In this document: one piece after another, positions 1-58,841 of the stretch
Numbering within the stretch: position 1 is the stretch's first letter
How the letters are laid out: each line of letters opens with the position of its first letter
Source of the DNA: a virus
Lineage: Duplodnaviria > Heunggongvirae > Uroviricota > Caudoviricetes
Virus record (IMG/VR): IMGVR_UViG_3300023371_000069
DNA length: 58,841 nt
Strand: one strand, 5' to 3'
Notes under the pieces: generated by a model
Seen by the model: only the letters and a program-made list of their open reading frames with translations
What the model was told of the DNA's origin: nothing
Database searches by the model: none
Made by a program: the position numbers and the translations under genes

Positions 1-492
1 CGACAGGAATGGATTATCATTAGTTTCCTGGTAAACAGGAATTTCAATTTCCCCTTGGGGAATCGGAACACTAGCCGTGGCGAGCGCTTGAGCGATTTCC
101 GCAGCTTCATATCCCTAACGCTTCATAGTTTCTTCAATTTTCTTATTTGCGACTTCTTGTAAGAACTCAGTATCTTTCCAACGATAATCTCTAAACTGCT
201 TTAGTTTCATCTTTGAAAGATAACGACCTACAATAGTCGTACCAGTTAATTTAGAACGGTCTTTACCATATGATGCCAGTAACTTGTTCCATTCTTCTGG
301 AACATATGGAACATCACATTCTTGTAAAATCCATAAATAAGTATCTGGATTAAAATTATCTACATGCATCGTCGCACACTTCTTACATTTATGCAACTTA
401 CCTTCTGGATACTTACTTGTATTATTAGACCCATAGAACTAATCAGCGTTCATTGTTCGATTACATTTTTCACAATAAAAGCTTTCAGCCAT
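1..492 (-). CDS. Zn-ribbon protein (CxxC..CxxC), C-terminus runs off window; 2 in-frame TAG (439-441, 115-117)
   Basis: ATG at 490-492 with AAGGAGG about 8 nt upstream. The frame stays open through both TAGs to the window edge. The track ORF 115..396 is its middle segment. Confidence 0.6.
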
Positions 493-534
493 AAAAATTC
501 CTCCTTTACTTATAATGAAAATTCAAGGCCGGAA

Positions 535-1587
535 TTATGACTTTTTGGCCTTAGAGTTTCTGCACTTTTTACAAATACTGTAAAAGCCATCTTTTGAAGT
601 CTTATTCTTACTAAAATATTTATTATGTGCTAATTTAATTTCTCCACAGCGGCTGCACTTCTTATACTTACCTTTCATTTCATTTAAAAAATACCAGTTA
701 AGTAATCTATCTTCCGCCTCGGAAGCTATTAATTTTGGAATTTTATTTCTCCATAAACTTGAAATATATTCAACACTATGTTTAATCCCAAATTCCATTT
801 GAAGTTTTTCTTGAATGTCAATATTTTGCAACCCATCAACTTTGTATTCACAAATGCGGTCATATAAAGGATAATCTTTTAAAGCTGCATCCGCAACTTC
901 ATCAAATTCCTACATAAGATACCACAAATCCTTTTCAAACTCTCCCCAACTTTCTTGCTTCATTAAGGAGTAGTTACATAAGATTGCTGAAACGACTTTC
1001 GGGTCACATAAAGAAACACCCTCTGGAATCACATAACCTTCATCGTCAAAATCAAAGTCGCTTTCTAAAGGTATAAAGTGTTTCGAGCGGGTGATATTTT
1101 TGGGGATTATTGGTTTACGATAGGCATCTTTAAGAATATATTGGTCCTTTCGTAATTCGATAATCGCAGTCTTGATGATAAAAGCATCACGCCCGGAAGT
1201 AGTCTTTAACTTCTGTTCCCACATCTTAATGGCTTCTCTTAATTGTGCTAACCCAGGTATCTCTTCTACATCTTTCTTTGTTATCATTACTTTTGGTTGA
1301 AAAATCTAATTCTTATCATTACTAATCATTCCATAAATGCCATCTTCGCCATTTTCGAGTTGGGAAACAAGACCTTCGAAAGAAGTTTCACGTTTATTGA
1401 CTGTGGCCATTCGGTTCTCAGTTAATAGCTTACGCTCCTTTTTCTCTTGTTTCTCCATGCAAAGAACTAGGTAGTCCGCAAGTGTCTCAAGGTACTAGGG
1501 AGTAGGATTGGGACACTCTTCTAAAATTTTTTCGACTAACTATTTTCTTTCTTCTGGAGATTCTAAAGTATAATTTAATTTGGTCAT
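535..1587 (-). CDS. hypothetical protein with C-terminal Zn-ribbon; 4 in-frame TAG (1540-1542, 1495-1497, 1306-1308, 910-912)
   Basis: ATG at 1585-1587 with GGAGG 7 nt upstream and a sigma70-like promoter. One frame of 351 codons links track ORFs 910..1287 and 535..831 and extends upstream. It ends in TAA at 535-537. Confidence 0.6.
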
Positions 1588-1612
1588 TACTTTACCTCCA
1601 GTCTTTCATACT

Positions 1613-1650
1613 TTTATTATACCAGAAAATTTTTCTTGAGTCAAGTTTTT
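1613..1650 (-). promoter_or_regulatory. sigma70-like promoter (TTGACT-17-TGgTATAAT) for the 1587..535 gene
   Basis: Minus-strand reading is cTTGACTcaagaaaaattttcTGgTATAATaaaag, followed by an SD and the ATG. Confidence 0.55.
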
Positions 1651-1726
1651 CCGAAAAATTTTTCCCTAACTTATATTTAAAAATTCTGACAATAAAATAA
1701 ATTGGATTTGACCTGAAGCAACCGAC

Positions 1727-1762
1727 TTGACAAAAGAAAAATTTTTTGTTATAATATTTATA
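1727..1762 (+). promoter_or_regulatory. sigma70-like promoter (TTGACA-17-TATAAT) for the 1789 gene
   Basis: cTTGACAaaagaaaaattttttgtTATAATattt, lying divergent to the minus-strand promoter. Confidence 0.55.
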
Positions 1763-1788
1763 TAAATAAAAGATAAGGAGCAGTATAT

Positions 1789-2217
1789 ATGATTGTCGCA
1801 ATCGTTATCCTAAGTATCTTATTGGTCGGCGCAACCGCCTTTATTTTTTGGTTACTTGGGGTGCTAAAAAACACCTTTGATATTGTTGAAGCCTCTTTAG
1901 ATATGGCCTCCGGCAAACCTTCCGCGAAATTCGGGAAAGCATATGATGGTAAATATTATCCCGCAACAGTAATCTCGCAAGTTAAATTCAATTCAGATTC
2001 TGAAATGATGATTACAGATTTTTCGATGTATGATGAAAAGAAAATTGTAGGTTTTACAATATGTACGAAAGAAAGTGAACGAGAATATATCGGTGCGCAA
2101 GGTGATGATGTTCCCGATGAAATCCTTGAAGAGGCTTTTGGAACTCCGACAATATTTAAGAATGTTGTTGTATATGCTCCTTGGGAAGGAATGTGGACAT
2201 GGAAACCAGCGGATTAA
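1789..2217 (+). CDS. membrane-anchored hypothetical protein
   Basis: Track ORF with an N-terminal hydrophobic helix. SD AAGGAG lies upstream and the stop is TAA. Confidence 0.5.
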   Translation: MIVAIVILSILLVGATAFIFWLLGVLKNTFDIVEASLDMASGKPSAKFGKAYDGKYYPATVISQVKFNSDSEMMITDFSMYDEKKIVGFTICTKESEREYIGAQGDDVPDEILEEAFGTPTIFKNVVVYAPWEGMWTWKPAD

Positions 2218-2432
2218 TTATTGCTATTTTATGGGCAATCATGTCACTCCTGGTGATGATTCAATATGCACCAGCCTGTAAAGATTTAAATTGGAAAGAC
2301 CAATTAATCGTAGGCATTATCTTTATTATTGGCGGTCCAATATTCGCGGCCGCAAATGTACTTGAAGCAATTTTAGACTGTATTTTACCGGAAGGGTGGG
2401 GGGATGACGACGATGGTCCTTGGAAATATTAA
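2199..2432 (+). CDS. small membrane protein
   Basis: In-frame ATG with GGAAGGA upstream. It has two predicted transmembrane helices and an acidic C-terminus. Confidence 0.4.
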   Translation: METSGLIIAILWAIMSLLVMIQYAPACKDLNWKDQLIVGIIFIIGGPIFAAANVLEAILDCILPEGWGDDDDGPWKY

Positions 2433-3216
2433 AGAATATACTAAAGCACTGAAAGAACAATTTAAAGACCGCATTACCGCAATTGGTGATGCACCTAAGT
2501 TAGCAATTATCCAAGTTGGAAATGTAGAAGCATCAAATCGTTATATCAAAAACAAAGTGAAAGATTGTGAAGAGGTCGGTATCATTGCTGATGTTTATCA
2601 ATATCCAGAGGATATTACTGAACATGAGCTATGTGAAAATATCAAGCTCGACCAGGAACACTATGACGGCGTTATAGTGCAACTACCACTCCCACCTCAT
2701 ATCCGCGAGAAGGTCGTGGTTGCCGCAATCAATCCTTTGAAGGATGTTGATGGATTTCATCCAGATAGTCCTTATGACCCAGCAACTCCCGCAGGCATCA
2801 TGAAATATCTTCGTGCTTGCGATTACGACGTTGCGGGACGCGACGTCGTAATCATTGGTCGCAGTAATATTGTTGGTAAGCCTTTGGCGAGAATGATGAC
2901 AGACGCAGATGCGACAGTAACTCTTTGCCACAGTAAATCAAAATTGTCACATCATTTGTATGGGGCTGACCTGATTGTCACAGCAGTAGGTAAAGCAGGC
3001 TTTTTAAATTGCTACCCAATTCATGTGCCTGTTATTGACGTCGGCATTAACTTTGTAACAGATGCTGAAGGCAGAAGCCGACTTGTCGGCGATGCCTTCA
3101 ATACAGAAGGACGAGATGTAACACCAGTTCCAGGAGGGGTCGGTCTTTTGACCAGATGCGCACTTTTGGAGAATGTAATTGATGCGAAAGCAAGGGTGAG
3201 TTTAAAACGTGGATAA
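2404..3216 (+). CDS. folD: bifunctional 5,10-methylene-tetrahydrofolate dehydrogenase/cyclohydrolase
   Basis: 270 aa carrying FolD motifs: LAIIQVGN..AS..Y, DVDGFHP, TPAGIM, VIIGRSNIVGKP, VTAVGK, PVPGGVGLLT. Confidence 0.85.
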   Translation: MTTMVLGNIKEYTKALKEQFKDRITAIGDAPKLAIIQVGNVEASNRYIKNKVKDCEEVGIIADVYQYPEDITEHELCENIKLDQEHYDGVIVQLPLPPHIREKVVVAAINPLKDVDGFHPDSPYDPATPAGIMKYLRACDYDVAGRDVVIIGRSNIVGKPLARMMTDADATVTLCHSKSKLSHHLYGADLIVTAVGKAGFLNCYPIHVPVIDVGINFVTDAEGRSRLVGDAFNTEGRDVTPVPGGVGLLTRCALLENVIDAKARVSLKRG

Positions 3217-3451
3217 ATGGACTTTGATTTTATTAGAAGTTGAAGGTATGTGGGAAGCAGATAGCTATGCCGCATATCTAGGGCAAATTGGCTGCGACCC
3301 GCAGAAGTATCGGGTAGAACGAGATACTTTTAAAGCTGACCGCATTTTTGCCCTTTATGGATATGATTATTTCTTGCGATTTGTAGAGCGGTGCCCGCAT
3401 ATCCAAGAGATGATAGAAAAATATAAACCCTGTGACCAGAACGGCGGCTAG
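3209..3451 (+). CDS. hypothetical protein (ends in TAG; may extend 18 codons to TGA at 3506-3508)
   Basis: Track ORF. Its terminator is TAG, which is otherwise avoided in this genome. Confidence 0.4.
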   Translation: MDKWTLILLEVEGMWEADSYAAYLGQIGCDPQKYRVERDTFKADRIFALYGYDYFLRFVERCPHIQEMIEKYKPCDQNGG

Positions 3452-3486
3452 TGCACAATGTTCTGTGCCTACTATAAGGAAGGAGG

Positions 3487-3723
3487 ATGTACATTATGCC
3501 AATGAGTGATTGGATTAACAACGCGCAATTGATTCCAGAAGGCAGACCATATAAGGTTGATAGTTCAAGTCGAATTGTCGTACCTTCTCATTTGAAAGCA
3601 AAATTTGGAATTGAAAATGGCGACAATATGGACTATTATACCACCTTTGTTGATGGCAGATGGTTTATTTGTGTAACTAAGCACGTTGAAGAAGAGGAAG
3701 CAAAAAATGAAGAAAATATTTAA
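3487..3723 (+). CDS. AbrB/SpoVT-like swapped-hairpin DNA-binding protein
   Basis: RIVVPSHLKAKFGIENGDNM matches the AbrB N-domain pattern. SD AAGGAAGGAGGA lies upstream. Confidence 0.45.
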   Translation: MYIMPMSDWINNAQLIPEGRPYKVDSSSRIVVPSHLKAKFGIENGDNMDYYTTFVDGRWFICVTKHVEEEEAKNEENI

Positions 3724-4231
3724 ATATAGATTGCCAAGAGATGGCGAAGTAATTACCATTCATGCGGATGTAATTAAATGGCTAGATATCCAAGAGCAAA
3801 ATGGCTGGCCTCACATCTGGGCAATCGTCGAAGAAAATGGCAATGCGAGAAACTATGAGATTGCGGCCTGGGGTACCGGCTGGATGGTTCCCGACGAGTT
3901 GATGTTCATGAGCTATCTAGGAACAGCGCAAGACCTGGGTGGTTATGTATGGCATTATTTCATGCGCGAGGCTGATTCTATCTATGAGCCTATCACAGTA
4001 TAGGAATATGACTATAATCCTTACGATTATACTTTGACAACAAAGGGACAGCCAGACCCCGGATACAGCATTACGATTTCTTGCGGCGAGGCCGGTTCAG
4101 CGGTCTCTGGACTGGAATCAAAAGTGTATAATGATTATACAACAAGTATTGACAATTTGCAAGGTGTCGTGGAATATTTAACTGCGGCCGTGGCAACCGG
4201 TAAAACGGCATCTGTAAGAGCGTGTACGTAA
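3707..4231 (+). CDS. hypothetical protein with an in-frame TAG at 4001-4003
   Basis: Track ORFs 3686..4003 and 4034..4231 are in the same frame and separated only by a TAG. ATG at 3707 has GAGGAAG upstream. The final stop is TAA. Confidence 0.5.
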
Positions 4232-4246
4232 AAAATAATTAAAAAA

Positions 4247-4283
4247 TGGGAAAATATAATAAAAACATATTTTCCCATTTTTC
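4247..4283 (+). terminator. rho-independent terminator
   Basis: GGGAAAATAT...ATATTTTCCC hairpin followed by ATTTTTC. Confidence 0.5.
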
Positions 4284-4354
4284 TTTGGACAAAATCCCGA
4301 AATATGAGTTTCGGGAAAATTATATATAATAGCATAAAACAAGGAGGAAATATT

Positions 4355-5118
4355 ATGCCACCATTAAAAATTATACCAGGTATGAAATTTGGAGAATGGG
4401 AAGTTATTGAAAGAGATTATCATCCAACTTCTAAGCAGCATTCAACATTTTGGTTTTGTAAATGTGGATTATGTGGAGAAGTAATTAGTGTTTCAAGAGA
4501 TAGCTTAGTAAATGGAAAAAGTGAATGTTGTAATAAATGCAAAGGAGAAAAGATTAGACAAAAAGCAGAAGAAAGAGGTTTAATTTCTTGGCATAAAGGA
4601 GATAGATTTGGCTTATTAGAAATTATAGATAGAGCTGAATCAAAGGTAATCACAGTTATGTTAAATGTAAGTGCGAGTGTGGTAACATTATTGATGTCAG
4701 AGTTGAGCATTTAAAAGGTCAATTTCATAATCGTACTATTTCTTGTGGATGCGCTTCTCAATCCAGCGGAGAAATAAAACTTACTCAGCTATTGGTAAAA
4801 GCAGGTATTGATTTTCAAACACAGTATAGGATTAAAGAGTTCAATATTTTATCACCATTTGATTTCGCCATTTTTAAAGATGGTAAATTATTGGGATTGA
4901 TTGAATATGATGGTCAGCAACATTTTGAAGCTGTTGAATTATGGGGTGGAGAAGAACAGTTAAAAATTCAACAAGAGCGTGATACAAGAAAAAATCAATG
5001 GTGTAAGGAAAATAATATTCGTCTTATTAGAATACCATATACTGAGTATAATAATTTGACAATAGGGTACCTATTATCTTTTTTCCCAGAATTATCGTTT
5101 TCCGAAATTGAAAATTGA
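4355..5118 (+). pseudogene. putative homing endonuclease (CxC-repeat N-domain plus a DUF559/Vsr-like C-terminal domain), -1 frameshift near 4655-4665
   Basis: The N-terminal part matches track ORF 4304..4714 from the ATG at 4355. The C-terminal part matches ORF 4792..5118, in a different frame. The shifted frame reads KCKCECGNIIDV...IEYDGQQHF and aligns with the paralogue at 39516..40244. Confidence 0.45.
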
Positions 5119-5133
5119 TTTCAAGATTATAAT

Positions 5134-5175
5134 GCCCAGACAAAAGCGTTTTGTCTGGGCAAAAAAATTTTTTTC
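5134..5175 (+). terminator. rho-independent terminator
   Basis: GCCCAGACAAAAGCGTTTTGTCTGGGC hairpin followed by A/T runs. Confidence 0.6.
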
Positions 5176-5284
5176 CCGAAATAGGCCCCGGGGTTTTATT
5201 CACATCTGGGGAAAAACACAAAGTCTATAGTCTGCGTCGCGGCGAGCGCACACAGCAAAGGTATTGCCAGCCCCGGCAAAGAGG

Positions 5285-5395
5285 CGCAAAGACACACACA
5301 ACACATCCTCATACATACACAATAATGTATGTATAATAAACAATACACACACAATAATACATACACAATACACACGCTGGGCCGTGCACGTGCGG
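5285..5395. repeat. CA-rich low-complexity tract (ACACA / ATACATACACAATA repeats)
   Basis: The repeats are visible directly. The tract sits at the boundary before the early promoter array. Confidence 0.6.
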
Positions 5396-5465
5396 CGCGG
5401 CCCTAGCTGCCATGCAATAATACCCTACACAAAAAAAGTTCTACACATTTGTGCATCTTACCTAT

Positions 5466-5494
5466 TGACAAACATCCTGTAATGTGGTATACTG
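5466..5494 (+). promoter_or_regulatory. class 1 early promoter (TTGACAAA-17-TGgTATACT)
   Basis: Consensus -35 and extended -10, followed by a leader and an ATG. Confidence 0.6.
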
Positions 5495-5521
5495 TAGATA
5501 CAACAAAGGAACAGTGAGGTA

Positions 5522-5803
5522 ATGACAATGAGTGAGAAGGTACTGTGTGTGCTGTGTGCTATACTACTGGTAGTGACCTTCAATGCACTAGGTCAAGCAC
5601 AGCTTAATGATAGGTACACAAGAGAAGCTGTGGTAGTAGAGGTAGAGGGTAACACCATCAGCGCAGAGGACACCACAGGCAATGTGTGGTGCTATGATGT
5701 AGAGGGTGACACTGTACCATGTGTAGGCACAAGGGTAGTGCTAACCATGCTAGCCATGGGCAGTGATACTATCTATGATGACAGAGTAGTAGATGTAGAG
5801 TAA
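5522..5803 (+). CDS. small secreted or lipoprotein-like protein
   Basis: Has an N-terminal signal-like hydrophobic segment. It is promoter-driven and ends in TAA. Confidence 0.5.
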   Translation: MTMSEKVLCVLCAILLVVTFNALGQAQLNDRYTREAVVVEVEGNTISAEDTTGNVWCYDVEGDTVPCVGTRVVLTMLAMGSDTIYDDRVVDVE

Positions 5804-5926
5804 GGTACACAGCCTTACTCTATTATACTATGTAGTAGTAGCCACCGAGCACAGGCGTCAGGTCCCCTAGTGGGGCATACTGTAGGGGGTGCTAAAAAAA
5901 AGTTGCGTAAATAAGCAAAAAAACTC

Positions 5927-5955
5927 TTGACAAAAAGCTCCCGTAATGCTATAAT
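5927..5955 (+). promoter_or_regulatory. class 1 early promoter
   Basis: TTGACAAAaagctcccgtaaTGcTATAAT. Confidence 0.6.
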
Positions 5956-6008
5956 AAAGACACAAAGAGAGAGGGACACAACCTCACAGAGTAAAGGAGA
6001 TAACAACA

Positions 6009-6164
6009 ATGACCATTTCTAACAACATCGCTATGTGGATTGCTAACAGCAACCTTGACAATACTACTACTTGTCCTGAGTGGCTGGGTATCACTCTTGT
6101 GGCTCTAGTCGTAGCCTTTGGCGTAGCTGCTATTGCCACTATCATCGCTGTCAACAAGAACTAA
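6009..6164 (+). CDS. small membrane protein (51 aa)
   Basis: ATG follows AAGGAGA. It has one transmembrane helix and ends in TAA. Confidence 0.5.
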   Translation: MTISNNIAMWIANSNLDNTTTCPEWLGITLVALVVAFGVAAIATIIAVNKN

Positions 6165-6181
6165 TAGAGGAGGACAAGACA

Positions 6182-6403
6182 ATGAACAAGAGACCTATCA
6201 ACAAGATGCTGAGCACAGTAAGAGAGCTAAAGCCTGAGGTGCAGGCAAGCCATCAGTACAAGTACATCATCATGGTACTGAACAAGGACAACGAGGACAT
6301 CACCTACGCAGAGAAGCTGATGGTGAGAGACAACCTGCGTGTGCTGTGTAAGGTAGCAGGTGTGTCCTATGAGAGACTGCTGATGAGGGTGTGCCAAGAG
6401 TAA
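6182..6403 (+). CDS. hypothetical protein
   Basis: ATG has GAGGAGG upstream and lies in frame within track ORF 6080..6403. Confidence 0.5.
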   Translation: MNKRPINKMLSTVRELKPEVQASHQYKYIIMVLNKDNEDITYAEKLMVRDNLRVLCKVAGVSYERLLMRVCQE

Positions 6404-6443
6404 GGCACACCCTTTAATTGTGCAATGTGACGAATCCCGCCAT

Positions 6444-6468
6444 AGGCGCGCCAACGGTCCTGGCGCGC
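6444..6468. terminator. GC-rich hairpin (GGCGCGCC...GGCGCGCC)
   Basis: Perfect inverted repeat. It is the first of a family of GC hairpins placed after early operons. Confidence 0.5.
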
Positions 6469-6553
6469 CCTAATTGCCAGTATAACACATCCCAGCCATT
6501 TTGTCAAGAGGAAAATTAGAAAAAAAATAAATAATTATTTTTCCCAAAAGGTA

Positions 6554-6582
6554 TTGACAAATCGGTCTCCGTGTGGTATACT
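6554..6582 (+). promoter_or_regulatory. class 1 early promoter
   Basis: TTGACAAAtcggtctccgtgTGgTATACT. Confidence 0.6.
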
Positions 6583-6615
6583 AAGTACAACAAAAGAACA
6601 AAGGAGCTAAACACC

Positions 6616-6939
6616 ATGAAGAAGATTACCAAGACTGCCGAAGAGACCAAGAGAGACGAACTCGTCATCGCTACTCGCAATGCAAAGGACAAGATTGAGT
6701 ACTGTGTGAGAGTCATCAACCGCAGACAGAAGGCAATGGCTATGTTGCCCCAAGAGTCCGCAGAATACAAGATGTTTGCGGGCGATGTAACCGAGGATAA
6801 ATGGGTACTGGTTTCCGCTCTGCGTAGCTACGACAGAGCAAGGGAAGAACTGGCTGAGCACTGCCGAGCCTACCACCTCGCAGGAAATACTTTCCTTTCT
6901 GGCTATGAACTTTTGGAAATTCTCGCAGAAAAGGCTTGA
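6616..6939 (+). CDS. hypothetical protein
   Basis: ATG follows the leader aaaggagctaaacacc. Confidence 0.5.
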   Translation: MKKITKTAEETKRDELVIATRNAKDKIEYCVRVINRRQKAMAMLPQESAEYKMFAGDVTEDKWVLVSALRSYDRAREELAEHCRAYHLAGNTFLSGYELLEILAEKA

Positions 6940-6964
6940 CAAAAGCCTTTCTCTGTGATACAAT
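6936..6964 (+). promoter_or_regulatory. class 1 early promoter
   Basis: TTGACAAAagcctttctctgTGaTACAAT. Confidence 0.55.
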
Positions 6965-6990
6965 GTAGGTACAAAAGGAAAGGAACTGAA

Positions 6991-7431
6991 ATGAAAATGA
7001 TTTACTGTGGCTATCAGGGTAGTGGAAAATCTACCTACTGTAGAAATAACCCCAATACTACTGTTGACCTCGACAGCTCCGCATTTGTCAAGGTCGCAGG
7101 ATGGGAAGAAAACTATGTGCGGACGGCGGTTGCCCTCGCTACTGACAAGAATGTATTCATCTCCGCTCATCGTGTGGTGATTGAATACTGCATGAACAAC
7201 AACATTCCCTTTGTTATCCTCGCACCCTCGCAGAGCAAAGAGGCTTGGCGTGCTCGTCTTGAGTTCCGCTACCACAAGAACCCCATCCTCGCAAACTTTA
7301 AGGCAATCGCAGACTTCGAACAAAATTTCGACAACGACCTGCAATACTATCGCCTTTTGGAAAGCAAGGGCATTTGCGTGCGGTGGATTGAAGCCACAGT
7401 TGTGACAAACATTGGCGAAAAAATTTTTTGA
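6991..7431 (+). CDS. P-loop NTPase (putative nucleotide or polynucleotide kinase)
   Basis: Walker A motif GYQGSGKST near the N-terminus. ATG follows aaggaaaggaactgaa. Confidence 0.5.
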   Translation: MKMIYCGYQGSGKSTYCRNNPNTTVDLDSSAFVKVAGWEENYVRTAVALATDKNVFISAHRVVIEYCMNNNIPFVILAPSQSKEAWRARLEFRYHKNPILANFKAIADFEQNFDNDLQYYRLLESKGICVRWIEATVVTNIGEKIF

Positions 7432-7438
7432 AAAGGGG

Positions 7439-7467
7439 TTGACAAAACCCCTTTCCCGTGTTATAAT
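7439..7467 (+). promoter_or_regulatory. class 1 early promoter
   Basis: TTGACAAAacccctttcccgTGtTATAAT. Confidence 0.6.
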
Positions 7468-7498
7468 TAAGATACAAAAAGAGAGGAGAGTAAATCAA

Positions 7499-7825
7499 AT
7501 GTTAAAGAGCATGAGCATCACCGTGAGTTTCACCGACCACTGCTACACCGAACGCAGAGAAAGACTTGTAAAAATGGATAGAGAGTTAGGCTTCGGCGAA
7601 ATCATTTGCACCACAATTTACAGAGGAAAGAGAAACTGCTTGACTTCCACTGGTATCTTAATGGTAATGGATGCCAAGAGCAACATTCTTGTCACCGCCT
7701 ACCCTGCAAGATGGAAGATTGCCTGCAAGATGTTCTACGAAACTACTGGTGGTTATCCTCCTGCTGGTTACTCTGAAATCATCAGACGGGCAAAAGCATG
7801 GGACTGTGAAAATAATTGGATTTAG
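7499..7825 (+). CDS. hypothetical protein
   Basis: ATG follows agagaggagagtaaatcaa. Confidence 0.5.
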   Translation: MLKSMSITVSFTDHCYTERRERLVKMDRELGFGEIICTTIYRGKRNCLTSTGILMVMDAKSNILVTAYPARWKIACKMFYETTGGYPPAGYSEIIRRAKAWDCENNWI

Positions 7826-7828
7826 GGG

Positions 7829-7857
7829 TTGACAAATCCCTAAATCTATGGTATAAT
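7829..7857 (+). promoter_or_regulatory. class 1 early promoter
   Basis: TTGACAAAtccctaaatctaTGgTATAAT. Confidence 0.6.
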
Positions 7858-7887
7858 TTAATTACAAAAAGAAAAGAGGTAAACGAA

Positions 7888-8043
7888 ATGAGTAAGAAAA
7901 AGAAAAACACAATCGACCGCAGAATGTTCAAGAAAGAGGGAGAAGAACTTCAGCAGTATCTCCACTTTCGCAAGCGTGGCTCTGTGGTAGAAAGCAAGAA
8001 GAAATACAACAGACAGAAATTCAAAAGGGGTGATAATGGATGA
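7888..8043 (+). CDS. small basic protein
   Basis: ATG follows aaaagaggtaaacgaa. The protein is Lys/Arg-rich. Confidence 0.45.
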   Translation: MSKKKKNTIDRRMFKKEGEELQQYLHFRKRGSVVESKKKYNRQKFKRGDNG

Positions 8044-8264
8044 TTATTAAAGGGGCAGATGGTGAGTACGAAGCCACATGGAAGCTCGGCGAAGACTATG
8101 TTCATGTAGTCTATCGAAAGATAATTCATCCCAATTGGCCCATTTTCCGCACAAAATACTACTATTGCACAGTAATTCACAAAGAAGATTTCAACCAGAA
8201 GCGAGTGCGGGATGCTCTCCTTGTTAGAGAACATTACGAAAAAAAATGTGCTTGCGGGGGTTGA
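8040..8264 (+). CDS. hypothetical protein
   Basis: Overlaps the previous stop with ATGA. Confidence 0.45.
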   Translation: MIIKGADGEYEATWKLGEDYVHVVYRKIIHPNWPIFRTKYYYCTVIHKEDFNQKRVRDALLVREHYEKKCACGG

Positions 8265-8289
8265 CAAAATCCCCAAACCATGTTATAAT
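8261..8289 (+). promoter_or_regulatory. class 1 early promoter
   Basis: TTGACAAAatccccaaaccaTGtTATAAT. Confidence 0.6.
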
Positions 8290-8309
8290 AATGCCAAGAG
8301 GTGAGAACA

Positions 8310-8540
8310 ATGAAAACAGCAGCAGAAATAGCACGAGAGTGGCAAGCACAATTGCGTGACCCTCGCATTAGATGTCCTAACTGCGGGAGTAGTGCCCAAT
8401 CCGAACTGGTGTACCAGGACAATACAAGCAACCGCAGAGAGAAAAAAGACGATTACATTTGCGGGTGCGGGTGTCGGTTCAGGGCACATTTTACACTCAT
8501 TCAAACCGAGATACTGGAAATCGAAGCGCCTTACTACTAA
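8310..8540 (+). CDS. Zn-ribbon protein
   Basis: CPNCGS...CGCGC motifs. A hairpin terminator follows. Confidence 0.5.
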   Translation: MKTAAEIAREWQAQLRDPRIRCPNCGSSAQSELVYQDNTSNRREKKDDYICGCGCRFRAHFTLIQTEILEIEAPYY

Positions 8541-8593
8541 GGCGCTTTTTCCATTTTGCTTTTTCGGTCGCGCGCCCACGGCCCAGGCGCGCG
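8524..8593 (+). terminator. tandem hairpins (AAGCGCC..GGCGCTTTTTCC and the GC-rich CGCGCGCCC..GGGCGCGCG)
   Basis: Inverted repeats with a T-run after the first. Confidence 0.5.
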
Positions 8594-8599
8594 TTATTT

Positions 8600-8760
8600 C
8601 CATTATACCACAGCCCCAGCAATTTGTCAATAGGCAATTTGCACAAAAAATAAATAGTTGTTTTTCCTAAAATTGTGCTTGACTTTCTATTCCGGATGTG
8701 ATACAATGTTCTTGTGGTTGAGAGAGACCACTAAATCAAAAAAAAGTTCAAGAAAATGAA
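8600..8760. repeat. conserved intergenic unit, also seen near 6470, 10390, 12560, 14210, 15815, 17150 and 18165
   Basis: Shared sequence block (tTTCCATTATACCAC.GCCCCAGCAATTTGTCAA.AGG...TTGCACAAA...). Read on the minus strand it gives TTGACA-17-TGGTATAAT. A plus-strand promoter TTGACT-17-TGATACAAT lies at its end. Confidence 0.5.
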
Positions 8761-8769
8761 AAAAAGTTC

Positions 8770-8798
8770 TTGACAAACCGGGAAACTGGTGTTATAAT
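8770..8798 (+). promoter_or_regulatory. class 1 early promoter
   Basis: TTGACAAAccgggaaactggTGtTATAAT. Confidence 0.6.
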
Positions 8799-8835
8799 TA
8801 AGATACAAAAAGGAACTGAAAAGGAGATAATAACA

Positions 8836-9309
8836 ATGACTAAGGGTAATTTCTTCCGCTACTACAACAAGCTGACTGGCGCTGACCGCACTCTGATTTT
8901 CTTCGAGCGCAAGGGTATCATCTACATCTACAACTGCAAGCACATCGCTCCTCGTTGGGCACACGAAGAATTTGAGTCCTCCAAGAACGGCGGACAGCAG
9001 AAATTCAAGATGTACATCAGCGTATCCGAAAAGGATAAGCTGATTGCCAAGGGTGCAACCCCCATCATGACCAAGGCTGAATTTGAAGCCATTCCTTACA
9101 AGAACAAGGGTCACAAGTGCGAAGCCTATCTGCACAAGGCTTGCGGTCTGGGTGAGTACACTCCCGACCATGTCCGCTTTGACTACTGCGGTGATGTGGA
9201 AATCGGTGGCGTTCAGTATCAGGTCAAGTACGAAAACGCAAGCCTGACCAATGTGGATGTGCTCCACAAGGCACAGAAGCGGGCAAGAGAAATGAAAAAG
9301 GGAAAGTAA
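8836..9309 (+). CDS. hypothetical protein
   Basis: ATG follows aaaaggagataataaca. A hairpin of the form GGGAAAG..CTTTCCC follows the stop. Confidence 0.5.
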   Translation: MTKGNFFRYYNKLTGADRTLIFFERKGIIYIYNCKHIAPRWAHEEFESSKNGGQQKFKMYISVSEKDKLIAKGATPIMTKAEFEAIPYKNKGHKCEAYLHKACGLGEYTPDHVRFDYCGDVEIGGVQYQVKYENASLTNVDVLHKAQKRAREMKKGK

Positions 9310-9339
9310 AAAAAACTTTCCCTTTTTTCAAAAAAGGTA

Positions 9340-9368
9340 TTGACAAATCACGGTTTTGGGTGTATAAT
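9340..9368 (+). promoter_or_regulatory. class 1 early promoter
   Basis: TTGACAAAtcacggttttggGTgTATAAT. Confidence 0.6.
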
Positions 9369-9399
9369 TAAGGTACAAAAAGGAAAGGAACTGATACAA

Positions 9400-9852
9400 A
9401 TGGCAAAGCAGATGAACATCACAATTAACTTCGACATGGACGGCACAATCGCTGACCTCTATGGTGTAGAGAACTGGCTCGAATACCTCATCGCAGGTGA
9501 CACTTTCCCCTACGCAAACGCAAGACCTCTGCTCCACCTCTCCGCACTGGCTCGCAAGCTGAACGCACTTCAGCGGAACGGCTACAACCTCGCAGTTATC
9601 TCTTGGTTGAGCAAAAGTGGAACTGCTGAATACAACGAAGCAGTTACCGAAGTCAAGCTGAACTGGCTGAGAAAGCACCTGCCGAGCGTGAACTGGAACG
9701 AAATCCACATCGTTCCCTATGGCACTCCGAAGCAGAACTTCTGCAACAATCCTCTCGACATTCTGTTCGACGATGAAGAACGCAACAGAACGAACTGGAC
9801 AGGCAGAGCCTACGATGTGCAGAACATCTTGGAAATTCTCAGAGAAATCTGA
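9400..9852 (+). CDS. HAD-superfamily hydrolase (5'(3')-deoxyribonucleotidase-like)
   Basis: N-terminal FDMDGTIADL is the HAD DxDGT motif. The protein is about 150 aa. Confidence 0.55.
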   Translation: MAKQMNITINFDMDGTIADLYGVENWLEYLIAGDTFPYANARPLLHLSALARKLNALQRNGYNLAVISWLSKSGTAEYNEAVTEVKLNWLRKHLPSVNWNEIHIVPYGTPKQNFCNNPLDILFDDEERNRTNWTGRAYDVQNILEILREI

Positions 9853-9862
9853 GAATTTCCTC

Positions 9863-9892
9863 TTGACAAACGGCAATTGATGTGCTATAATT
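9863..9892 (+). promoter_or_regulatory. class 1 early promoter
   Basis: TTGACAAAcggcaattgaTGTGcTATAAT. Confidence 0.6.
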
Positions 9893-9922
9893 AAGACACA
9901 AAGAAGAAAGGAACTGATAAAA

Positions 9923-10072
9923 ATGTTAGAAATGATTTGCGCAATCCCCGAAGAAATCGGCTGGGCATTGGTTGGCTTTGTCGGAGCATTCGCCTTGATG
10001 ATGGCTGTCAAGGTCGGCAAGATAATCGTTGAAGCAATCAAAGAAAGATTGGAGGATGATGAAGAATGCTGA
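9923..10072 (+). CDS. small membrane protein (49 aa)
   Basis: ATG follows the leader. It has one transmembrane helix and ends in TGA. Confidence 0.45.
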   Translation: MLEMICAIPEEIGWALVGFVGAFALMMAVKVGKIIVEAIKERLEDDEEC

Positions 10073-10335
10073 AAACTGGAATTGTAGTTTGCCCCACTTG
10101 CGGGGGCGAGGTTGTTGAGTTCGATACTCTCGACATTGAGGTGGACAACACCACTGTGACCCTCTTTAAGGTTGGCGAGTGCGACCACTGCGGAAACCAT
10201 TACCAGTGGCACGAGGAATACACCCTTGCAGGATACCGCGACCTGGAACAGACCCAGGGCGAAAGCGAGGACGAGCCCGATGCGGACGAATGCGGGTTCG
10301 ACCCCTTCGCAGGTTGTTATACTTACGACTGCTGA
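10066..10335 (+). CDS. Zn-ribbon/acidic protein
   Basis: CPTCGG...CDHCG motifs. Ends in TGA. Confidence 0.45.
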   Translation: MLKTGIVVCPTCGGEVVEFDTLDIEVDNTTVTLFKVGECDHCGNHYQWHEEYTLAGYRDLEQTQGESEDEPDADECGFDPFAGCYTYDC

Positions 10336-10446
10336 AAAAGCAGTCGTTTGTTTTTGGCGGCGCGCTCACGGTCCAGGCGCGCCGATTTTCGTCAGAATAA
10401 CCAGTTTCAACAATTTTCCGTGCAATTTATTTGTGCAAAATAACAG

Positions 10447-10475
10447 TTGACAAATCCCAAAAGGTGTGATACAAT
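10447..10475 (+). promoter_or_regulatory. class 1 early promoter
   Basis: TTGACAAAtcccaaaaggtgTGaTACAAT. Confidence 0.55.
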
Positions 10476-10505
10476 AGTATCAACAAAGGAAAGGAACTGA
10501 TACAC

Positions 10506-10910
10506 ATGAAACTGGTTTACGATTGCGGACAATCCATCTCTCTGTCTCCTCGCAGAGATTTTGAAGAAACTTCTATTTGGTGGCACCTGCACCTGCTCGA
10601 TGCGGAAGAATCCCTCGACCGCACCAACCGCACTTACTACGACACTTTCGAGAGCTTTTTTGAAGCGGTCTGTGAAAACAAGGTAAGAAATGCAGAAGCC
10701 TACATCGGTCTGTTCAAGACCCCCAAGGTATTGGTGAAATGTGGCATGAACCACTATACTGTCACCAAGAGGAACTTCAAAGAGGTGTGCGTGTGGAACT
10801 ACACCAAAGAAGTCTCCCACCTGCCCATGTCCACCCTCATGGACAAACTTCCTGCGGACGAGTTCGCAGAATACCTGCGTGAAAGGGGAGTAGCCTTACA
10901 GCAAGGCTAA
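10506..10910 (+). CDS. hypothetical protein
   Basis: ATG follows aaaggaaaggaactgataca. Confidence 0.5.
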   Translation: MKLVYDCGQSISLSPRRDFEETSIWWHLHLLDAEESLDRTNRTYYDTFESFFEAVCENKVRNAEAYIGLFKTPKVLVKCGMNHYTVTKRNFKEVCVWNYTKEVSHLPMSTLMDKLPADEFAEYLRERGVALQQG

Positions 10911-10934
10911 TCCCCGGAAAAATTAAAAAAAGGT

Positions 10935-10964
10935 ATTGACAAATCAAACAATCTGTGCTATAAT
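10935..10964 (+). promoter_or_regulatory. class 1 early promoter
   Basis: TTGACAAAtcaaacaatcTGTGcTATAAT. Confidence 0.6.
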
Positions 10965-10994
10965 AAATTTATCAAGTGAAAGGAAATGATACCA

Positions 10995-11654
10995 ATGTTT
11001 ACTGAAAAAACTTTTGCAATTATCGACACTGAAACCCTCGGCGGTGCTTCTCAGGCGCACTGCCCTACCTACCACTGCGCTGGCATTGCTTTCACCAAGA
11101 GAGCAGAAATCAGCAGAATCAACATCGTGGTCATCGGCAACCTACTTTTGGATTCTGCGTTCTATGGCAAATTCAAAAAAGACTACTACCGCGACCTGCT
11201 CCGCGACCCTGCAACTATTATCTGCTACAACGAAGCAGAGGCAAGCGAAATCTTCTCTGCGTGGCTTGCTGAAAACAATGTGTCCTGCGCCTGCGCCCAC
11301 AACAGCGGTTTTGACTTCAACAAGACTTTCGTTGCTGAGTGTATCGAGGGAATGGAATTCATCGACACTTGGCAGGCATTTTTCGAGACCATCGGCAAGT
11401 ACACCAAGTACAACAAATTCTGCTGTGAAAATGGCTTTGTAACCAAGAGCGGAAACGTTCAGATGACCGCAGAAATCTGCTACCGCTTCATCAGCGGAGA
11501 CATTGAGTTCGTCGAGGAACACACCGCCCTCGCAGATTGTGAAATCGAAATGCAGATTCTGCGTGCGGTTTGGGCAACTCACCGCAAGTTTACTCGCAAT
11601 GTTCACAAGGGCGATTCCGCCTATCGCTTCCAAGTGGTCAAGGGCAGATTCTAA
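10995..11654 (+). CDS. DEDD-family 3'-5' exonuclease (DnaQ/RNase T-like)
   Basis: Exo I motif AIIDTETLG, Exo II motif HNSGFDF and Exo III motif HTALADCE. Confidence 0.6.
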   Translation: MFTEKTFAIIDTETLGGASQAHCPTYHCAGIAFTKRAEISRINIVVIGNLLLDSAFYGKFKKDYYRDLLRDPATIICYNEAEASEIFSAWLAENNVSCACAHNSGFDFNKTFVAECIEGMEFIDTWQAFFETIGKYTKYNKFCCENGFVTKSGNVQMTAEICYRFISGDIEFVEEHTALADCEIEMQILRAVWATHRKFTRNVHKGDSAYRFQVVKGRF

Positions 11655-11666
11655 AATCTGCCCTCC
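11641..11666 (+). terminator. hairpin terminator
   Basis: AGGGCAGATTCTAAAATCTGCCCT. Confidence 0.5.
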
Positions 11667-11682
11667 CGGGCGAAAAAAGGTA

Positions 11683-11712
11683 TTGACAAATTCAAAATCA
11701 TGTGCTATAATT
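11683..11712 (+). promoter_or_regulatory. class 1 early promoter
   Basis: TTGACAAAttcaaaatcaTGTGcTATAAT. Confidence 0.6.
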
Positions 11713-11743
11713 AACTCAGAAAACAAGAAAGGAACTGACAGTA

Positions 11744-12151
11744 ATGACTTGGGCAGAACATTTGGAAGCTATGCGAAATACTCCCGCATTTATTAACGAA
11801 GCAAACCCCCTGCGCTTCTCTGCACCCGAAAGCGAAGGTTTGTACCTTGTAGGTAGCACCAATTTCAATCCCTTTACCCATGAAGAAATCTATTTGGTAA
11901 AGGTTGGTAAAAGCTACAACCTGCAACGCAGAATGAAAGATTATCTCACCACCAACCCTGGAATGTTCCACATTGATTTTTGTACCATTCCCCGCCCCAT
12001 GGTCGGCAAGTCCGAATGGCAGTGCCACGCAATTTTGTATGCAGTTTGCAAAGGCAAGGTAGAAAAAAGCGAAGAGTGGGTGAGAGTAAGCCGAGAGGTT
12101 TATCTCGAAATCTGCGAAAAGGGTTTCAAATATTTTTCTGAAAGAATGTAA
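11744..12151 (+). CDS. hypothetical protein
   Basis: ATG follows the leader. Ends in TAA. Confidence 0.5.
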   Translation: MTWAEHLEAMRNTPAFINEANPLRFSAPESEGLYLVGSTNFNPFTHEEIYLVKVGKSYNLQRRMKDYLTTNPGMFHIDFCTIPRPMVGKSEWQCHAILYAVCKGKVEKSEEWVRVSREVYLEICEKGFKYFSERM

Positions 12152-12158
12152 AAAACCC

Positions 12159-12188
12159 TTGACAAACCCCCAAGAGTGTGCTATAATA
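12159..12188 (+). promoter_or_regulatory. class 1 early promoter
   Basis: TTGACAAAcccccaagagTGTGcTATAAT. Confidence 0.6.
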
Positions 12189-12239
12189 AATACAACAAAG
12201 GGAAAGGAAAATCCCAAACACCAGAAAGGAAATGATACC

Positions 12240-12482
12240 ATGATGAACTACAAGTATGTTGTTGAGAGCTTCTACGATGATGCCAAGGTCACTGTCGAAA
12301 CCAACGACCCCGAGGTCGCAGTTCTGGAAATGATGCAGAGGGACATGGATGGTGTCCACGCCCACTGCGTTGATGGTCTGACTGGCGAAGTCCTCGCCCT
12401 CGTCAACCACCCCGACCAGTTCGTCCAGTCTGAGTTCGCTCTGATGACCCTGGGTGTGCTGATGGCACACCTGGCAAAGTAA
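12240..12482 (+). CDS. small acidic protein
   Basis: ATGATG start follows aaaggaaatgatacc. Confidence 0.5.
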   Translation: MMNYKYVVESFYDDAKVTVETNDPEVAVLEMMQRDMDGVHAHCVDGLTGEVLALVNHPDQFVQSEFALMTLGVLMAHLAK

Positions 12483-12760
12483 CAAACCAAGAGCCATCCC
12501 GCAAGGGGTGGCTTTTTCATTTCAATTTTTGGGCGCGGCGCCCTCGGATGTGGGCGCCGGAATTTCCATTATACCACACCGCCAGCAATTTGTCAAGAGA
12601 AAAGTTACACAAAGTTTGATTGATTTGAATTCCTGTTTTTGTGCATTATTACCTATTGACTTTTGGTGCGGTCTGTGGTATACTATCATTGTCAAGGGGA
12701 GATAGGTGAGCCTGCCCCCAAGGGCGAAAAAAAAATCTCAAAAAAAATTGAGAAAACCCC

Positions 12761-12789
12761 TTGACAAACCCCTTAAAGTGTGATACAAT
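12761..12789 (+). promoter_or_regulatory. class 1 early promoter driving a non-coding transcript
   Basis: TTGACAAAccccttaaagtgTGaTACAAT. No ORF follows within about 220 nt. Confidence 0.5.
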
Positions 12790-12799
12790 AAGGGTACAA

Positions 12800-13020
12800 A
12801 AGGCGAGGGCAAGGCGACCACGAAAAGGTGGGTGCCCACGAGAGCGAGTAAGACCTTGTTACCAATGACCCGACCGCAAGGTGTTCCTGTTTGCGGAATA
12901 CAAATGTGAACCAGACCACGCAGGCTGAAAAAATGTCGTGGATACGCAGGATACAAAAGCCAATTTCTTTGGTGGTGAAAGCGGACTCACCCTAACTGTG
13001 GCTTAAAGGCTCAGCCAAGC
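12800..13020 (+). ncRNA. candidate promoter-driven small RNA (about 220 nt, A-rich 3' end)
   Basis: Lies downstream of a consensus promoter. No start-codon-initiated ORF is present, and the tract ends in an A-run just before the next promoter. Confidence 0.3.
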
Positions 13021-13047
13021 CAAAGAAAAAAAAATTAAAAAAAACTC

Positions 13048-13076
13048 TTGACAAACAAATCAAGATGTGCTATAAT
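13048..13076 (+). promoter_or_regulatory. class 1 early promoter
   Basis: TTGACAAAcaaatcaagaTGTGcTATAAT. Confidence 0.6.
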
Positions 13077-13155
13077 AAGTATGTAAAGAGGAAAACCTCT
13101 TACAAATAAATTCATCGACAGGTTCAAGTCGTTAAAACCGAAAGGAATTGATACT

Positions 13156-13515
13156 ATGGCTAACAACAAGAAGATGACCAAGGCTGACTACTTCAAGCAG
13201 ATTTCTGCCAACTACCCTCTGACTGCCGATGAGCAGGCTTTCATCGCCCACGAACTGGAACTGCTCGCCAAGAAGAACTCTGCGGAAAAGAAGCCGACCG
13301 CACAGCAGGTGGCAAACGCAGGTGTCGCTGATGCCATCGTCAATGCGATGGAAGATGGTGTCCTCTACACCATCACCGACCTCATCAAGACTGTTCCTGC
13401 GTGTGCGGAACTGACCAACCAGCGTGTTTCTGCCATCGTGCGTGGTATGATTGGCACCAAGGTTGAGCGTGTCGAGGAAAAGCGTAAGGCATACTTCCGC
13501 AAGATTGCGGAGTAA
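13156..13515 (+). CDS. early protein family A, copy 1
   Basis: Paralogous to 16185..16553 and 17720..18088. Shares ELELLAKKNSAEKKPTAQQ and PACAELTNQRVSAIVRG. Confidence 0.55.
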   Translation: MANNKKMTKADYFKQISANYPLTADEQAFIAHELELLAKKNSAEKKPTAQQVANAGVADAIVNAMEDGVLYTITDLIKTVPACAELTNQRVSAIVRGMIGTKVERVEEKRKAYFRKIAE

Positions 13516-13586
13516 GCCTACTCCCCCAAGGGCAGGGGGTAACCCCTGCCCACCTTGACCCCGGCGAAAAAATTTTCAAAAAGCAC

Positions 13587-13615
13587 TTGACAAATCCCTC
13601 TGTCTGTGCTATACT
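13587..13615 (+). promoter_or_regulatory. class 1 early promoter
   Basis: TTGACAAAtccctctgtcTGTGcTATACT. Confidence 0.6.
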
Positions 13616-13640
13616 ATAATCACAGAAAGGAAGTGAGTCA

Positions 13641-14000
13641 ATGCTTGATGAAAAGTTAATTGCCAAGCACATGGCAAGCCTCGGCATCAGCCGAGAGGAA
13701 GCAATCCAGTTGATTGAGGATGACAAAGCAATCGACAGGGGCGCAAAGATGTTTGAGCTTGACCCCGAACTTGAGAAAGGCGCAAAAAAGGCAAGACAAG
13801 CCGAGCGCAAGGTCAGCACCACCCCAGTGAAGCGAGAGAAGAAAGCCAAGCCTGAAAAGGCTGAAATCTGCTCCGCAATGATGGATGGTCTGCGAGTTTT
13901 GGGTGTGGAAGATTTCACCATCAACAACCCCGAACGCGAGTTCTTGTTCATCCACAATGGAACGAAGTACAAGGTCACACTTGCCTGCCCTCGTTCCTAA
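13641..14000 (+). CDS. early protein family B, copy 1
   Basis: Paralogous to 16670..17041 through the EEA.QLI.DDKAIDRG motif. Confidence 0.55.
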   Translation: MLDEKLIAKHMASLGISREEAIQLIEDDKAIDRGAKMFELDPELEKGAKKARQAERKVSTTPVKREKKAKPEKAEICSAMMDGLRVLGVEDFTINNPEREFLFIHNGTKYKVTLACPRS

Positions 14001-14266
14001 GGCTCCTAAGGGGTCGAGCCAATCGGCCCCATTCCATTGGCGGTGTGCTGTCATCGTCTGGAGGTAAACCACTAGGGGGAAGGCGCCCAACCCTGGGGTA
14101 TGGTACTAAAACAAAACAGCCGAGAAAAGACCCAGGGGGGCGCCCTTGGGTCTTCGTCATTTTGCACAAAAATTCGGCCGCGCGCTGACGTACGCCAGCG
14201 CCGGTTTTTCGGCGAAATAACCAGTTTCAACAATTTTTGGGGCGAAATCTTTGTGCAAATTGACTA

Positions 14267-14295
14267 TTGACATTTCCCATTATCGGGTGTATAAT
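14267..14295 (+). promoter_or_regulatory. class 1 early promoter
   Basis: TTGACAtttcccattatcggGTgTATAAT. Confidence 0.55.
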
Positions 14296-14324
14296 AAGGG
14301 TACAAAGTCAAGGAGGTAACAACA

Positions 14325-14507
14325 ATGGGTATGACTTACAAGCAGTTCATGGACTACGCAATGCAGAACTACTGCAACGGCGGTGATTGTGTGGTCGAGT
14401 GTTGGGATGAACTCTCTTTCCGCTACTACTGCGAAGAGTTCGGTCCGATGACCAAGGAAAAGGCTGACAGTCTCTTCCGCACTTACCGCGGTTGTGGGGG
14501 GTACTAA
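14325..14507 (+). CDS. small Cys-containing protein
   Basis: ATG follows aaggaggtaacaaca. Confidence 0.5.
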   Translation: MGMTYKQFMDYAMQNYCNGGDCVVECWDELSFRYYCEEFGPMTKEKADSLFRTYRGCGGY

Positions 14508-14542
14508 TTCCCCACAAAAGAAAAAAAGTTTCAAAAAACCTA

Positions 14543-14572
14543 TTGACAAACATCCAAAAGTGTGCTATAATA
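14543..14572 (+). promoter_or_regulatory. class 1 early promoter
   Basis: TTGACAAAcatccaaaagTGTGcTATAAT. Confidence 0.6.
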
Positions 14573-14602
14573 ATTACAGAAAACAAGAAAGGAACTGATA
14601 CT

Positions 14603-14848
14603 ATGAAAATGTTCAATGAAATGTCCCTCAAGTCCATCCGCAACAAGCTCAGCAAGGTCGGTGTCACTATGACCGACGAGCAGTTCAACTCCCTCACCTA
14701 CTCCGAACTCCGCAAGGTGTACAAGAAGTCCAAGAGGGCTTACGCACTCTATGAGCAGGTGGATGCCATTATCAACAAGCCAAAGGCTCCCACTCCTGCG
14801 GTGCCGATGCCTGCCAAGGACAACGACAAGGATGCCAGGGGGTTCTAA
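14603..14848 (+). CDS. hypothetical protein
   Basis: ATG follows aagaaaggaactgatact. Confidence 0.5.
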   Translation: MKMFNEMSLKSIRNKLSKVGVTMTDEQFNSLTYSELRKVYKKSKRAYALYEQVDAIINKPKAPTPAVPMPAKDNDKDARGF

Positions 14849-14888
14849 CCCCTTTGGCTCCGCCCGGAAAAATAATTTCCAAAAGGGT

Positions 14889-14918
14889 ATTGACAAACAG
14901 AGAGATTTGTGCTATAAT
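14889..14918 (+). promoter_or_regulatory. class 1 early promoter
   Basis: TTGACAAAcagagagattTGTGcTATAAT. Confidence 0.6.
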
Positions 14919-14942
14919 AACCACAGAAAGGAAGTGAAGTGA

Positions 14943-15422
14943 ATGGATACGAAATTGCTGATTGTGTTCATCGCTCTGAACATCGCCAATGTTATCATTC
15001 AAACTGTAAAATCTATCGCCACTGTTAAATGCGGAAAGGTGTCTGCCGCAGTTATCAATGCGGTTGCCTATGGTCTGTACACCATCGTCACTGTTTACTT
15101 AATGTGTGAACTTGACCTCTACCTCAAAGCAGGAATTGTGGCTCTGTGTAATTTGGTGGGTGTCTATGTGGTAAAACTCATTGAAGAAAAGGCACGCAAG
15201 GACAAGCTTTGGAAGATTGAAGCAACTGTCTTTGACCCCTACACCAAAAGCCTGCATTGTGATTTGACCGCAGAAGAAATCCCTTGCAACTACATTCCCA
15301 AAATCGGCAAGTGGTCTGTGTTCAACATTTACTGCGACAGCCAAGAGAAAAGCAAGAAAGTCAAAGCCTTGCTTGAAAAATACGATGCAAAATACTTTGT
15401 GAGTGAAAGCAAGACCTTGTAA
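14943..15422 (+). CDS. membrane protein (4 predicted transmembrane helices)
   Basis: Hydrophobic helices are visible in the translation. Confidence 0.5.
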   Translation: MDTKLLIVFIALNIANVIIQTVKSIATVKCGKVSAAVINAVAYGLYTIVTVYLMCELDLYLKAGIVALCNLVGVYVVKLIEEKARKDKLWKIEATVFDPYTKSLHCDLTAEEIPCNYIPKIGKWSVFNIYCDSQEKSKKVKALLEKYDAKYFVSESKTL

Positions 15423-15428
15423 AAAGGT

Positions 15429-15458
15429 CTTGACAAACTCCACCAAATGTGCTATAAT
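15429..15458 (+). promoter_or_regulatory. class 1 early promoter
   Basis: TTGACAAActccaccaaaTGTGcTATAAT. Confidence 0.6.
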
Positions 15459-15490
15459 TAAGACAATCCAAGAGGAAAGGAACTGATACA

Positions 15491-15769
15491 ATGAAAGCAA
15501 CTGGAATTATCCGCAGAGTTGATGACCTCGGCAGAGTGGTTATCCCCAGAGAAATCCGTCGGTCAATGGGCATCCGCGAGGGCGAACCCCTCGAAATCTT
15601 CATCGATGGCAGAGATACTGTCTGCTTCCGCAAGTACGAAGCCAATCTGAATGGCGAAATTGACCATCTGGTGGACACCATCGAAACCTGCGTGGACGAC
15701 TACGAAAAGATGGCACAAATCAAGAAGCTTCTGGGCGAAGTGCGGAAGCTGGTGAAAAGCGAGGAGTAA
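15491..15769 (+). CDS. AbrB-family transition-state regulator/antitoxin-like protein
   Basis: GIIRRVDDLGRVVIPREIRRSMGIREGEPLEIF closely matches the AbrB/SpoVT N-domain. Confidence 0.6.
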   Translation: MKATGIIRRVDDLGRVVIPREIRRSMGIREGEPLEIFIDGRDTVCFRKYEANLNGEIDHLVDTIETCVDDYEKMAQIKKLLGEVRKLVKSEE

Positions 15770-16008
15770 AACCCTCGCTTTTTGCGCGGCCCGGGCGCGA
15801 CTGTGCCCGGCCGAATTTACCATTATACCATGCCCCGCACAATTTGTCAAGAGGAAATGTTGCACAAAATAATCTTTTTAATTTTCCTGTAATTTGTGCA
15901 GTTTGCCTATTGCAATTCGCTTTTGGATGTGGTATACTATCTATGTCAGTAAGGGAGAGACCCAAGCGGACAGACCGAAAAAAAGTTTGAAAAACTTAAA
16001 AAAACCTC

Positions 16009-16038
16009 TTGACAAACCCCCAAAGATGTGATATAATG
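16009..16038 (+). promoter_or_regulatory. class 1 early promoter (first of a tandem pair)
   Basis: TTGACAAAcccccaaagaTGTGaTATAAT. Confidence 0.55.
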
Positions 16039-16105
16039 AATACATCAAAGGGAGAGAGAAAGCCAAAGGTTCAAAAAAGATTTTCAAAAAAATCAAAAAA
16101 ACCTC

Positions 16106-16135
16106 TTGACAAATCGCTCAACCTATGATATAATA
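16106..16135 (+). promoter_or_regulatory. class 1 early promoter (second of the tandem pair)
   Basis: TTGACAAAtcgctcaaccTaTGaTATAAT. Confidence 0.55.
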
Positions 16136-16184
16136 AATACACAAAGACAAGGACAGTCTTAAAAACCAGAAAGGAATTGATACT

Positions 16185-16553
16185 ATGGCTACTACTCAGA
16201 AGATTACCAAGGCTCAGAAGTTTGCAATGCTCAAGGCTATCCCCGCTGTTGCGGAGAACGCAATGCTCGTGGAGTTCATCGAGCACGAGTTGGAGTTGCT
16301 CGCCAAGAAGAACTCCGCTGAGAAGAAACCCACTGCTCAGCAGACCGCCAATGCTTCCATCGGCGAAGCCATCGTGGCTCATCTCCAGAGCCAGCCCAAC
16401 CGCCTCTTTACCATCACTGAGGTTATCAAGGAAGTGCCTGCGTGTGCTGAGTTGACCAATCAGCGAGTGTCCGCAATCGTGCGTGGTCTCATCGGCACCT
16501 CTGTGGAGCGTGTGGAAGAGAAGCGAAAGGCTTATTTCAGAGCCATTCGCTGA
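16185..16553 (+). CDS. early protein family A, copy 2
   Basis: See 13156..13515. Confidence 0.55.
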   Translation: MATTQKITKAQKFAMLKAIPAVAENAMLVEFIEHELELLAKKNSAEKKPTAQQTANASIGEAIVAHLQSQPNRLFTITEVIKEVPACAELTNQRVSAIVRGLIGTSVERVEEKRKAYFRAIR

Positions 16554-16608
16554 GCCACTCCCCAAGGGGGGGCAATAGCCCCCCCAAAATGGGGCACGGA
16601 ATTTCAAA

Positions 16609-16638
16609 AAAGGTCTTGACAAACCGCCCAAGATGTGC
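16609..16638 (+). promoter_or_regulatory. class 1 early promoter
   Basis: TTGACAAAccgcccaagaTGTGcTATACT. Confidence 0.6.
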
Positions 16639-16669
16639 TATACTGTAAGTACAGAAAGGGGGTAAACCA

Positions 16670-17041
16670 ATGGCAGAAAGTCAAGTCGAACGCATTATGC
16701 GAAATCTGAAATGCTCCAAAGAAGAAGCCGAACAGATTATCGCAGACGACAAGGCAATCGACAGAGGTGAGCGAATGGCTTTTGACCTCTCACCTGAAGC
16801 CGAAAAGCAAGCCAAAAAATTCGCAAATACTGGCACAAGGCAGACAAATGGGCAGAAAACCGAGCGAAAACGCAAGGAAAACCCCACAAAAGCCACGATA
16901 ATTGCCGAAATTGCTCAGTTTTTGGCTGAAAATGGCTACGAAATGGTCGAAATCACCAATAAAGAGCGTCAAATCGCCTTAAAAGTTGGTGAAAATGCCT
17001 ACGAACTGACGCTTGTGCAGAAACGCAAGCCAAAAAGTTGA
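16670..17041 (+). CDS. early protein family B, copy 2
   Basis: See 13641..14000. Confidence 0.55.
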   Translation: MAESQVERIMRNLKCSKEEAEQIIADDKAIDRGERMAFDLSPEAEKQAKKFANTGTRQTNGQKTERKRKENPTKATIIAEIAQFLAENGYEMVEITNKERQIALKVGENAYELTLVQKRKPKS

Positions 17042-17044
17042 GAA

Positions 17045-17075
17045 AATCGCCCCAAAAGGGCGATTTTTTCGTTAT
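17045..17075 (+). terminator. rho-independent terminator
   Basis: ATCGCCCCAAAAGGGCGAT hairpin followed by TTTTTTCG. Confidence 0.65.
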
Positions 17076-17373
17076 TTTTTCCAAATTAAATTTAAATTTG
17101 TGCAATTTGCACAAAAATCGGCCGGCCGCACACAGATGTGCGGCCCGGTATTCGGCAAAATGCACAAGTTCAACAAGTTTTTTACCCAATTATTTGTACA
17201 ACATTACCACTTGCATTTTCCTAAAAATCTGCTATAATTAGTAGTGTCAAGGGGATGAAGTAAACCCCCGCAGATGGGTCGGCGCAGAGGGTTGAAAAAT
17301 GTTGGGCAGAGGGGTTAGATTGTCCCACCAATCAGACCACCGAAACTTTTTCAAAAAACTTTTGAAAAACCAC

Positions 17374-17402
17374 TTGACAAACAGCACAAGATGTGCTATA
17401 AT
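17374..17402 (+). promoter_or_regulatory. class 1 early promoter driving a non-coding transcript
   Basis: TTGACAAAcagcacaagaTGTGcTATAAT. No ORF follows for about 200 nt. Confidence 0.5.
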
Positions 17403-17409
17403 GAGTATG

Positions 17410-17615
17410 TAATCAAGAGGGGAACTCCTTCGAGGCAAGACCGCAACAGATGGTGGAAACAGACACAGGCGAATTGAAACTCTACAACTCCTACGCAAGA
17501 TTCCCCCCTACTAGGGTGAGTGGTGAGCAACGAAAGGGTGCGAGTAGACTCAAGGCAGGGGGCAGAAACAAGTCCAGTGAGCGCAAGGATGCTGTGGGAA
17601 TAAAAAAAATAGTCG
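17410..17615 (+). ncRNA. candidate promoter-driven small RNA (about 200 nt)
   Basis: Purine-rich and ORF-less. Ends in an A-run before the next promoter. Confidence 0.3.
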
Positions 17616-17636
17616 CGAATATTTTTTGAAAACCTC

Positions 17637-17666
17637 TTGACAAACTCAAAACCATGTGCTATAATA
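17637..17666 (+). promoter_or_regulatory. class 1 early promoter
   Basis: TTGACAAActcaaaaccaTGTGcTATAAT. Confidence 0.6.
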
Positions 17667-17719
17667 AGTATGTAATCAAGGGAAGGAAAACCCTAAAAAA
17701 CCAGAAAGGAACTGATACT

Positions 17720-18088
17720 ATGGCAAACACTAAGAAGCTGACTAAGAAGGACCATTTCAACACCCTGCTGACCCTGGCTGAGGTCAAGTCCAACCTTGCG
17801 CTGGTCGAGTTCATCGAGCATGAGCTGGAACTCCTGGCGAAGAAGAACTCTGCTGAGAAGAAGCCTACTGCCCAGCAGGTCGCCAATGCTGGTGTGGCAG
17901 AAGCCATTCTGTCCCACATGAGCGCAGACCCCAATCGTCTGTTCTCCATCACTGAGCTGATTAAGGAAGTGCCTGCCTGCGCAGAGCTGACTAATCAGCG
18001 AGTGAGCGCCATCGTGCGTGGCATGATTGGTGTGTCTGTCGAGCGCATCGAGGAGAAGCGCAAGGCGTTCTTCAGGGTCATCCAGTGA
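17720..18088 (+). CDS. early protein family A, copy 3
   Basis: See 13156..13515. Confidence 0.55.
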   Translation: MANTKKLTKKDHFNTLLTLAEVKSNLALVEFIEHELELLAKKNSAEKKPTAQQVANAGVAEAILSHMSADPNRLFSITELIKEVPACAELTNQRVSAIVRGMIGVSVERIEEKRKAFFRVIQ

Positions 18089-18100
18089 TGACCCCTTCCT

Positions 18101-18136
18101 CCCCCTGCCCCCAATTCGTGGGGCAGGGGCTTTTTT
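18101..18136 (+). terminator. rho-independent terminator
   Basis: CCCCTGCCCCCAATTCGTGGGGCAGGGG hairpin followed by CTTTTTT. Confidence 0.65.
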
Positions 18137-18277
18137 GCGCCGTGCGCCAACGAGTGTGGCGCCCGGAATTCGTCAAAATAACTAGTCCCCGTAAATTTCC
18201 AATCGAATTTTTTGTGCAGTTTGTCATCTTGATTTTTCCCGCAATTGGTGGTATACTAATCCTAAGAGGTGAGGCAA

Positions 18278-18448
18278 ATGACCGCAGAAGAAATGCGCAA
18301 GGCTAAAGCTGAATTGCACAAAGTTATTATTGATACTGTTTTATCTTTTGGGGGAACTCTCCATGACGATGCAACCATGTATCGATACATTATCGAATTA
18401 GCGTCTAATGAGCTTTTAGCTTGTGTTCCTTTTTCCAATGAAAATTAA
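18278..18448 (+). CDS. small hypothetical protein (56 aa)
   Basis: Driven by the plus-strand promoter at the end of the intergenic unit (TTGTCA..TGgTATACT). SD AGAGGTGAGG lies upstream. Confidence 0.4.
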   Translation: MTAEEMRKAKAELHKVIIDTVLSFGGTLHDDATMYRYIIELASNELLACVPFSNEN

Positions 18449-18456
18449 AAAAGTGC

Positions 18457-18486
18457 TTGACAAATTATTAAGTCTGTGCTATAATA
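18457..18486 (+). promoter_or_regulatory. class 1 early promoter
   Basis: TTGACAAAttattaagtcTGTGcTATAAT. Confidence 0.6.
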
Positions 18487-18534
18487 AGTATGTAATCAAG
18501 GGAGCGAGTGCTCCACAAGAAAGGGTAATTTACT

Positions 18535-19140
18535 ATGAGAACCATTAAACTGTTTGAGCGTGAAATCAATCTGATTGTCAATGAAGACCTGCGTATGGCG
18601 GTCAAGTCTTACATGGAAGAAGCCACCCCTGACTACTTCTGGACAGATGGTGCTTCCTCTTCTGGCAAGTATCATCCCCAGTTTTCGCAGGGCATCGGCG
18701 GTCTGGTTCGTCACACCAAGGCGGTTGTGATGTTCGCTGAAGAACTGCTCCGCATGAGTTCCTACGCCTACATGAAAGACGAGTACAAGGACTTCGTAAT
18801 TGCGGCTTGTATCATCCATGATACCGCAAAGTATGGTGTCGATTGGTTTGACAAGGCAGAATACAAGAACCACGCAAGAAACGCAAGCAAGGCTTTTGCA
18901 GGTTGGTGCGAACAGGTGTTCGATTTTACTCCCCATTTTCTTCTGCTGAACGCAGTTGAAAGTCACATGGGTCAATGGTCTACTGAACGAGAGGACAGAC
19001 CTTTCACCAGCGTGGACAGATGTGTTCACATGGCGGACTACATGGCAAGTCGCTCTTTCATCGACATTCCTTCCATCACAGAGGAATACAACAAAATCGC
19101 TTGCCAGTGGGCGGCGGAACACCACGAACTGCCTTTCTAA
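18535..19140 (+). CDS. HD-domain phosphohydrolase-like protein
   Basis: Contains a His..HD motif (..KYHPQF.., CIIHDTAKYG) and several conserved His/Asp residues. Confidence 0.45.
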   Translation: MRTIKLFEREINLIVNEDLRMAVKSYMEEATPDYFWTDGASSSGKYHPQFSQGIGGLVRHTKAVVMFAEELLRMSSYAYMKDEYKDFVIAACIIHDTAKYGVDWFDKAEYKNHARNASKAFAGWCEQVFDFTPHFLLLNAVESHMGQWSTEREDRPFTSVDRCVHMADYMASRSFIDIPSITEEYNKIACQWAAEHHELPF

Positions 19141-19186
19141 AGGCAGGGAGTGGAAACCCCGGCGAAAAATATTTTTCAAAAACCTA

Positions 19187-19216
19187 TTGACAAATCTCCA
19201 AGAATGTGCTATAATG
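19187..19216 (+). promoter_or_regulatory. class 1 early promoter
   Basis: TTGACAAAtctccaagaaTGTGcTATAAT. Confidence 0.6.
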
Positions 19217-19244
19217 AGTTCATCAAAGGAAAGGAACTGATACA

Positions 19245-19391
19245 ATGAACTGTCTGAAATGTGATAACTACTGGCGCACCGACATTGACGAAAGCCGATG
19301 CGATAGATGCGGATGCCAAGAAGAATCCAACACCAACCCCAAAGAAAGCGAGGACAAAGGCAATGAGCAAAAAGCATCTGGGCTGTGCTGA
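19245..19391 (+). CDS. small Cys-rich protein
   Basis: ATG follows aaggaaaggaactgataca. CxxC motifs present. Confidence 0.45.
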   Translation: MNCLKCDNYWRTDIDESRCDRCGCQEESNTNPKESEDKGNEQKASGLC

Positions 19392-19500
19392 TAGTGGCTG
19401 TGGCTACTACTGGCAGGACGAGGACGAAGATTACCCCCGCTGTCATTTCGATGGCTTCGGCAAAGCACCCTGTGAGGAGGATGACTGGGATGAAGAATAA
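19363..19500 (+). CDS. small Cys-rich acidic protein
   Basis: Overlapping-frame ORF. CADSGCGYYW and an acidic tail. Confidence 0.4.
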   Translation: MSKKHLGCADSGCGYYWQDEDEDYPRCHFDGFGKAPCEEDDWDEE

Positions 19501-19687
19501 GAAAACCCGATTCATTAACCCCAAGCCCACCGCAGAAAATAGATGCATGCGGTGTACCCATGTGGGGCAGGAAACCACAGACGATGTGGCTTGCTGTAAC
19601 TGTTGCGAGGATGGCGAGTTTTTCGATGACATTGCGGAAGTCGAAGACCGCTATACGCTGGATGACCTCGGTCCGAATTGGTGGTGA
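19490..19687 (+). CDS. small Cys-rich protein
   Basis: CMRCTH..CCNCCEDGEFF. A strong terminator follows. Confidence 0.45.
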   Translation: MKNKKTRFINPKPTAENRCMRCTHVGQETTDDVACCNCCEDGEFFDDIAEVEDRYTLDDLGPNWW

Positions 19688-19716
19688 GACCCCCGCAGGG
19701 GTCTCATTTTTTTTTC
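19686..19716 (+). terminator. rho-independent terminator
   Basis: GAGACCCCCGCAGGGGTCTC hairpin followed by ATTTTTTTTT. Confidence 0.7.
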
Positions 19717-19726
19717 ATTTTACCAC

Positions 19727-19756
19727 TTGACAAGTGCGGCCCGGTATGGTATAATA
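19727..19756 (+). promoter_or_regulatory. sigma70-like promoter followed by a GC-hairpin-rich untranslated region
   Basis: TTGACAagtgcggcccggtaTGgTATAAT. Positions 19760-19960 carry several GC palindromes. Confidence 0.45.
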
Positions 19757-20068
19757 ATGGTGGGGTTCAACGGGCCGCGGACGGAGGCCAAGGCCCGATT
19801 TTCCGACCGGTACACCCCATATGCAAATTTTTTGCTACTTCTAGCGACTTTTCATATGCACTTAATTTTCCCGTAAAGTGAGCCCCGGTCGGGAGCCGAC
19901 CGGTCCTACAAAAACCGCCCGCATATACGCGGGCCGACCGGTAAAAATATGTTTTTTTAATATTATAACATATTTTTTTATAAAAATCAAGGCCGAACGG
20001 CCATTTGATTTTTATAAAATTTTTTTGTATAATAATAATACAATAAGAAAAGAAAGAGGTATATACCA

Positions 20069-20536
20069 ATGGTTATTGATAAGAATTATTTCCTGACCCG
20101 TCTGCAGAATGGTGAGGATATGACTGCTATCGGCAACGAGATTGCCGCAATGATGAATGCCGCTATCGACGAGCACAATGCTGCTCTAGAGGCCGAGGCC
20201 GCAAAGCAGGCTGAGGTAGAGAAGGAAGCCACCAAGAGAGACCTAATTGAAGAGATGGTCGATATCATCAAGGAGCTGGCTATTTTGGAGGGTATGGACC
20301 CCGATGAGATGACCCTTTCCGACGAGGAAATGGACCAGCTGGTTGCGGCTTTCACTGAGATGTTTGCGGCCATGCGCGATTTGAAGAAGATGTTTGCGGA
20401 CCTGGAGGCTAAGCTGGACTCCGACAAGAGCGGCTCAGTGCGTCTTCATCACCCTGGTCCTGCGAGCGGCAGAATTACTCCTGTGGCAAAGAGCGACGAG
20501 CAAATTCTGGCCGATTTTATCAAGATGTTTAATTAA
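20069..20536 (+). CDS. acidic coiled-coil protein
   Basis: Class 2-like promoter at 19990-20030 with leader aagaaagaggtatatacca. Rich in E/D and A. Confidence 0.5.
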   Translation: MVIDKNYFLTRLQNGEDMTAIGNEIAAMMNAAIDEHNAALEAEAAKQAEVEKEATKRDLIEEMVDIIKELAILEGMDPDEMTLSDEEMDQLVAAFTEMFAAMRDLKKMFADLEAKLDSDKSGSVRLHHPGPASGRITPVAKSDEQILADFIKMFN

Positions 20537-20611
20537 TGTGATGAGAAAGACGTCTGTTTATTCTATAGCTAGCTACGAAGACCAAGAGCAGGCAAATTGA
20601 ATTATGAAAGA

Positions 20612-20655
20612 AACTCCCAGATTGTCAAAGGTCTGGGAGTTATTTTTTTATATGT
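20612..20655 (+). terminator. rho-independent terminator
   Basis: ACTCCCAGATTGTCAAAGGTCTGGGAGT hairpin followed by TATTTTTTT. Confidence 0.6.
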
Positions 20656-20825
20656 GAATTTAACGGTGACGGGGACGTGGAAAATACGATTCATATACCT
20701 GGGGCCGATCGGCCACCACACTCTCGCAAAACCTCCGCAAAACACACAATTTCTTCCAAAAGAGCAAAAAAAGGGGGGAACACCATTACAGTGTTCCCCT
20801 AAAGTCACGAGCGAAGCGAAGTGAC

Positions 20826-21356
20826 TTAACCTTTAGCCATTACGCCAAAATCAACTTCCGGCAAGAATCCCTCCAAGAGGCTCTCAACCGTCATCTCTCT
20901 TGCCTTCTTCAATGTGCCTTCAACATCAAGGCCCAGCTTCACATCTCCCACAGGTCTTTCAGTTCTGTTATATCCAGGAGAGTAAGTACCTCCAGTTCCT
21001 GCGGAATCCGCATAGCTTACAGTCATAGTAGCCTGCGGAATGGGTTCACTACTGTATCTCATTCCAGAAGTAGAAGCCTTGCGTGCGGCTGCTGCTGTCT
21101 CTGCGGGAGTTCTATAAGTGCGGACACTACTGTACTCGCTTACACTACCACTCTCACTTACCTCACCATAACTCTTCCATCCGTTGCTGGTCTTGGCGAC
21201 AATCTTATTCTCATCATCATAGAGAATATAATAAGCACCACTTCCCAAGTTATCCAATCTACTAGAGGGAGCAGCAAATACAGCCTTACCATTCCAGTTA
21301 CCTAGTCTTAATCCATCTCTAGCTGCTCTTTTTAAAGTATTATAATCAAATGTCAT
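20826..21356 (-). CDS. hypothetical Ser/Thr/Gly-rich protein
   Basis: ATG at 21354-21356 has AAAGGA upstream, in frame within track ORF 20826..21380. A GGGGAACAC..GTGTTCCCC hairpin lies downstream. Confidence 0.45.
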   Translation of the reverse strand: MTFDYNTLKRAARDGLRLGNWNGKAVFAAPSSRLDNLGSGAYYILYDDENKIVAKTSNGWKSYGEVSESGSVSEYSSVRTYRTPAETAAAARKASTSGMRYSSEPIPQATMTVSYADSAGTGGTYSPGYNRTERPVGDVKLGLDVEGTLKKAREMTVESLLEGFLPEVDFGVMAKG

Positions 21357-21662
21357 CTCATTTTTCCTTTCGATTTTCATTTCATTTTTGATTTCAATTT
21401 CAGATTTTCAAACGAGATTTTGAAATCAGTTTTTCTTCCTACTATTATTATACAAAATTTTATTTTAATTTTCAAATTAAAAATGGATTATCTAGCAAAG
21501 GTTCAATTTCAATTTTCGATTCATTTTTCTAAATTGGTACTATATACATCTTTGGGTCTCCACTTCGCATATATACCTTCACTTCTACCACATTCTCTGG
21601 TAATTTATCATAACTACCCATAGCGAATTTTACTGCTCCCTTAGGTATCTCAAAACCTTCCA

Positions 21663-21881
21663 TTACTTCACCTTCAATTCTACTTTAATACCATTTTTAA
21701 TAGTTTCAATTAATCTTTCTTTGAAACTATCAATATCAAACTTAAATTTATCTACAATCATATCGATTTCTTGTTCATACCATTCTGGATGTTCAATTGG
21801 AGAACTTAATTCCATACCATAATCTTCTCCAATCATCCGAATAGTTCCATTTCTTAATTTGTTTTCATCTAAGATAATCAC
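21663..21881 (-). CDS. small hypothetical protein
   Basis: ATG has GGGAGG upstream on the minus strand. Confidence 0.45.
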   Translation of the reverse strand: MIILDENKLRNGTIRMIGEDYGMELSSPIEHPEWYEQEIDMIVDKFKFDIDSFKERLIETIKNGIKVELKVK

Positions 21882-21974
21882 TTCTATACCTCCCTCCGGC
21901 CCCGCGTATAGAGGATTTAAATGGCCCGAAGGGACATTTAAAGCCTCTTACGATTGACAGTTCTCTATTTCTAT

Positions 21975-22060
21975 TTATAAGGATACTATTTTTTTAACAA
22001 AGTATGTACAAAATTTTAACACTCATGCGTCTAAATTTTTAACACTTTAATTCAACGTAT
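21975..22060. repeat. iteron-like repeats (..GTCTAAATTTTTAACA / GTACAAAATTTTAACAC), 2-3 copies
   Basis: Same repeat family as at 22735-22880. These copies lie downstream of the initiator-like gene. Confidence 0.5.
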
Positions 22061-22667
22061 TAGTTAACCAGTCTAATTGATAAATTGTTTTCACATTTTG
22101 AAAAGTGTCCGCCTCTTGTTTCATTGTAGTCAATGAATACTTAATCAGCCCCACCTTTTCTAATACATACAGGATATTCGTTACGGTATCATTATTACTT
22201 CTCGTGCTTGTGCTAATTCCAATATAACTCTTTACCTGGTCTAATGTAAACTAAAACGGACGACACTCATTAGCATAATAACAATTCAATAAATAAATAT
22301 AAGTTGAAATAGAATTCTCACTTAAAGTGTCTGTAATTAACTTTAATGTCCCATATGGAACCAAAGAAGCTAAATCAGCACTTAATTCAACTAATCTATA
22401 TGTATCTTTTCCTGCTTCAACAACTAAACCCAATTCCTTTAGATTCTTAAACTTCGTTGAAACCGTCTGTCTCGATAAGTTAAACATCTCACCAAGCTTA
22501 CTAAAATTTATATCTTTCTTTGAAAAATATCTAGTTCCGCTCTTCTCATCTCTTGTTGAGATACACTGAAGATAAGCATAAAGAATATCATAATACTTTT
22601 TATTCGAACAAATATCTTTAGCCTTGGGAACCTGTCTTGAATTTGGTTGAATCTTTAACACAATCAC
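22047..22667 (-). CDS. winged-helix DNA-binding, initiator-like protein with an in-frame TAG at 22251-22253
   Basis: Track ORF 22251..22667 ends at TAG, but the frame continues 67 more codons to TAA at 22047-22049. The gene is flanked by iterons. Confidence 0.45.
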
Positions 22668-22734
22668 ACCTCCCTTCCAACTATTCTTAAGAAAAGTTGT
22701 TAACCATTTAACAAGTTTTACCCACGATATAGAA

Positions 22735-22880
22735 GTCTAAATTTTTAACATTTTATATAGATGTACAAAATTTTAACACATTTTTTTAACAAATATATAG
22801 ATGTCTATTTTTTTAACCAAATACATAGAAGTCTAATTTTTTAACAAAAATATAGCTGTCTAATTTTTTAACATTTTTCA
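22735..22880. repeat. 5 tandem iterons (ATAGAtGTCTAAaTTTTTAACA, about 25-30 bp period)
   Basis: Direct repeats are visible. They lie upstream of the minus-strand initiator-like gene. Confidence 0.6.
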
Positions 22881-22994
22881 TTTAAAGTTTGCGGCCGGGA
22901 GGCTCCAAAGCGCTTTTATGTCAGCTAAACCAATCTCTCGTCTCTGGACCCCTAGACACTACGATTCTCCAAACCGCAACTATTTATTTGCTAA

Positions 22995-23023
22995 TTGATT
23001 TTATAAAAAATTTATGATATAAT
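22995..23023 (+). promoter_or_regulatory. class 2 promoter cassette (TTGATT-17-TGaTATAAT plus conserved ATATATGTAAgATAAAGAAAG leader)
   Basis: First of about 22 near-identical cassettes. Confidence 0.6.
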
Positions 23024-23156
23024 ATATATGTAAAGTAAAGAAAGAGATAAAGATAAAAGATGAAAGATTGCTGACGGACTCCGTAAAAATCGTTTCCCGT
23101 CATTTTCTCTCGTCGAAAGAAAAAGGCTGAAAAAATCGACTTTGGAGGTAAACTAT

Positions 23157-23447
23157 ATGGCTATCGGTTCTGCGGGTTTCACCCCTTCCGCCATTGAAGA
23201 TGGCATCTACAACTTAATTGACCGTGCGGATTTCATCGTGTCCTCCAAGGAGTACACCGAGAAGTGTATGCGGGCCGTGGAGTCCTTCCTCCTGTCCTGC
23301 CGCGTCAAGTGGAACTGCATCTGGGATTCTTATCCTGATGAAAGCGGTGCATCCGTATCTTTCGCTTGGATTGAATGCGGCGAGCTCCATCATATCGTAC
23401 TGAATGTGCGATATGATGCTTTCTGTCCGAAGGAGGATGAAGAATGA
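23157..23447 (+). CDS. hypothetical protein
   Basis: ATG has GGAGG upstream. Starts a tightly packed rightward operon. Confidence 0.5.
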   Translation: MAIGSAGFTPSAIEDGIYNLIDRADFIVSSKEYTEKCMRAVESFLLSCRVKWNCIWDSYPDESGASVSFAWIECGELHHIVLNVRYDAFCPKEDEE

Positions 23448-23731
23448 AAACAATGAGAATTGGCTCCTCAATCATTCATCTGGACCCGATGTACGATATC
23501 AACTGTGAAGAGTGTGATGAGGGTACAATCGTGCGTATTGATTATGCTCACGCCGAAAAAGAATATCTCGTACCTGGCTTTTTCGTACCGGAAATCGTGG
23601 CAGCCGCAATCCAAAGAGGTATGAACGGCGAAGGTGGAAGCCTTGATAACTTCGACTTAATGGCAAAACTGCGGGCGCTGGACCGCATATATGGAGGTAT
23701 CAGAGTAGATGAAACTCGAAACGAAGCATGA
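23444..23731 (+). CDS. hypothetical protein
   Basis: Overlaps the previous stop with ATGA. Confidence 0.45.
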   Translation: MKTMRIGSSIIHLDPMYDINCEECDEGTIVRIDYAHAEKEYLVPGFFVPEIVAAAIQRGMNGEGGSLDNFDLMAKLRALDRIYGGIRVDETRNEA

Positions 23732-24176
23732 TGTAATCATTAACTTCATCGAGCAGTTCCAGAAGTTCGGGCCGCAAGTCGTAGACTGTTTTTCCAACGG
23801 AATGTGTTATCAGTTTATGACTATCCTGCGTAAGCGTTTCGGTCCATTCTGCACAACTCCCGTTTACGATGAAGTCATAAACCACTTTGCAACCGAAATT
23901 GACGGTCGTATCTACGATATTACTGGTGATATCACCGACGACCCGCAATACCATTGGAAACGATGGACTATCGTGATTGCGGAAGACTATAAACACGCCA
24001 ATAGAATTTGCCGCGATTGTGCTGATAAGGTACCCAGTGATACACTCATCTGTAAATATTGTGACAATTCTTTTTACGATGAAGTTTTGAATACGTATCT
24101 GTGCGGCCTGGACAATGAGCCGGTTGACCTGGATACCCCCTGTACGAAAGGAGTAGAGCGTGATGCAGGACTTTAA
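23709..24176 (+). CDS. Cys-rich hypothetical protein
   Basis: Track ORF. Confidence 0.45.
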   Translation: MKLETKHDVIINFIEQFQKFGPQVVDCFSNGMCYQFMTILRKRFGPFCTTPVYDEVINHFATEIDGRIYDITGDITDDPQYHWKRWTIVIAEDYKHANRICRDCADKVPSDTLICKYCDNSFYDEVLNTYLCGLDNEPVDLDTPCTKGVERDAGL

Positions 24177-24405
24177 TTTTATTTGTATGTTCCGTGTTCT
24201 CGTCGTTGACGATGTAGCCAACCAGGATAAAGTTGAACACGGTTTTTGTTTCGCCAATGATTTTACCAGTGCGGTCCAGTATCTGGAGCAGCATCTGTAC
24301 GGTGATAACCTGTTGGAAATCCAGCATATGGAACTCTTTGATGCGTGCCCTATCGTTTCCTTCGAAGTGTGGGAAAAGATTAAGACTTGCTTGGAGGAAG
24401 CATAA
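24160..24405 (+). CDS. hypothetical protein
   Basis: Track ORF. Confidence 0.45.
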   Translation: MMQDFNFICMFRVLVVDDVANQDKVEHGFCFANDFTSAVQYLEQHLYGDNLLEIQHMELFDACPIVSFEVWEKIKTCLEEA

Positions 24406-24758
24406 TGGATTTCGGAACTTTTGTTGGCGTAGGTTATATTCTCTCTGAGAGAGAAAGACAAGAGTTAATGGGCCATCTCGAAGACACTAATCCTCAGCGC
24501 TATAACGAAATTATGGACGAAATGTTCTGCTACGATATGGACGAGAAATGGTTCTTCGGTGAGATGGTCTATGAACTCGACGGTTGGGGCGATGCCAAAA
24601 GCCTCGAAACTCTGGCGACTTTGCCTGTTTTACAGGACGACGGCACATTTGGTGCCAAGTATGGTGCAATGTTGGTTGACTGCGGCATTAGCATTGAAGA
24701 AATCAATACTAAGTGGGGTCATCCAAACATCTATATCGTAACATATTGTTACTGCTAA
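24405..24758 (+). CDS. hypothetical protein
   Basis: ATG has GGAGGAAG upstream. Confidence 0.45.
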   Translation: MDFGTFVGVGYILSERERQELMGHLEDTNPQRYNEIMDEMFCYDMDEKWFFGEMVYELDGWGDAKSLETLATLPVLQDDGTFGAKYGAMLVDCGISIEEINTKWGHPNIYIVTYCYC

Positions 24759-24767
24759 GGAGAAAAT

Positions 24768-25229
24768 ATGGAACGAAAATGCGGCGACTGCGCCCTCAAG
24801 GCGCTAAAAAATGGGATGTGCCCGGTCTTTAATGCGAATATGGAGGACGAAAGCGGTTGTCCGTATTTTACCACAGAACTCAAAATTTGTGAGATTTGTG
24901 GTAATCTCATTCTCAGCAATAGCTACCTCCAAGAGGAAAATGGAGTATTCCATCTTTTCTGCCACAATTGCGCGACCGGCCACCCTTGCAAAACTTGCAA
25001 GGAAGTAATCCAATGTCGGTTCAATACCGACGAAACCTGCCAGGAGCCAGCGTATGTGATGGTTCAGCAACGCCAAGGCAATATGGTAGTACAGCAACAA
25101 ATTCAGAACCCCAAGCGCGTTGAAGCCACCTGCGCGCAAGGTTGCCCATGTTATCACGTAGAACATGGTTGTATGCGTGAATATGGGTGTGGCTGCCAAA
25201 ATCTTAAAATAAATTGGAGGAACAAGTAA
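24768..25229 (+). CDS. Cys-rich (probably multi-Zn) protein
   Basis: Many CxxC and CxC motifs. Confidence 0.45.
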   Translation: MERKCGDCALKALKNGMCPVFNANMEDESGCPYFTTELKICEICGNLILSNSYLQEENGVFHLFCHNCATGHPCKTCKEVIQCRFNTDETCQEPAYVMVQQRQGNMVVQQQIQNPKRVEATCAQGCPCYHVEHGCMREYGCGCQNLKINWRNK

Positions 25230-25654
25230 TGATTGTCTGGATTCTGCTCATTGCCCTCATTATAACCGCTGCAGCCATTTTGCTGGGTGGCGTGTTTGGG
25301 CGTCTCAAGACCAAGGCCTACCGTAAAACCATTTATGTCGGCGTAGCTATCTGCGCAGCCCTCATCACTTTCTGCATGGTACTCGGCGGTATCTACCACA
25401 ATGAAGTAAGTAACCTGCAGGCACAGTATGATGACATTATGCTGTACCATGAAGTCGTAAGTAATTGCGACAATGAGCAGGTGCGCTTCGGCCACTACGA
25501 GAAGATTGAAGACTTTAATGCTGAGTATGACAGATTGGCTGTTGTACAGGAAGACTTTATGTTCGGCACTCTCTTCCCCAAGAACTGGTCTGAGAACATG
25601 GGTCCTATTGAGTTCTACTTCCGCGGTGTAAGTTATGAGCCAGTCTACGACTAA
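25229..25654 (+). CDS. membrane protein
   Basis: ATG has GGAGGA upstream. Two N-terminal transmembrane helices. Confidence 0.45.
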   Translation: MIVWILLIALIITAAAILLGGVFGRLKTKAYRKTIYVGVAICAALITFCMVLGGIYHNEVSNLQAQYDDIMLYHEVVSNCDNEQVRFGHYEKIEDFNAEYDRLAVVQEDFMFGTLFPKNWSENMGPIEFYFRGVSYEPVYD

Positions 25655-25988
25655 AATCTATGTCGACCGAGACGAGTTTATGAGTCAAATGCTCAAATGT
25701 CTCGGGAGTGAAGAATGGAAGAAAGCCCTTGAATGTACGGAGGCTCATGCGGCCTCCGCACAATGGGGAATGGCTTTCTGTGCAAACTATGCGGCGGTCC
25801 ATACGCCGTATATGACCATGCAAGACCACAAGGACACCTATCCTTGTAACTACTGCGGCAGCTGTCCCGTTTGGCTAACCGCATTTGAACCAGATACTGG
25901 TTTAGATACTCTTGAAAAAGTGATAATCGAGTGTGTGCGGCGAGACTGCCACCTCGTAGGAAGGAAGGTAGAAAATGCCGAAGTTTAA
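25635..25988 (+). CDS. Cys-rich hypothetical protein
   Basis: Track ORF. Confidence 0.45.
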   Translation: MSQSTTKIYVDRDEFMSQMLKCLGSEEWKKALECTEAHAASAQWGMAFCANYAAVHTPYMTMQDHKDTYPCNYCGSCPVWLTAFEPDTGLDTLEKVIIECVRRDCHLVGRKVENAEV

Positions 25989-26346
25989 AATTTATGCCGG
26001 CTTGTCTGGTGGTTTTGGAGGCTCACACTTCTGTGAAGTCTATGAGTGCGGCAGCCAGGCTGAAGCTGAAACATATGCTCGCGAGGTTGCCATTGAGGAA
26101 TATGAGTCTTACGGTGGTTACCACGGACTCTATACCTGGGATTCTATGCGTCAAACCATTGCCGACGATGAATACGATGGAGATATCGAACAGGTTGACC
26201 CCGAAGATGTCGACATCGCATTAACCGAGGAAATCGAAGGTTGGATTACTTATCACGTAGTCCCCGTAGCCGACGACTTCCCCGATGATTACGACGGTTA
26301 TGATGATGATTATGACGACGATGACGCAGATTGCTACTGCGAATAA
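25975..26346 (+). CDS. highly acidic protein (poly-D/Y C-terminus), possible DNA mimic
   Basis: C-terminus reads DDFPDDYDGYDDDYDDDDADCYCE. Confidence 0.45.
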   Translation: MPKFKIYAGLSGGFGGSHFCEVYECGSQAEAETYAREVAIEEYESYGGYHGLYTWDSMRQTIADDEYDGDIEQVDPEDVDIALTEEIEGWITYHVVPVADDFPDDYDGYDDDYDDDDADCYCE

Positions 26347-26903
26347 GGAATTAAATTACAGCCGATAACATTCCCGGCTGTTGTAAATAAAAGAGCCGCG
26401 GATGCTGGGAGTAATATCTTGGTGTCCGCGGCTAAAAACATATATGCCATATCCGCGACACAATGGTTTGCGCCCAAGAGTATGAACGATGCAACAGAAA
26501 GAATCGTAACATATGGCGCCGTTGGATACTGTTTCACTCCGATATACATAAGAATACCACAGAATACACCGAGAATAATATTTTCAAACCACAAATTGGA
26601 AATTCTTGTCAGAGTGATTGCGGCTGCCCCTGTTGTGAGAGATGCCCCCAGTGGAGTTGCCAAAAGCAAGAGTGAGCATAACGCACAGCCAATTAGGTTG
26701 CCAATCCATATCGTGGCGAGAGACAAAGGTTTAATCTGGCGCTGCGCTAGCAGACCGGCTTTGCCGGTAAATAAATTGAATTGGAAAAATAAGATTGTCA
26801 ACAGACCAATAGAGAACATGAAAGCACCCAACGCTCCACCTACGATTAAGTAAATGGCTGCGGCGAGAGTAATCATAAAGCCGGCCATGATAGACTTTAT
26901 CAT
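26334..26903 (-). CDS. polytopic membrane protein (small transporter-like)
   Basis: Five to six hydrophobic helices. A minus-strand promoter TTGATT-17-TGgTATAAT and SD AAGGAGGG lie upstream, near 26915-26960. Confidence 0.5.
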   Translation of the reverse strand: MIKSIMAGFMITLAAAIYLIVGGALGAFMFSIGLLTILFFQFNLFTGKAGLLAQRQIKPLSLATIWIGNLIGCALCSLLLLATPLGASLTTGAAAITLTRISNLWFENIILGVFCGILMYIGVKQYPTAPYVTILSVASFILLGANHCVADMAYMFLAADTKILLPASAALLFTTAGNVIGCNLIPYSQ

Positions 26904-27093
26904 ATTTCTTCCCTCCTTTATACTTTCTTACTTTTATTATACCAAAATTTTAAACCAAAATCAACTGTCGGATGCGTGCGGTTGAGGGCAAGCTCCATAG
27001 CATATAAAAATTAAGATGTGTCCGGGAGCCGTTCATTAAAACTGTCCGCGTGCCGTTCACTGGAAAAGTCGTACGGTTGGTCGCATCCATCCG

Positions 27094-27122
27094 TTGATTT
27101 TCTGAAAAAATTTTTGTATAAT
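27094..27122 (+). promoter_or_regulatory. class 2-like promoter
   Basis: TTGATTttctgaaaaaatttTTGTATAAT. Confidence 0.5.
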
Positions 27123-27177
27123 AATAATACAGGGTGAGGCCAAACCGAAAAACAATTTTAATAAAGGAGTATTTTAA

Positions 27178-27405
27178 ATGGAGAATATTATTAATGTAAA
27201 TGCGCTGAGAAAAGCGCTTGCTAGCGGCATGAGTTCTGCAACTATTCATGACTGGGTGGATGACACTATTGTTGCAATGGGATATTTTAATCAACATTAT
27301 AGCGATAATTATGTCGCAGTATCAAAAGAAAATATTGAAAAGGTTCAAAGAGAATTGGACCGATTAGAATGTAAAGTCTGCCAAATGTATTTTAAATATA
27401 TGTAA
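27178..27405 (+). CDS. hypothetical protein
   Basis: ATG has AAAGGAG upstream. A terminator hairpin lies at 27411-27437. Confidence 0.5.
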   Translation: MENIINVNALRKALASGMSSATIHDWVDDTIVAMGYFNQHYSDNYVAVSKENIEKVQRELDRLECKVCQMYFKYM

Positions 27406-27410
27406 AAAAA

Positions 27411-27437
27411 TAGACCCTCTGGTTTTCAGAGGGTCTA
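27411..27437 (+). terminator. rho-independent terminator
   Basis: TAGACCCTCTGGTTTTCAGAGGGTCTA. Confidence 0.65.
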
Positions 27438-27466
27438 TTGATTTTTATAAAAAAATATGATATAAT
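27438..27466 (+). promoter_or_regulatory. class 2 promoter cassette
   Basis: TTGATTtttataaaaaaatatgaTATAAT. Confidence 0.6.
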
Positions 27467-27515
27467 ATTTATAGAAAGTAAAGGATAAGAAAAGTTCAGA
27501 AAGGAATTGATATAT

Positions 27516-27824
27516 ATGGAAAATTTGAGAATTCTGGGTCTTGATGATGATAATCACTCTCCTTGCTTCCGCTGTGAGGATGGTACTGTGTTTAGTACCT
27601 GTAAGGAGCTGGTAGACTTCCTGTCTAAGCCTCACGATTGCCAGGTTGAAGTTAAGATGTTTGCCATCGTTGATGAATGGGAAGGCGGTCTGGCAGATTT
27701 TGAAGAGGAAGAAGTCAATTCTATGTTTGACTATATGACTGGTTATGGTCGTCTTCCCGAAAATATGATTGGCGATTTGATTTTTGAACTGTTTTGGAAT
27801 TCTGCCAATCGTCTGTGGTGGTAA
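27516..27824 (+). CDS. hypothetical protein
   Basis: ATG follows aaaggaattgatatat. Confidence 0.5.
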   Translation: MENLRILGLDDDNHSPCFRCEDGTVFSTCKELVDFLSKPHDCQVEVKMFAIVDEWEGGLADFEEEEVNSMFDYMTGYGRLPENMIGDLIFELFWNSANRLWW

Positions 27825-27833
27825 GGAGGAAGT

Positions 27834-28124
27834 ATGGCATATCAAAAAACTGCGAAAGACTTAGCCTGGGACAGAGAACGAGCTAAGCTACGTCACGAGG
27901 CTGAAGAGTGGCGTATGAAATATAATCAATCTCAAGCCATTATAGCTGCCCAGGAGCAGGAAATGTTGGCATATGAATGCGAAAATCAGAGTTTGCGGGA
28001 GGCCATTACTTATCTCACAGAGGGTGCGGCAACTCCCGATGAAGTTCTGGAGAAAATGAAAAAGCAATCTGAGCTGTGTGATATGATGAAATTCCTTGTA
28101 AATGGTACGAGGGGGATGTTCTAA
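27834..28124 (+). CDS. coiled-coil protein
   Basis: Track ORF. Confidence 0.45.
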   Translation: MAYQKTAKDLAWDRERAKLRHEAEEWRMKYNQSQAIIAAQEQEMLAYECENQSLREAITYLTEGAATPDEVLEKMKKQSELCDMMKFLVNGTRGMF

Positions 28125-28429
28125 TGTGGGAGACAGTCATTATCCCTATTGTTGTGGCGAGTATTCTTTTAGGTTCATTTCTTTTCGCTAAGCATATGGA
28201 TACAATTCGTATGCAGGCTTGGCTAGATAAGAAGATTATCATTGAGAAATGGATTAAATATCGCCGCATCAAAGACCAGTATGAGACTGGACATGATTTC
28301 ATTATCTCCATCGAGGAATTAAACGAAGCAGAACAAGATTTGCGGAAGACTGCTAAGTGGTATAATGATAAGTACCGTTTATACGGGTATTGTTGCCCGC
28401 CAGAACTGTTGTTTGATTTGGAGGATTAA
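28124..28429 (+). CDS. membrane-anchored protein
   Basis: Track ORF with an N-terminal transmembrane helix. Confidence 0.45.
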   Translation: MWETVIIPIVVASILLGSFLFAKHMDTIRMQAWLDKKIIIEKWIKYRRIKDQYETGHDFIISIEELNEAEQDLRKTAKWYNDKYRLYGYCCPPELLFDLED

Positions 28430-28430
28430 A

Positions 28431-28736
28431 ATGAAACGAATAATTGATAGACCTCAGATGTCTGACATGGGCAGCGGTTTTGGTCATATCGAAATTGAAC
28501 AAAATGCTGTTACGCTCGAAGAGGCTCTGAAGTGGCTTCGGGAAAATCAAAAAACTTGGGGAACAGTAACCATTTATCGTGGCTCTGATAATATTGTGCG
28601 TTGTTTTGATTACGACCTATATAATAATAATATCTTTTATCATCACTTAAATGGTTGGCAATATGGATATATTGTCAAAAAGATAGAGTTTAATTACTGT
28701 TTTATGGGTGAAGATATTGATATTTATGTGAAGTAA
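28431..28736 (+). CDS. hypothetical protein
   Basis: ATG has GGAGGA upstream. Confidence 0.45.
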   Translation: MKRIIDRPQMSDMGSGFGHIEIEQNAVTLEEALKWLRENQKTWGTVTIYRGSDNIVRCFDYDLYNNNIFYHHLNGWQYGYIVKKIEFNYCFMGEDIDIYVK

Positions 28737-28746
28737 GGAGGTTTCT

Positions 28747-29067
28747 ATGGTAATTGCAAAATGGTCTGGCGAATACCCTTGCCGTTGCTCTGGTGAGTGG
28801 TCACTCTTCATCGGAGGAGTGAATTATTCCCATATGATTCCAGAAGACCTGCGAACTTCTCATATGAACACTGCCGGCACTTATGAAGAGTGGTGGTTTG
28901 ATGACGATATGTGCGAACAGTTTGGAAACTACGAGGATGGTCTAGAATTTGAGGAGTGGGTTGCGGAGAATCCCTGGGTTCATGACCTGCCGGCTTCTTT
29001 GTTCGACATTTATTTGGCGTTTCAAGCCGAGGACTTCCGTCCTGGTGAATGTGGAGGGTGTATATAA
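28747..29067 (+). CDS. hypothetical protein
   Basis: Track ORF. Confidence 0.45.
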   Translation: MVIAKWSGEYPCRCSGEWSLFIGGVNYSHMIPEDLRTSHMNTAGTYEEWWFDDDMCEQFGNYEDGLEFEEWVAENPWVHDLPASLFDIYLAFQAEDFRPGECGGCI

Positions 29068-29366
29068 TGAAATATAAAACCGTTCCCTGTTTTTGGGTTG
29101 GAGATTTAGAAAATGCTCTTGAAGCTCAATATGGACCTGAATTCATCCAGGAGATTCGAGCAAAGCACAATGGTATTCGTCGTTTAATGTTTGATAATTT
29201 CTACATGAACGATGTGTGCTGCAAATATTACATTGACGAGCTTGATGAATATGAGGGTCATTCTTGGCAGGATGAAGCCCACATCCGTCTGGAAAATTGC
29301 ATCAAGACTTTTCTGCGGGATATGTTTCCTGAGTACGACTATGTGGTCGTTGATGTAATGTGGTAA
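29067..29366 (+). CDS. hypothetical protein
   Basis: ATG has GGAGGG upstream. Confidence 0.45.
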   Translation: MKYKTVPCFWVGDLENALEAQYGPEFIQEIRAKHNGIRRLMFDNFYMNDVCCKYYIDELDEYEGHSWQDEAHIRLENCIKTFLRDMFPEYDYVVVDVMW

Positions 29367-29371
29367 AGATA

Positions 29372-29400
29372 AGAAGCCTACTAGATGCTAGTAGGCTTCT
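29372..29400 (+). terminator. rho-independent terminator
   Basis: AGAAGCCTACTAGATGCTAGTAGGCTTCT hairpin followed by TTGATTTTT. Confidence 0.65.
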
Positions 29401-29429
29401 TTGATTTTTATAAAAAAATATGATATAAT
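29401..29429 (+). promoter_or_regulatory. class 2 promoter cassette
   Basis: Cassette consensus. Confidence 0.6.
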
Positions 29430-29465
29430 ATATATAGAAAGTGAAAGAGAAAGGAAATGATAAAT

Positions 29466-29648
29466 ATGGTATGGAGTTGGCAGTATGTAGCAACTTTTGT
29501 TGAGAGAGATTTCGGTGCTTACGTGGACTGGGATGAAGAGTTCTTCGAGTGCCCCGAATGTGGCGAGCCTATTTACAAGTGTGATTATCCCTATATCAGC
29601 GTCGGTATGATTTGCCCCGTCTGTGAAGCTATGATTGAGGAGGAATAA
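29466..29648 (+). CDS. small Zn-ribbon protein
   Basis: CPECGEP..CPVC motifs. Confidence 0.45.
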   Translation: MVWSWQYVATFVERDFGAYVDWDEEFFECPECGEPIYKCDYPYISVGMICPVCEAMIEEE

Positions 29649-29649
29649 T

Positions 29650-30366
29650 ATGGTAGCAAAATCTTTTCAGAGTATGAAACAGTTGGGCGAGCCTTTCTGC
29701 GAAAAAGGTAAGATGTATGTAAATGTTCAGAATGAAAAGTCCGGCACTGTTCGTAAGGTTCGTTGGTATACTGAAGCTGAGTACGCTAAAATGTATGGCG
29801 AAAAAGTAGATGCTCCTGCAAAAGTTTTCAAGACTCAGAAGCAGGTTCTCGGCTTTGAGAATGGCTATGTAACTATCTTCAAGGGTGATACATATGCTAA
29901 CCTGGAATGGTTCCAGAAGTCCATCGCAAGATACTGTAAGTGGTGGGGCTGGTACATTGTATCTACTGAAGCAGTTCCTTTCGACCTGCCTGCTGGCCTT
30001 GAGCCTATTGAGCTAAAGTGGGAACTGGTTGGTGAAGAAGAAGGTTGTCTGAAGCCTGATGCAGATGTTAAGTCTGCGGTTGAGTCTATCCTGTATGACA
30101 AGGGCGATTCTACTTTCCAGGGCACTGTAGGTGAAAGACTTGACCTTGAGGTCGAAGTTATCGTTGCTCATAAGCGTGATGGCTACTATGGTGAGCAGAC
30201 TATTCACTATATGGTTGATGCTGCTGGCAATCAGTATCTGTGGAGCACTGCTTCCAAGAGTTGGGAAGTTGGCGATAAGCGTCATATTAAGGGTACTGTA
30301 AAAGACCATAAGGTCATTCGCAATGTGGAAACTACTGTCCTTACTCGCTGTTCTTTGGTGAAGTAA
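29650..30366 (+). CDS. hypothetical protein (possible ssDNA-binding/OB-fold protein)
   Basis: ATG has GAGGAGG upstream. Function unclear. Confidence 0.4.
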   Translation: MVAKSFQSMKQLGEPFCEKGKMYVNVQNEKSGTVRKVRWYTEAEYAKMYGEKVDAPAKVFKTQKQVLGFENGYVTIFKGDTYANLEWFQKSIARYCKWWGWYIVSTEAVPFDLPAGLEPIELKWELVGEEEGCLKPDADVKSAVESILYDKGDSTFQGTVGERLDLEVEVIVAHKRDGYYGEQTIHYMVDAAGNQYLWSTASKSWEVGDKRHIKGTVKDHKVIRNVETTVLTRCSLVK

Positions 30367-30399
30367 GGACAGCCAGCCACCTGGCGAAAAGAGTTCTCT

Positions 30400-30428
30400 T
30401 TGATTTTTATAAAAAAATATGATATAAT
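30400..30428 (+). promoter_or_regulatory. class 2 promoter cassette
   Basis: Cassette consensus, followed by the ACAGCAA motif. Confidence 0.6.
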
Positions 30429-30470
30429 ATATATGTAAGATAAAGAAAGACATTAACAGCAATTTCAATT

Positions 30471-30560
30471 TGCCTGTCACGCCGGGGGTTGCAGGTTCGA
30501 GTCCTGCCTGGGTCGCCACATGGCCCAGTAGCTCAACTGGTTAGAGCGACGTTATGTAAT
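30471..30560 (+). other. permuted tRNA-like element: 3' part (anticodon loop CTGTCAC, T-arm, acceptor 3' strand, CCA) placed directly upstream of a matching 5' part (acceptor 5' strand and D-arm)
   Basis: GCAGGTTCGAGTCCTGC T-arm, then CTGGGTCGCCA. 4 nt later comes GGCCCAGTAGCTCAACTGGTTAGAGC. The acceptor strands are complementary. Confidence 0.4.
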
Positions 30561-30716
30561 ATGTCTTGTATCTTGACCGACAGCAGATGGAGTCGTAAAA
30601 CTGGCTAGTGAGGTTGTGGGCAGGTAATCCAAAATGACAAAACCTATCCCCCTGGGAGTTTGCGGTCTCGCCAGAATAATATCCAAAACCGCATCACATT
30701 TGAAAGGATTGATACT

Positions 30717-30986
30717 ATGTGTAAGAATGTAGATTTCATTGATATGTCTTGGGACGAGCTGGAGGCTCTGGAAAAGGCTATCCACTTTGAAAAGATGCAT
30801 CGTAAGGAAAAGCGTTTCAATGAGCTGGCGAAGGCTGCGGCCGAGGCTCTGACTGCTCTGAAAGATGAGTATCCTTATGTGGAGCTGACTTTCGAAGCTC
30901 ATTGCGAAGACTGCGGCGAAAGCACCGAAGTAAACCTGTTTGATTACTTCAAACACTTCGGAGCGGGTCATTTCTCTATGGGGTAA
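30717..30986 (+). CDS. hypothetical protein
   Basis: ATG follows aaaggattgatact. Confidence 0.45.
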   Translation: MCKNVDFIDMSWDELEALEKAIHFEKMHRKEKRFNELAKAAAEALTALKDEYPYVELTFEAHCEDCGESTEVNLFDYFKHFGAGHFSMG

Positions 30987-31315
30987 TGCGTATGAGTTGG
31001 TTTTGTGATGCTCATCGCGCTGAGCATAATGAGTGCGACCACAATAATCACGGCGTTCACAGCCATTGTGAATTTGGTCTGTTTGCACCGGACAGACATA
31101 CTTCAATAAACAATCTGGCATTTTCTGCCTACGCATATCATCAGACTTGCATTGATGATTATGTTGAAAGGCTTGCGGCAGCTGATGACCCGAATGACAG
31201 TGCAACGCAGGCAAATCTGCTATATGCGGTAGGTCTAAGTCCAGATGCTTTGACCTCCGATGATATAGAATATATCGAGAGAGAGGTAAGTAAAAGATAT
31301 GCCGACAGGTTCTAA
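30986..31315 (+). CDS. His/Cys-rich hypothetical protein
   Basis: Track ORF. Confidence 0.45.
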   Translation: MRMSWFCDAHRAEHNECDHNNHGVHSHCEFGLFAPDRHTSINNLAFSAYAYHQTCIDDYVERLAAADDPNDSATQANLLYAVGLSPDALTSDDIEYIEREVSKRYADRF

Positions 31316-32588
31316 ACTCTATATGAGTTGGTGGGATTTTTGTGGCTATCTATCAGATTTTGAAGATTTCGTCTATGATGGTGTGTTTCATAAGATGGAT
31401 TACCATATGTGGCGAAAGCTGAAATACAGCAGAGATAATGAAACTCAAGTTATCATTGAAAAGTGCGGCGATTCCTTTGTCGTGATTATTGGTCACGAAG
31501 ATGAATATCATCGCTTTTGTCGTGGTGATGAAAGTTTTGGCGACTTTCTGTTTGAAAATCTGATTGATGTCAAGGAATATGACCACGACTGGAATTATTA
31601 TAATATGCCTTTGAGTAATGAACTCGAGGTGCCTATTGATGCAACGGTACAATGCACCTCCAGTAGTGTATATCCTGTTAAGAATTATAAACTGGATATT
31701 GCAGCCATTGAGTCTGCAAAAAATATCGCTATTGATTGCGGCGAGGCTCTAAAGCATTCTTTGGCAATCACAAAAGATAAGCTGGCAGACATTGGTATTT
31801 CTGCTATTGCGGCAGATACCGGTCCCACACTTTCTTGCGTAATCGACACCAAGGTCGATAAAGCAGAGTTTGATAAAAGACTGGACGACTTGACCTCCAA
31901 GGTTGAGAATGTCTTGAATAAATATGAAAATAAAAAGGAGAATTCTACTATGAAGGGTTTCAATTTTGACTTCGGTCCTATGAATAACAATGTCGTCCGT
32001 ATGTCTGTTTACGGTATGGCTGTGAAAAATAAGGTCGGTACTTGGGTGTCTTATGATGCCAAGGCTGGCGAGATTATGGACGTCGATGTGTTCAACTTCG
32101 AGGGTTCCAAGTTCATGTATAAGATGCCTGTGGCTATCAATGATGTTGCTGTTGGCGATATCATCGTTCATATGAGCGTTCCTATGTTCGTTGTTGGCAA
32201 GGCTGAGGACGGTAAGGCTGTCGTTGCAGTCGACCCTGTTTCTGGCGAGCGTAAGGAGATTATGCTGACTAAGAGCCCCTTCGGCTTCAATTTCGTTACC
32301 AAGGTTGTCAACTTCCTGGGCAATGCTTTCAATGCAGATGCCAATAATCCCTTTGGTAATCTGGGTCTGATGATGATGCTGTCTGAGGATGGCAATGGTG
32401 TGAAGGATATGCTGCCTCTGATGCTGATGGCTAATGGTGGCAACATCGATATGTCCAACCCTCTGATGATGTATGCTCTGATGAGCGGTGACAGTAAGAT
32501 GGGTGATATGCTTCCCTTTATGCTGATGATGAACGCTAATAAGCCCGCTGGTGCTCATGAGTGCCACTGCGGTGAGCATCACGAGTAA
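31299..32588 (+). CDS. hypothetical protein with a Met-rich C-terminal region and HECHCGEHHE tail
   Basis: Track ORF of 429 aa. Confidence 0.5.
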   Translation: MPTGSKLYMSWWDFCGYLSDFEDFVYDGVFHKMDYHMWRKLKYSRDNETQVIIEKCGDSFVVIIGHEDEYHRFCRGDESFGDFLFENLIDVKEYDHDWNYYNMPLSNELEVPIDATVQCTSSSVYPVKNYKLDIAAIESAKNIAIDCGEALKHSLAITKDKLADIGISAIAADTGPTLSCVIDTKVDKAEFDKRLDDLTSKVENVLNKYENKKENSTMKGFNFDFGPMNNNVVRMSVYGMAVKNKVGTWVSYDAKAGEIMDVDVFNFEGSKFMYKMPVAINDVAVGDIIVHMSVPMFVVGKAEDGKAVVAVDPVSGERKEIMLTKSPFGFNFVTKVVNFLGNAFNADANNPFGNLGLMMMLSEDGNGVKDMLPLMLMANGGNIDMSNPLMMYALMSGDSKMGDMLPFMLMMNANKPAGAHECHCGEHHE

Positions 32589-32628
32589 GGAGCCTTAGGG
32601 CTCCCCTCGTGGGAGATAAAAATCTTTC

Positions 32629-32657
32629 TTGATTTTTTATAAAAAATATGTTATAAT
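32629..32657 (+). promoter_or_regulatory. class 2 promoter cassette
   Basis: Cassette consensus, preceded by the GGAGCCTTAGGGCTCC hairpin. Confidence 0.6.
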
Positions 32658-32696
32658 ATATATGTAAGATAAAGAAAGAGATGAGAGGTAGCCGAT

Positions 32697-34412
32697 ATGA
32701 GTATATTTGAAAGGCTCCCGGACGAAGATAAGTCACAATTTAAGTCTTATATTTCTCACTACGGTGATGAAGGTAACGGAACTCTTCCGTTAGACAAAAT
32801 GGGATATTTCCTTCGTTTTTGGGACGAAAATAAAGAACCGTTCTTCCGGGCGTTCGGAGAGCAGTTTATCGTAAAAAAGGAAGTTCGTTTAGTTAAGCCA
32901 AAAGATGAACTGTCCAATGATATGTATTCCGCTTTAAACAACGGACACCAGATGATTCGTAACTTTATTTCTGCCTATAAGGATGCTGCTCGACATATCG
33001 GCAACGAGATGGGCGATATTGATATGACTTATCGCCTCAAGTCCTTTGTTGAAGATTGGGATATGTTGGTTGACAATATTTATCCCGGTCCTGGTTTCAC
33101 AATCCCTGGCAAGTTTACTAAGGATGGACGACCTCTTGTGGTTAATGCTAACTGCAAAGCTGTTAAAATGCTTGGTAAGATTGCGGCGGCTCTTAATGTA
33201 GAACTCCCCATCATGTACTGCAGCGGTTGTGGCTGCTACTACACTGATGGCGAAACAGAGTGCTGCGGGCCGTTAGAAAAGTCTTCTGGATATGAGCTGT
33301 TCCGACAGGCACATTCTCAAGTTCTAAACCAGAAGCAGATTAAAGGTAATCTTTGCCTGTCTATTCACCCGCTTGATTTTATCACTATGAGTGATAACAA
33401 CTGCGGCTGGACCTCTTGTATGAGCTGGATGGACGAACCTGGCGATTACAGACTGGGAACCATCGAAATGATGAACTCTCCTTGTGTCATCGTGGCATAT
33501 GTTGAGTCCAAGGAGCCTATGTGGACTCCCGGCGGTAACTGGAATAGTAAGCGTTGGCGTCAGCTTTACATCGTAACAAGAGAAGTCATTCTTGGAAATC
33601 GTCAGTATCCTTACATCAGCGATGATTTGCAGGGTGTAGCGATTAGATGGATTCGAGATTTGATGACTCAGATTCCGGGATATGGACCTTATCCCGAAGA
33701 AACTATTCAGCTGAAAAATGACAGCTGGAACACTGTCAAGGATAAACACATTCGTTTCAACTTCTACTGTAATTATATGTACAATGATGTCTATGATTAT
33801 CGTTTAGCATATGTGGCAGACCAGAAGATTGAAGATGATGACCATTATTCTTGCAACTTCTCTGGACCTGCAGTTTGCACTGGCTGCGGCGATATTATTG
33901 AGCTTGACGAGGTCGATGCTCATGTTGTACAGTGCAGAGCGTGTGACGGACACTGGCGTTGCGATTTCTGCGGCGACTGGCACAGCTCATATGATGAGTC
34001 CTATACAGTTGACGACGATTATATCGCCTGCGACTGGTGTTACCACAATGAACTGAGTGAATGTGAGGTTTGCGGCGACCATCATAGAAATGATTGCGTT
34101 GCACACATTTATCTTCAGTTTGCAGATACTGAAAACGAAGAAATTCGTGATGGATTTAATTACAACTTCTATGTATCTATCTGTGAAGATTGTTTGAACC
34201 ATCCGGAAGAGTATGAACCTCTATTCGGTCAGTTGTATGATGTTAGAGATAGCTGGGGTAATAGACGCCAAGCATTTGACATCCGCAATGTTACTGAGGA
34301 CGGCTTCAATGCCGGCAATTTGAGTCGACGCACCATCGAGTGGCTAAAGCAAATGCAAGCCACAAAGAGCGATGAAGAGCGTATTGACCTACTCGGGAAA
34401 ATCGTCTATTGA
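32697..34412 (+). CDS. large Cys-rich protein (multi-Zn-finger C-terminus), paralogue of 38033..39439
   Basis: 571 aa. The N-terminal half aligns with 38033..39439 (..IKGNLCLSIHPLDF..), and the C-terminus has many CxxC pairs. Confidence 0.5.
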   Translation: MSIFERLPDEDKSQFKSYISHYGDEGNGTLPLDKMGYFLRFWDENKEPFFRAFGEQFIVKKEVRLVKPKDELSNDMYSALNNGHQMIRNFISAYKDAARHIGNEMGDIDMTYRLKSFVEDWDMLVDNIYPGPGFTIPGKFTKDGRPLVVNANCKAVKMLGKIAAALNVELPIMYCSGCGCYYTDGETECCGPLEKSSGYELFRQAHSQVLNQKQIKGNLCLSIHPLDFITMSDNNCGWTSCMSWMDEPGDYRLGTIEMMNSPCVIVAYVESKEPMWTPGGNWNSKRWRQLYIVTREVILGNRQYPYISDDLQGVAIRWIRDLMTQIPGYGPYPEETIQLKNDSWNTVKDKHIRFNFYCNYMYNDVYDYRLAYVADQKIEDDDHYSCNFSGPAVCTGCGDIIELDEVDAHVVQCRACDGHWRCDFCGDWHSSYDESYTVDDDYIACDWCYHNELSECEVCGDHHRNDCVAHIYLQFADTENEEIRDGFNYNFYVSICEDCLNHPEEYEPLFGQLYDVRDSWGNRRQAFDIRNVTEDGFNAGNLSRRTIEWLKQMQATKSDEERIDLLGKIVY

Positions 34413-34437
34413 TTTTTTCAAAAAAATATGATATAAT
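34409..34437 (+). promoter_or_regulatory. class 2 promoter cassette
   Basis: Cassette consensus. Confidence 0.6.
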
Positions 34438-34505
34438 ATATATGTAAGGTAAAGAAAGAAAGCCTTACGAAATAAATAAATTTTTGAAAGGTATAGGTGC
34501 AAATT

Positions 34506-34910
34506 ATGGAAAAGATTACTAAGAGAGAGATGTTCGAGGCTATCAAGGAGACTTTCGAGACTGGTTCTTGCAAGTTCGATGCTGCCACTGTGATGGCATT
34601 CTGCGACAAGGAGATTGCTTCCTTGGATTCCAAGGCTGCTAAGGCTAAGGAGCGTGCCGCTGCTAAGAAGGCTGAGGCCGATGTTCTCATGGACCAGGTC
34701 CGTGACGCTTTGACTGGCGAGTTCCAGACTATCGCTGACATCGCCGCTGCTGTTGCTGAGGTCAACGCAGACGCTACTGTGTCTAAGGTTACTTACCGCT
34801 TGACTAAGCTGGTTGAGGCTGGTGACGCAGAGAAGACTGATGTCACTGTTCCTGGCGTTGATGGCGCCAAGGCTCGTAAGGTAAAGGCTTTCCGCGCAGT
34901 GGAAGCCTGA
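34506..34910 (+). CDS. Ala/Lys-rich acidic protein
   Basis: ATG at 34506, in frame within track ORF 34497..34910. Confidence 0.45.
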   Translation: MEKITKREMFEAIKETFETGSCKFDAATVMAFCDKEIASLDSKAAKAKERAAAKKAEADVLMDQVRDALTGEFQTIADIAAAVAEVNADATVSKVTYRLTKLVEAGDAEKTDVTVPGVDGAKARKVKAFRAVEA

Positions 34911-34982
34911 GCCTAACTCAGATAGCTTAATTCACGGGGGCGGGACTTCCGCCCCCATTCTTTTTGAGAGAGGAGGAGTATT

Positions 34983-36065
34983 ATGTTAAGCGAATTTATG
35001 TTAAAAGTGAGAGACTTGCACGAGGAAATCAGACAGGTAGCTGAACTTCTGAAACCTCAAGAGATGAAAGACCGTATGGCTTATCTCGAAGCTAAGTTCA
35101 ACCACTCAACCTGGAATGAAATTCCAGAAGAGGAGCTGAAGGAATACTCTCGCCTCAAAAAGAAATATGATTTATATTTCGGTATCTGGAATATGTATGA
35201 TGACCTTAAAACTTTAACTGAGTATGCAATAGAGGAAGGCGAAGTCAACTATTTGCATGAATTTGAGATGGATTATAATTACCTCGTCGAGGAAATCCAA
35301 AAGCTCAAGTTAGAGTTAATGTTCACAGGTAAGTACGATTCCTGCAACGCCATTTTAAATATTCATTCTGGTGCCGGTGGTAAAGAAGCACAAGACTGGA
35401 CCAGAATGTTACTTCAGATGTATGCGGCCTGGGCTAGTAATCATGATTTTCAATTCAATATTTTGGATTGGCAAGATGGTGAAGATAGCTCAGTCGTGAA
35501 AAGTGTTTCGGTAGAAATCAGAGGAGAGAATGTATACGGCTTGCTGAACGCTGAGAATGGCGTCCATCGTTTGGTTCGCGTTTCTCCCTTTGATTCTCAA
35601 AATAGACGCCATACTTCATTCGCAGCAGTCGAAGTAATGCCTGAAATCGAGGCAGATAACTCTGTGGAACTCGATATGAAAGATGTTAGAGTTGATACTT
35701 TCCGTTCAAGCGGAAAAGGCGGTCAGCACGTCAATAAGACTGAATCTGCGATTAGATTAACACATATTCCTACTGGCATTGTGGTGGGGTGCCAGCAAGA
35801 GCGAAGTCAACATCAGAACAAAGAAAAAGCCATGAAGATGCTTATCTCAAGGCTGGTTGCTATTAAAGAAAAAGAACACTATGACAACTTGTCTGAAATT
35901 CAGGGCGAGCAGAGTCGAATCGAATGGGGCAACCAAATTCGTTCTTATGTCTTTATGCCATATCAAATGGTTAAAGACCACAGGACTAACCACCAAACTT
36001 CTAATATTGACGCAGTGATGCGTGGAGATATAGATGAATTCATTTTCAAGAGTCTCGCTGAATAA
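34983..36065 (+). CDS. prfB: peptide chain release factor 2 homologue
   Basis: RF2 'anticodon' motif SPF (RVSPFDSQNRRHTSFA). GGQ catalytic motif (RSSGKGGQHVNKTESAIRLTHIPTGIV). About 360 aa. SD GAGGAGG. Confidence 0.85.
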   Translation: MLSEFMLKVRDLHEEIRQVAELLKPQEMKDRMAYLEAKFNHSTWNEIPEEELKEYSRLKKKYDLYFGIWNMYDDLKTLTEYAIEEGEVNYLHEFEMDYNYLVEEIQKLKLELMFTGKYDSCNAILNIHSGAGGKEAQDWTRMLLQMYAAWASNHDFQFNILDWQDGEDSSVVKSVSVEIRGENVYGLLNAENGVHRLVRVSPFDSQNRRHTSFAAVEVMPEIEADNSVELDMKDVRVDTFRSSGKGGQHVNKTESAIRLTHIPTGIVVGCQQERSQHQNKEKAMKMLISRLVAIKEKEHYDNLSEIQGEQSRIEWGNQIRSYVFMPYQMVKDHRTNHQTSNIDAVMRGDIDEFIFKSLAE

Positions 36066-36184
36066 GCGAGGCTCTTTTTTTGTTTTGAAACCAATGTTTC
36101 ATGAACCTGCTCCGGCCGGCATGGGGTGTGGGGACCGACAAGCCCAAAACGAAAAGGCCTCCAACTAATTTTTTGAGCGAATGG

Positions 36185-36213
36185 TTGATAAACATGAAAA
36201 AATTTTGTATAAT
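36185..36213 (+). promoter_or_regulatory. sigma70-like promoter
   Basis: TTGATAaacatgaaaaaatttTGTATAAT. Confidence 0.5.
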
Positions 36214-36234
36214 ATATTATAAAGGAGTGATTAT

Positions 36235-37056
36235 ATGCGTTTTTGTGTAAGTGGCAGACAGCCATATTCAGTTATTAAAATTGCTGACGAAATCAAGTTT
36301 GCATATGCTGATAAGGATAGAATTCTTGACCTCGTTGAAAAGTACCCTGAAAAGACAGTAATTCTTGATGTTCCCGGCCATGAAGGCGATTGGAAGCTAT
36401 GGGAAATGTATAGTGAGAAGTTTGCGGAATTCTATATCGCTCTTCATGATTTAAGTAGAGTTGCTGAATTTAATCAAGCTGGTATCAAATGGTATTGGCC
36501 TTATCCAATTACATCTTATTATGAGTTATCAATGATTGTTAATTTGCATCCAAGTTATCTGATGATTGGTCCTCCGCTAACATTTGATTTGGATAAGATT
36601 GTTCCCCATACATATGATGATAGTGTCGAGGAAAATGCAACACCAATTCCTTTGCGAATGGTGGTTAATGTTGCGCATCCTGCATATCTCCCAACCAATG
36701 GGACACACGGTATGTGCGGCCAGTGGGTGCGCCCGGAAGATGCTAACTTATATGCAACCCGCATCAACTGTTTTGAGTTTGATGAATGCGCTACCCTAAA
36801 GGAAGAAGAGGTTCTATTGAATACTTATAAGTCTGGCACATGGCCCGGTAACTTGAATCTAATTATTAAAAAGTTAGATTTCAACGTTGATAATCGCGCA
36901 ATTCCAGAAGAATTGGGAGAAAGACGAATGACTTGCGGCCAACGATGCTGGTCTGGCTCAGGATGTCATTTGTGTGTGAGCGCGTTTAGGTTTGCCGACC
37001 AGATTCGAAAAGAGCACCTTCGTCGCAACCAGAAGGACGATATTGACAATAATTAA
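36235..37056 (+). CDS. hypothetical protein
   Basis: Track ORF of 273 aa. Confidence 0.5.
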   Translation: MRFCVSGRQPYSVIKIADEIKFAYADKDRILDLVEKYPEKTVILDVPGHEGDWKLWEMYSEKFAEFYIALHDLSRVAEFNQAGIKWYWPYPITSYYELSMIVNLHPSYLMIGPPLTFDLDKIVPHTYDDSVEENATPIPLRMVVNVAHPAYLPTNGTHGMCGQWVRPEDANLYATRINCFEFDECATLKEEEVLLNTYKSGTWPGNLNLIIKKLDFNVDNRAIPEELGERRMTCGQRCWSGSGCHLCVSAFRFADQIRKEHLRRNQKDDIDNN

Positions 37057-37071
37057 AAAAAATGGTATAAT
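37043..37071 (+). promoter_or_regulatory. sigma70-like promoter
   Basis: TTGACAataattaaaaaaaaTGgTATAAT. Confidence 0.55.
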
Positions 37072-37100
37072 ATAATATAAGAGATAAAAGGAGGATACTT

Positions 37101-38084
37101 ATGCGAGTTCTAAGTGATAGTGATTACAAGCTATTTGAACGCTTAGTATCTTTGAGTCAAAAAGAATTAAAGAAGGCTATGGCTCAGTATCTAAAAGCAA
37201 AATATGATAAGGTAATCTTCACGAAAGATTATCTGGTTGCTGTTGGAGATATTCCGATTGCACTTGTTGCTCACTTAGACACTGTGTACAAGACTCCTGT
37301 ATCGAATTTATATTATGACCAAAGAAAAGGCGTGTTGTGGAGCCCAGATGGTTTGGGTGCCGATGACCGAGCAGGCGTATTTGCAATTTTGAAAATATTG
37401 CAAGATGGATATAGACCCTCGGTGATTTTTACAACCGATGAAGAGAAGGGTGGATTGGGTGCAAGTACTCTTGCGATGCGAGATTGTCCCATTCCAAACT
37501 TAAAATATATGATTGAACTTGACCGACGTGGTAGTAATGATTGCGTATTTTACGATTGTTATTGCCCTGAATTTGTTGATTATGTTGAATCATTCGGTTT
37601 CTGTGAGAAATATGGTTCATTCTCTGATATTAGTTTTTTAATGGGAGAATGGTTAGTTTGTGGTGTTAACTTGTCTGTTGGCTATGAGGAAGAACACTCA
37701 TATGCTGAACATCTATATGTTGGACCACTATTTGATACAATTAAGAAAGTTAAAAAGATGCTCGATGAAAAGGACATTCCTGACTTCGAGTATGATGAAT
37801 TGAATATTGCGGCTTCTGCTTGGTGGAAGACTAGCGATACTGTATATGGACAGCATTGTAGTAAATGCAAAAAGCTGTTCATGGAAGAAGAATTATTCCC
37901 AGTAAAGGGTCTTGACGGCAAAAAGAAATATTATTGCCCCGATTGTATTGTCGGAAATGTAAGTTGGTGCAATATCTGCCAAGAGGCATATGAAATCGCA
38001 GACCCTGCAGATGATAAAAAAATGTGTAAGGAGTGTGCGGAAGGCCTATGTACGAAGACATCAGAGAGCAGTTTAAATCAGTAA
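37101..38084 (+). CDS. M28/M20-family metallopeptidase-like protein with a C-terminal Zn-ribbon
   Basis: HLD.., GADDRAG and TTDEEKG motifs are typical of co-catalytic Zn exopeptidases. Confidence 0.45.
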   Translation: MRVLSDSDYKLFERLVSLSQKELKKAMAQYLKAKYDKVIFTKDYLVAVGDIPIALVAHLDTVYKTPVSNLYYDQRKGVLWSPDGLGADDRAGVFAILKILQDGYRPSVIFTTDEEKGGLGASTLAMRDCPIPNLKYMIELDRRGSNDCVFYDCYCPEFVDYVESFGFCEKYGSFSDISFLMGEWLVCGVNLSVGYEEEHSYAEHLYVGPLFDTIKKVKKMLDEKDIPDFEYDELNIAASAWWKTSDTVYGQHCSKCKKLFMEEELFPVKGLDGKKKYYCPDCIVGNVSWCNICQEAYEIADPADDKKMCKECAEGLCTKTSESSLNQ

Positions 38085-39439
38085 TTAGTTTTTCTCAAAA
38101 TATACCTGACCCCAATGTTGATTATCTTTTTAGAGAGTGGGAAGCTAATAAAGCGAAGTTTATTGAGCGATTTGGTGGACTCATCTATGAATGGTCTGAA
38201 CCGATTGAATTTACTTTGGATGAAAACCAGAAGCGAATGAGAGCAATGGAATTTGCGACTACTGTTTCTGATACTTTTAATAATCCTAACTTGGCTGAAT
38301 TTATAGATGAAAATTTGGATGGTTTCTTTGAAAATAAAGTCATTAAGACCTGCGGTGAGAAGGGTATTCCGACCGGAATGAAATTACTCAAAGCATTCAA
38401 GTATTTTGAGCCTAACAAGGCAGCTTTGAGAAGCATTCAAGATATGGCAAGTAATATTATCCAAGAGAATAAGATTAAGGGAACTTTATGTTTCTCTGTT
38501 CATCCTCTTGATTTTCTGTCCAGTAGTGAGAATACATATAACTGGCGTAGCTGTCATGCACTGGATGGAGAATACCGTGCAGGCAATCTGAGTTATATGG
38601 TTGATAAAACCACCTTTATGGTCTATTTGAAAGGCGCAGATAACCAAAAACTATTTGGGTTCGGTCCAGTAGAATGGAATTCTAAGAAGTGGCGTATGTT
38701 AATTCATGTTGCTGAGAATGATGATATTATGTTTGCTGGACGTCAGTATCCATTTAGTTCTAAAAGCGGTATTGATACCGTATTGAATATTTATAATAAT
38801 CTAATGATTGCAGAAAAGCCTTTTGGATATGGTACTTATAAATATGCAGGATGGCGAGCTGATTACGTAGACTCATATGTTCCATATGACGCAACTTCTA
38901 TGGATGTTACATATGATTTAGCAACTCGTTATTTGGTATATGATAATCAGCTGGTAGATATTAGAAGTATTGTAAAAGAAGGACACAATTGTCTGAATTA
39001 TAACGATATTTTGAAGTCTACTTGTTATAAATATCCTTATTATGCAATTTTCGACCCATATAGTTATCATTCTCTATCTCATCTGTTGGAAAATCCAGTA
39101 GTAGTTGGCGAAGAAGTGCCTTGCCTTCATTGCGGCGATGAGTTAATTAGTAATCCTGAGACTATGCGATGCGATGACTGTGAGCTGGAGTATGGTACTG
39201 AGGAGAATGATGTATATAGTTCTTGTGACTGTTGTGGTGCAAGAATTTATGTAGATGATGCAATTTGCGTTGGAGACGATGGAGATTTAATTTGTGATGC
39301 TTGCTTTCATGCACACGCTTTCGTCTGTGATTGCTGCGGCGGTGTCTACTATGAAGCAGACAAAGTCTTCATCCCCGAAAAAAATGACGAAGAAAATGGC
39401 CGGTGGTATTGCCGCGGCTGCTATGAAGATATGGATTAA
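38033..39439 (+). CDS. large Cys-rich protein, paralogue of 32697..34412
   Basis: 468 aa with a shared N-terminal domain and a C-terminal CxxC cluster. Confidence 0.5.
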   Translation: MCGRPMYEDIREQFKSVISFSQNIPDPNVDYLFREWEANKAKFIERFGGLIYEWSEPIEFTLDENQKRMRAMEFATTVSDTFNNPNLAEFIDENLDGFFENKVIKTCGEKGIPTGMKLLKAFKYFEPNKAALRSIQDMASNIIQENKIKGTLCFSVHPLDFLSSSENTYNWRSCHALDGEYRAGNLSYMVDKTTFMVYLKGADNQKLFGFGPVEWNSKKWRMLIHVAENDDIMFAGRQYPFSSKSGIDTVLNIYNNLMIAEKPFGYGTYKYAGWRADYVDSYVPYDATSMDVTYDLATRYLVYDNQLVDIRSIVKEGHNCLNYNDILKSTCYKYPYYAIFDPYSYHSLSHLLENPVVVGEEVPCLHCGDELISNPETMRCDDCELEYGTEENDVYSSCDCCGARIYVDDAICVGDDGDLICDACFHAHAFVCDCCGGVYYEADKVFIPEKNDEENGRWYCRGCYEDMD

Positions 39440-39515
39440 AAGATAAAAATTTCTGGGTAAAATTTTTCAATCTTCTTATCTTAAAAATTATATATAATAG
39501 AAAGAGGTGAGAAAA

Positions 39516-40244
39516 ATGCCTAAAAGCGAAAATTTAGTTGGGCAAGTATTTCATAGATTAACAGTTATTTCCAAAGATGCTGAAGCATCTAAAAAGCATG
39601 GACGTTCTTATTGGCTATGTTAGTGTGAATGTGGAAAATAGAAAGTAATCGCAGGATTGAGTCTAAAAAATGGAGCTACAAAAAGTTGTGGTTGCTTACG
39701 CAATGAACGAGTATTTGAAGCTATTGCAAAAGATGAAGTTGGTAATCATTATGGAAAATTAACTGTTTTATCTATGGATAAAGAACGAGATAGTTTTGGA
39801 CGTATTAAATGGATATGCCAATGTGAATGTGGTAATATAAAATCTATTAGTGGGTCAGATTTGCGAAGTGGTAATACTCAAAGTTGTGGATGTATTTCTC
39901 GAATTTCTCGTGGAGAGCAAAAAATTATTGATATTTTAGAGCAATTTAATATATCATACATTAGAGAATATAAACCAATAAATTTGGGTAATAAAAGATT
40001 TGACTTTGCTATTTTAAATGATAATAATGAAGTAATTCGTTTAATTGAATTCGATGGAGAGCAACATTATAAAGAAAGTAATTGGGAACGAGAAAAGTTA
40101 AGTCGTACCCAAGAATCTGATAAAATTAAAAATCATTATGCTTTAAGTCTATCTATTCCTTTAGTAAGAATTCCATATTGGGAATTAGAAAACTTAAATT
40201 ATAATATGCTATTTTCACAACATTATGAAATAAAAGGAGAATAA
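39516..40244 (+). CDS. putative homing endonuclease (CxC-repeat N-domain plus DUF559/Vsr-like IEFDGEQHY..RIPY C-domain) with 2 in-frame TAG near 39622 and 39640
   Basis: ATG has AGAGGTGAG upstream. The frame continues through ..WLC[TAG]CECGK[TAG]KVIAG.. into track ORF 39657..40244. It is a paralogue of 4355..5118. Start coordinate is +/-1. Confidence 0.5.
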
Positions 40245-40246
40245 TT

Positions 40247-40561
40247 ATGGCACGTGGAGCTATTGGAAAACAAAACGTCATTAACAAAATCAAAGAGGCA
40301 TTCGGGGCAGATTTTATTGGAGAATATGACAAGAAAATTTACGTTTATACACAGGAGAATGGTGAACGTATCCAAATTGCACTTTCTCTGACTTGTCCTA
40401 AGGTTCAGGTCGCTGTGGCAGATGCCCCGGCAACAGGAGATTTTAACTTTGAGGATGACGCACCTTCTACTGTGGTTGCGGCCAGTGCTTTCCAGCCTGC
40501 CGAAATCTCTGATGAAGAGCGTGCCAGAGTTAATGATTTGATGGCAAAGCTCGGTTTGTAA
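40247..40561 (+). CDS. hypothetical protein
   Basis: Track ORF. SD AAGGAG. Confidence 0.5.
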   Translation: MARGAIGKQNVINKIKEAFGADFIGEYDKKIYVYTQENGERIQIALSLTCPKVQVAVADAPATGDFNFEDDAPSTVVAASAFQPAEISDEERARVNDLMAKLGL

Positions 40562-40632
40562 TTCGGTTGGGCGGAAACGCCCAATTTGAATTTCTAATTT
40601 TTTATAAATATTACTTTCCCAAAAAATCTTAA

Positions 40633-40661
40633 TTGATTTTTTGAAAAAATTATGTTATAAT
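40633..40661 (+). promoter_or_regulatory. class 2 promoter cassette
   Basis: Cassette consensus. Start of the tRNA array. Confidence 0.6.
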
Positions 40662-40705
40662 ATATATGTAAGATAAAGAAAGGCACTTACAGCAAACTAC
40701 AAATT

Positions 40706-40777
40706 TTTGCGATAGTCAAATGGTTAAGACATTACCCTCCTACGGTGAAAGTTGGGGTTCAAATCCCCATTGCAGTT
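40706..40777 (+). tRNA. tRNA-Arg(CCU)-like
   Basis: D-arm, anticodon arm TTACC/CTCCTAC/GGTGA and T-arm TGGGG/TTCAAAT/CCCCA. The acceptor stem has a 1:72 mismatch and two G:U pairs. Confidence 0.4.
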
Positions 40778-40796
40778 AAATTTAGTGCCTTGATAT

Positions 40797-40871
40797 AGGG
40801 GAATCGTATAATGGCTAGTACGACAGTCTCCAAAACTGCTTGTTGGGGTTCGAGTCCCTATTCCCCTGCCA
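40797..40871 (+). tRNA. tRNA-Trp(CCA)
   Basis: Acceptor AGGGGAA/TTCCCCT, anticodon loop CTCCAAA, T-loop TTCGAGT, encoded CCA. Confidence 0.65.
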
Positions 40872-40892
40872 AAAGAAAGGAATGTGGTATTT

Positions 40893-41063
40893 ATGCATCA
40901 ACATTTTGTAAAAGGTAAAAAACTATTACTTATTTTCAAAGATGGGCATCAAGAACTCGGGAAATATAGAGTGACCGATAAAGGTATTCTGTATTTTTCT
41001 GACCGTAAACCAGTTCCTTTAGATAAGCTGCGATGTGCAGGTTATTATAAACCAGCAACATAA
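40893..41063 (+). CDS. small hypothetical protein (56 aa)
   Basis: ATG-initiated ORF between tRNAs. Not in the ORF track (<60 aa). Confidence 0.3.
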   Translation: MHQHFVKGKKLLLIFKDGHQELGKYRVTDKGILYFSDRKPVPLDKLRCAGYYKPAT

Positions 41064-41069
41064 ACTTCT

Positions 41070-41098
41070 TTGATTTTTATAAAAAAATATGTTATAAT
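41070..41098 (+). promoter_or_regulatory. class 2 promoter cassette
   Basis: Cassette consensus. Confidence 0.6.
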
Positions 41099-41131
41099 AT
41101 TTATGTAAGATAAAGAAAGGAAATGATAGCT

Positions 41132-41518
41132 ATGGAAAAATCTTATTTTGATAGACCTACGCAGGTTGTGTTCGCTGACCCCGATAATCCCGGCGAGTGG
41201 CTTTCCGGTATCGCTTATCGAGATGAAATTATCTGCGGCTGTTGCGGCGGAGTATTCGATATCGACGATGTAATCGAGATGGCTCGCGAGGACGGTGTCA
41301 AATGCGCAATTCACGAGTATCACGAATGGAATGATATTGCTGATGAAATCGTTGGCGGTGAACTCCCCGAGACTCTGGACCGCAACGAAGATGGTGAAAT
41401 CTATGAGGTTTCTGATGAAGATTACGAGCAGCACTCTTTCCTTTTGGAAGAGGAAGAGGAAGCAGCTGTTTTCGCTAACACTTGGGTTGATGGCGTGGCA
41501 ATGCCCTCCATTAACTAA
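41132..41518 (+). CDS. acidic Cys-containing protein
   Basis: ATG follows aaagaaaggaaatgatagct. Confidence 0.5.
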   Translation: MEKSYFDRPTQVVFADPDNPGEWLSGIAYRDEIICGCCGGVFDIDDVIEMAREDGVKCAIHEYHEWNDIADEIVGGELPETLDRNEDGEIYEVSDEDYEQHSFLLEEEEEAAVFANTWVDGVAMPSIN

Positions 41519-41534
41519 GTAAAAAGATTTCTCT

Positions 41535-41563
41535 TTGATTTTTCAAAAAAAATATGTTATAAT
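41535..41563 (+). promoter_or_regulatory. class 2 promoter cassette
   Basis: Cassette consensus. Confidence 0.6.
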
Positions 41564-41655
41564 ATATATGTAAGGTAAAGAAAGTGATATGCACGAATCG
41601 CTTTCGATTCCATACAACCTTTTCCATTAAAAAGACGGTAACAGCAATTAAACGA

Positions 41656-41745
41656 TTGCTTGGGGTGCCGGAAGTCGCAGGTTCGAGTCCTGCCTCCCGC
41701 TCCGCTTATGCGGGAGTAGTTCAGCTGGATAGAACGCCGTATATC
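41656..41745 (+). other. permuted tRNA-like element (3' part with Pro-like loop TTGGGGT, T-arm and acceptor 3' strand, then the complementary 5' part with D-arm)
   Basis: ..GCAGGTTCGAGTCCTGC CTCCCGC TCC, then GCGGGAG TA GTTC AGCTGGATA GAAC. Confidence 0.4.
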
Positions 41746-42039
41746 GAAAAAATCCCGTCTTGAAAAAGTACCAAGAGGCTGATAAGAAATGGGTTAGCTG
41801 CCAAAGTATTTGATGTGAGGTGCCGGTCTGAGTAGCCGTATTGCCGGATAATAGAGCTACAGCGTTTGAGATGGTCAGCAGCCACCCTTTGTCGTTTGCT
41901 ACAAGAACGAAAGATGATTGGCTCGCCCCTAAGGATTATGGACTTAACAGGTGGGTTAAGGCGGATGGTAAAGTCCAATGCTAGTGTGGGTTTGATAGTT
42001 TCCCTCTCTGCGGAGGAAAAACTAATCAAAAAATCTTTC

Positions 42040-42068
42040 TTGATTTTTTACAAAAAATATGTTATAAT
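42040..42068 (+). promoter_or_regulatory. class 2 promoter cassette
   Basis: Cassette consensus. Confidence 0.6.
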
Positions 42069-42100
42069 ATATATGTAAGATAAAGAAAGAAATTAAATAT

Positions 42101-42176
42101 TGCCCTGTAGCTCAGTCGGTAGAGCGCCAGACTGTTAATCTGGATGTCGTGGGTTCGAGCCCCACCGGGGCAGCCA
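42101..42176 (+). tRNA. tRNA-Asn(GUU)
   Basis: Acceptor TGCCCTG/CGGGGCA, anticodon loop CTGTTAA, encoded CCA. Confidence 0.75.
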
Positions 42177-42320
42177 GCCGTAAGGCGTTTGTTGTTGTGA
42201 GGATTTTCTCGCTCGGAGGTTTTAGTACACCGTTTCTCCGGTAACCAAATATAAGCGGGTACACTCTCAAGTACCGCCCCAGAGTCGAGAGTATAATAAA
42301 ACTCGTGGGGCACTCCGCCT

Positions 42321-42405
<85 letters not shown>

Positions 42406-42586
42406 CGATGCCCAGCGTTGCGGCTGGGGGCAGAAAAATTGCTCGTGTCCATACGATAGTTGGGCGTTTGTTGAGGAAACTACGAGAAATAAGTATCCTC
42501 CCTCAATCAAGTGGTCGAAGTCCGAGGTTAAAGTCTTATGCCAGGGTGGTTGGCAACTCCATCAGTACATAAATAAGTTGCAATAT

Positions 42587-42662
42587 GGGGTCGTAGCTCA
42601 GTTGGGAGAGCACCTGCCTTGCAAGCAGGGGGTCGCGGGTTCAAGTCCCGTCTTCTCCACCA
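42587..42662 (+). tRNA. tRNA-Ala(UGC)
   Basis: Anticodon loop CTTGCAA and G3:U70. The acceptor has U:U and C:U mismatches at 5:68 and 6:67. CCA is encoded. Confidence 0.5.
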
Positions 42663-42665
42663 TAT

Positions 42666-42736
42666 GTTTTTCTGGTCTAAGGGTAGGGCGACGGCGAGGG
42701 AAGCCGTAGATGTTGGTTCGATTCCAGCGGAAAACA
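42666..42736 (+). tRNA. tRNA-like gene with an atypical anticodon loop (GAGGGAA, no U33)
   Basis: Good acceptor GTTTTTC/GGAAAAC, D-arm and T-arm. Anticodon identity is uncertain. Possibly a pseudogene. Confidence 0.3.
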
Positions 42737-43174
42737 TATTAGATTTATAAAAGCTCCGTTAGTTTAATGGCGAGAACGCACGAAGTAATAGGTGTTGTAT
42801 CGGTTCGAGTCCGGTACGGAGAAATCTCTCCTGGCTGTGTAAGCTAAGGTGAGTGGGTTATCGATTAGAAGAGATGGCGTTGATAATATTAGCCGATAGA
42901 GATGTATGATAACTCTTTATTAAAGTTAAGTCCTTTAGTAGTGTTTTTGTCTTTGAGTTTGCTATGAGTTGGGACTATAAACTGAACTCCAAAAGAAGAA
43001 AGACGGTTGTGCGAGTGCCCTAAAACGCTCCGGTACGGCCTTACCGCAACAGGAACAGCCCTAAATGGGGCGGTAAAGATACATGGTGTGTTTAGTTGAT
43101 TCATTGCCGGAAGAATTAGAATCGCCAGTGATGCTGCTGTGCGGGGCTGCAGACCCCTAAAATGCGTTTAACAT

Positions 43175-43261
43175 GGGGATATGATGGAATTGGTAGACGT
43201 GTCAGACTCAAAATCTGATGACCGAGAGGTCGTGTGGGTTCGAGTCCCACTATCCCCACCA
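43175..43261 (+). tRNA. tRNA-Leu(CAA), type II
   Basis: Acceptor GGGGATA/TATCCCC, loop CTCAAAA, long variable arm, encoded CCA. Confidence 0.7.
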
Positions 43262-43361
43262 AGAGGGCCGGTCATACGCGTTAATACCGGATAGCCAAAG
43301 CGAAGTTCCCAATGCGGGTTGCAAACTGCTGCGGTAAAATATTCTCCCCTCCGCCAAATAT

Positions 43362-43446
43362 GTCCGAGTGATGGAATAGGCAGACATGCTACATTCAGAG
43401 TGTAGTGTCGAAAGACGTGCGGGTTCAAGTCCCGCCTGGGACACCA
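43362..43446 (+). tRNA. tRNA-Leu(CAG), type II
   Basis: Loop TTCAGAG, disc A, long variable arm. One G:G mismatch in the acceptor. Confidence 0.55.
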
Positions 43447-43684
43447 TCGGGGAAAGCCCGACAAAAAACATTGCAGAGAATAACATGGTTTAGAGTGAGT
43501 ACATGAGTAATAGCTATAGGCAGCTAAACCGGGCCTGGCTATAGGGGTGTGCCGAGAGTTTGGAGCGATGTTCTCTTCAACCGAGACAAGATGGGAGGAA
43601 ACGAGCGAATAGTCCTCACCGTCCATGGAACGGCGACGCGGTAAAGAATTCGTAACCGCACTTGTAGTAGGTTATCTTTAATAT

Positions 43685-43760
<76 letters not shown>

Positions 43761-43930
43761 TTGACTTTATATGAGTCTGAGGCTAGGGTCGGCTTGACAA
43801 CAAATGACTCACAGGTAGCGGCGAACTGGACAATCTAGCCGTGGGCTTCAGTGCATGGTCCCTATTATGCTCCGGCACCTTGGATGCTGAGAAGTGGTTG
43901 CTAGCGCCATTCCAAATCAAAAAATCTTTC

Positions 43931-43959
43931 TTGATTTTTTACAAAAAATATGTTATAAT
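43931..43959 (+). promoter_or_regulatory. class 2 promoter cassette
   Basis: Cassette consensus. Confidence 0.6.
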
Positions 43960-43993
43960 ATATATGTAAGATAAAGAAAGAGAGGTAATTCAA

Positions 43994-44119
43994 ATGCAGA
44001 AATTTGATGATTTTGACACTCAGATTCAGTGTGAAGAAGTCTACAATGAAGAAATGTATGAAGCCTGGATGGCTTACAATGACTCTCTTGAAGACCCGAG
44101 GTACATTGATGAAGAATAA
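43994..44119 (+). CDS. tiny acidic ORF (41 aa)
   Basis: ATG follows agaaagagaggtaattcaa. Confidence 0.3.
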   Translation: MQKFDDFDTQIQCEEVYNEEMYEAWMAYNDSLEDPRYIDEE

Positions 44120-44122
44120 TTT

Positions 44123-44197
44123 GGCCCCTTAGTCAAGCGGTTAAGACGCCGCCCTTTCACGGCGGAGACGGGAGTTCGACTCTCCCAGGGGTCACCA
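44123..44197 (+). tRNA. tRNA-Glu(UUC)
   Basis: Loop CTTTCAC, T-loop TTCGACT, encoded CCA. Confidence 0.75.
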
Positions 44198-44392
44198 GGA
44201 GCGAAGTAACAGTGGGAAGTCATGACTGAACCTGCGAAAAACTCAGAGGTTTGTTCGCGTATGAGAAAAACGCTTCTTGAGCCTTACAAAAACGAAGCGG
44301 GAATGTCTCCTAGAGCTGCGGTTGAGAGGAAATGCCGAGCGGTGTGAGAAACCTTACAATCTCTTGGGCGGGTGCGCAACTGCCCAATATCT

Positions 44393-44467
44393 GGCCCCGT
44401 AGTCAAGCGGTTAAGACGTCGGCCTCTCACGCCGAAGACCCGGGTTCGATTCCCGGCGGGGTCACCA
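44393..44467 (+). tRNA. tRNA-Glu(CUC)
   Basis: Loop CTCTCAC, encoded CCA. Confidence 0.75.
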
Positions 44468-44844
44468 TTGGGCAAAGCCCACAAATGCGTTAACATGGAT
44501 TTGTAAGTTAAACTACCACCGGCTGAGGATACGCAGAGCAATACTGATGCCTTGGATATGTGGCTTTAGTGGAAAACGCTATATAAAGAAGCAAAGTAAA
44601 CTTACACAAGCGAATGAGCAGACAAATTGCGGCCAATAGACTTTCGCTACCGCAAAGATACTGAAACGGGTCAGGTCCAATCGCCCGACTAAGATGCTGA
44701 GGTAAATGAGGTTGGTTTGGGGCTTACTTATGGAAAGCATAAGGACATCCTACGAAAGTAGAGGTACACTCCCCTGTAAAATGCCTACGGCAGTAAAGGT
44801 GGCTCTGAAAAATGTGTCCGCTTAGTCTATAGTATCTTACATAT

Positions 44845-44922
44845 AGCTTCGTAGAGAAGCCTGGAGTTCTCGCCAGTCTGTCACACTGGAAATCGCGGGT
44901 TCAAATCCCGTCGAAGCTGCCA
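44845..44922 (+). tRNA. tRNA-Asp(GUC)
   Basis: Acceptor AGCTTCG/CGAAGCT, loop CTGTCAC, encoded CCA. Confidence 0.65.
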
Positions 44923-45090
44923 TAAAGGTATGTTCCCAGTACCTTGTAGCGGAAAACCTGGGCGTGGAAGAGGAGACGAAAGAATCGCTTTTTTAAGTAG
45001 TAAGTTTTGATGGAGAAACTGCTTCGGGTGTTGATGTGACCCTAGGGCTTAAGAGCATATTAGAGGATAGCTGTCCAACATCATTTATAT

Positions 45091-45167
45091 GGCTTCGTAG
45101 TTCAGTAGCGTAGAATGCCAGCCTGTCACGCTGGAGGTCGGGGGTTCGAGTCCCCTCGGAGTCGCCA
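45091..45167 (+). tRNA. tRNA-Asp(GUC), second copy
   Basis: Acceptor GGCTTCG/CGGAGTC, loop CTGTCAC, encoded CCA. Confidence 0.7.
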
Positions 45168-45279
45168 TCATCCTAACAAAGGAGGATTTTGCTTATGATT
45201 GTATTTGTTAAATCCACTTCGGAGGACACTCCAATCGGCTGATTGGGTTCCTGGGCATGAACAGAAACTGCCCACTATA

Positions 45280-45811
45280 TGCCCGAGTAGCTCAGTTGGT
45301 TTAGAGCGCCGCCCTCATATCGAGCAATACCATATTTGTAAAAAGTAATGGATACAAATATTAAAGGAACAATTACAGAATTAAAGTGTAAAACTTACTT
45401 TTTAGAATTAGGTTATATGGTTTCTACACCAGAAAGCCCAGTTCGATATGACTTCATTTTAGATACTGGTAAAGAGTTGCTGAAAATTCAAGTCAAAACC
45501 AGTCATACCGATGGAGAAAAAATTATCTTCAAAACGAGTTCAACTCATATTACCGCAAAAGGAAATACAGTGCATCACTATAAAGATGATGGTATAGATT
45601 ATTTTTGCACTTGGTTTGATAATGAATGTTATTTGGTACCTGTGCAAGATTGCGGAAAAAGTGAAAAATATTTACGATTGATTCCCACTAAAAATGGGCA
45701 AGTCAAAAATATTGCTTTTGCGAAAGACTATGTTGCAAAGGAGGTCTTAGCAAATAAGTGAGCTTGATATGAAGGCGGAGGTCGTGGGTTCGATTCCCAC
45801 CTTTGGTACCA
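45280..45811 (+). tRNA. tRNA-Met(CAU)-like gene interrupted in the anticodon loop by a 454-nt insertion encoding a nuclease
   Basis: 5' part GCCCGAG TA GCTC..GAGC G CCGCC CTCAT (45280-45317). 3' part AA GGCGG AGGTC GTGGG TTCGATT CCCAC CTTTGGT A CCA (45772-45811). The anticodon stem matches across the break, but the acceptor pairing is imperfect. Confidence 0.4.
45348..45761 (+). CDS. Hjc-like PD-(D/E)xK nuclease, putative homing endonuclease (copy 1)
   Basis: Paralogue of 53105..53512 and 56023..56430. Sits inside the split tRNA gene. Confidence 0.5.
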   Translation: MDTNIKGTITELKCKTYFLELGYMVSTPESPVRYDFILDTGKELLKIQVKTSHTDGEKIIFKTSSTHITAKGNTVHHYKDDGIDYFCTWFDNECYLVPVQDCGKSEKYLRLIPTKNGQVKNIAFAKDYVAKEVLANK

Positions 45812-45888
45812 ACCGCTAAGGCGGTTTTCATTTCCTTTCATGTGCGGTCGTGGGGGCTCCGACCGGAAAAACAATCCCCCTTTGATAT

Positions 45889-45965
45889 TGCAGGGTAGAG
45901 CAGTCTGGCAGCTCGTCGGGTTCATAACCCGGAGGTCGGAGGTTCGAATCCTTCCCCTGCACCCA
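45889..45965 (+). tRNA. tRNA-Met(CAU), possibly the initiator type (3 G:C pairs in the anticodon stem)
   Basis: Acceptor TGCAGGG/CCCTGCA. Anticodon arm TCGGG/TTCATAA/CCCGG. Encoded CCA. Confidence 0.6.
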
Positions 45966-45966
45966 T

Positions 45967-46043
45967 TGCGGAGTGGAGCAGATGGTAGCTCGTTAGCCTC
46001 ATAAGCTAAAGGTCGCTGGTTCGAGTCCAGCCTCTCGCACCCA
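45967..46043 (+). tRNA. tRNA(CAU) (Met, or Ile2 if modified)
   Basis: Anticodon arm TTAGC/CTCATAA/GCTAA. The acceptor has a mismatch and a bulge. Confidence 0.4.
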
Positions 46044-46109
46044 AGGGATAGCACTCCCTTTCTTGACGTGATGTTTTTTAGGCACACACAGCAATATTTT
46101 TCTTTAAGA

Positions 46110-46172
46110 AAAAATTTAGCTCATTTGGTAGAGCAATTGTCTGTTAAACAATGTGTAGTGGGTTCAATTCCC
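46110..46172 (+). tRNA. tRNA-Asn(GUU)-like with an A/T-rich acceptor, possible pseudogene
   Basis: Anticodon arm ATTGT/CTGTTAA/ACAAT. No CCA. Confidence 0.25.
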
Positions 46173-46282
46173 TCAATTCTTTCTTTTGTGCCTAGTCAAA
46201 AGCATCGGCAGACTGAAAATTGGACTGAAAAATTTAATGTGGTCTACTTAAAATTCAATAATAGTAGAAGGAGTTGAGTTTT

Positions 46283-46765
46283 ATGTCTAATATTAAAATC
46301 TGTACAAAATGTAAAAGAGAGTTGCCTATTTCTGAATTTCGTTGGAAAAATAAAACCAAGGGGATTCATCATTCGCAATGTAAAGATTGCCAAAAGGCAC
46401 AAGAAAAAGTCCATTATCAAGAGAGTAAAGAGCGTAGAGATGCAGTTAGAGCAACTGCAGATACTCAAAAGTTAAACAATCTTGGAATTATTGATAATGC
46501 TAAAGCGTGTGGTTGTCGTAAATGTGGAGAAAAACGTCCATATGTTTTAGACTTCCATCATCGAGACCCCTCGGTAAAAGAAGGAACTATCAATCATATG
46601 TTAAAATCTTCAAGTTTTGAAAAACTTATGGAAGAAATTAATAAATGTGATGTTTTATGTGCCAACTGTCATAGAGAATTTCATCATTTGGAAAGAGAAA
46701 TTGGAATTTCTTATGATGAATATATAGATGGGACGGTGGCGTACACGGTTGGCGCGCCGGTCTGA
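46283..46765 (+). CDS. HNH homing endonuclease (copy 1)
   Basis: HNH motif LDFHHRDP..K..CANCHREFHH plus Zn-binding Cys pairs. SD AAGGAG. The 3' end overlaps tRNA-Phe by about 36 nt. Confidence 0.7.
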   Translation: MSNIKICTKCKRELPISEFRWKNKTKGIHHSQCKDCQKAQEKVHYQESKERRDAVRATADTQKLNNLGIIDNAKACGCRKCGEKRPYVLDFHHRDPSVKEGTINHMLKSSSFEKLMEEINKCDVLCANCHREFHHLEREIGISYDEYIDGTVAYTVGAPV

Positions 46766-46805
46766 AAAACCGAGAACGGTGGTTCGACTCCACCCCGTCC
46801 CACCA
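46730..46805 (+). tRNA. tRNA-Phe(GAA)
   Basis: Acceptor GGGACGG/CCGTCCC, loop CTGAAAA, T-loop TTCGACT, encoded CCA. Confidence 0.65.
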
Positions 46806-47065
46806 CAGTGTGAGAAGTCACTGTTATAAAAACTTCTCAAAAAAGACCGGTAAGCGGGGACCCACATCAACCCAAACAGTTTTTGTCTTGTTGTTTCATA
46901 TTTATGCCTCCTCATATATATAAAGCGGATGTGGCTGCCGGGAACGTACCCTTTCTATATATTCTGAAATATATAGAAACAAAAACTATTTCTGTGGTAG
47001 AGAGTTTTTACATCTAGGCTCGGCTGAGTTTGTTTTTTACTCTACCATTTCTTCATACTTTGTAT

Positions 47066-47155
47066 GGAGAGGTGGGTGAGTGGCTTAAACCAGCTCCCTG
47101 CTAAGGAGCCGACCCGATTTAGGGTCCGAGGGTTCGAATCCCTCCCTCTCCGCCA
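47066..47155 (+). tRNA. tRNA-Ser(GCU), type II
   Basis: Acceptor GGAGAGG/CCTCTCC, loop CTGCTAA, long variable arm, disc G, encoded CCA. Confidence 0.7.
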
Positions 47156-47283
47156 AGAGTAGAGAAGTACAATCTACTTAGTGATGTATAGTGTAGGTAG
47201 GAAAGAACACGCCAAAATGGAGGTCATATGCCAGAGTAGGTAACCCGGACGCCTAAGAAGCTCACCCGGTGCATCACGCATAT

Positions 47284-47371
47284 GGAAGAGTAAGCATAAT
47301 TGGTACTGCCTCGGTCTAGAAAACCGTTCGTCGGCAACGGCGTGCAGGTTCGAGTCCTGTCTCTTCCGCCA
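47284..47371 (+). tRNA. type II tRNA (Ser-like; anticodon AGA?)
   Basis: Acceptor GGAAGAG/CTCTTCC, disc G, long variable arm. Anticodon loop read as CTAGAAA. Confidence 0.4.
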
Positions 47372-47421
47372 ACATCCATATCCCTTTAACATTGATTTTG
47401 ATACGAAAGGTGAGATATGCG

Positions 47422-47568
47422 ATGAGTTTTCCTACAAACTGTTCTACTTGTCAATTCCGCAACCGTTGTGATGCGGCTATGTATACTGACAAGTGTCACT
47501 TCTATGGAAAAGAAGATAAACCACAGAAGTTTAGCTTCAAGCGTTTTTTCTTCAAGTTTTTCGCCTAA
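47422..47568 (+). CDS. small Cys-rich ORF (49 aa)
   Basis: ATG has AAGGTGAG upstream. CSTC..C..C motifs. Between tRNAs. Confidence 0.3.
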   Translation: MSFPTNCSTCQFRNRCDAAMYTDKCHFYGKEDKPQKFSFKRFFFKFFA

Positions 47569-47583
47569 TAAAACTTGTTATAT

Positions 47584-47660
47584 GCTTCCATAGCTCAGTT
47601 GGCCAGAGCAACGCACTAGTAATGCGTAGGTCGTCAGTTCGAATCTGACTGGAAGCTCCA
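47584..47660 (+). tRNA. tRNA-Thr(AGU) (A34)
   Basis: Acceptor GCTTCCA/TGGAAGC, anticodon arm ACGCA/CTAGTAA/TGCGT, encoded CCA. Confidence 0.6.
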
Positions 47661-47663
47661 TAT

Positions 47664-47739
47664 GCGGGGTTAGCTCAGCTGGGAGAGCATATGCCTTACA
47701 AGCATAGGGTCGGCGGTTCGAGCCCGTCACTCCGCACCA
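47664..47739 (+). tRNA. tRNA-Val(UAC)
   Basis: Loop CTTACAA, encoded CCA. Confidence 0.75.
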
Positions 47740-47823
47740 CTCTCCGTAGTAGGTTCATAAACCATACGAAAAAATAACAGGTTTAGACGCACTGAACCTG
47801 CGTCGGCTACGGAGATACCATAT

Positions 47824-47899
47824 GCGGCTGTGGCTCAGTTGGTAGAGCATCTGATTGCCATTCAGAAGGTCGCGGGTTCGAACCCCGTCAGCCGCTCCA
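47824..47899 (+). tRNA. tRNA-Gly(GCC)
   Basis: Acceptor GCGGCTG/CAGCCGC, loop TTGCCAT, encoded CCA. Confidence 0.75.
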
Positions 47900-48013
47900 G
47901 GGTAGTCCGCAAGAATCAAGTGTGAACGAGATGTGACGTCCGCTCTTAGTACCATTTGAGGAACAAAAATGAGGCTATAGTGACAGCGGATACAACTCCT
48001 ACCCGCCAAATAT

Positions 48014-48090
48014 GGTGGCTGTAGTTCAGTTGGTTAGAACGCCAGATTGTGGCTCTGGAGGTCGCGTGTTCGAGTCACGTCAGCCACCCC
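48014..48090 (+). tRNA. tRNA-His(GUG) with an encoded G-1
   Basis: G-1:C73, loop TTGTGGC, encoded CCA. Confidence 0.75.
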
Positions 48091-48180
48091 ATAGACAGAC
48101 ACAGCAAATTTATTTTTTACAAAAACGCTTATTTTGGGTTTAAGAATTGTTACTGTAAATTCTGTCTAGTTTTTTTTTAT

Positions 48181-48257
48181 GCCCCAGTAGCTCAGTTGGA
48201 TAGAGCATCCGGCTTCTACCCGGTCTGTCGGGAGTTCGAGTCTCTCCTGGGGTGCCA
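48181..48257 (+). tRNA. tRNA-Arg(UCU)
   Basis: Loop CTTCTAC, encoded CCA. Confidence 0.75.
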
Positions 48258-48266
48258 ACTATATAT

Positions 48267-48344
48267 GTCCGCTTAGCTCAGTTGGAATAGAGCGCCTGGC
48301 TACGAACCAGGAGGTCGGGAGTTCGAGTCTCTCAGCGGATGCCA
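48267..48344 (+). tRNA. tRNA-Arg(ACG)
   Basis: Loop CTACGAA, encoded CCA. Confidence 0.7.
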
Positions 48345-48359
48345 ACTGAAAAATCTTTT

Positions 48360-48388
48360 TTGATTTTTCTTAAAAAATATGATATAAT
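48360..48388 (+). promoter_or_regulatory. class 2 promoter cassette
   Basis: Cassette consensus. Confidence 0.6.
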
Positions 48389-48502
48389 ATATATGTAAGA
48401 TGAAAAGGATAAAATCCTTTTCAAAGGCTCATACAGCAATTCTAATGTAAATGACCTGTTGCTCAAAATTGGTAATATACAAAAGAATGAGTTTTGAAAT
48501 AA

Positions 48503-48579
48503 CGGAGTATAGCTCAGATGGTTAGAGCACCGTGCTGATAACGCGGGGGTCACTGGTTCGACTCCAGTTACTCCGACCA
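48503..48579 (+). tRNA. tRNA-Ile(GAU)
   Basis: Acceptor CGGAGTA/TACTCCG, loop CTGATAA, encoded CCA. Confidence 0.7.
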
Positions 48580-48606
48580 TATCACCAAGAAAGGAAAAGT
48601 GCAAAC

Positions 48607-49737
48607 ATGGGTATGAATGTTGTTCATTCCGGCGATACCTTCCAGATTTATGGTGACGCCCTAAAAACTTATGATAAATTACCAGTAGGCACATATGATG
48701 TGTGCTTCCATAAAATGATGGGTTTTTATTTAACTTCTCACGCAGACCTCGTTGTCAATGAAGAGAAGATTTATGGTTCAAGTCCTGCTAAGGTTGAAAA
48801 GGTTCTGCGTGGTTTCCAGGCAGTTGACCGCAACTTTGGCGTTATCCTTTCCGGTCGTAAGGGTATTGGTAAGTCTTTGTTCGCTCGTCAGCTTGCTGTT
48901 CGAGCAAAGGATTATAATCTTCCCCTTATCATCGTATCCTGCTATTACCCTGGAATTGCTGATTTCCTCAGCTCCATTGAGCAGGAAGTAATTGTGCTCT
49001 TCGACGAGTTTGAAAAGACTTTTGCCGACCAGGAGCACGCAAATCCGCAGGAAGATATGCTTCCTCTGTTCGACGGTATCGACAATGGTAAGAAGCTGTT
49101 CATTATCACTTGTAACGAAGTGCATAAGCTGAACTCTTATCTGATTAACCGTCCCGGTCGTTTCCATTATCATTTCGTTCTGGGTAATCCTAATCCCGAC
49201 GAAATCAAGGAGTATATGACCGATAAGTTAAATCCCGAGTACCATCACCTTATCAAAAAGCTGATTGGTTTCTCTCTGAATGTAGATTTGACTTATGACG
49301 TCCTCCGAGCAATCGCATTTGAGTTAAATATGGGTTATTCTTTCGAGGATACTCTCATGGACTTGAATATTAGCAAGGAAGGCACTCCTAAGTATAATAT
49401 CCGTGTTGAGTTTGCGGACGGTACCTACCGCGTGGTTAGTGGCCAGCGTGTGAATACTTACTCCAATGACCGTGTCTACTTCTGGTTTAACGACAAGAGT
49501 GGACGCTCTAGCGATTCCATTCGTTTGGAGTTTATTCCTTCCGACATTATCCTTGACATGGACCACGCCGAAATGACTCTTGACCCCTCCAAAGTTGAGA
49601 AGTATGTCGACGAGGACTACTTCGATATGGAGAAGCCCGAAGAGAAGAAGCGTTACGAGTATCTGTGTAATTTGGAAATCACCAAGATTACCTTTACTCG
49701 CGTAGTTGACGAGTATGCTTACAAGTATCTCGTTTAA
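48607..49737 (+). CDS. AAA+ family ATPase
   Basis: Walker A GRKGIGKS and Walker B IVLFDEF. 376 aa. ATG lies in frame inside track ORF 48532..49737. Confidence 0.6.
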   Translation: MGMNVVHSGDTFQIYGDALKTYDKLPVGTYDVCFHKMMGFYLTSHADLVVNEEKIYGSSPAKVEKVLRGFQAVDRNFGVILSGRKGIGKSLFARQLAVRAKDYNLPLIIVSCYYPGIADFLSSIEQEVIVLFDEFEKTFADQEHANPQEDMLPLFDGIDNGKKLFIITCNEVHKLNSYLINRPGRFHYHFVLGNPNPDEIKEYMTDKLNPEYHHLIKKLIGFSLNVDLTYDVLRAIAFELNMGYSFEDTLMDLNISKEGTPKYNIRVEFADGTYRVVSGQRVNTYSNDRVYFWFNDKSGRSSDSIRLEFIPSDIILDMDHAEMTLDPSKVEKYVDEDYFDMEKPEEKKRYEYLCNLEITKITFTRVVDEYAYKYLV

Positions 49738-49742
49738 TTAAC

Positions 49743-49758
49743 GGGGCCTGCGGGCCCC
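49743..49758 (+). terminator. GC hairpin (GGGGCCTGCGGGCCCC)
   Basis: Lies immediately after the ATPase stop codon. Confidence 0.4.
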
Positions 49759-49764
49759 TCATAT

Positions 49765-49842
49765 CCGGGCGTAGCTCAGTTTGGCTAGAGCGCGTGGTTT
49801 GGGACCATGAGGCCGCAGGTTCGAGTCCTGTCGCCCGGACCA
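49765..49842 (+). tRNA. tRNA-Pro(UGG)
   Basis: Acceptor CCGGGCG/CGCCCGG, loop TTTGGGA, encoded CCA. Confidence 0.7.
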
Positions 49843-49988
49843 AAAAACCTCGTCTATGTGGAGGCACGAGCCATTGGCAAACATAGACAAAATTATCTTA
49901 GTAGGTTAGTAGTGAGGTAATCAGCCAATTAAGTCCTCGCTAGACGCGAAAAGATGTGATGGTTGGAGGTTAGCCATCACACATATAT

Positions 49989-50066
49989 CTGGATGCAGCT
50001 CAGTTTGGCTAGAGCGCTACCTTGGGGTGGTAGAGGCCGAAGGTTCAAGTCCTTTCATTCAGACCA
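49989..50066 (+). tRNA. tRNA-Pro(GGG)
   Basis: Loop TTGGGGT, encoded CCA. Confidence 0.65.
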
Positions 50067-50105
50067 TAGACACATACAGCAAATTTATTCTACTAAAGAA
50101 TAATT

Positions 50106-50180
50106 GTCGGTTCGAGTCCGACTCCAAGCTCCGAACAGCTTAGATGGCGAAATTGGTTTACGCGCTTGTCTGATAAACAA
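50106..50180 (+). other. permuted tRNA-like element (T-arm and acceptor 3' strand, then acceptor 5' strand, D-arm and a complete Ile-like GAU anticodon arm)
   Basis: GTCGG TTCGAGT CCGAC TCCAAGC TCC, then GCTTAGA TG GCG..CGC G CTTGT CTGATAA ACAAG. Confidence 0.4.
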
Positions 50181-50223
50181 GTATTAAATGTCTTTTAGAG
50201 GTGTCTAGCAATTAAATCTTTAT

Positions 50224-50252
50224 TGATTTTCTTAAAAAATTATGATATAATA
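50224..50252 (+). promoter_or_regulatory. class 2 promoter cassette
   Basis: Cassette consensus. Confidence 0.6.
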
Positions 50253-50284
50253 TATACATAAGATAAAGAAAGGAATTGATAAAG

Positions 50285-50590
50285 ATGCCGAAGTTAGTAG
50301 CAGCAGCTATCAAGTTTAAGCCAAAAGGCTGTGAATATTTTCAAATTATGTGCGGCAAGCGACACTGCAATGTCCTTGAAATGATGTACAATCTCCGCAT
50401 TGAATATGAAAAAGCTACTGCGGTCCAGGGTTTCCTCACTGAGGACGACCAGTTTGTCGACCGGTACGATGCCGCACAGATGGCTTATCGTAGTAAACAA
50501 ATTTTACCAGATTCCGACCTCTTGGAGAAGATGAATGCAGACCCCGATATGTTAAATGCATATCAGTTGTTTTCGGAGGATGTATGGTAA
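50285..50590 (+). CDS. hypothetical protein
   Basis: ATG follows aaagaaaggaattgataaag. Confidence 0.5.
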   Translation: MPKLVAAAIKFKPKGCEYFQIMCGKRHCNVLEMMYNLRIEYEKATAVQGFLTEDDQFVDRYDAAQMAYRSKQILPDSDLLEKMNADPDMLNAYQLFSEDVW

Positions 50591-50763
50591 GTGAAGAACT
50601 AAAAAAGGATATTGGCAATGCTCTTGCGGCATATGCTTACATCTTAAATGCGGCTGCTCTTGGATGCCAAGTTCCTTCTCAATTTGAAATTTTTAAGCAG
50701 TTAGAACCCGAAGAGGTTCATGAAAGACTATCTAAACTGCATGAGTGGTATCAGCAGTTATAA
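50584..50763 (+). CDS. small hypothetical protein (59 aa)
   Basis: ATGGTAA overlap with the preceding stop. Not in the track. Confidence 0.35.
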   Translation: MVSEELKKDIGNALAAYAYILNAAALGCQVPSQFEIFKQLEPEEVHERLSKLHEWYQQL

Positions 50764-50800
50764 ATAAAGGCACACACAGCAATCACACTTTTTGTGTACC

Positions 50801-50880
50801 GTCGGTTCGAGTCCGATTTTTCCAGCCATTTTTGGAGAATAGCTTAGTGGGTAAAGCAACAAATTAAGTGCCTTGTAAAT
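50801..50880 (+). other. permuted tRNA-like element (T-arm, acceptor 3' strand and CCA, then the complementary 5' part with D-arm)
   Basis: GTCGG TTCGAGT CCGAT TTTTCCA G CCA, then TGGAGAA TA GCTT AGTGGGTAAA GC. Confidence 0.35.
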
Positions 50881-50960
50881 CCGTTCGTTAGGCGGAAAAG
50901 AGTCAAAAATAGTTAATTTATAATCAGTGCTTTTCACATATAGTGAAGGGAGTTGAGTAT

Positions 50961-51353
50961 ATGGAAACTAAAATTTGCTCTAAATGTGGTGTTGAAAAAC
51001 CCATCACCGAATATCATAAAAATGGGTTTGATAGACAAGGTAATCAAAAATATCGTGGTTATTGTAAAACTTGTGCAAATAAGCGAGAAACTGAACGATA
51101 TTGGGAAAAACGAGCATTTGTTGATGCACAACGAACAGTTTGTGCCAAATGTGGAGAAACTCGTTCCTATGTTTTAGATTTTCATCATATGGACCCAGAT
51201 GAAAAATCATTTACAATTGGAAAAATGAAAAAAGGCTCAGAAGAAACTCTACAAAAAGAAATTGATAAATGTGTTTGTTTATGTGCTAATTGCCATCGAG
51301 AATTTCATCATTTTGAAAAGATGGGATTGACATTAGAAGATTATCTTGTATAA
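50961..51353 (+). CDS. HNH homing endonuclease (copy 2)
   Basis: LDFHHMDP..CANCHREFHH. Same leader as copy 1 (GAAGGGAGTTGAGTAT ATG). Confidence 0.7.
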   Translation: METKICSKCGVEKPITEYHKNGFDRQGNQKYRGYCKTCANKRETERYWEKRAFVDAQRTVCAKCGETRSYVLDFHHMDPDEKSFTIGKMKKGSEETLQKEIDKCVCLCANCHREFHHFEKMGLTLEDYLV

Positions 51354-51361
51354 TCTTTATT

Positions 51362-51437
51362 GGGGATTAGAATAAAGGCAGTTCCGCGGGCTTTGACCCC
51401 GTGTGTGTAGTGGTTCGAATCCACTATCCCCAGCCAG
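51362..51437 (+). tRNA. tRNA-Gln(UUG)
   Basis: Acceptor TGGGGAT/ATCCCCA (U1:A72), disc G, loop CTTTGAC, encoded CCA. Confidence 0.7.
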
Positions 51438-51505
51438 GCGCTAGGCGCTGATTGGGAAAAGTAATTGAAGTCGTTTGCGGTTATCGACAATAAAAACCGC
51501 AATAT

Positions 51506-51581
51506 TGGGGATTGGCGCAATTGGTAGCGCGGCAGACTCTGACTCTGATGGTTAAAGGTTCGAATCCTTTATCCCCAGCCA
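51506..51581 (+). tRNA. tRNA-Gln(CUG)
   Basis: Same acceptor as Gln(UUG). Loop CTCTGAC. Encoded CCA. Confidence 0.65.
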
Positions 51582-51764
51582 TAAAGTAGGAGCATTACGG
51601 ACGGAAACCGTATATAAGCCTCTGAAAAAGGATAGGACGTAGGATTAGAAGTGTCCATCGTTTAAAGAGTGGTCCGCGGCTTTGGTACAATGCCTTTGGT
51701 GTATAAACACACTATCCCAGGTTTGCGGTCAACCTGACCAAAAACCGCCTTTTAAAGAAAAAAT

Positions 51765-51793
51765 TTGATTTTTCAAAAAAAATATGATATAAT
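51765..51793 (+). promoter_or_regulatory. class 2 promoter cassette
   Basis: Cassette consensus. Followed by about 800 nt of ORF-poor sequence. Confidence 0.55.
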
Positions 51794-52630
51794 ATATATG
51801 TAAGGTTATGAGAAGAGTACACTTCCCTTTCGAGGATATATGATGATTCCAAGTGCGCCGGGTTCGTGGCTTAAGCCGATAAGTGAGAAAGATAAGGCGG
51901 CCGGTAAGAGGGTCTGTTGAAGGACTGTTTCTTTGACACTTGTTTCTCCTAAAATCTTAACCTTTTTAAGCAACCGATAACTGATAACCCTCCGCTGAAT
52001 AAGCCTGGTGGTTGCGATTTCGACTAATATCAGTTTGAACCTTGAAAAGTTTGCATCTCGGTGAAGAGCGAATCCCATCGTGCCGAGAACCCAATCCTGC
52101 CTGCGGGCGCCAGGAGTCCGAAATAATTTTGTCGACGATAGCCGGCAATAGGTAGAGGGCTTGCGTTGTGAAGCGTGAGTTCCGCCTCAGAACTGAGGTC
52201 CTGGATGGAGGGGTGTGCAATCATAACCGCATCTAAAAACACTGTCTCGTCGCTTCCGCAATAGACGCCCCTGTGGGGAATAAGCCATGTTAGGGTTTAG
52301 CTGGTGACTGTACCAAACCATGGTAGACCAATAAGGAAGTTTGCGTTGATGACCGGGTGACCGGCCTATAAGACGAGGTTGTGGTACGAGTAGCCCAATC
52401 GCAAAGAACATTAATGCTTGATGATTTAGTTGGTTATTATCAAATATTTCTGAATGGCGGGTGAAAGTTGCAGGCAATCATTCCTGCATGGGACTTGGTC
52501 GAAAGACTGGGGCCGGAAGTTAGGGGTCGCTCCCCGAAGCTCAGACCGTGTCTCCCCATTGGTTGAATATAGGTGAAGGTTAAACAGAGTGTATGGCGAA
52601 GGTCAGCAAACTTTTCAAGATTCTAAATAT

Positions 52631-52769
52631 GAGCCGTTGGCGGAATTGGTAGACGCACCGGACCGGAATGAAATAGTGTCTTGGTCTAAAACGCTAACAG
52701 CAAGTAAAATCGGACTTAAAATCCGGCGCCTTAGTTGGCATCTTGGTTCAAGTCCAAGGCGGCTCACCA
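52631..52769 (+). tRNA. tRNA-Leu(UAA), type II, carrying a roughly 54-nt insertion between the D-arm and anticodon arm
   Basis: Acceptor GAGCCGT/GCGGCTC, anticodon arm TCGGA/CTTAAAA/TCCGG, T-arm CTTGG/TTCAAGT/CCAAG, encoded CCA. The insertion (about 52658-52712) is flanked by a CCGGA/TCGGA direct repeat and contains AACAGCAAG. Confidence 0.4.
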
Positions 52770-53104
52770 CGGCCCAAGGTTATTGTTGTAGTAGAGTTAG
52801 CCGCTACTGCGTATAAATAACTTTTTTTGATTGAACAAAGCTATCGCTAAAGTCCTGGCATAACCTATCTAGCTTCCAAGGACCGGTGCCTGCACCGGAC
52901 CCGTTTTCAAGGTAGGCATGGAAACATCCAAGCATCGTAGGTTAAACTCGAGTAATTATCTGCGTCGGTAGGCTGTCAAAATTGAGGTTGGATGTATATT
53001 TGACAAGGCATTTATATTTCGGCAGACACCGTGGCCGGCGTTGATTAATTTATATGATTTAGTTTTGAAATATAGTAGAAGCTAAAAGAAAAGGAGATTT
53101 TACT

Positions 53105-53512
53105 ATGTTATTTGAAACAAATCGTGATAAAGGTCGCGCAGGCATGGCGATGGCAATCGCCTATTTTGGAGCCAATGGATATACAATTAATGTCCCTCTA
53201 AACGATACTCAATGGTATGATTTAGTCATTGAAAAAGATGGCGTATTTAAAACAGTTCAATGTAAAGCAACTGGTAGTGCTGATAATAGTGTTTCAATTA
53301 AAAGCACTGGTGGTACAAAAGGTAGTGTGTATGATACTATATTAAACCACCCTGTTGATTATTTATTCTGTTTAGATGGGGAAATGCATATGTATGTCAT
53401 TCCAGTTCAAGATTTGCGAGATTATGGAGTGAGTAAACAAATTACTCTCCGCACTCAAAAATCTGCCAATGGACAAGGTTTTCAAACTTATCAATATATG
53501 GTGTCTATTTAA
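53105..53512 (+). CDS. Hjc-like PD-(D/E)xK nuclease, putative homing endonuclease (copy 2)
   Basis: KGRAG..AYF..GY.INVPLNDTQWYDLVIEKDGVFKTVQCK matches the Holliday-junction-resolvase-like fold. Confidence 0.5.
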   Translation: MLFETNRDKGRAGMAMAIAYFGANGYTINVPLNDTQWYDLVIEKDGVFKTVQCKATGSADNSVSIKSTGGTKGSVYDTILNHPVDYLFCLDGEMHMYVIPVQDLRDYGVSKQITLRTQKSANGQGFQTYQYMVSI

Positions 53513-53520
53513 TACCATAT

Positions 53521-53607
53521 GGGTCAGTACAGTGTAACTGGTATCACCCCTGACTGTAAATCAGGTGCTTAATGCGGTTGTAGGTTCGAGTCCTACCTGG
53601 CCCACCA
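53521..53607 (+). tRNA. tRNA-Tyr(GUA), type II
   Basis: Acceptor GGGTCAG/CTGGCCC, anticodon arm CCTGA/CTGTAAA/TCAGG, long variable arm, encoded CCA. Confidence 0.6.
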
Positions 53608-54393
53608 TTGAATGCGAAGCATTCAAAAATTAAAATGAATACCATTCGCTGCGAATATAGGCGGGGCATCCTTTCATTCCCAAAGTCCTCGTAGGGTAAA
53701 ACGTGGAAACTGCTCCTATGGCTGAAGGTTTCTGGTGGTATTTGGACTAAATAAGGTTACTCCCCCTGGTGACTGTGGTGAAACGATATATCCCGACCCG
53801 TGCTGACACGTATCAGATATTTAGTTTGACGCTCCATATGCGTTAATATGGTAGGTTTTTTGTTGACTTTTCCCTTCGTGTTTGACCTAAAAGTCAAATG
53901 GTAGTAGTTGTATTATTGATATGAAGAACTTTTCTTTACGGTCTACGGTCTGTAATGTAAATACTTCTTCCCTCTGCTATTAGGTCCCTGGAGTATAAAC
54001 TAAGTCGAGTTATAGGATACGAAGATTAAGTCCAGGCGCCCCTATCGCGAAATGGATAGGTGAGATTGGGTAACGATAATTGAATGCAGACTCGCAACTG
54101 TTATATGATTAAATGTATTAAAAATCTTATTATTGATTGAAGTAGCGCTCGGTGAAATAGCCCAATACTGAGGTAATGCGATGAAAAGCGAAAAGATTGA
54201 TTTTAAGTGGAAAATTCCGTATTAGAAAATATGATAACCGATGGTAAGAGGCCCTAGTACTGCCCCATTTAGCTTACAGATTATATGGGTAGGTGGAACG
54301 GGAGAGGTTGGTAGTGTGCGGCGAGACCAAGAGATGTTTCAGCGCGTACAAAGTAGGTTTGACTTGACTCTAATACGGGATTTTTTCTACTCT

Positions 54394-54422
54394 TTGACTT
54401 TGAAAAAAAATTTTTGTATAAT
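54394..54422 (+). promoter_or_regulatory. class 2 promoter cassette (TTGACT variant)
   Basis: TTGACTttgaaaaaaaatttTTGTATAAT. Confidence 0.55.
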
Positions 54423-54523
54423 ATATACATAAGATAAAGATAAAAAAAATAAGACTCATACAGCAAATTTAATTTTGGAACAATCTTTTAAATTGTCAGA
54501 CCAGAAAAAAGAGTCTTGAGTAT

Positions 54524-54589
54524 GCCGGTATAGCTCAGTTGGTAGAGTAGCTCACTTGTAATGAGCAGGTCGGGGGTTCGAGTCCGTCT
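54524..54589 (+). tRNA. tRNA-Thr(UGU)
   Basis: Acceptor GCCGGTA/TACCGGC, loop CTTGTAA, encoded CCA. Confidence 0.65.
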
Positions 54590-54642
54590 ACCGGCTCCAT
54601 TTCCAAAAGGAAAAATATATTAAAGAGTAAAAGGTGAATGAA

Positions 54643-54996
54643 ATGAGATATCCTATTGAGAAGTATCAGATTGTGGTTCATCAACATCCTGACTACCACA
54701 CTACTGAAATTCTGGCACGAAGCACTTATGCTGGTGAGACCGTTAAGGGTAAGGCTATTTGCCATCTGAACGATACCTATGATGAAGATAAGGGTGTTAA
54801 GCTGGCTGTTGCTCGTTGCGCAGAAAAGATTGCCAAGAAGCGTAAGGCTCGTGCGGCCCGCCTGTTGAAGAAGGCACAGGACCAGCTGGCTATGGCTCAG
54901 AAGTATGTGACCGATATGACCGCATACCATACTGATGCCACTGCAGAACTGGCTGAAGCCCAGGCTGACGTTGCTAATATTCTGGCAACTATGTAA
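54643..54996 (+). CDS. hypothetical protein with a basic/Ala-rich C-terminus
   Basis: ATG has AAAGGTGA upstream. Confidence 0.5.
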   Translation: MRYPIEKYQIVVHQHPDYHTTEILARSTYAGETVKGKAICHLNDTYDEDKGVKLAVARCAEKIAKKRKARAARLLKKAQDQLAMAQKYVTDMTAYHTDATAELAEAQADVANILATM

Positions 54997-55040
54997 GAGC
55001 TAAGCTCTTACGATTCAATGGGAGCATATGCTCCCGATAT

Positions 55041-55128
55041 GGAGGTTTGGCCGAGTGGTTTAAGGCAGCAGTCTTGAAAACTGCCGGCCCGCGAGGGTCC
55101 CTGGGTTCGAATCCCAGAGCCTCCGCCA
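55041..55128 (+). tRNA. tRNA-Ser(UGA), type II
   Basis: Acceptor GGAGGTT/AGCCTCC, anticodon arm GCAGT/CTTGAAA/ACTGC, disc G, encoded CCA. Confidence 0.7.
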
Positions 55129-55236
55129 TCACTCGTAGTTTAAGAGAAAAACACTTCGTTCCGGAACGGGAGAGTTGCGCTGTGCTACCCGCCAGAGCCG
55201 AGTGAGCCTAAAATTAAATAGAAAGGATGATGTGTT

Positions 55237-55563
55237 ATGATTGGTGCATATAATCGTGATGTATCTATTAGAAAGGCACTTCGTAAAAGACGCCTTGCAA
55301 GGGAGATTTACCGTTGGAATCCCGAGTGGGAGTATTACGATAACCTTCATCAGTTTTCTAAAAATAAAATCCATTGTTCTTGTCCTTGTTGCTCTACAAA
55401 GACTCGTAACAAGGGTCACCGCAGACATAAAGCCGGTAATTACAATCGCAATTTGAATTACAAGGCTTCTGAATTGCGTAGACTCTTGGCTATGGATGAA
55501 GAAGAAATGGAATATGTTGGACGCATTTGGCGTCCTAATCGTTGTAAATATGAATCGTGCTAA
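55237..55563 (+). CDS. small basic Cys-containing protein
   Basis: SD AAAGGATG. Lys/Arg-rich. Confidence 0.45.
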   Translation: MIGAYNRDVSIRKALRKRRLAREIYRWNPEWEYYDNLHQFSKNKIHCSCPCCSTKTRNKGHRRHKAGNYNRNLNYKASELRRLLAMDEEEMEYVGRIWRPNRCKYESC

Positions 55564-55744
55564 ACGCCGTAAGCCGCGTCCTCAGCCACCTTGGTACTAT
55601 TGGTATGACACAGATGGTTGTTGGGATTGTCCAAATCGAAATGGTTGTTCTGGATGTAAAAGATTAAAAACCTATATTTATGAGCAACAACGGACTAAAA
55701 GAAAAATCGCCCGAGACGAGAAGCGATTCCTTGACAATTCATAA
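55550..55744 (+). CDS. small basic Cys-rich protein
   Basis: ATG is in an overlapping frame. MNRAKRRKPRP.. and CWDCPNRNGCSGC. Confidence 0.4.
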   Translation: MNRAKRRKPRPQPPWYYWYDTDGCWDCPNRNGCSGCKRLKTYIYEQQRTKRKIARDEKRFLDNS

Positions 55745-55759
55745 AATTTTTGCTATAAT
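55731..55759 (+). promoter_or_regulatory. sigma70-like promoter followed by the CAGCAAA motif
   Basis: TTGACAattcataaaattttTGcTATAAT. Confidence 0.55.
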
Positions 55760-55809
55760 AATAATATAAGAAAAAAGACACTTTCAGCAAATTCTACTAT
55801 AAAAAATTA

Positions 55810-55950
55810 AGCCTTCCAAGCCGGATGTCGTGGGTTCGAGTCCCTTCCTCCCCTGCCAGTTCACCTGGCAAGGTGGCGTAGGTGAACTACTAGGGGAACT
55901 TCGGTTCCCTGAATATAGGGGAGTAGCTCAGCTGGTAGAGCGCCGTTAAA
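55810..55950 (+). other. permuted tRNA-like element (Gly-UCC-like anticodon loop CTTCCAA, T-arm and acceptor 3' strand; then 2 hairpins; then the complementary 5' part with D-arm)
   Basis: ..CCTTCCAAGCCGG ATGTC GTGGG TTCGAGT CCCTT CCTCCCC T GCCA. About 58 nt further on comes GGGGAGT A GCTC AGCTGGTA GAGC G CCGTT. Confidence 0.35.
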
Positions 55951-56022
55951 CATTTTTTATGCGTGTCTTGTGTTTTCCGTTCGAGTTATCGAAAAAACAA
56001 GTTATTGTAAAGGAGAATAAGT

Positions 56023-56430
56023 ATGTATTAGTCAATTTAGGGAAATTTAGGTTTTGGTAAAGCCGTTGAATATTTTACCAGTCATGGTATCACAGTTGCG
56101 ATTCCGCTTAATGATACTCAAAAATATGATTTAATTGCTGATTTTAATGGTGGCTTGTAGAGAGTTCAAGTTAAAACCAGTCGATATAGTAGAAATGGTA
56201 TTTCCTATGAAGTAATGTTAAAAAACTGTGGGGGTACCAGTAAAGGCTCTAAAATTCGACCATTTGATAACACTTCTTGTGATTATGTATTTATTGTAAC
56301 AGGGAATGATAAAACTTATTTAATTCCTTGTGAAGCAATTTCTGCTACTAATACAATCACAGTTGGGAATAAATATACTGAATTTGAAGTATTTAGCTTA
56401 CCCTTATCTGAATTCCAGGCTGAAGAATGA
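56023..56430 (+). CDS. Hjc-like PD-(D/E)xK nuclease, putative homing endonuclease (copy 3), with 3 in-frame TAG (56029-56031, 56038-56040, 56158-56160)
   Basis: ATG has AAGGAGAATAAGT upstream. The frame runs to TGA at 56428-56430. It aligns with copies 1 and 2 across the TAG positions. The track shows only its stop-free tail, 56215..56430. Confidence 0.5.
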
Positions 56431-56433
56431 TAT

Positions 56434-56508
56434 TGGGGTGTCGTTCAAAGGTTAGGACCGCGGTCTCTAAAATCGCAGATGTCAGTTCGATTCTGACCGC
56501 CCCCGCCA
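56434..56508 (+). tRNA. amber suppressor tRNA-Sup(CUA), type I, Gln-like
   Basis: Acceptor TGGGGTG/CGCCCCC (weak 1:72 pair), disc G, D-arm GTTC/AAAGGTTA/GGAC, anticodon arm GCGGT/CTCTAAA/ATCGC, T-arm GTCAG/TTCGATT/CTGAC, encoded CCA. Same architecture as the Gln tRNAs at 51362 and 51506. Confidence 0.7.
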
Positions 56509-56605
56509 TGGGGTGTATTCTAATGGTAAGAAAAGAGTCTCTAAAACTCCAGGAAGCACGGCTCTGACCCGTGATGTGGGGGTTCGAATCCCTCCACCCC
56601 AGCCA
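56509..56605 (+). tRNA. second tRNA-Sup(CUA), type II (long variable arm, G73, Ser-like)
   Basis: Acceptor TGGGGTG/CACCCCA, anticodon arm (A)GAGT/CTCTAAA/ACTC(C), 27-nt variable arm with a CACGG/CTCTGAC/CCGTG hairpin, T-arm GGGGG/TTCGAAT/CCCTC, encoded CCA. Abuts the previous tRNA with no spacer. Confidence 0.55.
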
Positions 56606-56617
56606 AGTATCGAAAAT

Positions 56618-56645
56618 TGATTTTTATAAAAATTTTTGATATAAT
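56618..56645 (+). promoter_or_regulatory. class 2 promoter cassette
   Basis: Cassette consensus. Confidence 0.6.
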
Positions 56646-56785
56646 ATATATGTAAGATAAAAAAGGCTCTTACAGCAAATCATACACACTTTCTAAAAGA
56701 AATAGAAAATTATATATCCTTCCAAGATATTACAGATGTGAATGACGAGCCTTGTGAAAACTTCGTTTTCACGAAGTGAAAACAT

Positions 56786-56872
56786 CCCGGTGTGGTGGAA
56801 TTGGCAGACACAAGGGACTTAAAATCCCTCGGTGGTGACACCGTACCGGTTCGAGTCCGGTCACCGGGACCA
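56786..56872 (+). tRNA. tRNA-Leu(UAA), type II, intact copy
   Basis: Acceptor CCCGGTG/CACCGGG, anticodon arm AGGGA/CTTAAAA/TCCCT, disc A, encoded CCA. Confidence 0.7.
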
Positions 56873-56946
56873 CAACCTTAAATGAAAGGACTGATTCCAA
56901 TGTACAAGGTGATTATCTTCTAACTATCCAAAAGGAGGTTAGAAAA

Positions 56947-57249
56947 ATGAGTCGCTCTTACAAGCACACTCCGCGCAGCGGAGACACCAAAGATAAGTTC
57001 TTCAAAAAATACGCAAATCGTCGAGTGCGGCGGCTTCCCATCGAGGAGCTTCCCTTAAACAACAAGACCTATAAAAAGGTAACTTGTAGTTGGAATATCT
57101 GCGACTACGAAACAGTCGGCATATCATTTGAGCAATACTGGGATAGTCTTCTCAAAAGCTGGCACAGATGGCGTAAGGGATGCGGACATCCGTACCCAAA
57201 CCGAGACGAAGCGTATCAAGAATACTGTCGTTGGTTTCTAAGAAAATAA
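56947..57249 (+). CDS. small basic protein
   Basis: SD AAAGGAGG. Lys/Arg/Trp-rich. Resembles 55237..55563. Confidence 0.5.
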   Translation: MSRSYKHTPRSGDTKDKFFKKYANRRVRRLPIEELPLNNKTYKKVTCSWNICDYETVGISFEQYWDSLLKSWHRWRKGCGHPYPNRDEAYQEYCRWFLRK

Positions 57250-57250
57250 G

Positions 57251-57279
57251 TTGATTTTTTCAAAAAATTTTTGTATAAT
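57251..57279 (+). promoter_or_regulatory. class 2 promoter cassette
   Basis: Cassette consensus. Confidence 0.6.
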
Positions 57280-57375
57280 ATACTTACAGGAAATAAAGAA
57301 AAAATCTTCTCCCCTTTCTTTAAAGTTCCTATCTTCTCGGGTGGGCTGACACCCCCTCGTTAGTCCACCTTTTCT

Positions 57376-57450
57376 GCGGGTGTAGTACATCGGCTAGTGC
57401 GCCTGCCTTCCAAGCAGGATAGACGGGTTCGATTCCCGTTACCCGCTCCA
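57376..57450 (+). tRNA. tRNA-Gly(UCC)
   Basis: Acceptor GCGGGTG/TACCCGC, loop CTTCCAA, encoded CCA. Confidence 0.7.
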
Positions 57451-57900
57451 TTTTCAATCAATACAAACGAGGCCGTTAGAATCGTAGGTCTATCGGAGTT
57501 GTAGTTATTGATTGAGAACTTCATACTGAGAGCCATACAGCAAATCTAAATTGTACTTTCAAGTACAGCTTGTCGCTACTTCGGTAGCTCTATGATGAAA
57601 CATCTACAATAATAGATTTACTTAAGAAAGAAGAATGGTTTAAACTCAAACTAATCTTTACCGGCTTAGCAGCTCCCCATCTGCCCCATATGTGTTGAGG
57701 CTCTCGACACTTATCATCGCATATGGGGCCGGGGAGTGCTAAATCGGACATAATATTTAATAAGGCACATTCAGCAAATAACCTTATAAAAGAATTTACT
57801 AATTTTAGATGAATTAAAATATGCAAAGCCTTTACATAAGTTATTAGTGCCTTGCAGGGTGTAGGGCATTCGTGCCCTCACCCAATTTTTCTCTTTATAT

Positions 57901-57979
57901 GCGCCGCTAGCTCAGCAGGTTTCAGAGCACCGCCCTTTTAAGGCGGGTGTCCTGGGTTCGAATCCCAGGCGGCGCACCA
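57901..57979 (+). tRNA. tRNA-Lys(UUU)
   Basis: Acceptor GCGCCGC/GCGGCGC, loop CTTTTAA, encoded CCA. Confidence 0.75.
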
Positions 57980-58392
57980 GGGTCAAGTGTGAGAAAGTTC
58001 ATTGGCATCGCTGACGGTAAATGGCAATCTATGTGAAAGGGCCTAAGTAGCATAGTGCGCAAGCATCTCGTAGTTCAGTCGTTGGAGAATCTTAAAGAGC
58101 AACGGATTTCTTGGTTAGGCCAATCAAGAAAGAGGAATTCTGTCGTTAAGTTCCTAATAAAGAAAGCGACACAGCGGGGGTACTATGTGCGAAGAATAGT
58201 ACGCCCCGCATCCCATCTAAACCGGTCTTGCCTTGTGCACTGGGAGAAATTCCTCAAGACCGCCTCATACTGAGGGTACGATTAAGGTTTTACAGTAGGG
58301 ACTAAGTGGCAATCGTGTAACAGGAAATCTGACACGACCTAAGCCCTAAAATTAGCCTTAATCATTGTTTTTTCTAATCCAAAAATCTTTTT

Positions 58393-58421
58393 TGATTTTT
58401 ATAAAAAAATATGATATAATA
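58393..58421 (+). promoter_or_regulatory. class 2 promoter cassette
   Basis: Cassette consensus. Confidence 0.6.
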
Positions 58422-58594
58422 TATATGTAAGGTAAAGGAAATGTGAAAACTCTCCTCTTGAGAAGTCCGAGACAATCTACCATTGCTTCTTGGGCGAAGA
58501 ACAAGAGAATAAGCTCCATTTTGAGGGTAACCCTCGTAGCGGAAGTCTGGTGGTAGCAGTTACGACCGACCGATAGGCCCCTCACCTTCAATAT

Positions 58595-58671
58595 CCGCCC
58601 TTAGCTCAGCTGGCCAGAGCACCTGACTCTTAATCAGGGTGTCCAGGGTTCGAATCCCTGAGGGCGGACCA
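58595..58671 (+). tRNA. tRNA-Lys(CUU)
   Basis: Acceptor CCGCCCT/AGGGCGG, loop CTCTTAA, encoded CCA. Confidence 0.75.
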
Positions 58672-58841
58672 GGATAGCTCCTCACGGGGAGGATAAGTAA
58701 TGTAAGTAGTATGGAAGTAAAAACTGCGATGTGGAGATAAATGCCCACTGTCGCCTTGCGTGCGCGAAACCGGTGTAGCGTGGATGGGGTCTCTCCAGAA
58801 GGCTACATGAAAAAAGCGAGGTTCGAGTCCTCGAGTATCCA

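Follow-up and report, generated by a model that had tools for sequence, protein, structure and literature searches.

Predicted reassignment of TAG to glutamine in a roughly 200-kb tailed phage carrying two CUA suppressor tRNAs and a release factor 2 gene

The stretch of 58,841 nucleotides analyzed here (the window) is part of a gut-type tailed-phage genome of roughly 200 kb (∼190 to 207 kb). Comparison of its genes with those of related phages indicated that TAG is very probably decoded as glutamine (genetic code 15; probability about 0.9), with phage-encoded tRNAs of anticodon CUA and a release factor 2 (RF2) as the machinery. The phage joins the code-15 phages already described, and this type of recoding is known. 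The genome is distantly SPbeta/Enterococcus EF1-like, with SPbeta-like Yon genes, and a megablast search of 30 to 40 kb against deposited phages gave no match. A known structural or lysis function was assigned to no gene in the window.

Six long, well-initiated reading frames had been predicted to continue through in-frame TAG codons, and all six were found, with good start sites (Table 1). Translation and inspection of the starts and Shine-Dalgarno (SD) sequences gave 13 in-frame TAGs across the six frames and not a single TAA or TGA; under random nonsense, the probability of 13 TAG-only hits among three stop codons is at most (1/3)^13, or ∼6e-7. The expectation that TAA and TGA still terminate the TAG-bearing genes was borne out by the five complete frames, four of which end in TAA and one in TGA. 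Family matches extended across the TAGs in most cases. The sigma-factor-like gene matched phrog_5767 (E value 2e-51) over aa 29 to 346, spanning three TAGs, and the YonG_N-like gene matched phrog_3314 over aa 2 to 120, crossing its first TAG; its full-length counterpart in the related contig L081 (405 aa) contains three TAGs and matches PF27269. The match of the winged-helix gene to phrog_3396 (aa 20 to 193) crosses the TAG at aa 139, and those of the HNH gene to phrog_559 (aa 30 to 230) and phrog_4538 (aa 9 to 220) cross both of its TAGs. The first of these lies opposite Gln of an internal repeat of the same protein (C#CECG versus CQCECG, with # denoting TAG).

TABLE 1 Coordinates of recoded genes, translation-related genes and tRNAs in the window
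Feature	Coordinates	Strand	In-frame TAG	Start, end or basis
YonG_N-like gene, N-terminal 164 codons	1..492	-	aa 18, 126 (first bases 441, 117)	ATG, AAGGAGG; gene runs off window
Sigma-factor-like gene, 350 aa	535..1587	-	aa 16, 31, 94, 226 (first bases 1542, 1497, 1308, 912)	ATG, AGGAGG-like SD; ends TAA
Small Cys-rich gene, 98 aa	3209..3505	+	3449-3451	Ends TGA
DUF7352 gene, 174 aa	3707..4231	+	4001-4003	Ends TAA
Gene with late TAG	7499..7843	+	7823-7825	TAG five codons before TAA
Small ORF	21472..21663	-	21529-21527	ORF translation
Winged-helix/ScpB-like DNA-binding gene	22047..22667	-	22253-22251	Ends TAA
Release factor 2 gene, 360 aa	34983..36065	+	None	PCRF and RF-1 domains
HNH/homing-endonuclease-like gene, 242 aa	39516..40244	+	39621, 39639	Ends TAA
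Array of 39 tRNA genes, suppressors included	40706..58671	+		Small ORFs and ROOL RNA interspersed
tRNA-Gln(UUG) and tRNA-Gln(CUG), the phage's ordinary genes	51361..51581	+		Gln-identity references
PD-(D/E)XK nuclease gene, 135 aa	56023..56430	+	56029, 56038, 56158	Ends TGA
Sup1, 75-nt amber-suppressor tRNA, anticodon CUA	56434..56508	+		ARAGORN; Rfam tRNA 47.1 bits; cloverleaf MFE
Sup2, 97-nt amber-suppressor tRNA, anticodon CUA	56509..56605	+		ARAGORN; Rfam tRNA 54.2 bits; five-arm MFE

Shorter extensions were examined individually. A possible one-TAG extension proposed at position 3451 was real: in the Cys-rich gene, the residues after the TAG (CTMFC..GGCT) were conserved in the related contigs L003, L006, and L008, and the TAG itself stood opposite Gln in L008 and Asn in L003 and L006. 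In the DUF7352 gene, the PF24043 match covered only aa 1 to 89, stopping just before the TAG; the C-terminal extension is nonetheless considered coding because the same three relatives have uninterrupted versions of 165 to 190 aa and the motif after the TAG (PY..ISISC) is shared with L008. The other predicted one-TAG extension, in the small ORF (position 21527), and an additional one detected here in the gene with the late TAG could equally reflect sense codons, leaky stops, or real stops. The nuclease with three TAGs and its paralogues had been described as Hjc-like, a label that did not hold, since the protein matched PF11645 (E value 8e-15; aa 7 to 107) and phrog_5018 (aa 5 to 117), indicating PD-(D/E)XK proteins instead. 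Alignment with the TAG-free paralogues at 53105..53512 and 45348..45761 did place the TAGs opposite sense residues, as predicted (F/T, K/K, and K/L). These window paralogues gave no information on which amino acid TAG specifies, with K, L, F, and T opposite it.

The identity of the amino acid was sought in orthologues of the sigma-like and YonG_N-like genes. For the former, 80 orthologous IMG/VR loci were collected from related phage contigs; each contained zero to seven in-frame TAGs and none contained an in-frame TAA or TGA. For column analysis, 61 unique orthologues of each gene were used. TAG alternated with CAA and CAG at conserved Gln columns of the sigma-like gene, as in column 127 (CAA 28, TAG 28, CAG 3), column 161 (CAA 28, TAG 29, CAG 4), and column 272 (CAA 41, TAG 15, CAG 5), and all nine conserved-Gln columns of the YonG_N-like gene carried TAG in orthologues. 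Taking the two genes together, conserved-Gln columns held TAG in 14 of 16 cases, compared with 11 of 403 for the other conserved columns (Fisher p = 1e-17). In the nearest orthologue lacking TAG at a given site, the residue was Gln at 107 of 146 TAG sites of the sigma-like gene (73%, against a Gln background of 2.9%) and at 165 of 292 sites of the YonG_N-like gene (57%), with Lys and Glu ranking next. Of the TAGs in the window's sigma-like gene, several fall in variable columns occupied by Glu, Lys, or Thr in relatives. The YonG_N-like gene was free of TAG in 12 of 61 orthologue sets, and the fraction was similar for the sigma-like loci. Database homologues invariably had Gln at TAG, but this is a product of code-15 gene calling and was excluded as evidence. 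Aligning the TAG-containing proteins with homologues, as had been proposed, thus placed TAG at conserved Gln columns, and since these columns hold TAG, the codon means Gln rather than Ser. The choice between the two had been held to be undecidable from sequence, but the conserved columns and the tRNA acceptor signature described below both point to Gln. The orthologue data likewise support TAG as a sense codon, with TAA and TGA as the only predicted terminators.

Genes were also predicted again with TAG as sense, as suggested in the original prediction, using a simple, home-made caller based on codon usage rather than Prodigal. With this caller, total scores were 2563 for table 11, 2622 for TAG as sense, 2433 for TGA as sense, and 2226 for TAA as sense, so that only the TAG reading outscored the standard code and the other two reassignments were rejected. 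Coding density over positions 1 to 40.6 kb rose from 0.70 to 0.77. This gain is small, since TAG occurs in just 9 of 87 gene models, with 16 such codons (4.5% of Gln codons; 16 of 12,224 codons overall). The remaining 78 models are wholly TAG-free, and no model requires TAG as a terminator, the terminators being TAA in 65 and TGA in 21. The median length of open frame beyond a nominal stop was 38 codons after TAG, 12 after TAA, and 9.5 after TGA. RF2, its neighbors, the tRNA genes, and most small ORFs of the tRNA array are TAG-free, the PD-(D/E)XK gene being the exception; TAG is also present in the sigma-like/Yon operon, which extends leftward beyond the window.

The strongest support for recoding comes from genes of the same window that the original prediction had not included, namely two CUA tRNAs and RF2. 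Sup1 starts 3 nt after the end of the PD-(D/E)XK gene, and Sup2 begins at the base immediately following the CCA of Sup1. Both have a Gln-type acceptor: Sup1 has a U1·C72 mismatch, G2-C71, G3-C70, G73, and an encoded CCA, and Sup2 has U1-A72, G2-C71, G3-C70, G73, and CCA. Among the tRNAs compared, a UGGGG start combined with a ..CCCC(A/C)GCCA end was confined to tRNA-Gln(UUG), tRNA-Gln(CUG), Sup1, and Sup2. The identity set of Escherichia coli GlnRS comprises a weak or open 1:72 pair, G2-C71, G3-C70, G73, U35, G36, and G10. The acceptor elements of this set were present in Sup1, Sup2, and both tRNA-Gln species. In the anticodon, the suppressors keep U35 and depart from the set at position 36, which is A because A is needed there to read UAG; position 10 is G in Sup1 and U in Sup2. 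The E. coli supE-type amber suppressor is a tRNA-Gln with a CUA anticodon that inserts Gln at UAG, and GlnRS is able to mischarge CUA-anticodon tRNAs. The phage suppressors similarly place CUA on a tRNA-Gln body (U1, G2-C71, G3-C70, G73) with U35 kept, but they differ from supE in the 1:72 mismatch of Sup1 and, in Sup2, in having U rather than G at position 10 and an extra hairpin with a CUG loop.

The release factor gene is a genuine RF2 as judged by its profile scores and motifs: it scored 445.5 bits against TIGR00020 prfB (cutoff 370) but only 250 to 262 bits against RF1 models (cutoffs 400 to 423), and both the SPF (RVSPFD) and GGQ (GKGGQH) motifs are present. RF2 recognizes TAA and TGA and not TAG. 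The autoregulatory +1 frameshift near codon 26, which is typical of bacterial prfB without defining it, is absent, the gene being a single frame of 360 codons that covers profile positions 2 to 352. The most similar bacterial RF2s came from ordinary Oscillospiraceae/Clostridia MAGs. This RF2 similarity points to a probable host among Clostridia gut bacteria of the Oscillospiraceae type that use the standard code. A single-protein locus search with RF2 in IMG/VR returned no result. The proteins encoded next to RF2 (429, 571, 134, 273, and 463 aa) had no match in Pfam, NCBIfam, or PDB sequences; the sole PHROGs matches were those of the 571- and 463-aa paralogues, both to phrog_18912 (function unknown). 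A role for these neighbors as a synthetase or an RF1 antagonist was not supported by any family match, and no aminoacyl-tRNA synthetase was found within the window.

Sequence comparison thus demonstrates that TAG is sense, that it stands for Gln, and that CUA tRNAs and RF2 are present, and the predicted match to the TAG-to-Gln recoding of gut phages is upheld by the Gln columns, the CUA tRNAs, and RF2. For the enzyme that charges the suppressors, the fate of host RF1, and any role in timing, we infer the following. The two phage CUA tRNAs with their Gln-type acceptors would read UAG, most likely after being loaded with Gln by the host glutamine-charging system, and the phage RF2 would supply termination at UAA and UGA while ignoring UAG. 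RF2 alone leaves host RF1 in place, and efficient read-through would therefore need a further factor. The phage would start in the code of its host, and full-length products of TAG-containing genes would appear only after the suppressors had become available; the sparse use of TAG and the TAG-free RF2 and tRNA genes fit the published model of an early phase in standard code.

The principal alternative is that TAG is mainly a stop and that the frames reflect leaky termination, yielding short and long products without general reassignment. TAG is indeed rare in the window, the DUF7352 profile ends just ahead of one TAG, and two TAGs sit 5 and 18 codons ahead of another stop. Nevertheless, single genes contain up to 4 TAGs in the window and up to 10 in orthologues, within conserved domains and at conserved Gln columns, and a sigma-like product cut to 15 residues would be useless. 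A leaky stop would also leave the two dedicated suppressor tRNAs and RF2 without an account and sits poorly with the lack of any gene model that needs TAG to end; we consider it improbable. Still less likely is reassignment to pyrrolysine, Ser, Lys, or Glu. ARAGORN labeled the CUA tRNAs "Pyl", from the anticodon alone, but tRNA-Pyl has a short D-loop without GG, a 3-nt variable loop, and no T-psi-C motif, whereas in Sup1 and Sup2 the D-loop contains GG, the T-loop contains TTCGA, and the variable region is at least 4 nt long, and no pyl genes were detected among the window proteins scanned against family libraries. The long variable arm of Sup2 resembles those of Ser, Leu, and Tyr tRNAs, yet both suppressors have Gln-type acceptor stems. 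Lys and Glu, second to Gln opposite TAG, are the usual exchange partners of Gln at variable sites, and it is the conserved Gln columns that TAG occupies.

That the host itself decodes TAG as an amino acid, with the phage merely matching it, appears very unlikely. Phages of recoded hosts use the recoded codon in about 90% of genes (10.1101/2021.08.26.457843), whereas 78 of 87 gene models here avoid it; the phage also brings its own suppressors and RF2, and the bacteria with the nearest RF2s are ordinary Clostridia. The reading of the frames as pseudogenes or assembly artefacts, for which a real frameshift in the window (HNH paralogue 4355..5118) could be cited, is effectively refuted by the restriction of in-frame stops to TAG, both in the six frames and across the 80 orthologues, and by the recovery of the same TAGs in an independently assembled contig of 99.99% identity. 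Decoding of TAG as Gln by phage-encoded tRNAs is thus the preferred reading.

Code 15 was previously described in gut phages, with RF2 in some TAG-recoded clades, only Lak and Agate (bioRxiv 10.1101/2021.08.26.457843). TAG-to-Gln decoding has been proven by proteomics in crAss-like phages (PMC9523058), and in E. coli extract Gln was inserted by 28 of 29 phage tRNA-CUA species tested (PMC12636597). The present phage resembles the crAss-like, Lak, Garnet, Amethyst, Sapphire, Agate, and Topaz phages in having TAG within the frames of conserved genes and termination at TAA and TGA, TAG opposite Gln, a phage tRNA(CUA), recoding of only some genes, and code-change genes themselves written in standard code; an RF2 gene is shared with some TAG-recoded Lak and Agate genomes. 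It was placed in none of the named clades and differs from them in its ∼190- to 207-kb genome with SPbeta-like Yon genes, 39-tRNA array, and ROOL RNA, and in the proportion of genes with TAG, 10% in the window against per-clade means of 26 to 71% (bioRxiv 10.1101/2021.08.26.457843). In TGA-recoded Jade phages, a "code-change module" comprises a suppressor tRNA, TrpRS, and RF1 (bioRxiv 10.1101/2021.08.26.457843, Fig. S6). The window likewise combines suppressor tRNAs with a release factor blind to the reassigned stop, all in standard code, but as a mirror-image set (tRNA-CUA and RF2) lacking a detected synthetase within the window, and with RF2 separated from the suppressors by 20 kb instead of forming one operon with them. 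It therefore represents one more recoded lineage, with an unusually complete tool kit of two suppressors, RF2, and a 39-tRNA array. Table 15 is required for gene calling in this genome and its many relatives, since the sigma-like gene, the Yon-type genes on its left side, and several nucleases would otherwise be broken into pieces.

Biologically, little is gained from the recoding itself, and the part worth pursuing is a second, cognate anticodon-like arm in Sup2. The extra (long variable) arm of this tRNA forms the hairpin CACGG-CUCUGAC-CCGUG, the loop of which is identical to the anticodon loop of the window's tRNA-Gln(CUG) and contains a U35-G36-like pair of positions. In the Rfam tRNA alignment of Sup2, it was the CUA arm that was placed as the anticodon arm. 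The extra arm was conserved and covarying in 15 distinct phage tRNAs. Among CUA suppressors with a Gln-type acceptor, a YU-CUG/UUG-A extra-arm loop was found in 17 of 17 distinct long-arm examples, Sup2 included, and opal (UCA) suppressors with a Trp-type acceptor had a UCCAA loop, containing the Trp CCA, in 27 of 28 examples. No description of a cognate anticodon-loop copy in the extra arm of a suppressor was found in a full-text literature search.

Class II tRNAs (Ser, Leu, and bacterial Tyr) and allo-tRNAs (PMC5389517) also have a long paired variable arm, located between the anticodon and T arms. Sup2 departs from class II tRNAs in its Gln-like acceptor and in the 7-nt arm loop with the cognate anticodon-loop sequence. 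To our knowledge, class II variable arms do not have such a loop. Outside tRNA, an anticodon-arm mimic occurs in the E. coli thrS operator, and the anticodon-binding domain of a synthetase can recognize an isolated hairpin that bears the cognate anticodon loop; there, the mimic resides in mRNA and represses translation, whereas that of Sup2 lies inside a tRNA with a noncognate anticodon. Tentatively, and at somewhat under even odds, we suggest from these loop sequences that the extra arm acts as a decoy identity element for charging of a stop-reading tRNA: GlnRS, TrpRS, or GluRS/GatCAB would read the cognate loop and charge a tRNA whose own anticodon reads a stop codon. The main survey of the field lists the charging of suppressor tRNAs in recoded phages as an unsolved question, to which the extra-arm architecture gives an answer that can be tested; it could also serve as a design principle when suppressor tRNAs are engineered. 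If correct, phages would have in the decoy arm a general molecular means of reassigning stop codons.

Apart from recoding, frameshifts or another code were considered as a cause of the fragmented ORFs at 6 to 24 kb, but the frame plot showed ordinary small plus-strand genes. At 13136..14845, a striking frame of 570 codons containing 20 TGAs but neither TAA nor TAG was an off-frame artefact, as two real genes occupy other frames there. The one true frameshift in the window, in the HNH paralogue, was a 1-nt deletion relative to L081.

A search with the sigma-like protein returned thousands of close relatives with Q at the TAG positions. The encoding DNA gives a different protein under table 11, which means that a code 15 gene caller (TAG read as Gln) supplied the Qs, and they were left out of the evidence. 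Codons were therefore compared directly in an alignment of 80 orthologous loci of the sigma-like gene (64 to 99% identity), none of which contained an in-frame TAA or TGA. At conserved Gln columns, TAG interchanged with CAA and CAG, with counts of 28 CAA, 28 TAG, and 3 CAG at column 127, 28, 29, and 4 at column 161, and 41, 15, and 5 at column 272. The 61 unique sequences contained 146 TAG codons; for 107 of them, the closest sequence without TAG at that position had Q, against a Q background of 2.9%. In the neighboring YonG_N-like gene, of which window 1..492 covers the first 164 codons, all nine conserved Gln columns held TAG, and with both genes pooled, TAG occurred in 14/16 conserved Gln columns versus 11/403 other conserved columns (Fisher p = 1e-17). 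This codon comparison ruled out a pseudogene reading of the TAG-containing frames and shows TAG to behave as a glutamine codon. It supports the match to TAG-to-Gln recoding in the original prediction, which had held the choice between Gln and Ser to be undecidable from sequence; the orthologue columns resolved it to Gln.

The number of TAGs per orthologue ranged from 0 to 7 in the sigma-like gene and from 0 to 10 in the YonG_N-like gene. Twelve of the 61 unique YonG_N-like sequences had none, and the share of loci with a TAG-free sigma-like gene was similar. These counts suggest that the code varies within the clade and that the zero-TAG orthologues represent standard-code relatives.

All TAG-bearing frames originally proposed were present with the expected TAG counts, a Shine-Dalgarno sequence, and an ATG or GTG start, and, as claimed, they terminated at TAA or TGA, with 13 in-frame TAGs and no other in-frame stop. 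Family profiles crossed the TAGs as single uninterrupted alignments, as listed in the table with the other features.

Features of the window and the evidence for each
Feature	Coordinates	Match	Extent	TAGs crossed
Sigma-like gene	535..1587 (-)	phrog_5767 (annotated "sigma factor"), E 2e-51	residues 29-346	three
FolD-like gene	2404..3216			
Second HNH/homing-endonuclease paralogue	4355-5118			
phrog_3396 gene	22047..22667	phrog_3396	residues 20-193	one
RF2 gene	34983..36065	TIGR00020, 445.5 bits (cut-off 370)		
HNH endonuclease gene	39516..40244	HNH endonuclease profiles	residues 30-230 and 9-220	two
ROOL RNA (within tRNA array)	52033-52624	Rfam RF03087, 312.6 bits	model positions 1-574, full-length	
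tRNA-like gene	52631-52766	Rfam tRNA, 33.3 bits		
PD-(D/E)XK gene	56023..56430	PF11645 (PD-(D/E)XK)	residues 7-107	one
PD-(D/E)XK gene	56023..56430	phrog_5018	residues 5-117	two
Sup1, CUA-anticodon tRNA	56434-56508	ARAGORN and Rfam		
Sup2, CUA-anticodon tRNA	56509-56605	ARAGORN and Rfam		
OLE RNA, partial match	58280-58363	RF01071, 53.5 bits (gathering score 50)	model positions 439-592 only	

Genes were predicted with a self-written caller that combined codon log-odds, Shine-Dalgarno, and start-codon terms and selected the best non-overlapping set. The total score was 2563 under table 11, 2622 with TAG as sense, 2433 with TGA as sense, and 2226 with TAA as sense; TAG-sense was thus the only code to score above the standard one. 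The re-prediction check proposed earlier was borne out with this caller, coding density over 1-40.6 kb increasing from 0.70 to 0.77. With TAG as sense, TAA terminated 65 genes and TGA 21. Table 11 left just seven "genes" with a TAG terminator, three of them pieces of the two leftmost genes. The median open frame past a "stop" was 38 codons for TAG, 12 for TAA, and 9.5 for TGA. Glutamine codons in the window numbered 152 CAA, 187 CAG, and 16 TAG (4.5%), the last in 9 of 87 gene models. The minus-strand operon headed by the sigma-like gene extends left of the window with more TAG-bearing genes. RF2, its neighbors, and nearly all small open reading frames (ORFs) of the tRNA array were TAG-free.

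The suspected extension at 3451 was also found: the motif CTMFC..GGCT after the TAG of gene 3209.. is conserved in relatives, as is PY.ISISC after the TAG of gene 3707... Longer uninterrupted versions of both genes were present in three of the orthologous loci (L003, L006, and L008), and both are read through at their TAGs. The DUF7352 profile ends just before the TAG at 4001, which places the extension of 3707.. outside the domain, as a lineage-specific tail. Each of the TAGs at 7823 and 21527 could be either sense or stop. A candidate TGA recoding, the frame at 13136-14845 (+) with 570 codons, 20 TGAs, and no TAA or TAG, was rejected as an off-frame shadow of 13156..13515 and 13641..14000. 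Two styles of Gln codon use were seen in the window genes and in the region to their left (10001-20997 of L081, an ENA contig). TAG-using genes favored CAA (e.g., CAA 9, CAG 1, TAG 4), and some adjacent TAG-free genes used nearly all CAG (CAG 12, CAA 1; CAG 11, CAA 1).

The two CUA-anticodon tRNAs, Sup1 and Sup2, share U1, G2-C71, G3-C70, G73, and CCA with the phage's tRNA-Gln(UUG) and tRNA-Gln(CUG), a pattern absent from the other window tRNAs compared. Their normal D- and T-loops exclude tRNA-Pyl. Sup1 starts 3 nt past the TGA of the three-TAG PD-(D/E)XK gene, and no nucleotide separates its encoded CCA from Sup2, so that processing of Sup2 by RNase P would leave Sup1 with its mature 3' end. 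Short (class I) suppressors of the Sup1 type (Sup1 and those of L085, L087, L088, L093, L095, L097, L098, L101-L103, L107, L108, L117-L119, L122, and L123) had no extra arm and nearly always combined G73 with a mismatched first acceptor pair (U1.C72 or U1.U72). GlnRS requires opening of the 1:72 pair, which such a mismatch would favor. In E. coli extracts, 28 of 29 phage tRNA-CUA are reported to insert Gln at UAG (PMC12636597, a recent preprint).

The window also encodes RF2, with SPF and GGQ motifs; RF1 models scored far under their cut-offs. RF2 recognizes UAA and UGA, not UAG. Bacterial prfB typically has a +1 autoregulatory frameshift; the phage gene lacks it and is read in one open frame. 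Related phage-type RF2s (55 to 99% identity) were located on contigs as long as 202 kb. The flanking genes (429, 571, 134, 273, and 463 amino acids [aa]) had no match to any described family; two of their products, those of 571 and 463 aa, are paralogous (27% identity).

TAG is thus a sense codon equivalent to CAA and CAG in a phage that encodes CUA tRNAs with Gln-type acceptors together with RF2. A host enzyme, either GlnRS or GluRS plus GatCAB, would charge the suppressors with Gln, RF2 would maintain efficient termination at UAA and UGA, and host RF1 would be outcompeted or disabled by some further factor. In a published model, early genes are in the host code and TAG-bearing genes await the suppressors (10.1101/2021.08.26.457843); the distribution of TAG-free and TAG-bearing genes would fit such an early-standard, late-recoded scheme. 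TAG-to-Gln recoding with phage-encoded suppressors is established in gut phages, and RF2 is known in the recoded Lak and Agate phages (10.1101/2021.08.26.457843; PMC9523058). By its sequence-level features the window belongs with the code 15 gut phages, and its phage is a further member of this class, the recoding event itself being ordinary for gut phages. In size the phage is comparable to the roughly 200-kb clades of 10.1101/2021.08.26.457843.

The variable region of Sup2, 27 nt long, forms a fifth arm in the MFE structure (CACGG-CUCUGAC-CCGUG), and the 7 nt of its loop are the same as those of the anticodon loop in tRNA-Gln(CUG) of the window. IMG/VR was scanned for amber suppressors with a pattern fixing only the acceptor start, CUA loop, and T-loop, and 39 loci were found. 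Long-arm CUA tRNAs comprised 17 distinct sequences from diverse large phage contigs (Sup2 and those of L086, L090, L091, L096, L099, L100, L104-L106, L110-L112, L116, and L120-L122), and all 17 carried a Gln anticodon loop, YU-CUG-A or CU-UUG-A, in the extra hairpin. In several relatives the long-arm tRNA was the sole CUA tRNA within the stretch fetched. The stems differed and covaried (CACGG/CCGUG, UACGG/CCGUA, CGCGC/GCGUG, GCC/GGC, GCG/CGC, CCA/UGG, and UCA/UGA). In a 15-sequence alignment, the covariation score was 0.674; shuffled alignments gave 0.215, with none of 500 reaching the observed value, and a slid-partner control gave at most 0.16. The two loop positions that correspond to U35 and G36 were invariant. 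Generality was tested with an opal scan of IMG/VR for a Trp-type acceptor and UCA anticodon (L204-L258). Among long-arm opal tRNAs with a proper acceptor stem, 27 of 28 distinct sequences had an extra hairpin of 4 to 7 bp with the UCCAA loop of the tRNA-Trp anticodon (CUCCAAA, UUCCAAC, or GUCCAAA) and covarying stems. The chance expectation for either loop motif is about 2%.

Both GlnRS and TrpRS depend heavily on the anticodon. We infer that the extra arm may act as a decoy identity element, which would restore charging after the change of the real anticodon; it may instead serve modification, processing, or dual decoding. No description of the arm was found in full-text literature searches or in targeted checks of PMC12636597 and PMC10879173, and it may still be described. 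A suppressor tRNA with a double anticodon arm raises the interest of this locus.

In the window (58,841 bp, 42.6% GC), genes lie mostly on the plus strand; the minus strand is used in two blocks, 1-1.6 kb and 20.6-22.8 kb. Its content is that of a large phage, with many small genes, a release-factor gene, a ROOL RNA, and 39 tRNA genes arrayed from 40.7 to 58.7 kb (ARAGORN). L081, a separate assembly of 104 kb, was 99.99% identical to window 1-11586, and relatives in IMG/VR and other collections were on contigs of up to 190 to 207 kb. The nearest cultured relatives of the sigma-like gene were from Enterococcus phages EF1 and VRE9 (40% identity), Brevibacillus phage Sundance, and Geobacillus virus E3, and SPbeta-type YonG, YonD, and YonB domains occur in the genes immediately left of the window. 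The bacterial RF2s nearest the phage protein (47 to 55%) were nearly all from Oscillospiraceae and other Clostridia gut metagenome-assembled genomes, a weak pointer to a host perhaps of that type.

Local paralogue families were present at 13156/16185/17654 (65 to 71% identity), 13641/16670, and 46283/50961, and a PD-(D/E)XK trio (45348/53105/56023) is spread among the tRNA genes. Loss of one nucleotide from an A-run (GAATCAAAGG) shifts the frame of the second HNH/homing-endonuclease paralogue, which is either a true inactivating mutation or an assembly error; L081 keeps the intact 254-aa frame. The tRNA-like gene directly after ROOL, uncalled by ARAGORN, has a long variable arm, a UAA (Leu) anticodon loop, and a 58-nt insert containing UCUAAAA beside the anticodon stem. 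The insert may be intron-like, the gene may be disrupted, or this may be another odd tRNA. The partial OLE RNA match lies in a gene-poor part of the array.

Follow-up and report, generated by a model that had tools for sequence, protein, structure and literature searches.

An early-to-late code-switch model has already been published for phages that read TAG as glutamine (Borges et al., bioRxiv 10.1101/2021.08.26.457843). In its features, the phage studied here comes closest to TAG-to-Gln (code 15) gut phages whose early region is compatible with the standard code, notably the TAG-recoded, RF2-encoding Lak and 'Agate' phages. Common to this phage and those of Borges et al. are TAG as Gln, found mostly in structural and late genes, a suppressor tRNA(CUA), RF2, code-change genes that are themselves in the standard code, and a host inferred to use the standard code. 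It differs from them in that its TAG-free part is clearly delimited and consists of a consensus-promoter array and the RF2 operon, and in that the loss of early TAG stops is quantified against standard-code family members. Moreover, it carries a pair of suppressor tRNAs, of which one bears an extra arm that is unusual and conserved, and the nearest bacterial homologues of its RF2 are those of Oscillospiraceae (about 50% identity).

The crAss-like phages with recoded TAG or TGA (Borges et al.; PMC12386605) likewise show mainly late-gene reassignment and phage-encoded suppressor tRNAs. They are podoviruses of Bacteroidetes, whereas this phage is large, of Firmicute type and with SPbeta-like Yon domains, and the two are unrelated in phage lineage and in host phylum. 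A DNA-level search of the window gave no phage match and hence none to crAss-like phages.

Standard-code relatives include the Enterococcus phages VRE9_1-4, EF1, EF5 and H1 (134–142 kb), Geobacillus virus E3, Brevibacillus phage Sundance and the faecal contig MT836163. They share with this phage a sigma, PhoH, phrog_3314, terminase and portal module headed by the sigma-like gene (26–53% identity), a phrog_18912/34186 cluster, a THF dehydrogenase gene, tRNA clusters and many small early genes. Their GC content is lower (0.29–0.32), and TAG is in ordinary use as a stop: it accounts for 22 of 165 stops in VRE9_3, for which no CUA tRNA or RF2 is annotated, and for 13 of 131 in E3, and in MT836163 it ends the portal-like gene.

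The window is the whole analysed stretch of DNA, 58,841 nucleotides long (IMG/VR record IMGVR_UViG_3300023371_000069); in total, the analysis covered about 75 kb of a genome of roughly 200 kb, contigs of this lineage being up to about 200 kb long. In gene content the phage is similar to SPbeta-like phages and to the VRE9/EF1 group of Enterococcus phages. We consider it likely that this is a large tailed phage in which TAG is reassigned from stop to Gln (code 15) in part of the genome, with the early genes being TAG-free.

Stop codons of the early-gene array

Genes were called under the standard code by a gene caller based on codon usage and ribosome-binding sites (RBS). The following features are relevant here:

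5450..20540, plus strand: early-gene array, about 33–38 small genes, the majority behind a consensus sigma-A-type promoter
7499..7843, plus strand: sole TAG-bearing gene of the array, TAG at 7823–7825, TAA five codons later at 7841–7843
23157..39439, plus strand: middle block, 27 genes with class II promoters, 0 TAG in 4810 codons

The initial annotation described the array as promoter-driven and as avoiding TAG terminators. The first point is borne out by 21 exact TTGACA-17-(TG)-TATAAT matches on the plus strand between 5927 and 19755, against none found (0 expected) in shuffled sequence; the class I consensus is TTGACAAA...TGnTATAAT. The genes are labelled 'early' because their promoters are of the consensus sigma-A type and because of the order of genes in relatives. 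Class II promoters, at 22995, 27438, 29401, 30400, 32629 and 34409, have a conserved AT-rich spacer (TTGATTTTTATAAAAAAATATGATATAAT).

As to the terminators, 37 of the 38 array ORFs in the standard-code calls end in TAA (21) or TGA (16), and the four TGA examples listed earlier (9400–9852, 10066–10335, 16185–16553 and 19490–19687) are correct. Across gene calls, the array has 19–21 TAA and 14–16 TGA stops. The only TAG-ending ORF, 7499–7825, is the one followed by a nearby TAA; its TAG, which may act as a stop, as Gln or as both, is the sole in-frame TAG among 3404 array codons, and the C-terminus of the gene does not align with its homologue in strain L014. The same avoidance, claimed also for the operons at 23000–40600, holds there: 30 ORFs end in 25 TAA, 4 TGA and 1 TAG, the last (39516–39623) being the N-terminal fragment of a read-through gene, 39516–40244.

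We weighed these counts against a standard code in which chance accounts for the array's lack of TAG stops, or in which TAG is simply the rarest stop or an under-represented trinucleotide. TAG makes up about 12% of off-frame stop triplets within the same genes, 10% of stops in E3 and 13% in VRE9_3. At 10–13% usage, the probability of at most one TAG among 33 genes is approximately 0.06–0.14 for the array alone, and approximately 0.002–0.012 for the 62 genes of the early and middle blocks. The avoidance of TAG stops is thus real, but the array taken alone is only weakly significant. Rarity of the trinucleotide also speaks for the standard code: the plus strand holds 67 TAG in all frames versus 253 expected from base composition, and off-frame TAG is at about 0.75 of the codon-shuffle expectation. 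Moreover, an array essentially without TAG in any role is code-neutral, so its missing TAG stops alone do not prove reassignment. That TAG is reassigned is proved by evidence elsewhere in the window and in relatives.

Genes with in-frame TAG codons

Outside the array, in-frame TAG codons occur in the following genes:

1..492, minus strand: 5' part of a YonG_N/phrog_3314 gene (405 aa whole) that runs off the left window end; TAGs at 439–441 and 115–117, and a third beyond the window
535..1587, minus strand: sigma-factor-like gene (phrog_5767), 350 aa, ending in TAA; TAGs at codons 16, 31, 94 and 226 (1540–1542, 1495–1497, 1306–1308 and 910–912)
3209..3505, plus strand: 98-aa gene, TAG at 3449–3451
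3707..4231, plus strand: DUF7352 gene, 174 aa, TAG at 4001–4003
21472..21663, minus strand: small gene neighbouring the next one, TAG at 21529–21531
22047..22661, minus strand: winged-helix/ScpB-like gene (phrog_3396), TAG at 22251–22253
39516..40244, plus strand: HNH/homing-endonuclease-like gene, 242 aa, TAGs at 39621–39623 and 39639–39641
56023..56430, plus strand: PD-(D/E)XK (PDDEXK_5) endonuclease-like gene, 135 aa, TAGs at 56029, 56038 and 56158

Protein matches run across these codons. The sigma-like gene, which opens the late packaging/head module, gives a single phrog_5767 match (E=2.4e-51, residues 29–346) that spans two TAGs, and is collinear with its homologues from Enterococcus, Brevibacillus and faecal phages. 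The phrog_3314 protein matches over residues 2–345 (E=1.1e-58), the portal gene gives a single phrog_2739 match (E=3e-81), and the ScpB-like gene matches its profile over residues 18–191, in each case across TAG. In the 98-aa gene, tblastn homology to the L014 orthologue extends past the TAG, which stands opposite Q (...GGxCTMFC... versus ...QCQCTMFC...). The DUF7352 gene aligns end-to-end with an L014 orthologue, a 178-aa ORF without TAG (57% identity over residues 1–174). The HNH-like protein matches phrog_4538 over residues 9–220 and phrog_374 with E=1.4e-37; an internal repeat places its first TAG opposite Q (WLCxCECG versus WICQCECG), and its downstream ORF, taken by itself, begins with TTG and lacks an RBS. 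The PDDEXK_5-like gene, located just upstream of the suppressor tRNAs, is called in some assemblies as 135 aa with PF11645. The genes whose profile matches run across TAG also already stand in public assemblies as unbroken proteins.

These TAGs inside conserved late genes weigh heavily against the standard code, under which the late module splits into fragments. That the interrupted genes are pseudogenes is made unlikely by their conservation across dozens of contigs. With the two tRNA(CUA) genes, RF2, the alternation of TAG with CAA/CAG described below, and the roughly 14% of early-gene stops that are TAG in standard-code relatives of the family, we regard the standard code as refuted for practical purposes, its probability being negligible.

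TAG-bearing genes are not limited to the late module, as the plus-strand genes 3209–3505 and 3707–4231 demonstrate. A perfect consensus promoter at 1727 lies upstream of these two, a near-consensus one at 1616–1644 on the minus strand precedes the sigma-like gene, and a perfect one at 55731–55759 lies upstream of the PDDEXK_5-like gene. Since TAG genes follow the promoters at 1727 and 1616, promoter strength and TAG content separate uncleanly.

Glutamine at TAG, suppressor tRNAs and release factor 2

The reading of TAG and TGA involves the following features:

34983..36065, plus strand: phage RF2, 360 aa, with PCRF and RF-1 domains
40706..58671, plus strand: tRNA array, 39 tRNA genes with interspersed small genes and class II promoters
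56434..56508, plus strand: suppressor tRNA 1 (Sup1), anticodon CUA, found by ARAGORN and Rfam (tRNA, 47.1 bits)
56509..56605, plus strand: suppressor tRNA 2 (Sup2), anticodon CUA, found by ARAGORN and Rfam

In a codon alignment of four strains, the 39 codons opposite TAG are 19 CAG, 15 CAA and five others, with no TGG, TAY, AAG, TTG or TCG among them. Columns of otherwise invariant Gln in 80 sigma-like homologues from IMG/VR contain only CAA, CAG or TAG; examples of CAA/TAG/CAG counts are 38/35/8, 59/17/5 and 74/5/2.

Sup1 is an ordinary cloverleaf with a Gln-like acceptor (U1, G2-C71, G3-C70, G73 and encoded CCA). Sup2 adjoins it with zero spacer and has a Gln-type acceptor (U1-A72, G2-C71, G3-C70, G73), an anticodon stem of 4 bp, and an extra (variable) arm that is long; in six relatives, compensatory changes are found in all five of its helices. 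The acceptor stems of both match the two phage Gln tRNAs, UUG at 51361–51436 and CUG at 51506–51581. The 7-nt loop of the Sup2 extra arm, CUCUGAC, is identical to the anticodon loop of the phage tRNA-Gln(CUG), and this copy within a conserved arm may be a new observation.

It is very improbable that TAG encodes another residue, be it pyrrolysine or, through the long variable arm of Sup2, Ser, Leu or Tyr. ARAGORN labels both tRNAs 'Pyl', its label for any CUA anticodon, and Sup2 combines the long arm with G73 as in Ser tRNAs. In addition, three distant homologues show E, K, I or V opposite TAGs of the window; those TAG positions of the sigma-like gene, however, are variable columns. Against such a reading stand CAA or CAG at 34 of the 39 opposite codons, the Gln columns alternating only with TAG, and the Gln-type acceptor stems. 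No Pyl-synthesis genes were seen within the approximately 75 kb examined. Hence the claim that TAG is a sense codon holds, with Gln as its meaning.

The product of 34983..36065 is predicted from its sequence to be peptide chain release factor 2, specific for UAA/UGA and not UAG. It carries the SPF (...VRVSPFDSQ...) and GGQ (...GKGGQHVNK...) motifs and matches TIGR00020 prfB with 445.5 bits (cutoff 370), while RF1 models scored below their cutoffs; its gene has no in-frame TAG or TGA. TGA remains a stop, as proposed initially: it ends about a quarter of genes, RF2 is encoded, and the array has tRNA-Trp(CCA) with no UCA anticodon among the 39 tRNA genes of the window. A UUA anticodon is absent as well.

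Distribution of TAG along the genome and among relatives

The initial annotation took TAG to be a sense codon genome-wide. It is not used uniformly: the early and middle blocks have one in-frame TAG in 8214 codons, versus 12 in 3176 for the late module (Fisher p=2.9e-5). Had TAG been as frequent in these blocks as in the late module (0.38% of codons), they should hold about 31 of them. Glutamine CAG is abundant there (145 codons), so TAG/(TAG+CAG) is about 0.7% versus 19% in the late module. The off-frame depletion of TAG is mild and equal in all blocks; therefore composition does not explain the contrast. Strains L014 and L018 have the same TAG-poor early and middle pattern, and 38 recoded relatives repeat a tenfold difference (0.10% on the early side versus 1.03% on the late side). 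Thus, although suppressor tRNAs and RF2 are present and none of the genes in the 75 kb covered clearly requires a TAG terminator, uniform sense use with TAG terminating nowhere is quite improbable.

At the family level the missing stops do point to recoding, in contrast to the code-neutral array itself: TAG ends 3.2% of early ORFs in the 38 recoded relatives and 14.2% in eight standard-code ones (p=1.4e-7, family-level p-values being optimistic since related loci are not phylogenetically independent).

We also considered whether early TAG depletion is ancestral, a precondition of recoding through low GC or mutation bias, rather than the outcome of later selection. In the work of Borges et al., TAG is depleted also in standard-code relatives of recoded phages, and low GC/mutation bias is proposed as the origin of recoding (bioRxiv 10.1101/2021.08.26.457843). 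In the same direction, two relatives, L102 and L136, have very few late-gene TAGs (9 in 7073 codons), yet 0 of 42 early ORFs end in TAG. On the other hand, the eight standard-code members keep their TAG-ending early-side ORFs, and in a standard-code relative with 53% identity TAG is the stop of the portal-like gene. Low GC is not the explanation, since no part of the window is richer in GC than the array (0.45–0.48). As a replacement for later selection, ancestral depletion appears unlikely; the two are compatible and non-exclusive.

A proposed model of early genes under two codes

Code 15 is probably limited to a part of the genome and of the infection cycle. About 60 consecutive plus-strand genes from 5.5 to 39.4 kb, among them the early array with its host-type promoters and the RF2 operon, are essentially TAG-free, and they are closely followed, on the same strand, by the tRNA array with the suppressors. 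The host, which like its code is inferred, is probably a gut Firmicute and perhaps a member of Oscillospiraceae. The study by Borges et al. reportedly appeared later in Nat Microbiol (2022).

At the start of infection, host RF1 would read TAG as a stop. Early genes would then have to fit the host code, and an in-frame TAG in them would act as a nonsense mutation. Later, the accumulated suppressor would read through TAG terminators, and early genes would have to survive that too. Under this dual constraint, selection would purge TAG from early genes and leave TAA or TGA as stops, with RF2 strengthening termination at UAA and UGA. Full-length products of TAG-bearing genes would appear only once tRNA-Gln(CUA) is present; the delayed set would include the sigma-like, portal, terminase-like and two endonuclease-like genes. 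The TAG density of the sigma-like gene is not above that of other late genes, and only narrow lineages share each of its TAG positions; that this gene acts as a special gate therefore stays a proposal.

The phage is an additional member of the known TAG-to-Gln phages with early genes compatible with the standard code. If the above order of events is correct, the code change would serve as a translational delay for late functions.

Sequence context and gene layout

The window (58.8 kb, GC 0.35–0.48) is densely coding on the plus strand at about 1.8–40.6 kb and carries 39 tRNA genes, also on the plus strand, at 40.7–58.7 kb. The tRNAs were predicted with ARAGORN and confirmed with Rfam; two of the 39 have the anticodon CUA. 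The right third (40.6–58.8 kb) contains few ORFs because it is occupied by RNA genes (the tRNA array and other RNAs), not because of recoding, and no single stop-codon reassignment repaired it. Reading TGA or TAA as a sense codon lengthened ORFs only non-specifically and gave the coding part no better ORF structure, hence both were rejected.

Searches for identical proteins recovered the same phage, at 99.98–99.99% identity, from numerous ENA, JGI and Logan assemblies. An exact 50-mer of the RF2 gene gave no hit in IMG/VR, and a 30-mer across the Sup1/Sup2 junction gave none in JGI metagenome contigs. These assemblies extend the sequence by 8.2 kb to the left and 8.4 kb to the right of the window, giving 75.5 kb of a genome of about 200 kb; contigs carrying homologues of one phage protein reach 207 kb. 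A megablast search of positions 30000–40000 against GenBank phages gave no nucleotide match. By protein search, the nearest phages are large phages of Firmicutes: the Enterococcus VRE9/EF1 group, Brevibacillus Sundance, Geobacillus E3 and Mammaliicoccus phages.

Several features were recorded along the way. A full-length ROOL RNA lies inside the tRNA array at 52033–52624 (Rfam RF03087, 312.6 bits; gathering score 99.1). Directly after it, a 136-nt weak match to the tRNA model (52631–52766, 33.3 bits) may be a tRNA with an insert or intron. At 58280–58363 there is a partial, marginal match to the OLE RNA model (RF01071 positions 439–592; 53.5 bits, gathering score 50) that may be spurious. At 4642–4645 the window reads AAA where contig L004, identical otherwise, reads AAAA; because of the one-base difference in this homopolymer, a 254-aa ORF intact in L004 is split into two ORFs of the window (4355–4714 and 4792–5118). 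The cause may be a frameshift of the strain, a slippery site, or an error made in sequencing or assembly.

Stop codons of early and middle genes

The initial annotation claimed that the early genes avoid TAG as a terminator. Standard-code ORFs were called by a gene caller based on codon usage and ribosome-binding sites. The early array (5450–20540, plus strand) contains 38 such ORFs, with 21 TAA, 16 TGA and one TAG stops, and the four TGA stops originally cited as examples in this region agree with the gene calls. The sole ORF ending in TAG is 7499–7825 (TAG at 7823), with a TAA five codons downstream. The region 23000–40600 contains 30 ORFs (25 TAA, four TGA and one TAG). Here the ORF ending in TAG, 39516–39623, is the front of a 242-aa HNH-like gene (39516–40244): the downstream part taken alone would start at TTG without a ribosome-binding site, and both TAGs lie within profile matches.

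A comparison with GC-matched standard-code phages had been proposed. The cultured phages E3 and VRE9_3 proved unsuitable for it given their GC content of 0.30–0.32, and were replaced by two controls: stop triplets lying out of frame in the same genes, and uncultured members of the family, whose GC is 0.32–0.40. TAG makes up about 12% of the off-frame stop triplets; its share of stops is 13% (22/165) in VRE9_3 and 10% (13/131) in E3. At rates of 10–13%, the probability of at most one TAG among 33 array genes is about 0.06–0.14, and among all 62 early- and middle-block genes about 0.002–0.012. Thus, the lack of TAG stops in the array was correctly observed, and the array by itself is suggestive, not conclusive.

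With TAG read as a sense codon, 113 genes were called on the extended 75.5 kb; stop-codon usage over this part of the approximately 200-kb genome is confined to TAA and TGA, which holds by construction of the calls. TAG is not required as a terminator, since the extensions past it are either short or supported by homology, with the codon at 7823 as the one ambiguous case.

Genes with in-frame TAG

The TAG-sense calls contain 24 in-frame TAGs spread over 15 genes. Reading through TAG converts interrupted ORFs into single genes that match protein families end to end. The main genes recovered in this way are the following.

535–1587, minus strand: sigma-factor-like protein, 350 aa (phrog_5767, E=2e-51), TAG at codons 16, 31, 94 and 226
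running off the left end of the window: phrog_3314/YonG_N protein, 405 aa, three TAGs
portal protein, 536 aa (phrog_2739, E=3e-81), three TAGs
terminase, 578 aa, identified by synteny, recovered with TAG read through
22047–22661: ScpB-like protein, recovered with TAG read through
39516–40244: HNH-like gene, recovered with TAG read through
56023–56430: PDDEXK_5 endonuclease-like gene, three TAGs

Homology is found on both sides of the in-frame TAGs, with single profile matches spanning them in the sigma-like, phrog_3314, portal, ScpB-like and HNH-like genes. For two small plus-strand genes (3209–3505 and 3707–4231) orthologues from a diverged strain align straight across the TAG. In a public collection the same genes are already present as uninterrupted proteins with Q at the TAG positions.

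Distribution of TAG along the genome

In-frame TAG codons by genome block
Late module (minus strand, left of 1587): 12 TAG in 3176 codons
Genes at 1789–5118: 2 TAG in 1060 codons
Early array: 1 TAG in 3404 codons
23000–39439, RF2 gene included: 0 TAG in 4810 codons
Genes between tRNAs: 5 TAG, all in two endonuclease-like genes, in 2017 codons

Taken together, the early and middle blocks, including the RF2 gene, contain one TAG in 8214 codons; the late module has 12 in 3176. Of the Gln-type codons, 9.5% are TAG in the late module and 0.4% in the early and middle blocks combined (Fisher p=2.9e-5). Outside the reading frame TAG is slightly underrepresented, at about 0.75 of what codon shuffling predicts, and to the same degree in every block; the contrast between late and early genes is therefore not a matter of composition. 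The proposal that TAG is a sense codon genome-wide was right in that TAG is sense (Gln) here, and overstated in its extent: the early array is free of TAG both as a stop and as a sense codon, and is best described as code-neutral.

In the otherwise TAG-free plus-strand blocks TAG occurs only in the HNH-like gene at 39516–40244 and the PDDEXK_5 gene at 56023–56430; a PDDEXK_5 paralogue at 53105–53512 is free of TAG. Such endonuclease-like mobile genes with TAG may be tolerated only as late, suppressor-dependent products.

We also considered special conservation of TAG in the sigma-like gene, where, of the six TAG columns, four do not vary among four close strains (p=0.02). Across 80 relatives the positions are lineage-specific, and the TAG density in this gene (0–7 per gene) does not exceed that of other late genes; for these reasons no special role is claimed for its TAGs.

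Suppressor tRNAs and the amino acid encoded by TAG

Two adjacent suppressor tRNAs with anticodon CUA were identified by ARAGORN (Rfam tRNA model, 47.1 and 54.2 bits).

56434–56508, plus strand: Sup1
56509–56605, plus strand: Sup2

When four strains were compared codon by codon, the codons opposite TAG were CAG (19), CAA (15) and others (5), with no TGG, TAY, AAG, GAG, TTG or TCG among them. The sigma-like gene was then aligned with 80 IMG/VR homologues of 64–99% identity (81 sequences in total). Columns with otherwise invariant Gln hold only CAA, CAG or TAG, for example 38/8/35, 59/5/17 and 74/2/5, respectively. Three distant sigma homologues and the PDDEXK paralogue from the window are uninformative about the amino acid because their residues at the TAG positions are variable. 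The acceptor stems of Sup1 and Sup2 are of the UGGGG...CCCCA-G73 type common to the two Gln tRNAs of the phage, which is indirect evidence that the suppressors would be charged with Gln. From the alternation with CAA and CAG in the alignments together with the Gln-type suppressor stems, we conclude that TAG encodes Gln, that is, genetic code 15. ARAGORN labels the suppressors 'tRNA-Pyl', and decoding as pyrrolysine was rejected: TAG alternates with Gln codons, Sup1 fits the general tRNA model as an ordinary cloverleaf, and the variable arm of Sup2 is long. A scan of window proteins turned up no Pyl genes.

Sup2 folds into five arms. ARAGORN and Rfam place CUA in its anticodon loop and a 24–27-nt insertion in its variable region. 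The 7-nt loop of the extra hairpin, CUCUGAC, is identical to the anticodon loop of the phage tRNA-Gln(CUG). Sup2 might instead be a tRNA-Gln(CUG) carrying an insert behind its D arm, but this reading is less likely, since both ARAGORN and the Rfam model assign the CUG hairpin to the variable region. Six further Sup2-like tRNAs were recovered by a pattern search from unrelated metagenomic or viral contigs (L180–L185). In the alignment of the seven sequences 96% of cells pair, and compensatory changes occur in 18 of 26 pairs and in every helix; in the extra arm all five pairs covary, and shuffles never reach the observed values. This evidence concerns the stems only, as both loops were fixed by the search pattern. 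The anticodon stem of Sup2 is effectively 4 bp long. No description of a Sup2-like tRNA was found in the literature searched, coverage of which was incomplete.

One speculative reading, which we regard as improbable, is that Sup2 is an undescribed kind of tRNA whose CUCUGAC arm acts as a decoy for Gln charging and which, together with the TAGs of the sigma-like gene, makes for an efficient suppressor-dependent switch from the host to the phage code. The decoy loop would let the anticodon-dependent Gln-charging system of the host (GlnRS, or GluRS and GatCAB) accept a tRNA that it would otherwise reject.

Release factor and the status of TGA

The middle block (23157–39439, plus strand) contains a release factor gene.

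34983–36065: RF2 (prfB), with PCRF (PF03462) and RF-1 (PF00472) domains and with SPF and GGQ in the translation

It scores 445.5 bits against TIGR00020 (cutoff 370) and 250–262 bits against RF1 models, under their cutoffs of 400–423; judged by sequence, it is a UAA/UGA-specific factor. Its nearest bacterial homologues are from Oscillospiraceae, at about 50% identity, a hint at the host or the gene donor. The gene lies within a phrog_18912 – phrog_34186 – phrog_18912 cluster; as this cluster is conserved without RF2 in Enterococcus VRE9_3, RF2 is a lineage-specific insertion.

That TGA remains a stop, as initially proposed, is borne out: about a quarter of genes end in TGA, there is no tRNA(UCA), and the phage RF2 is of the type that reads UGA. 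TGA terminates about 25 of the 111 genes tallied by block (14–16 of them in the early array), which is not the pattern of TGA-to-Trp recoding (code 4), with the reservation that the calls exclude in-frame TGA by construction. Anticodon UCA is absent from the 39 tRNAs of the window, where only Trp(CCA) was found.

TAG in related phages

In the strains L014 and L018 (about 87–94% nucleotide identity) genes of the promoter array end in TAA or TGA only and have no in-frame TAG, except for a few genes adjoining the sigma-like gene; the late genes contain 18–22 TAGs.

The same gene caller was applied to 80 IMG/VR loci comprising the sigma-like gene and 10-kb flanks. In 38 non-redundant recoded loci the TAG fraction of codons is 1.03% for the late side and 0.10% for the early side. 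Among the early-side standard-code ORFs of recoded loci, only 27 of 836 (3.2%) end in TAG, against 25 of 176 (14.2%) in eight standard-code relatives with GC 0.32–0.40 (p=1.4e-7, an optimistic value because the loci are not independent samples). These eight have three in-frame TAGs in 23462 late-side codons. Hence the suggested link between the loss of early TAG stops and recoding is upheld at the family level.

The faecal contig MT836163 (53% identical) is standard-code, with a portal-like gene ending in TAG. Enterococcus VRE9_3 differs from the window in having no CUA tRNA or RF2 annotated. Contigs L102–L104 and L136, whose sigma-like gene is 73–84% identical, have three to six in-frame TAGs per approximately 3500 codons in the late genes, and all 42 of their early-side ORFs have a stop other than TAG. 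These low-TAG relatives (L102, L136) may be transitional between the standard code and full recoding. In Geobacillus virus E3 (L017, positions 59519–63622 of the record) GenBank annotates the in-frame stop codon of topoisomerase II (GP69) as confirmed, with peptide sequencing showing a fusion product, which would mean that a stop codon is read through in a family member that uses the standard code.

Promoters and the proposed order of expression

The array had been described as promoter-driven. Indeed, 21 exact TTGACA-17-TGnTATAAT sites are present on the plus strand at 5927–19755, and none in shuffled sequence. By spacer, the promoters at 1616–58420 fall into three classes.

Class I, array at 5.9–19.8 kb: TTGACAAA, a variable GC-rich spacer and TGnTATAAT
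Class II, 17 copies at 19.9–58.4 kb, in operons and the tRNA region: nearly invariant TTGATTTTTATAAAAAAATATGATATAAT with an AT-rich spacer
Third class, divergent pair 1616 (minus) and 1727 (plus): common spacer AAGAAAAATTTT

Spacer conservation suggests that a regulator binds here. A leader or ribosome-binding motif, AGAAAGGAA(c/t/a)TGATAC(a), lies right before the ATG of many early and tRNA-region genes (e.g., upstream of starts at 9400, 9923, 10506, 11744, 15491, 19245, 27516 and 50285).

The TAG-free genes lie behind host-type promoters of classes I and II. A class II promoter at 34409 is located just upstream of RF2, promoters of this class drive the RF2 operon and the tRNA region, and the suppressor tRNAs are preceded by a perfect promoter at 55731. 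In relatives the sigma-like gene opens the packaging and head module; here it has a near-consensus promoter at 1616 but carries four TAGs, two of which fall in codons 1–31.

This arrangement appears to fit the early-to-late code-switch model of Borges et al. (bioRxiv 10.1101/2021.08.26.457843). Less in keeping with it, a consensus promoter, at 1727, also precedes TAG-containing genes, and the sigma-like gene is no richer in TAG than other late genes. Under this model, early genes compatible with the host code would be expressed first, including or accompanied by the suppressor tRNA and the release factor, and genes with in-frame TAG would become translatable afterwards. The host itself would use the standard code, an indirect argument that draws mainly on the TAG-free early genes. 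Pointers to the host are the nearest homologues of RF2 in Oscillospiraceae, the sigma-A type promoters and the cultured relatives, which infect Firmicutes.

Discussion

The TAG-recoded Lak and Agate phages encode RF2 (Borges et al., bioRxiv 10.1101/2021.08.26.457843). The phage studied here shares with the phages of Borges et al. code 15, a suppressor tRNA, RF2 and standard-code early genes, and is thus of an already known kind. What is added is a sharply bounded TAG-free block of about 60 genes, a family-level figure for the loss of TAG terminators (about 3% vs 14%), something usually only assumed, and two low-TAG relatives, L102 and L136.

Standard-code annotation of such contigs leaves the late genes fragmented. 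When a contig lacks the late region, the absence of TAG stops in early genes can serve as a usable, although weak, flag of recoding. The look-alike arm of Sup2, if functional as proposed, would be relevant to research on tRNA identity and to genetic-code engineering.

A single locus shows how a phage can live with two codes: the genes of the host phase lack the ambiguous codon both as stop and as sense codon, the late genes need the new code, and the parts that change the code, the suppressor tRNAs and RF2, are located among the genes that must work in the unmodified host.

Follow-up and report, generated by a model that had tools for sequence, protein, structure and literature searches.

Overview of the repeated cassettes

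Phages of the kind described here are known to place dense promoter arrays ahead of small early genes. Early and middle promoters of staphylococcal Herelleviridae phages are reported to follow the consensus TTGACW-17-TRTGN-TATANT (PMC10383478), which is matched by both motifs that recur in the phage DNA analyzed here. The window, the whole stretch of 58,841 nt, belongs to a large, uncultivated, TAG-recoded phage, as judged by its RF2 gene and two tRNA-CUA. Its host is probably a Gram-positive gut or rumen bacterium, a Firmicute. One marker protein would place the phage distantly near the Herelleviridae; the AAA ATPase of the window is 41% identical to that of Bacillus Herelleviridae phages.

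Approximately 55 gene or RNA units in the window are preceded by near-identical promoter-leader modules, oriented in the direction of the genes in both classes, where chance predicts about one site or zero for either class. Class 1 comprises 29 plus-strand sites at 5465-19755, with TTGACAAA, 17-bp spacing and TGTGn-TATAAT. Class 2 comprises about 24 sites at 20005-58420, with TTGATT, a T-run/A-run spacer and TATGnTATAAT, followed by ATATATGTAAGATAAAGAAAG. A ribosome-binding module, GAAAGGAAnTGATA, is present in both regions (17 plus-strand copies versus 0.2 expected). The most probable reading, at roughly three in four, is that the repeats are promoter-plus-leader cassettes for host sigma-A in a distantly Herelleviridae-like, TAG-recoded Firmicute phage. 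The sigma-A assignment had been proposed by a sequence-only reading and is borne out at the level of predicted elements: both motifs have the full layout of a textbook sigma-A/sigma-70 promoter, with a -35 element, a 17-bp spacer, a TRTG/TG-extended -10 element and upstream A-tracts. Where transcripts would start, how strong the promoters would be and to which temporal class they would belong follow consensus rules from Bacillus, Staphylococcus and E. coli; that the sites fire, which class would do so first and any effect on sigma-A availability are inferred.

Predicted class-1 promoters and an embedded third type

The pattern TTGACAAA-N15-TATAAT was searched across the whole window with up to 2 mismatches and compared with shuffles. 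It yielded 40 matches versus 1.22 expected (highest shuffle, 7), including the 29 plus-strand sites and 4 minus-strand sites in the same region. A generic promoter scan of the plus strand at 5000-24000 found 22 hexamer pairs that match perfectly (12/12) and stand 17 bp apart, nearly all with TG ahead of the -10 element. The previously described consensus was recovered position by position: phased A-tracts, TTGACAAA, TGTGc, TATAAT and aAa.acA.aAAa.

Predicted class-1 promoters, all on the plus strand, with the genes that follow:
5927..5955 (+), promoter, 12/12 hexamers with TG; 6009-6164 and 6182-6403
6554..6582 (+), promoter; 6616-6939
6936..6964 (+), promoter, -35 in an AAAGGC/GCCTTT hairpin loop; 6991-7431
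7439..7467 (+), composite terminator/promoter, -35 in a GGGG/CCCC hairpin loop, then TTT; 7499-7825
7829..7857 (+), promoter, -35 in the hairpin loop of TTTAGGG/CCCTAAA; 7888-8264
8261..8289 (+), promoter, -35 in a GGGG/CCCC hairpin loop; 8310-8540
8770..8798 (+), promoter; 8836-9309
9340..9368 (+), promoter with GAAAGGAACTGATAC SD module; 9400-9852, HAD-type deoxyribonucleotidase-like
9863..9891 (+), promoter with SD module; 9923-10335
10447..10475 (+), promoter, TTTGTGCA box upstream; 10506-10910
10936..10964 (+), promoter with SD module; 10995-11654
11683..11711 (+), promoter; 11744-12151
12159..12187 (+), promoter, 5' stem-loop leader; 12240-12482
12761..12789 (+), promoter; about 240 nt without an ORF (12796-13035)
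13048..13076 (+), promoter, long structured leader; 13156-13515 (paralog family)
13587..13615 (+), promoter; 13641-14000
14543..14571 (+), promoter with SD module; 14603-14848
14890..14918 (+), promoter; 14943-15422
15430..15458 (+), promoter with SD module; 15491-15769, AbrB/MazE-like
16009..16037 (+), promoter, forming a tandem pair with 16106
16106..16134 (+), promoter, 5' stem-loop leader; 16185-16553 (paralog family)
16616..16644 (+), promoter; 16670-17041
17374..17402 (+), promoter, 5' stem-loop leader; 17450-17629
17637..17665 (+), promoter, 5' stem-loop leader; 17720-18088 (paralog family)
18457..18485 (+), promoter, 5' stem-loop leader; HD-domain gene 18535-19140
19187..19215 (+), promoter with SD module; 19245-19391
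19727..19755 (+), last TTGACA-type promoter; structured RNA of about 200 nt (19762-19960), convergent with 19990 (-)

Class-1 sites lie 20-37 nt upstream of the start codon in 17 of 26 cases, and by consensus rules transcription would start at a conserved A. Many of the leaders, which measure about 25-35 nt, have the ribosome-binding module GAAAGGAAYTGATAC-N-ATG at their end, and some contain a small 5' stem-loop. The class is assigned to about 31 small, mostly orphan genes, one or two per copy. Only 6 of 29 match any PHROG family, and only 12 of 32 have homologs in four relatives, in line with genes turning over while the cassettes are conserved. The array would correspond to an early "host-takeover" module.

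As a repeated cassette, class 1 stands as first described. Its homogeneity does not, since the original count of 27 mixes in a distinct third promoter class, characterized by an upstream TTTGTGCAA box, TGTGGTATAATGG and copies on both strands.

Predicted class-3 promoters and partners:
5465..5493 (+), class-3-type promoter, upstream TTTGTGCA box, -10 TATACT; gene 5522-5803
6479..6507 (-), promoter; predicted GC-rich hairpin at the transcript start
8602..8630 (-), promoter, TTTGTGCAA box and TGTGGTATAATGG; predicted transcript GGAAAUAA, GC hairpin, bidirectional terminator
8679..8707 (+), partner promoter TTGACT..TACAAT, divergent from 8630 (-)
12568..12596 (-), promoter; predicted transcript GGAAAUUC, GC hairpin, terminator
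12656..12684 (+), partner promoter TTGACT..TATACT, TTTGTGCA box, divergent from 12596 (-)
14267..14295 (+), class-3-type promoter, TTTGTGCAA box; 14325-14507
15822..15850 (-), promoter; predicted transcript with GC hairpin first and terminator last

Class-2 cassettes precede protein and RNA genes

The class-2 block spans about 70 bp and consists of AAAATCTTTC, TTGATT, the T-run/A-run spacer, TATGnTATAAT, an AT-only discriminator and the leader GUAAGAUAAAGAAAG; transcription would, by consensus rules, start at the G after the discriminator. The 29-mer TTGATTTTTATAAAAAAATATGATATAAT (up to 3 mismatches) and a 27-mer covering the -10 element and leader each have 12 matches in the window versus 0 expected. 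A looser regular expression recovered 19 TTGATT-type sites on the plus strand from 20005 to 58392, to which five variants with a -35 of TTGACA, TTGACT or TTGATA (36185, 37043, 54394, 55731 and 1727) and two minus-strand sites (19990 and 26964) are added. From these pattern searches, the initial estimates of about 27 class-1 and about 22 class-2 cassettes are therefore right.

Predicted class-2 promoters, with the units that follow:
19962..19990 (-), promoter facing the class-1 array
20005..20033 (+), first class-2 promoter, divergent from 19990 (-); 20069-20536
22995..23023 (+), promoter; operon 23157-26346
27094..27122 (+), promoter; 27178-27405
27409..27466 (+), composite terminator/promoter, 14-bp hairpin 27409-27439, promoter 27438-27466; 27516-29366
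29371..29429 (+), composite terminator/promoter, hairpin 29371-29401, promoter 29401-29429; 29466-30366
30400..30428 (+), promoter; YrlA-like RNA, then gene 30717-30986
32629..32657 (+), promoter; 32697-34412
34409..34437 (+), promoter; 34497-34910 and RF2 gene 34983-36065
36185..36213 (+), variant TTGATA; 36235-37056
37043..37071 (+), variant, TTGACA -35, AT-only spacer; 37101-39439
40633..40661 (+), promoter; stem module, tRNA-Arg, tRNA-Trp
41070..41098 (+), promoter, leader GAAAGGAAATGATA as SD; 41132-41518
41535..41563 (+), promoter; YrlA-like RNA and about 270 nt of further RNA
42040..42068 (+), promoter; tRNA-Asn 33 nt past the -10, then 6 more tRNAs
43931..43959 (+), promoter; 41-aa ORF, then about 16 tRNAs
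48360..48388 (+), promoter; tRNA-Ile, AAA ATPase gene 48607-49737, 2 tRNA-Pro
50223..50251 (+), promoter with SD module; 50285-50763 and YrlA-like RNA
51765..51793 (+), promoter; ROOL RNA (52033-52624) after about 240 nt
54394..54422 (+), variant TTGACT; stem module, tRNA-Thr
55731..55759 (+), variant TTGACA; YrlA-like RNA, TAG-containing PD-(D/E)XK gene, both tRNA(CUA)
56617..56645 (+), promoter; stem module, tRNA-Leu
57251..57279 (+), promoter; tRNA-Gly, tRNA-Lys
58392..58420 (+), promoter; tRNA-Lys (58595)

As proposed earlier, one cassette is common to protein genes and tRNA clusters; it precedes operons including RF2, all 39 tRNAs, and also the ROOL and Y-RNA-like RNAs. The accompanying proposal that GAAAGG acts as SD fits several units in which the aligned distance is right (e.g., 41070 and 50223), but at 32629 and 43931 a separate AGAGG closer to the ATG is the likelier SD. 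The purine-rich leader would be dual-use: as the SD of mRNAs, GAAAGG would pair with the 16S rRNA 3' end, and in non-coding units the same bases would make up the 5' side of a long-range RNA-closing helix. Conservation of the class-2 spacer and leader far exceeds what sigma-A recognition needs; a further factor must contribute, be it a regulator site, an RNA function or gene conversion.

At 27409-27439, 29371-29401 and within 6936-8289, the -35 element lies next to or inside a terminator hairpin; the U-tract of hairpin 27409-27439 is the TTGATTTTT of the promoter at 27438-27466. Only a minority of cassettes carry such a hairpin.

ACAGCAA belongs to downstream RNA genes

ACAGCAA had been described as often following the class-2 cassette. 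It follows only 7 of the approximately 24 copies in the window and is not part of the promoter. It belongs to the downstream RNA genes, in which it supplies the 5' side of a predicted helix that shows covariation and closes the YrlA-like modules.

Predicted helices and modules:
30446..30568 (+), Y-RNA-like module, leader AAAGACAT..ACAGCAA pairing with ATGTCTTG
40679..40792 (+), leader/trailer helix AAAGGCACT..ACAGCAA / AGTGCCTTG, enclosing tRNA-Arg(CCU)
41631..41762 (+), Y-RNA-like module, AAAGACGG..ACAGCAA / CCGTCTTG, Rfam YrlA 48.2 bits
50766..50875 (+), Y-RNA-like module, AAAGGCAC..ACAGCAA / GTGCCTTG, Rfam YrlA 25.7 bits (weak)
54450..54518 (+), short ACAGCAA/CTTG helix, AAGACTC / GAGTCTT, ahead of tRNA-Thr
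55774..55970 (+), Y-RNA-like module, AAAGACAC..TCAGCAA / GTGTCTTG, Rfam YrlA 26.3 bits (weak)
56662..56754 (+), ACAGCAA/CTTG helix, AAAGGCTC / GAGCCTTG, ahead of tRNA-Leu

The insert of the module at 30446..30568 is tRNA-like, with a T-arm, a closed acceptor stem and a D-arm; the module scores 41.9 bits against Rfam YrlA, below the gathering score of 69. Among the distinct IMG/VR class-2 copies listed, an ATG follows at short distance in 67 of 103 and ACAGCAA in 17 of 103, beginning exactly 6 nt past GAAAG in 15 of those 17. For 53 of the 104 listed leaders, a perfectly matching 7-nt partner that ends in CTTG lies downstream, versus 2 in the upstream control, and the compensating N4 sequences come in no fewer than 14 different versions.

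Conservation and probable recombination at cassettes

Relatives with a 58-68% identical HD protein share the layout of a class-1 array followed by class 2. The exact class-2 27-mer occurs at no fewer than 103 loci on at least 80 IMG/VR contigs, and other promoters in the listed loci have the same T-run/A-run, TATG, ATATAT and purine-leader architecture.

Indels were compared between two 95% identical relatives, L222 and L223 (IMG/VR 3300045988_151351 and 3300026522_000023). Of 20 breakpoints, 12 are no more than 35 nt away from a cassette, versus 17.7% expected (p = 3e-5), and at two junctions the promoter is clearly a chimera of the cassettes on either side. This chimeric-promoter evidence comes from the two relatives and not from the window phage itself; the only 95% relative of the latter found (L203) differs by a nuclease-gene indel without clean cassette boundaries. 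The cassettes act as recombination seams that mark gene-swap sites. Because they are repeated identities of 30-70 bp, homologous recombination can use them as substrates. Complete promoter-gene units would be gained, lost and exchanged at them, and such exchange would keep the early region hyperplastic.

Comparison with known phages

The conservation in relatives, the ACAGCAA helix, the third class, the terminator overlap and the breakpoints in cassettes extend the sequence-only reading. Its suggestion that the cassettes may monopolize sigma-A and time expression is plausible by analogy with SPO1, whose host-takeover module the class-1 array of small orphan genes resembles. An analogous cassette, with the leader GTAAGATAAA, is repeated in Enterococcus phage EFDG1. 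The repeated-cassette design is familiar in phages, and here it would also mark sites of gene exchange: the chimeric junction promoters in the relatives, together with cassette-borne gene exchange, parallel the PeSL cassettes of T4-type phages.

Class 1 promoter-leader cassettes

The reuse of whole promoter-leader cassettes that the sequence-only reading had described was confirmed, and its interpretation is partly supported. That such reuse may let the phage monopolize host sigma-A or time its expression is plausible by analogy with SPO1. Searching the whole window for TTGACAAA-N15-TATAAT with at most two mismatches yielded 40 matches, compared to 1.22 expected from shuffled sequences, and 29 of the 40 are class 1 sites located from 5465 to 19755 on the plus strand. 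A generic scan retrieved 22 hexamer pairs that score 12/12 at a spacing of exactly 17 bp on the plus strand of the 5- to 24-kb region, with a TG before the -10 box in nearly all of them. The class 1 consensus proposed earlier (A-tracts, TTGACAAA, and TGTGc with TATAAT) was reproduced by a column profile, in which A-tracts phased over about -60 to -36 are followed by TTGACAAA, a variable spacer, TGTGc, TATAAT, a conserved A 7 bases downstream, and a purine-rich leader. Phased A-tracts at these positions and an extended -10 element, TGTGc in class 1 and TATGn in class 2, are sigma-A/sigma-70 hallmarks. The best reading of both classes is that they would act as host sigma-A promoters with built-in leaders.

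The class 1 cassettes head approximately 31 genes with a mean product length of 105 amino acids, and the 29 promoters are spread over 14.3 kb. The distance from the -10 box to the start codon equals 20 to 37 nt in 17 of 26 cases. In the remaining cases, the leaders are 47 to 79 nt long and form a small stem-loop at their 5' end, with a stem that varies by copy (GGGA/TCCC, AAGAC/GTCTT, AAGTG/CACTT, GGAGC/GCTCC, and others). In addition, the ribosome-binding module GAAAGGAAnTGATA is present in 17 plus-strand copies, against 0.2 expected, distributed over both cassette regions. Only 6 of the 29 class 1 region proteins match a PHROG family, including an HD protein, a HAD-type deoxyribonucleotidase-like protein, and an AbrB/MazE-like protein.

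Dense direct repeats that are limited to defined segments could also be replication, packaging, or recombination sites that resemble promoters by chance. Such an origin is hardly credible here. The two hexamers lie exactly 17 bp apart and carry a TG extension, the cassettes are co-oriented with every downstream gene at a fixed distance to the Shine-Dalgarno (SD) site and ATG or to the tRNA 5' end, and conservation in class 1 is found only at positions of polymerase contact.

Two paralogous families of small proteins of about 120 amino acids are present in the class 1 region:

13156-13515, first family
16185-16553, first family
17720-18088, first family
13641-14000, second family
16670-17041, second family

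Both families were duplicated along with their own promoter and stem-loop leader, and they are among the few class 1 genes kept in all relatives. Since promoter and leader are repeated with the gene, part of the cassette reuse is segmental duplication.

Downstream of the class 1 promoter at 12761, about 240 nt on the plus strand (12796-13035) are free of ORFs until the next promoter. This stretch folds no better than shuffled sequences (z = -1.3) and has no credible match in Rfam; it may correspond to a gene in decay or to a noncoding transcript. At the boundary of the class 1 and class 2 regions, between convergent promoters at 19727 (plus) and 19990 (minus), lies a GC-rich RNA of approximately 200 nt (19762-19960, plus strand). 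Its plus strand folds better than 200 of 200 shuffles (z = -3.2, versus -0.55 for the minus strand), and Rfam again gave no credible match. A GC-rich transcript is also found at this boundary in relatives.

A distinct third promoter class

The earlier count of about 27 class 1 sites needs correction in that several of them form a distinct group, class 3. Promoters of this class occur on both strands and follow the pattern TTTGTGCAA, 8 nt, TTGACAAA(A)TTGCTGG..TGTGGTATAATGG. The minus-strand promoters, each diverging from a plus-strand promoter, and the upstream boxes are as follows:

6479-6507, minus strand, class 3 promoter with -35 at 6507
8602-8630, minus strand, class 3 promoter with -35 at 8630
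12568-12596, minus strand, class 3 promoter with -35 at 12596
15822-15850, minus strand, class 3 promoter with -35 at 15850
5448, 10430, 12638, 14250, 15893, and 18211, TTTGTGCAA boxes, about 8 nt upstream of the -35

At 17097-17115, the TTTGTGCAA box occurs as a perfect palindrome. The class 3 minus-strand transcripts are predicted to start with GGAAAUUC and a 7- to 11-bp GC hairpin and to continue into the bidirectional terminator of the gene upstream, which would make them approximately 75 to 90 nt long. In single-sequence folds of 15 copies, taken from the window and from four relatives, the hairpin is present in all 15, and the stem sequences differ. RNAalifold returned no structure on a MAFFT alignment of these transcripts, in which the hairpins are out of register, and no Rfam family matched them. 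A role of the minus-strand RNAs as type I antitoxins was rejected, as the proteins encoded upstream are not small hydrophobic toxins. In the relative L208, some class 3 copies are arranged as convergent pairs around one GC hairpin.

Class 2 cassettes head protein, tRNA, and noncoding RNA units

The class 2 29-mer TTGATTTTTATAAAAAAATATGATATAAT, with up to three mismatches, and the 27-mer TATAATATATATGTAAGATAAAGAAAG each gave 12 matches in the window, where 0 were expected. A looser search identified 19 copies with a TTGATT-type -35 on the plus strand between 20005 and 58392 and two minus-strand copies. It also retrieved five variants in which TTGACA, TTGACT, or TTGATA at -35 is combined with the AT-only spacer and leader of the class. 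In 19 copies, the hexamers score 10/12 at a spacing of 17 bp. Class 1 and class 2 differ in their -35 (TTGACAAA versus TTGATT), in their spacer (free versus an invariant T-run/A-run palindrome), in their discriminator (TAAGAC versus ATATAT), and in their inferred initiating base (A versus G), which could permit differential control.

Class 2 cassettes head longer operons, including the RF2 unit, as well as every tRNA cluster, the ROOL RNA, and several further noncoding RNAs. The sequence-only reading was therefore correct that one cassette serves both proteins and tRNAs. It had also assigned GAAAGG as the SD site, which fits units such as 41070 and 50223, where GAAAGG could pair with the 16S rRNA 3' end at a normal aligned spacing, whereas at 32629 and 43931 an AGAGG nearer the ATG is the likelier SD. 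ACAGCAA, which had been noted as often following the cassette, does not belong to the promoter; it follows the class 2 leader in RNA units, as part of the covarying-helix module.

The region under class 2 control in this reading is rich in tRNAs and contains elements linked to recoding. All 39 tRNA genes are on the plus strand (40706-58671), two of them with anticodon CUA; a long extra arm is present in one of these two. TAG serves as stop in 1 of 66 called genes, and at least four ORFs are intact only with TAG read-through. RF2, a suppressor tRNA(CUA), and TAG read-through make up the amber-recoding kit reported in gut phages (bioRxiv 10.1101/2021.08.26.457843; PMC10879173). The features concerned are the following:

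34983-36065, RF2 with PCRF and RF-1 domains and SPF and GGQ motifs
56434-56508, plus strand, tRNA(CUA)
56509-56605, plus strand, tRNA(CUA)
535-1587, minus strand, ORF of 350 amino acids, intact only with TAG read-through
22047-22751, minus strand, winged-HTH gene, intact only with TAG read-through
39516-40244, DUF2726-like nuclease, intact only with TAG read-through
56023-56430, PD-(D/E)XK nuclease, intact only with TAG read-through
53105-53512, PD-(D/E)XK nuclease (PF11645)
52033-52624, ROOL RNA (312.6 bits, full length), about 240 nt downstream of the class 2 promoter at 51765

The nuclease at 56023-56430 matches PF11645 after TAG is translated. The two PF11645 genes, one of which has three TAG codons in frame, are located inside the tRNA array and are probably homing-type mobile nucleases. 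Theta (HDV-like) ribozymes adjoin suppressor tRNAs in recoded phages (PMC10879173); a search of 50.7 to 58.8 kb gave no HDV-like Rfam match at E values up to 0.05.

Directly after the ROOL RNA, a 136-nt sequence (52631-52766) has a weak tRNA score of 33.3 bits; it may represent a tRNA interrupted by an insertion or an element that resembles a tRNA. Another stretch of about 400 nt (57980-58390), between tRNA-Lys and the class 2 promoter at 58392, is free of ORFs. It contains a partial match to the OLE RNA (58280-58363; 53.5 bits against a gathering score of 50) that covers only model positions 439 to 592. This may point to part of another large structured RNA, or the match may have arisen by chance or at the level of a domain. 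The winged-HTH gene is flanked, at 21990-22050 and 22700-22880, by six or more iteron-like repeats of about 17 nt (GTCTAAATTTTTTAACA and variants), which could serve as an array of autoregulatory operators or form a region resembling a replication origin.

Recognition and possible regulation of class 2

Spacer and leader of class 2 are nearly invariant in the window, although sigma-A promoters normally accept any spacer, as seen in class 1. It is possible, though less likely than not, that class 2 is regulated instead of being a plain constitutive sigma-A promoter, with the T5-AT-A7 palindrome of the spacer and/or the first 21 transcribed bases as the site of a putative factor. This factor, which could be a dimeric repressor, an HU/TF1-like protein, a CodY-like regulator, or an RNA-binding protein, would switch the RF2, tRNA, and noncoding RNA units on or off and in this way time the code change. 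Such regulation would add to the best reading and is not an alternative that excludes it. It would fit the perfect palindrome TTTTTATAAAAA, the lineage-specific homogenized spacers (TTAAACAATAAA in 5/5 copies of Enterococcus phage EFDG1 and ATTTAAATAAAATATA in the relative L211), the presence of a winged-HTH gene flanked by iterons, and the location of RF2 and both tRNA(CUA) genes inside class 2 units. However, the T-run would double as a terminator U-tract, the AT-only spacer and discriminator may just favor melting, homogeneity within a genome is equally expected from recombination or gene conversion, and the iterons beside the HTH gene are unlike the spacer. A likeness of the spacer to the CodY box (10 to 12 of 15 positions, in AT-rich or AT-only sequence) was not counted as evidence. 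The extra conservation of the class 2 spacer and leader can partly be explained by use as a terminator U-tract, by use as an SD or RNA-helix strand, and by recombination homogenization.

The conserved nonconsensus -35 TTGATT and the conserved upstream AAAATCTTTC of class 2, like the conserved TTTGTGCAA box at an activator position in class 3, would also suit a phage-modified polymerase or a phage sigma-like factor, with SPO1 gp28 and T4 MotA/AsiA as precedents. We regard this as very unlikely for either class: both keep a perfect TG-extended TATAAT 17 bp from a TTGA-type -35, which is enough for sigma-A, TTGACA variants carry the same leader, and no sigma-like or AsiA/MotA-like protein is present among the proteins of the window.

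The class 2 leader as a strand of a predicted long-range RNA helix

In IMG/VR copies of the ACAGCAA type, ACAGCAA starts exactly 6 nt after GAAAG in 15 of 17 cases among the matches listed. The AAG-N4 directly before it has an exact reverse-complement partner, N4'-CTT and then G, 48 to 190 nt downstream. This partner is present for 53 of 104 leaders among the matches listed, compared to 2 in an upstream control, and the N4 part takes at least 14 different sequences, all of them compensated. Such strong covariation argues that AAAG-N4..ACAGCAA and N4'-CTTG form a long-range RNA helix, the 5' strand of which would be the class 2 leader. In the minimum-energy fold of 30435-30582, pairing begins at the second base of the transcript. 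Dozens of IMG/VR loci contain this helix as well. A 5' hairpin, GTAAG/CTTAC, was considered as a general trait of class 2 noncoding leaders; it is true for those at 34409, 40633, and 56617 and fails across the IMG/VR copies, so that the long-range helix, which fits the data better, is preferred. The modules in the window are the following:

30446-30568, YrlA-like module, helix with tRNA-like domain
41631-41762, YrlA-like module, helix with tRNA-like domain
50766-50875, YrlA-like module, helix with tRNA-like domain
55774-55970, YrlA-like module, helix with tRNA-like domain
40679-40792, ACAGCAA/CTTG helix around a real tRNA-Arg
54450-54518, ACAGCAA/CTTG helix around a short hairpin only
56662-56754, ACAGCAA/CTTG helix around a short hairpin only

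The four YrlA-like modules enclose a T-arm, a loop-closed acceptor stem, and a D-arm. They align end to end with the Rfam YrlA model (RF02553) at E values of 4e-8, 8e-10, 0.028, and 0.041, all with scores (25.7 to 48.2) under the gathering score of 69. This end-to-end alignment led us to reject circularly permuted tRNA genes, possibly matured through a permuted group I intron, and two-piece tmRNA; the modules also have no anticodon arm or consistent CCA end, and ARAGORN calls no tmRNA.

YrlA RNAs are Y-RNA-like tRNA mimics known from bacteria and phages (PMC4201824). Like them (RF02553; Chen et al. 2014), the window modules are predicted to carry a tRNA-like domain inside a long stem formed by the 5' and 3' ends of the RNA, which in YrlA RNAs is the stem bound by Ro60. 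They differ in that the closing stem has its own ACAGCAA/CTTG signature, starts at or near the first bases of the transcript, and also encloses a real tRNA or a mere short hairpin. They differ as well in lacking a TROVE (Ro60/Rsr) gene in the window, none being found among the window proteins scanned or in the precomputed Pfam calls for the same genes.

Firmicutes use 5' elements to stabilize mRNAs, including the STAB-SD of Bacillus thuringiensis cry3A and 5'-terminal stem-loops such as those of the aprE and ermC leaders. By analogy, the first 10 to 25 nt of the window transcripts, untranslated ones included, would contain a purine run resembling an SD (AAAGAAAGG) or else a small stem-loop, but in the noncoding units the purine run would be sequestered in the helix. 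A single short leader would be able to provide the SD of mRNAs and also a structural strand of noncoding RNAs. A wider proposal, which we consider rather unlikely as a whole, is that class 2 is an approximately 70-bp multifunctional module of a large, uncultivated, TAG-recoded Firmicute phage clade. Its T-run would terminate the unit upstream, and its palindromic spacer and invariant leader would bind a dedicated phage factor that times RF2, the suppressor tRNAs, other tRNAs, and large or Y-like RNAs as a code-change switch, with the leader acting as SD in mRNAs and as a Ro/Y-type stem in noncoding RNAs.

Conservation in relatives

When 14.6 kb and 24 kb of the window were queried by megablast against 50,697 phage records, no close relative was found and only two tRNA matches were returned. 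The window phage itself recurs in several metagenome assemblies at 99.99 to 100% identity, in contigs of up to 156 kb whose ends fall at different positions. Four IMG/VR relatives encode an HD protein 58 to 68% identical to that of the window and have the same layout: a class 1 array that again carries this SD module and stem-loop leaders, class 3 units interspersed, and then class 2-type cassettes. Proteins were used to find relatives because the class 1 pattern is too generic for this purpose, with 97 IMG/VR loci that are nearly all single matches (one has two).

The class 2 27-mer occurs exactly at no fewer than 103 loci in at least 80 distinct IMG/VR contigs, many of 100 to 240 kb. In these loci, a sample biased by the 27-mer selection, 352 other promoter-like sites have the consensus TTGA.ttttt..aaaaa.TaTg.TATAAT-AtataTa.aAaataaa. 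Among cultured phages, the Herelleviridae member EFDG1 (KP339049.1) has five analogous cassettes that precede small hypothetical genes in the opening part of its record (1741-4668), with the structure TTGACA-TTAAACAATAAA-N6-TATAAT and a GTAAGATAAA- or GTAAGGTAAA-type leader in 3/5 copies. The cassette is not annotated in that record. The AAA ATPase at 48607-49737 is most similar to those of Bacillus Herelleviridae phages (approximately 41% identity). The nearest cultured matches of the window lineage are Bacillus Herelleviridae, and the lineage is clearly not T4-like.

Recombination at cassettes and putative composite terminator-promoters

Promoter-early stem-loop (PeSL) cassettes of T4-type phages combine a near-perfect TTGACA-N17-TATAAT with a GGGG...CCCC-type stem-loop, and crossovers that join neighboring cassettes at sites between -10 and SD add or delete genes (PMC2839356; PMC4122927). 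Under the class 1 cassettes, gene turnover is high, with only 12 of 32 genes having a homolog in any of the four relatives. Ten indel or replacement events separate L222 (IMG/VR 3300045988_151351) from L223 (IMG/VR 3300026522_000023), a pair of relatives with 95% identity between them, and 12 of the 20 breakpoints fall within 35 nt of a cassette, compared to 17.7% expected (binomial P = 3e-5). Two chimeric promoters were found in these relatives, not in the window's own phage:

L223 9820-9848, promoter with the 5' half of L222 9243 and the 3' half of L222 9820 (L222 9243-9848); crossover in TGTGATA, 576-bp unit missing in L223
L223 12919-12980, promoter joining L222 12561 and 13950 (L222 12561-13978); about 1.4 kb missing in L223

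The second join lies inside a 33-nt identical stretch that extends from the -10 through the SD module (TATAATTGATTTATCAAAAGAAAGGAATTGATA). L203, a 95.5% identical relative of the window phage, was rejected as a further crossover case: its junctions are not clean, and it shows loss of the TAG-containing nuclease gene at 39516-40244 and divergence past a class 2 cassette.

Some cassettes are overlapped by hairpins. At 6936, 7439, 7829, and 8261, a GGGG/CCCC-type hairpin with T's after it carries the -35 in its loop, an arrangement common in the relatives L209 and L210. At 27409-27466 and 29371-29429, class 2 TTGATTTTT comes immediately after a putative terminator stem of 14 bp and is predicted to serve as both U-tract and -35. 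Most cassettes in the window have no such hairpin.

The chimeric promoters and breakpoint enrichment in relatives, the high gene turnover under conserved cassettes, and the PeSL-like hairpins at -35 in the window and in L209 and L210 (PMC2839356) could indicate that the cassettes are primarily selfish or mobile elements, spreading as mini-circles or by gene conversion, whose promoter look is secondary and many copies of which give little expression. This is improbable. Class 1 spacers are free and only polymerase and ribosome positions are kept, which argues for functional selection and not for recent copying, and every copy is aligned with its gene at a fixed distance. Moreover, PeSLs are themselves functional promoters and terminators (PMC2839356). 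Promoters that also act as recombination seams remain in accord with our reading of the cassettes as host sigma-A promoters.

Comparison with known systems

The early and middle promoters of staphylococcal Herelleviridae (K and vB_SauM-515A1), mapped by RNA-seq and both of sigma-70 type, follow TTGACW-17-TRTGN-TATANT, and these phages have tRNA genes with an adjoining ROOL/GOLLD-like long RNA (PMC10383478). At the sequence level, class 1 and class 2 match this promoter consensus. A conserved transcribed leader common to mRNAs, tRNAs, and noncoding RNAs, as present in class 2, is not mentioned in that review (PMC10383478).

The host-takeover block of SPO1 spans approximately 12 to 14 kb and contains some 25 to 30 small early genes, mostly of unknown function, with a strong sigma-A promoter and ribosome-binding site for each gene or pair (PMC6873191). 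Modules of the SPO1 type lie in the long terminal repeat, are the first to be expressed, and encode products that shut off functions of the host. The class 1 region has the same build in its small genes, dense promoters, and repeated SD module. No homology to SPO1 gp37-60 was seen, and the PHROG families matched by 6 of the 29 proteins carry no SPO1 host-takeover annotation. Unlike SPO1, the window phage is TAG-recoded and has another cassette class, of different build, over the remainder of the region. The cassettes provide a testable regulatory map for an abundant uncultivated gut and rumen phage clade, in which a promoter class is assigned to about 31 early orphan genes, RF2, ROOL, Y-RNA-like RNAs, two amber-suppressor tRNAs, and 37 further tRNAs. 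Their motifs are annotation anchors for such phages and candidate strong promoter/5'-UTR parts for Firmicutes.

With the PeSL cassettes, the window phage and its relatives share hyperplastic regions rich in orphan genes, chimeras with a crossover in the -10 or between -10 and SD, gene turnover, and, in some of the copies, a putative composite build with a hairpin at -35. They differ in phage lineage and host phylum, in having the hairpin in only a subset of copies, with the -35 in its loop in class 1, and in having at least two to three cassette classes, of which class 2 also heads tRNA and noncoding RNA units. Judged from their sequences, the window cassettes are an analogue of the PeSLs and not a member, which extends the PeSL idea from T4-type phages of Gram-negative bacteria to a Herelleviridae-like lineage of Gram-positive bacteria. 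Current understanding is not overturned: the window is an example, in an uncultivated recoded phage clade, of the known ideas of dense early sigma-A arrays and PeSL-like shuffling cassettes, to which it adds the less familiar class 2 leader with two uses and the class 3 units.
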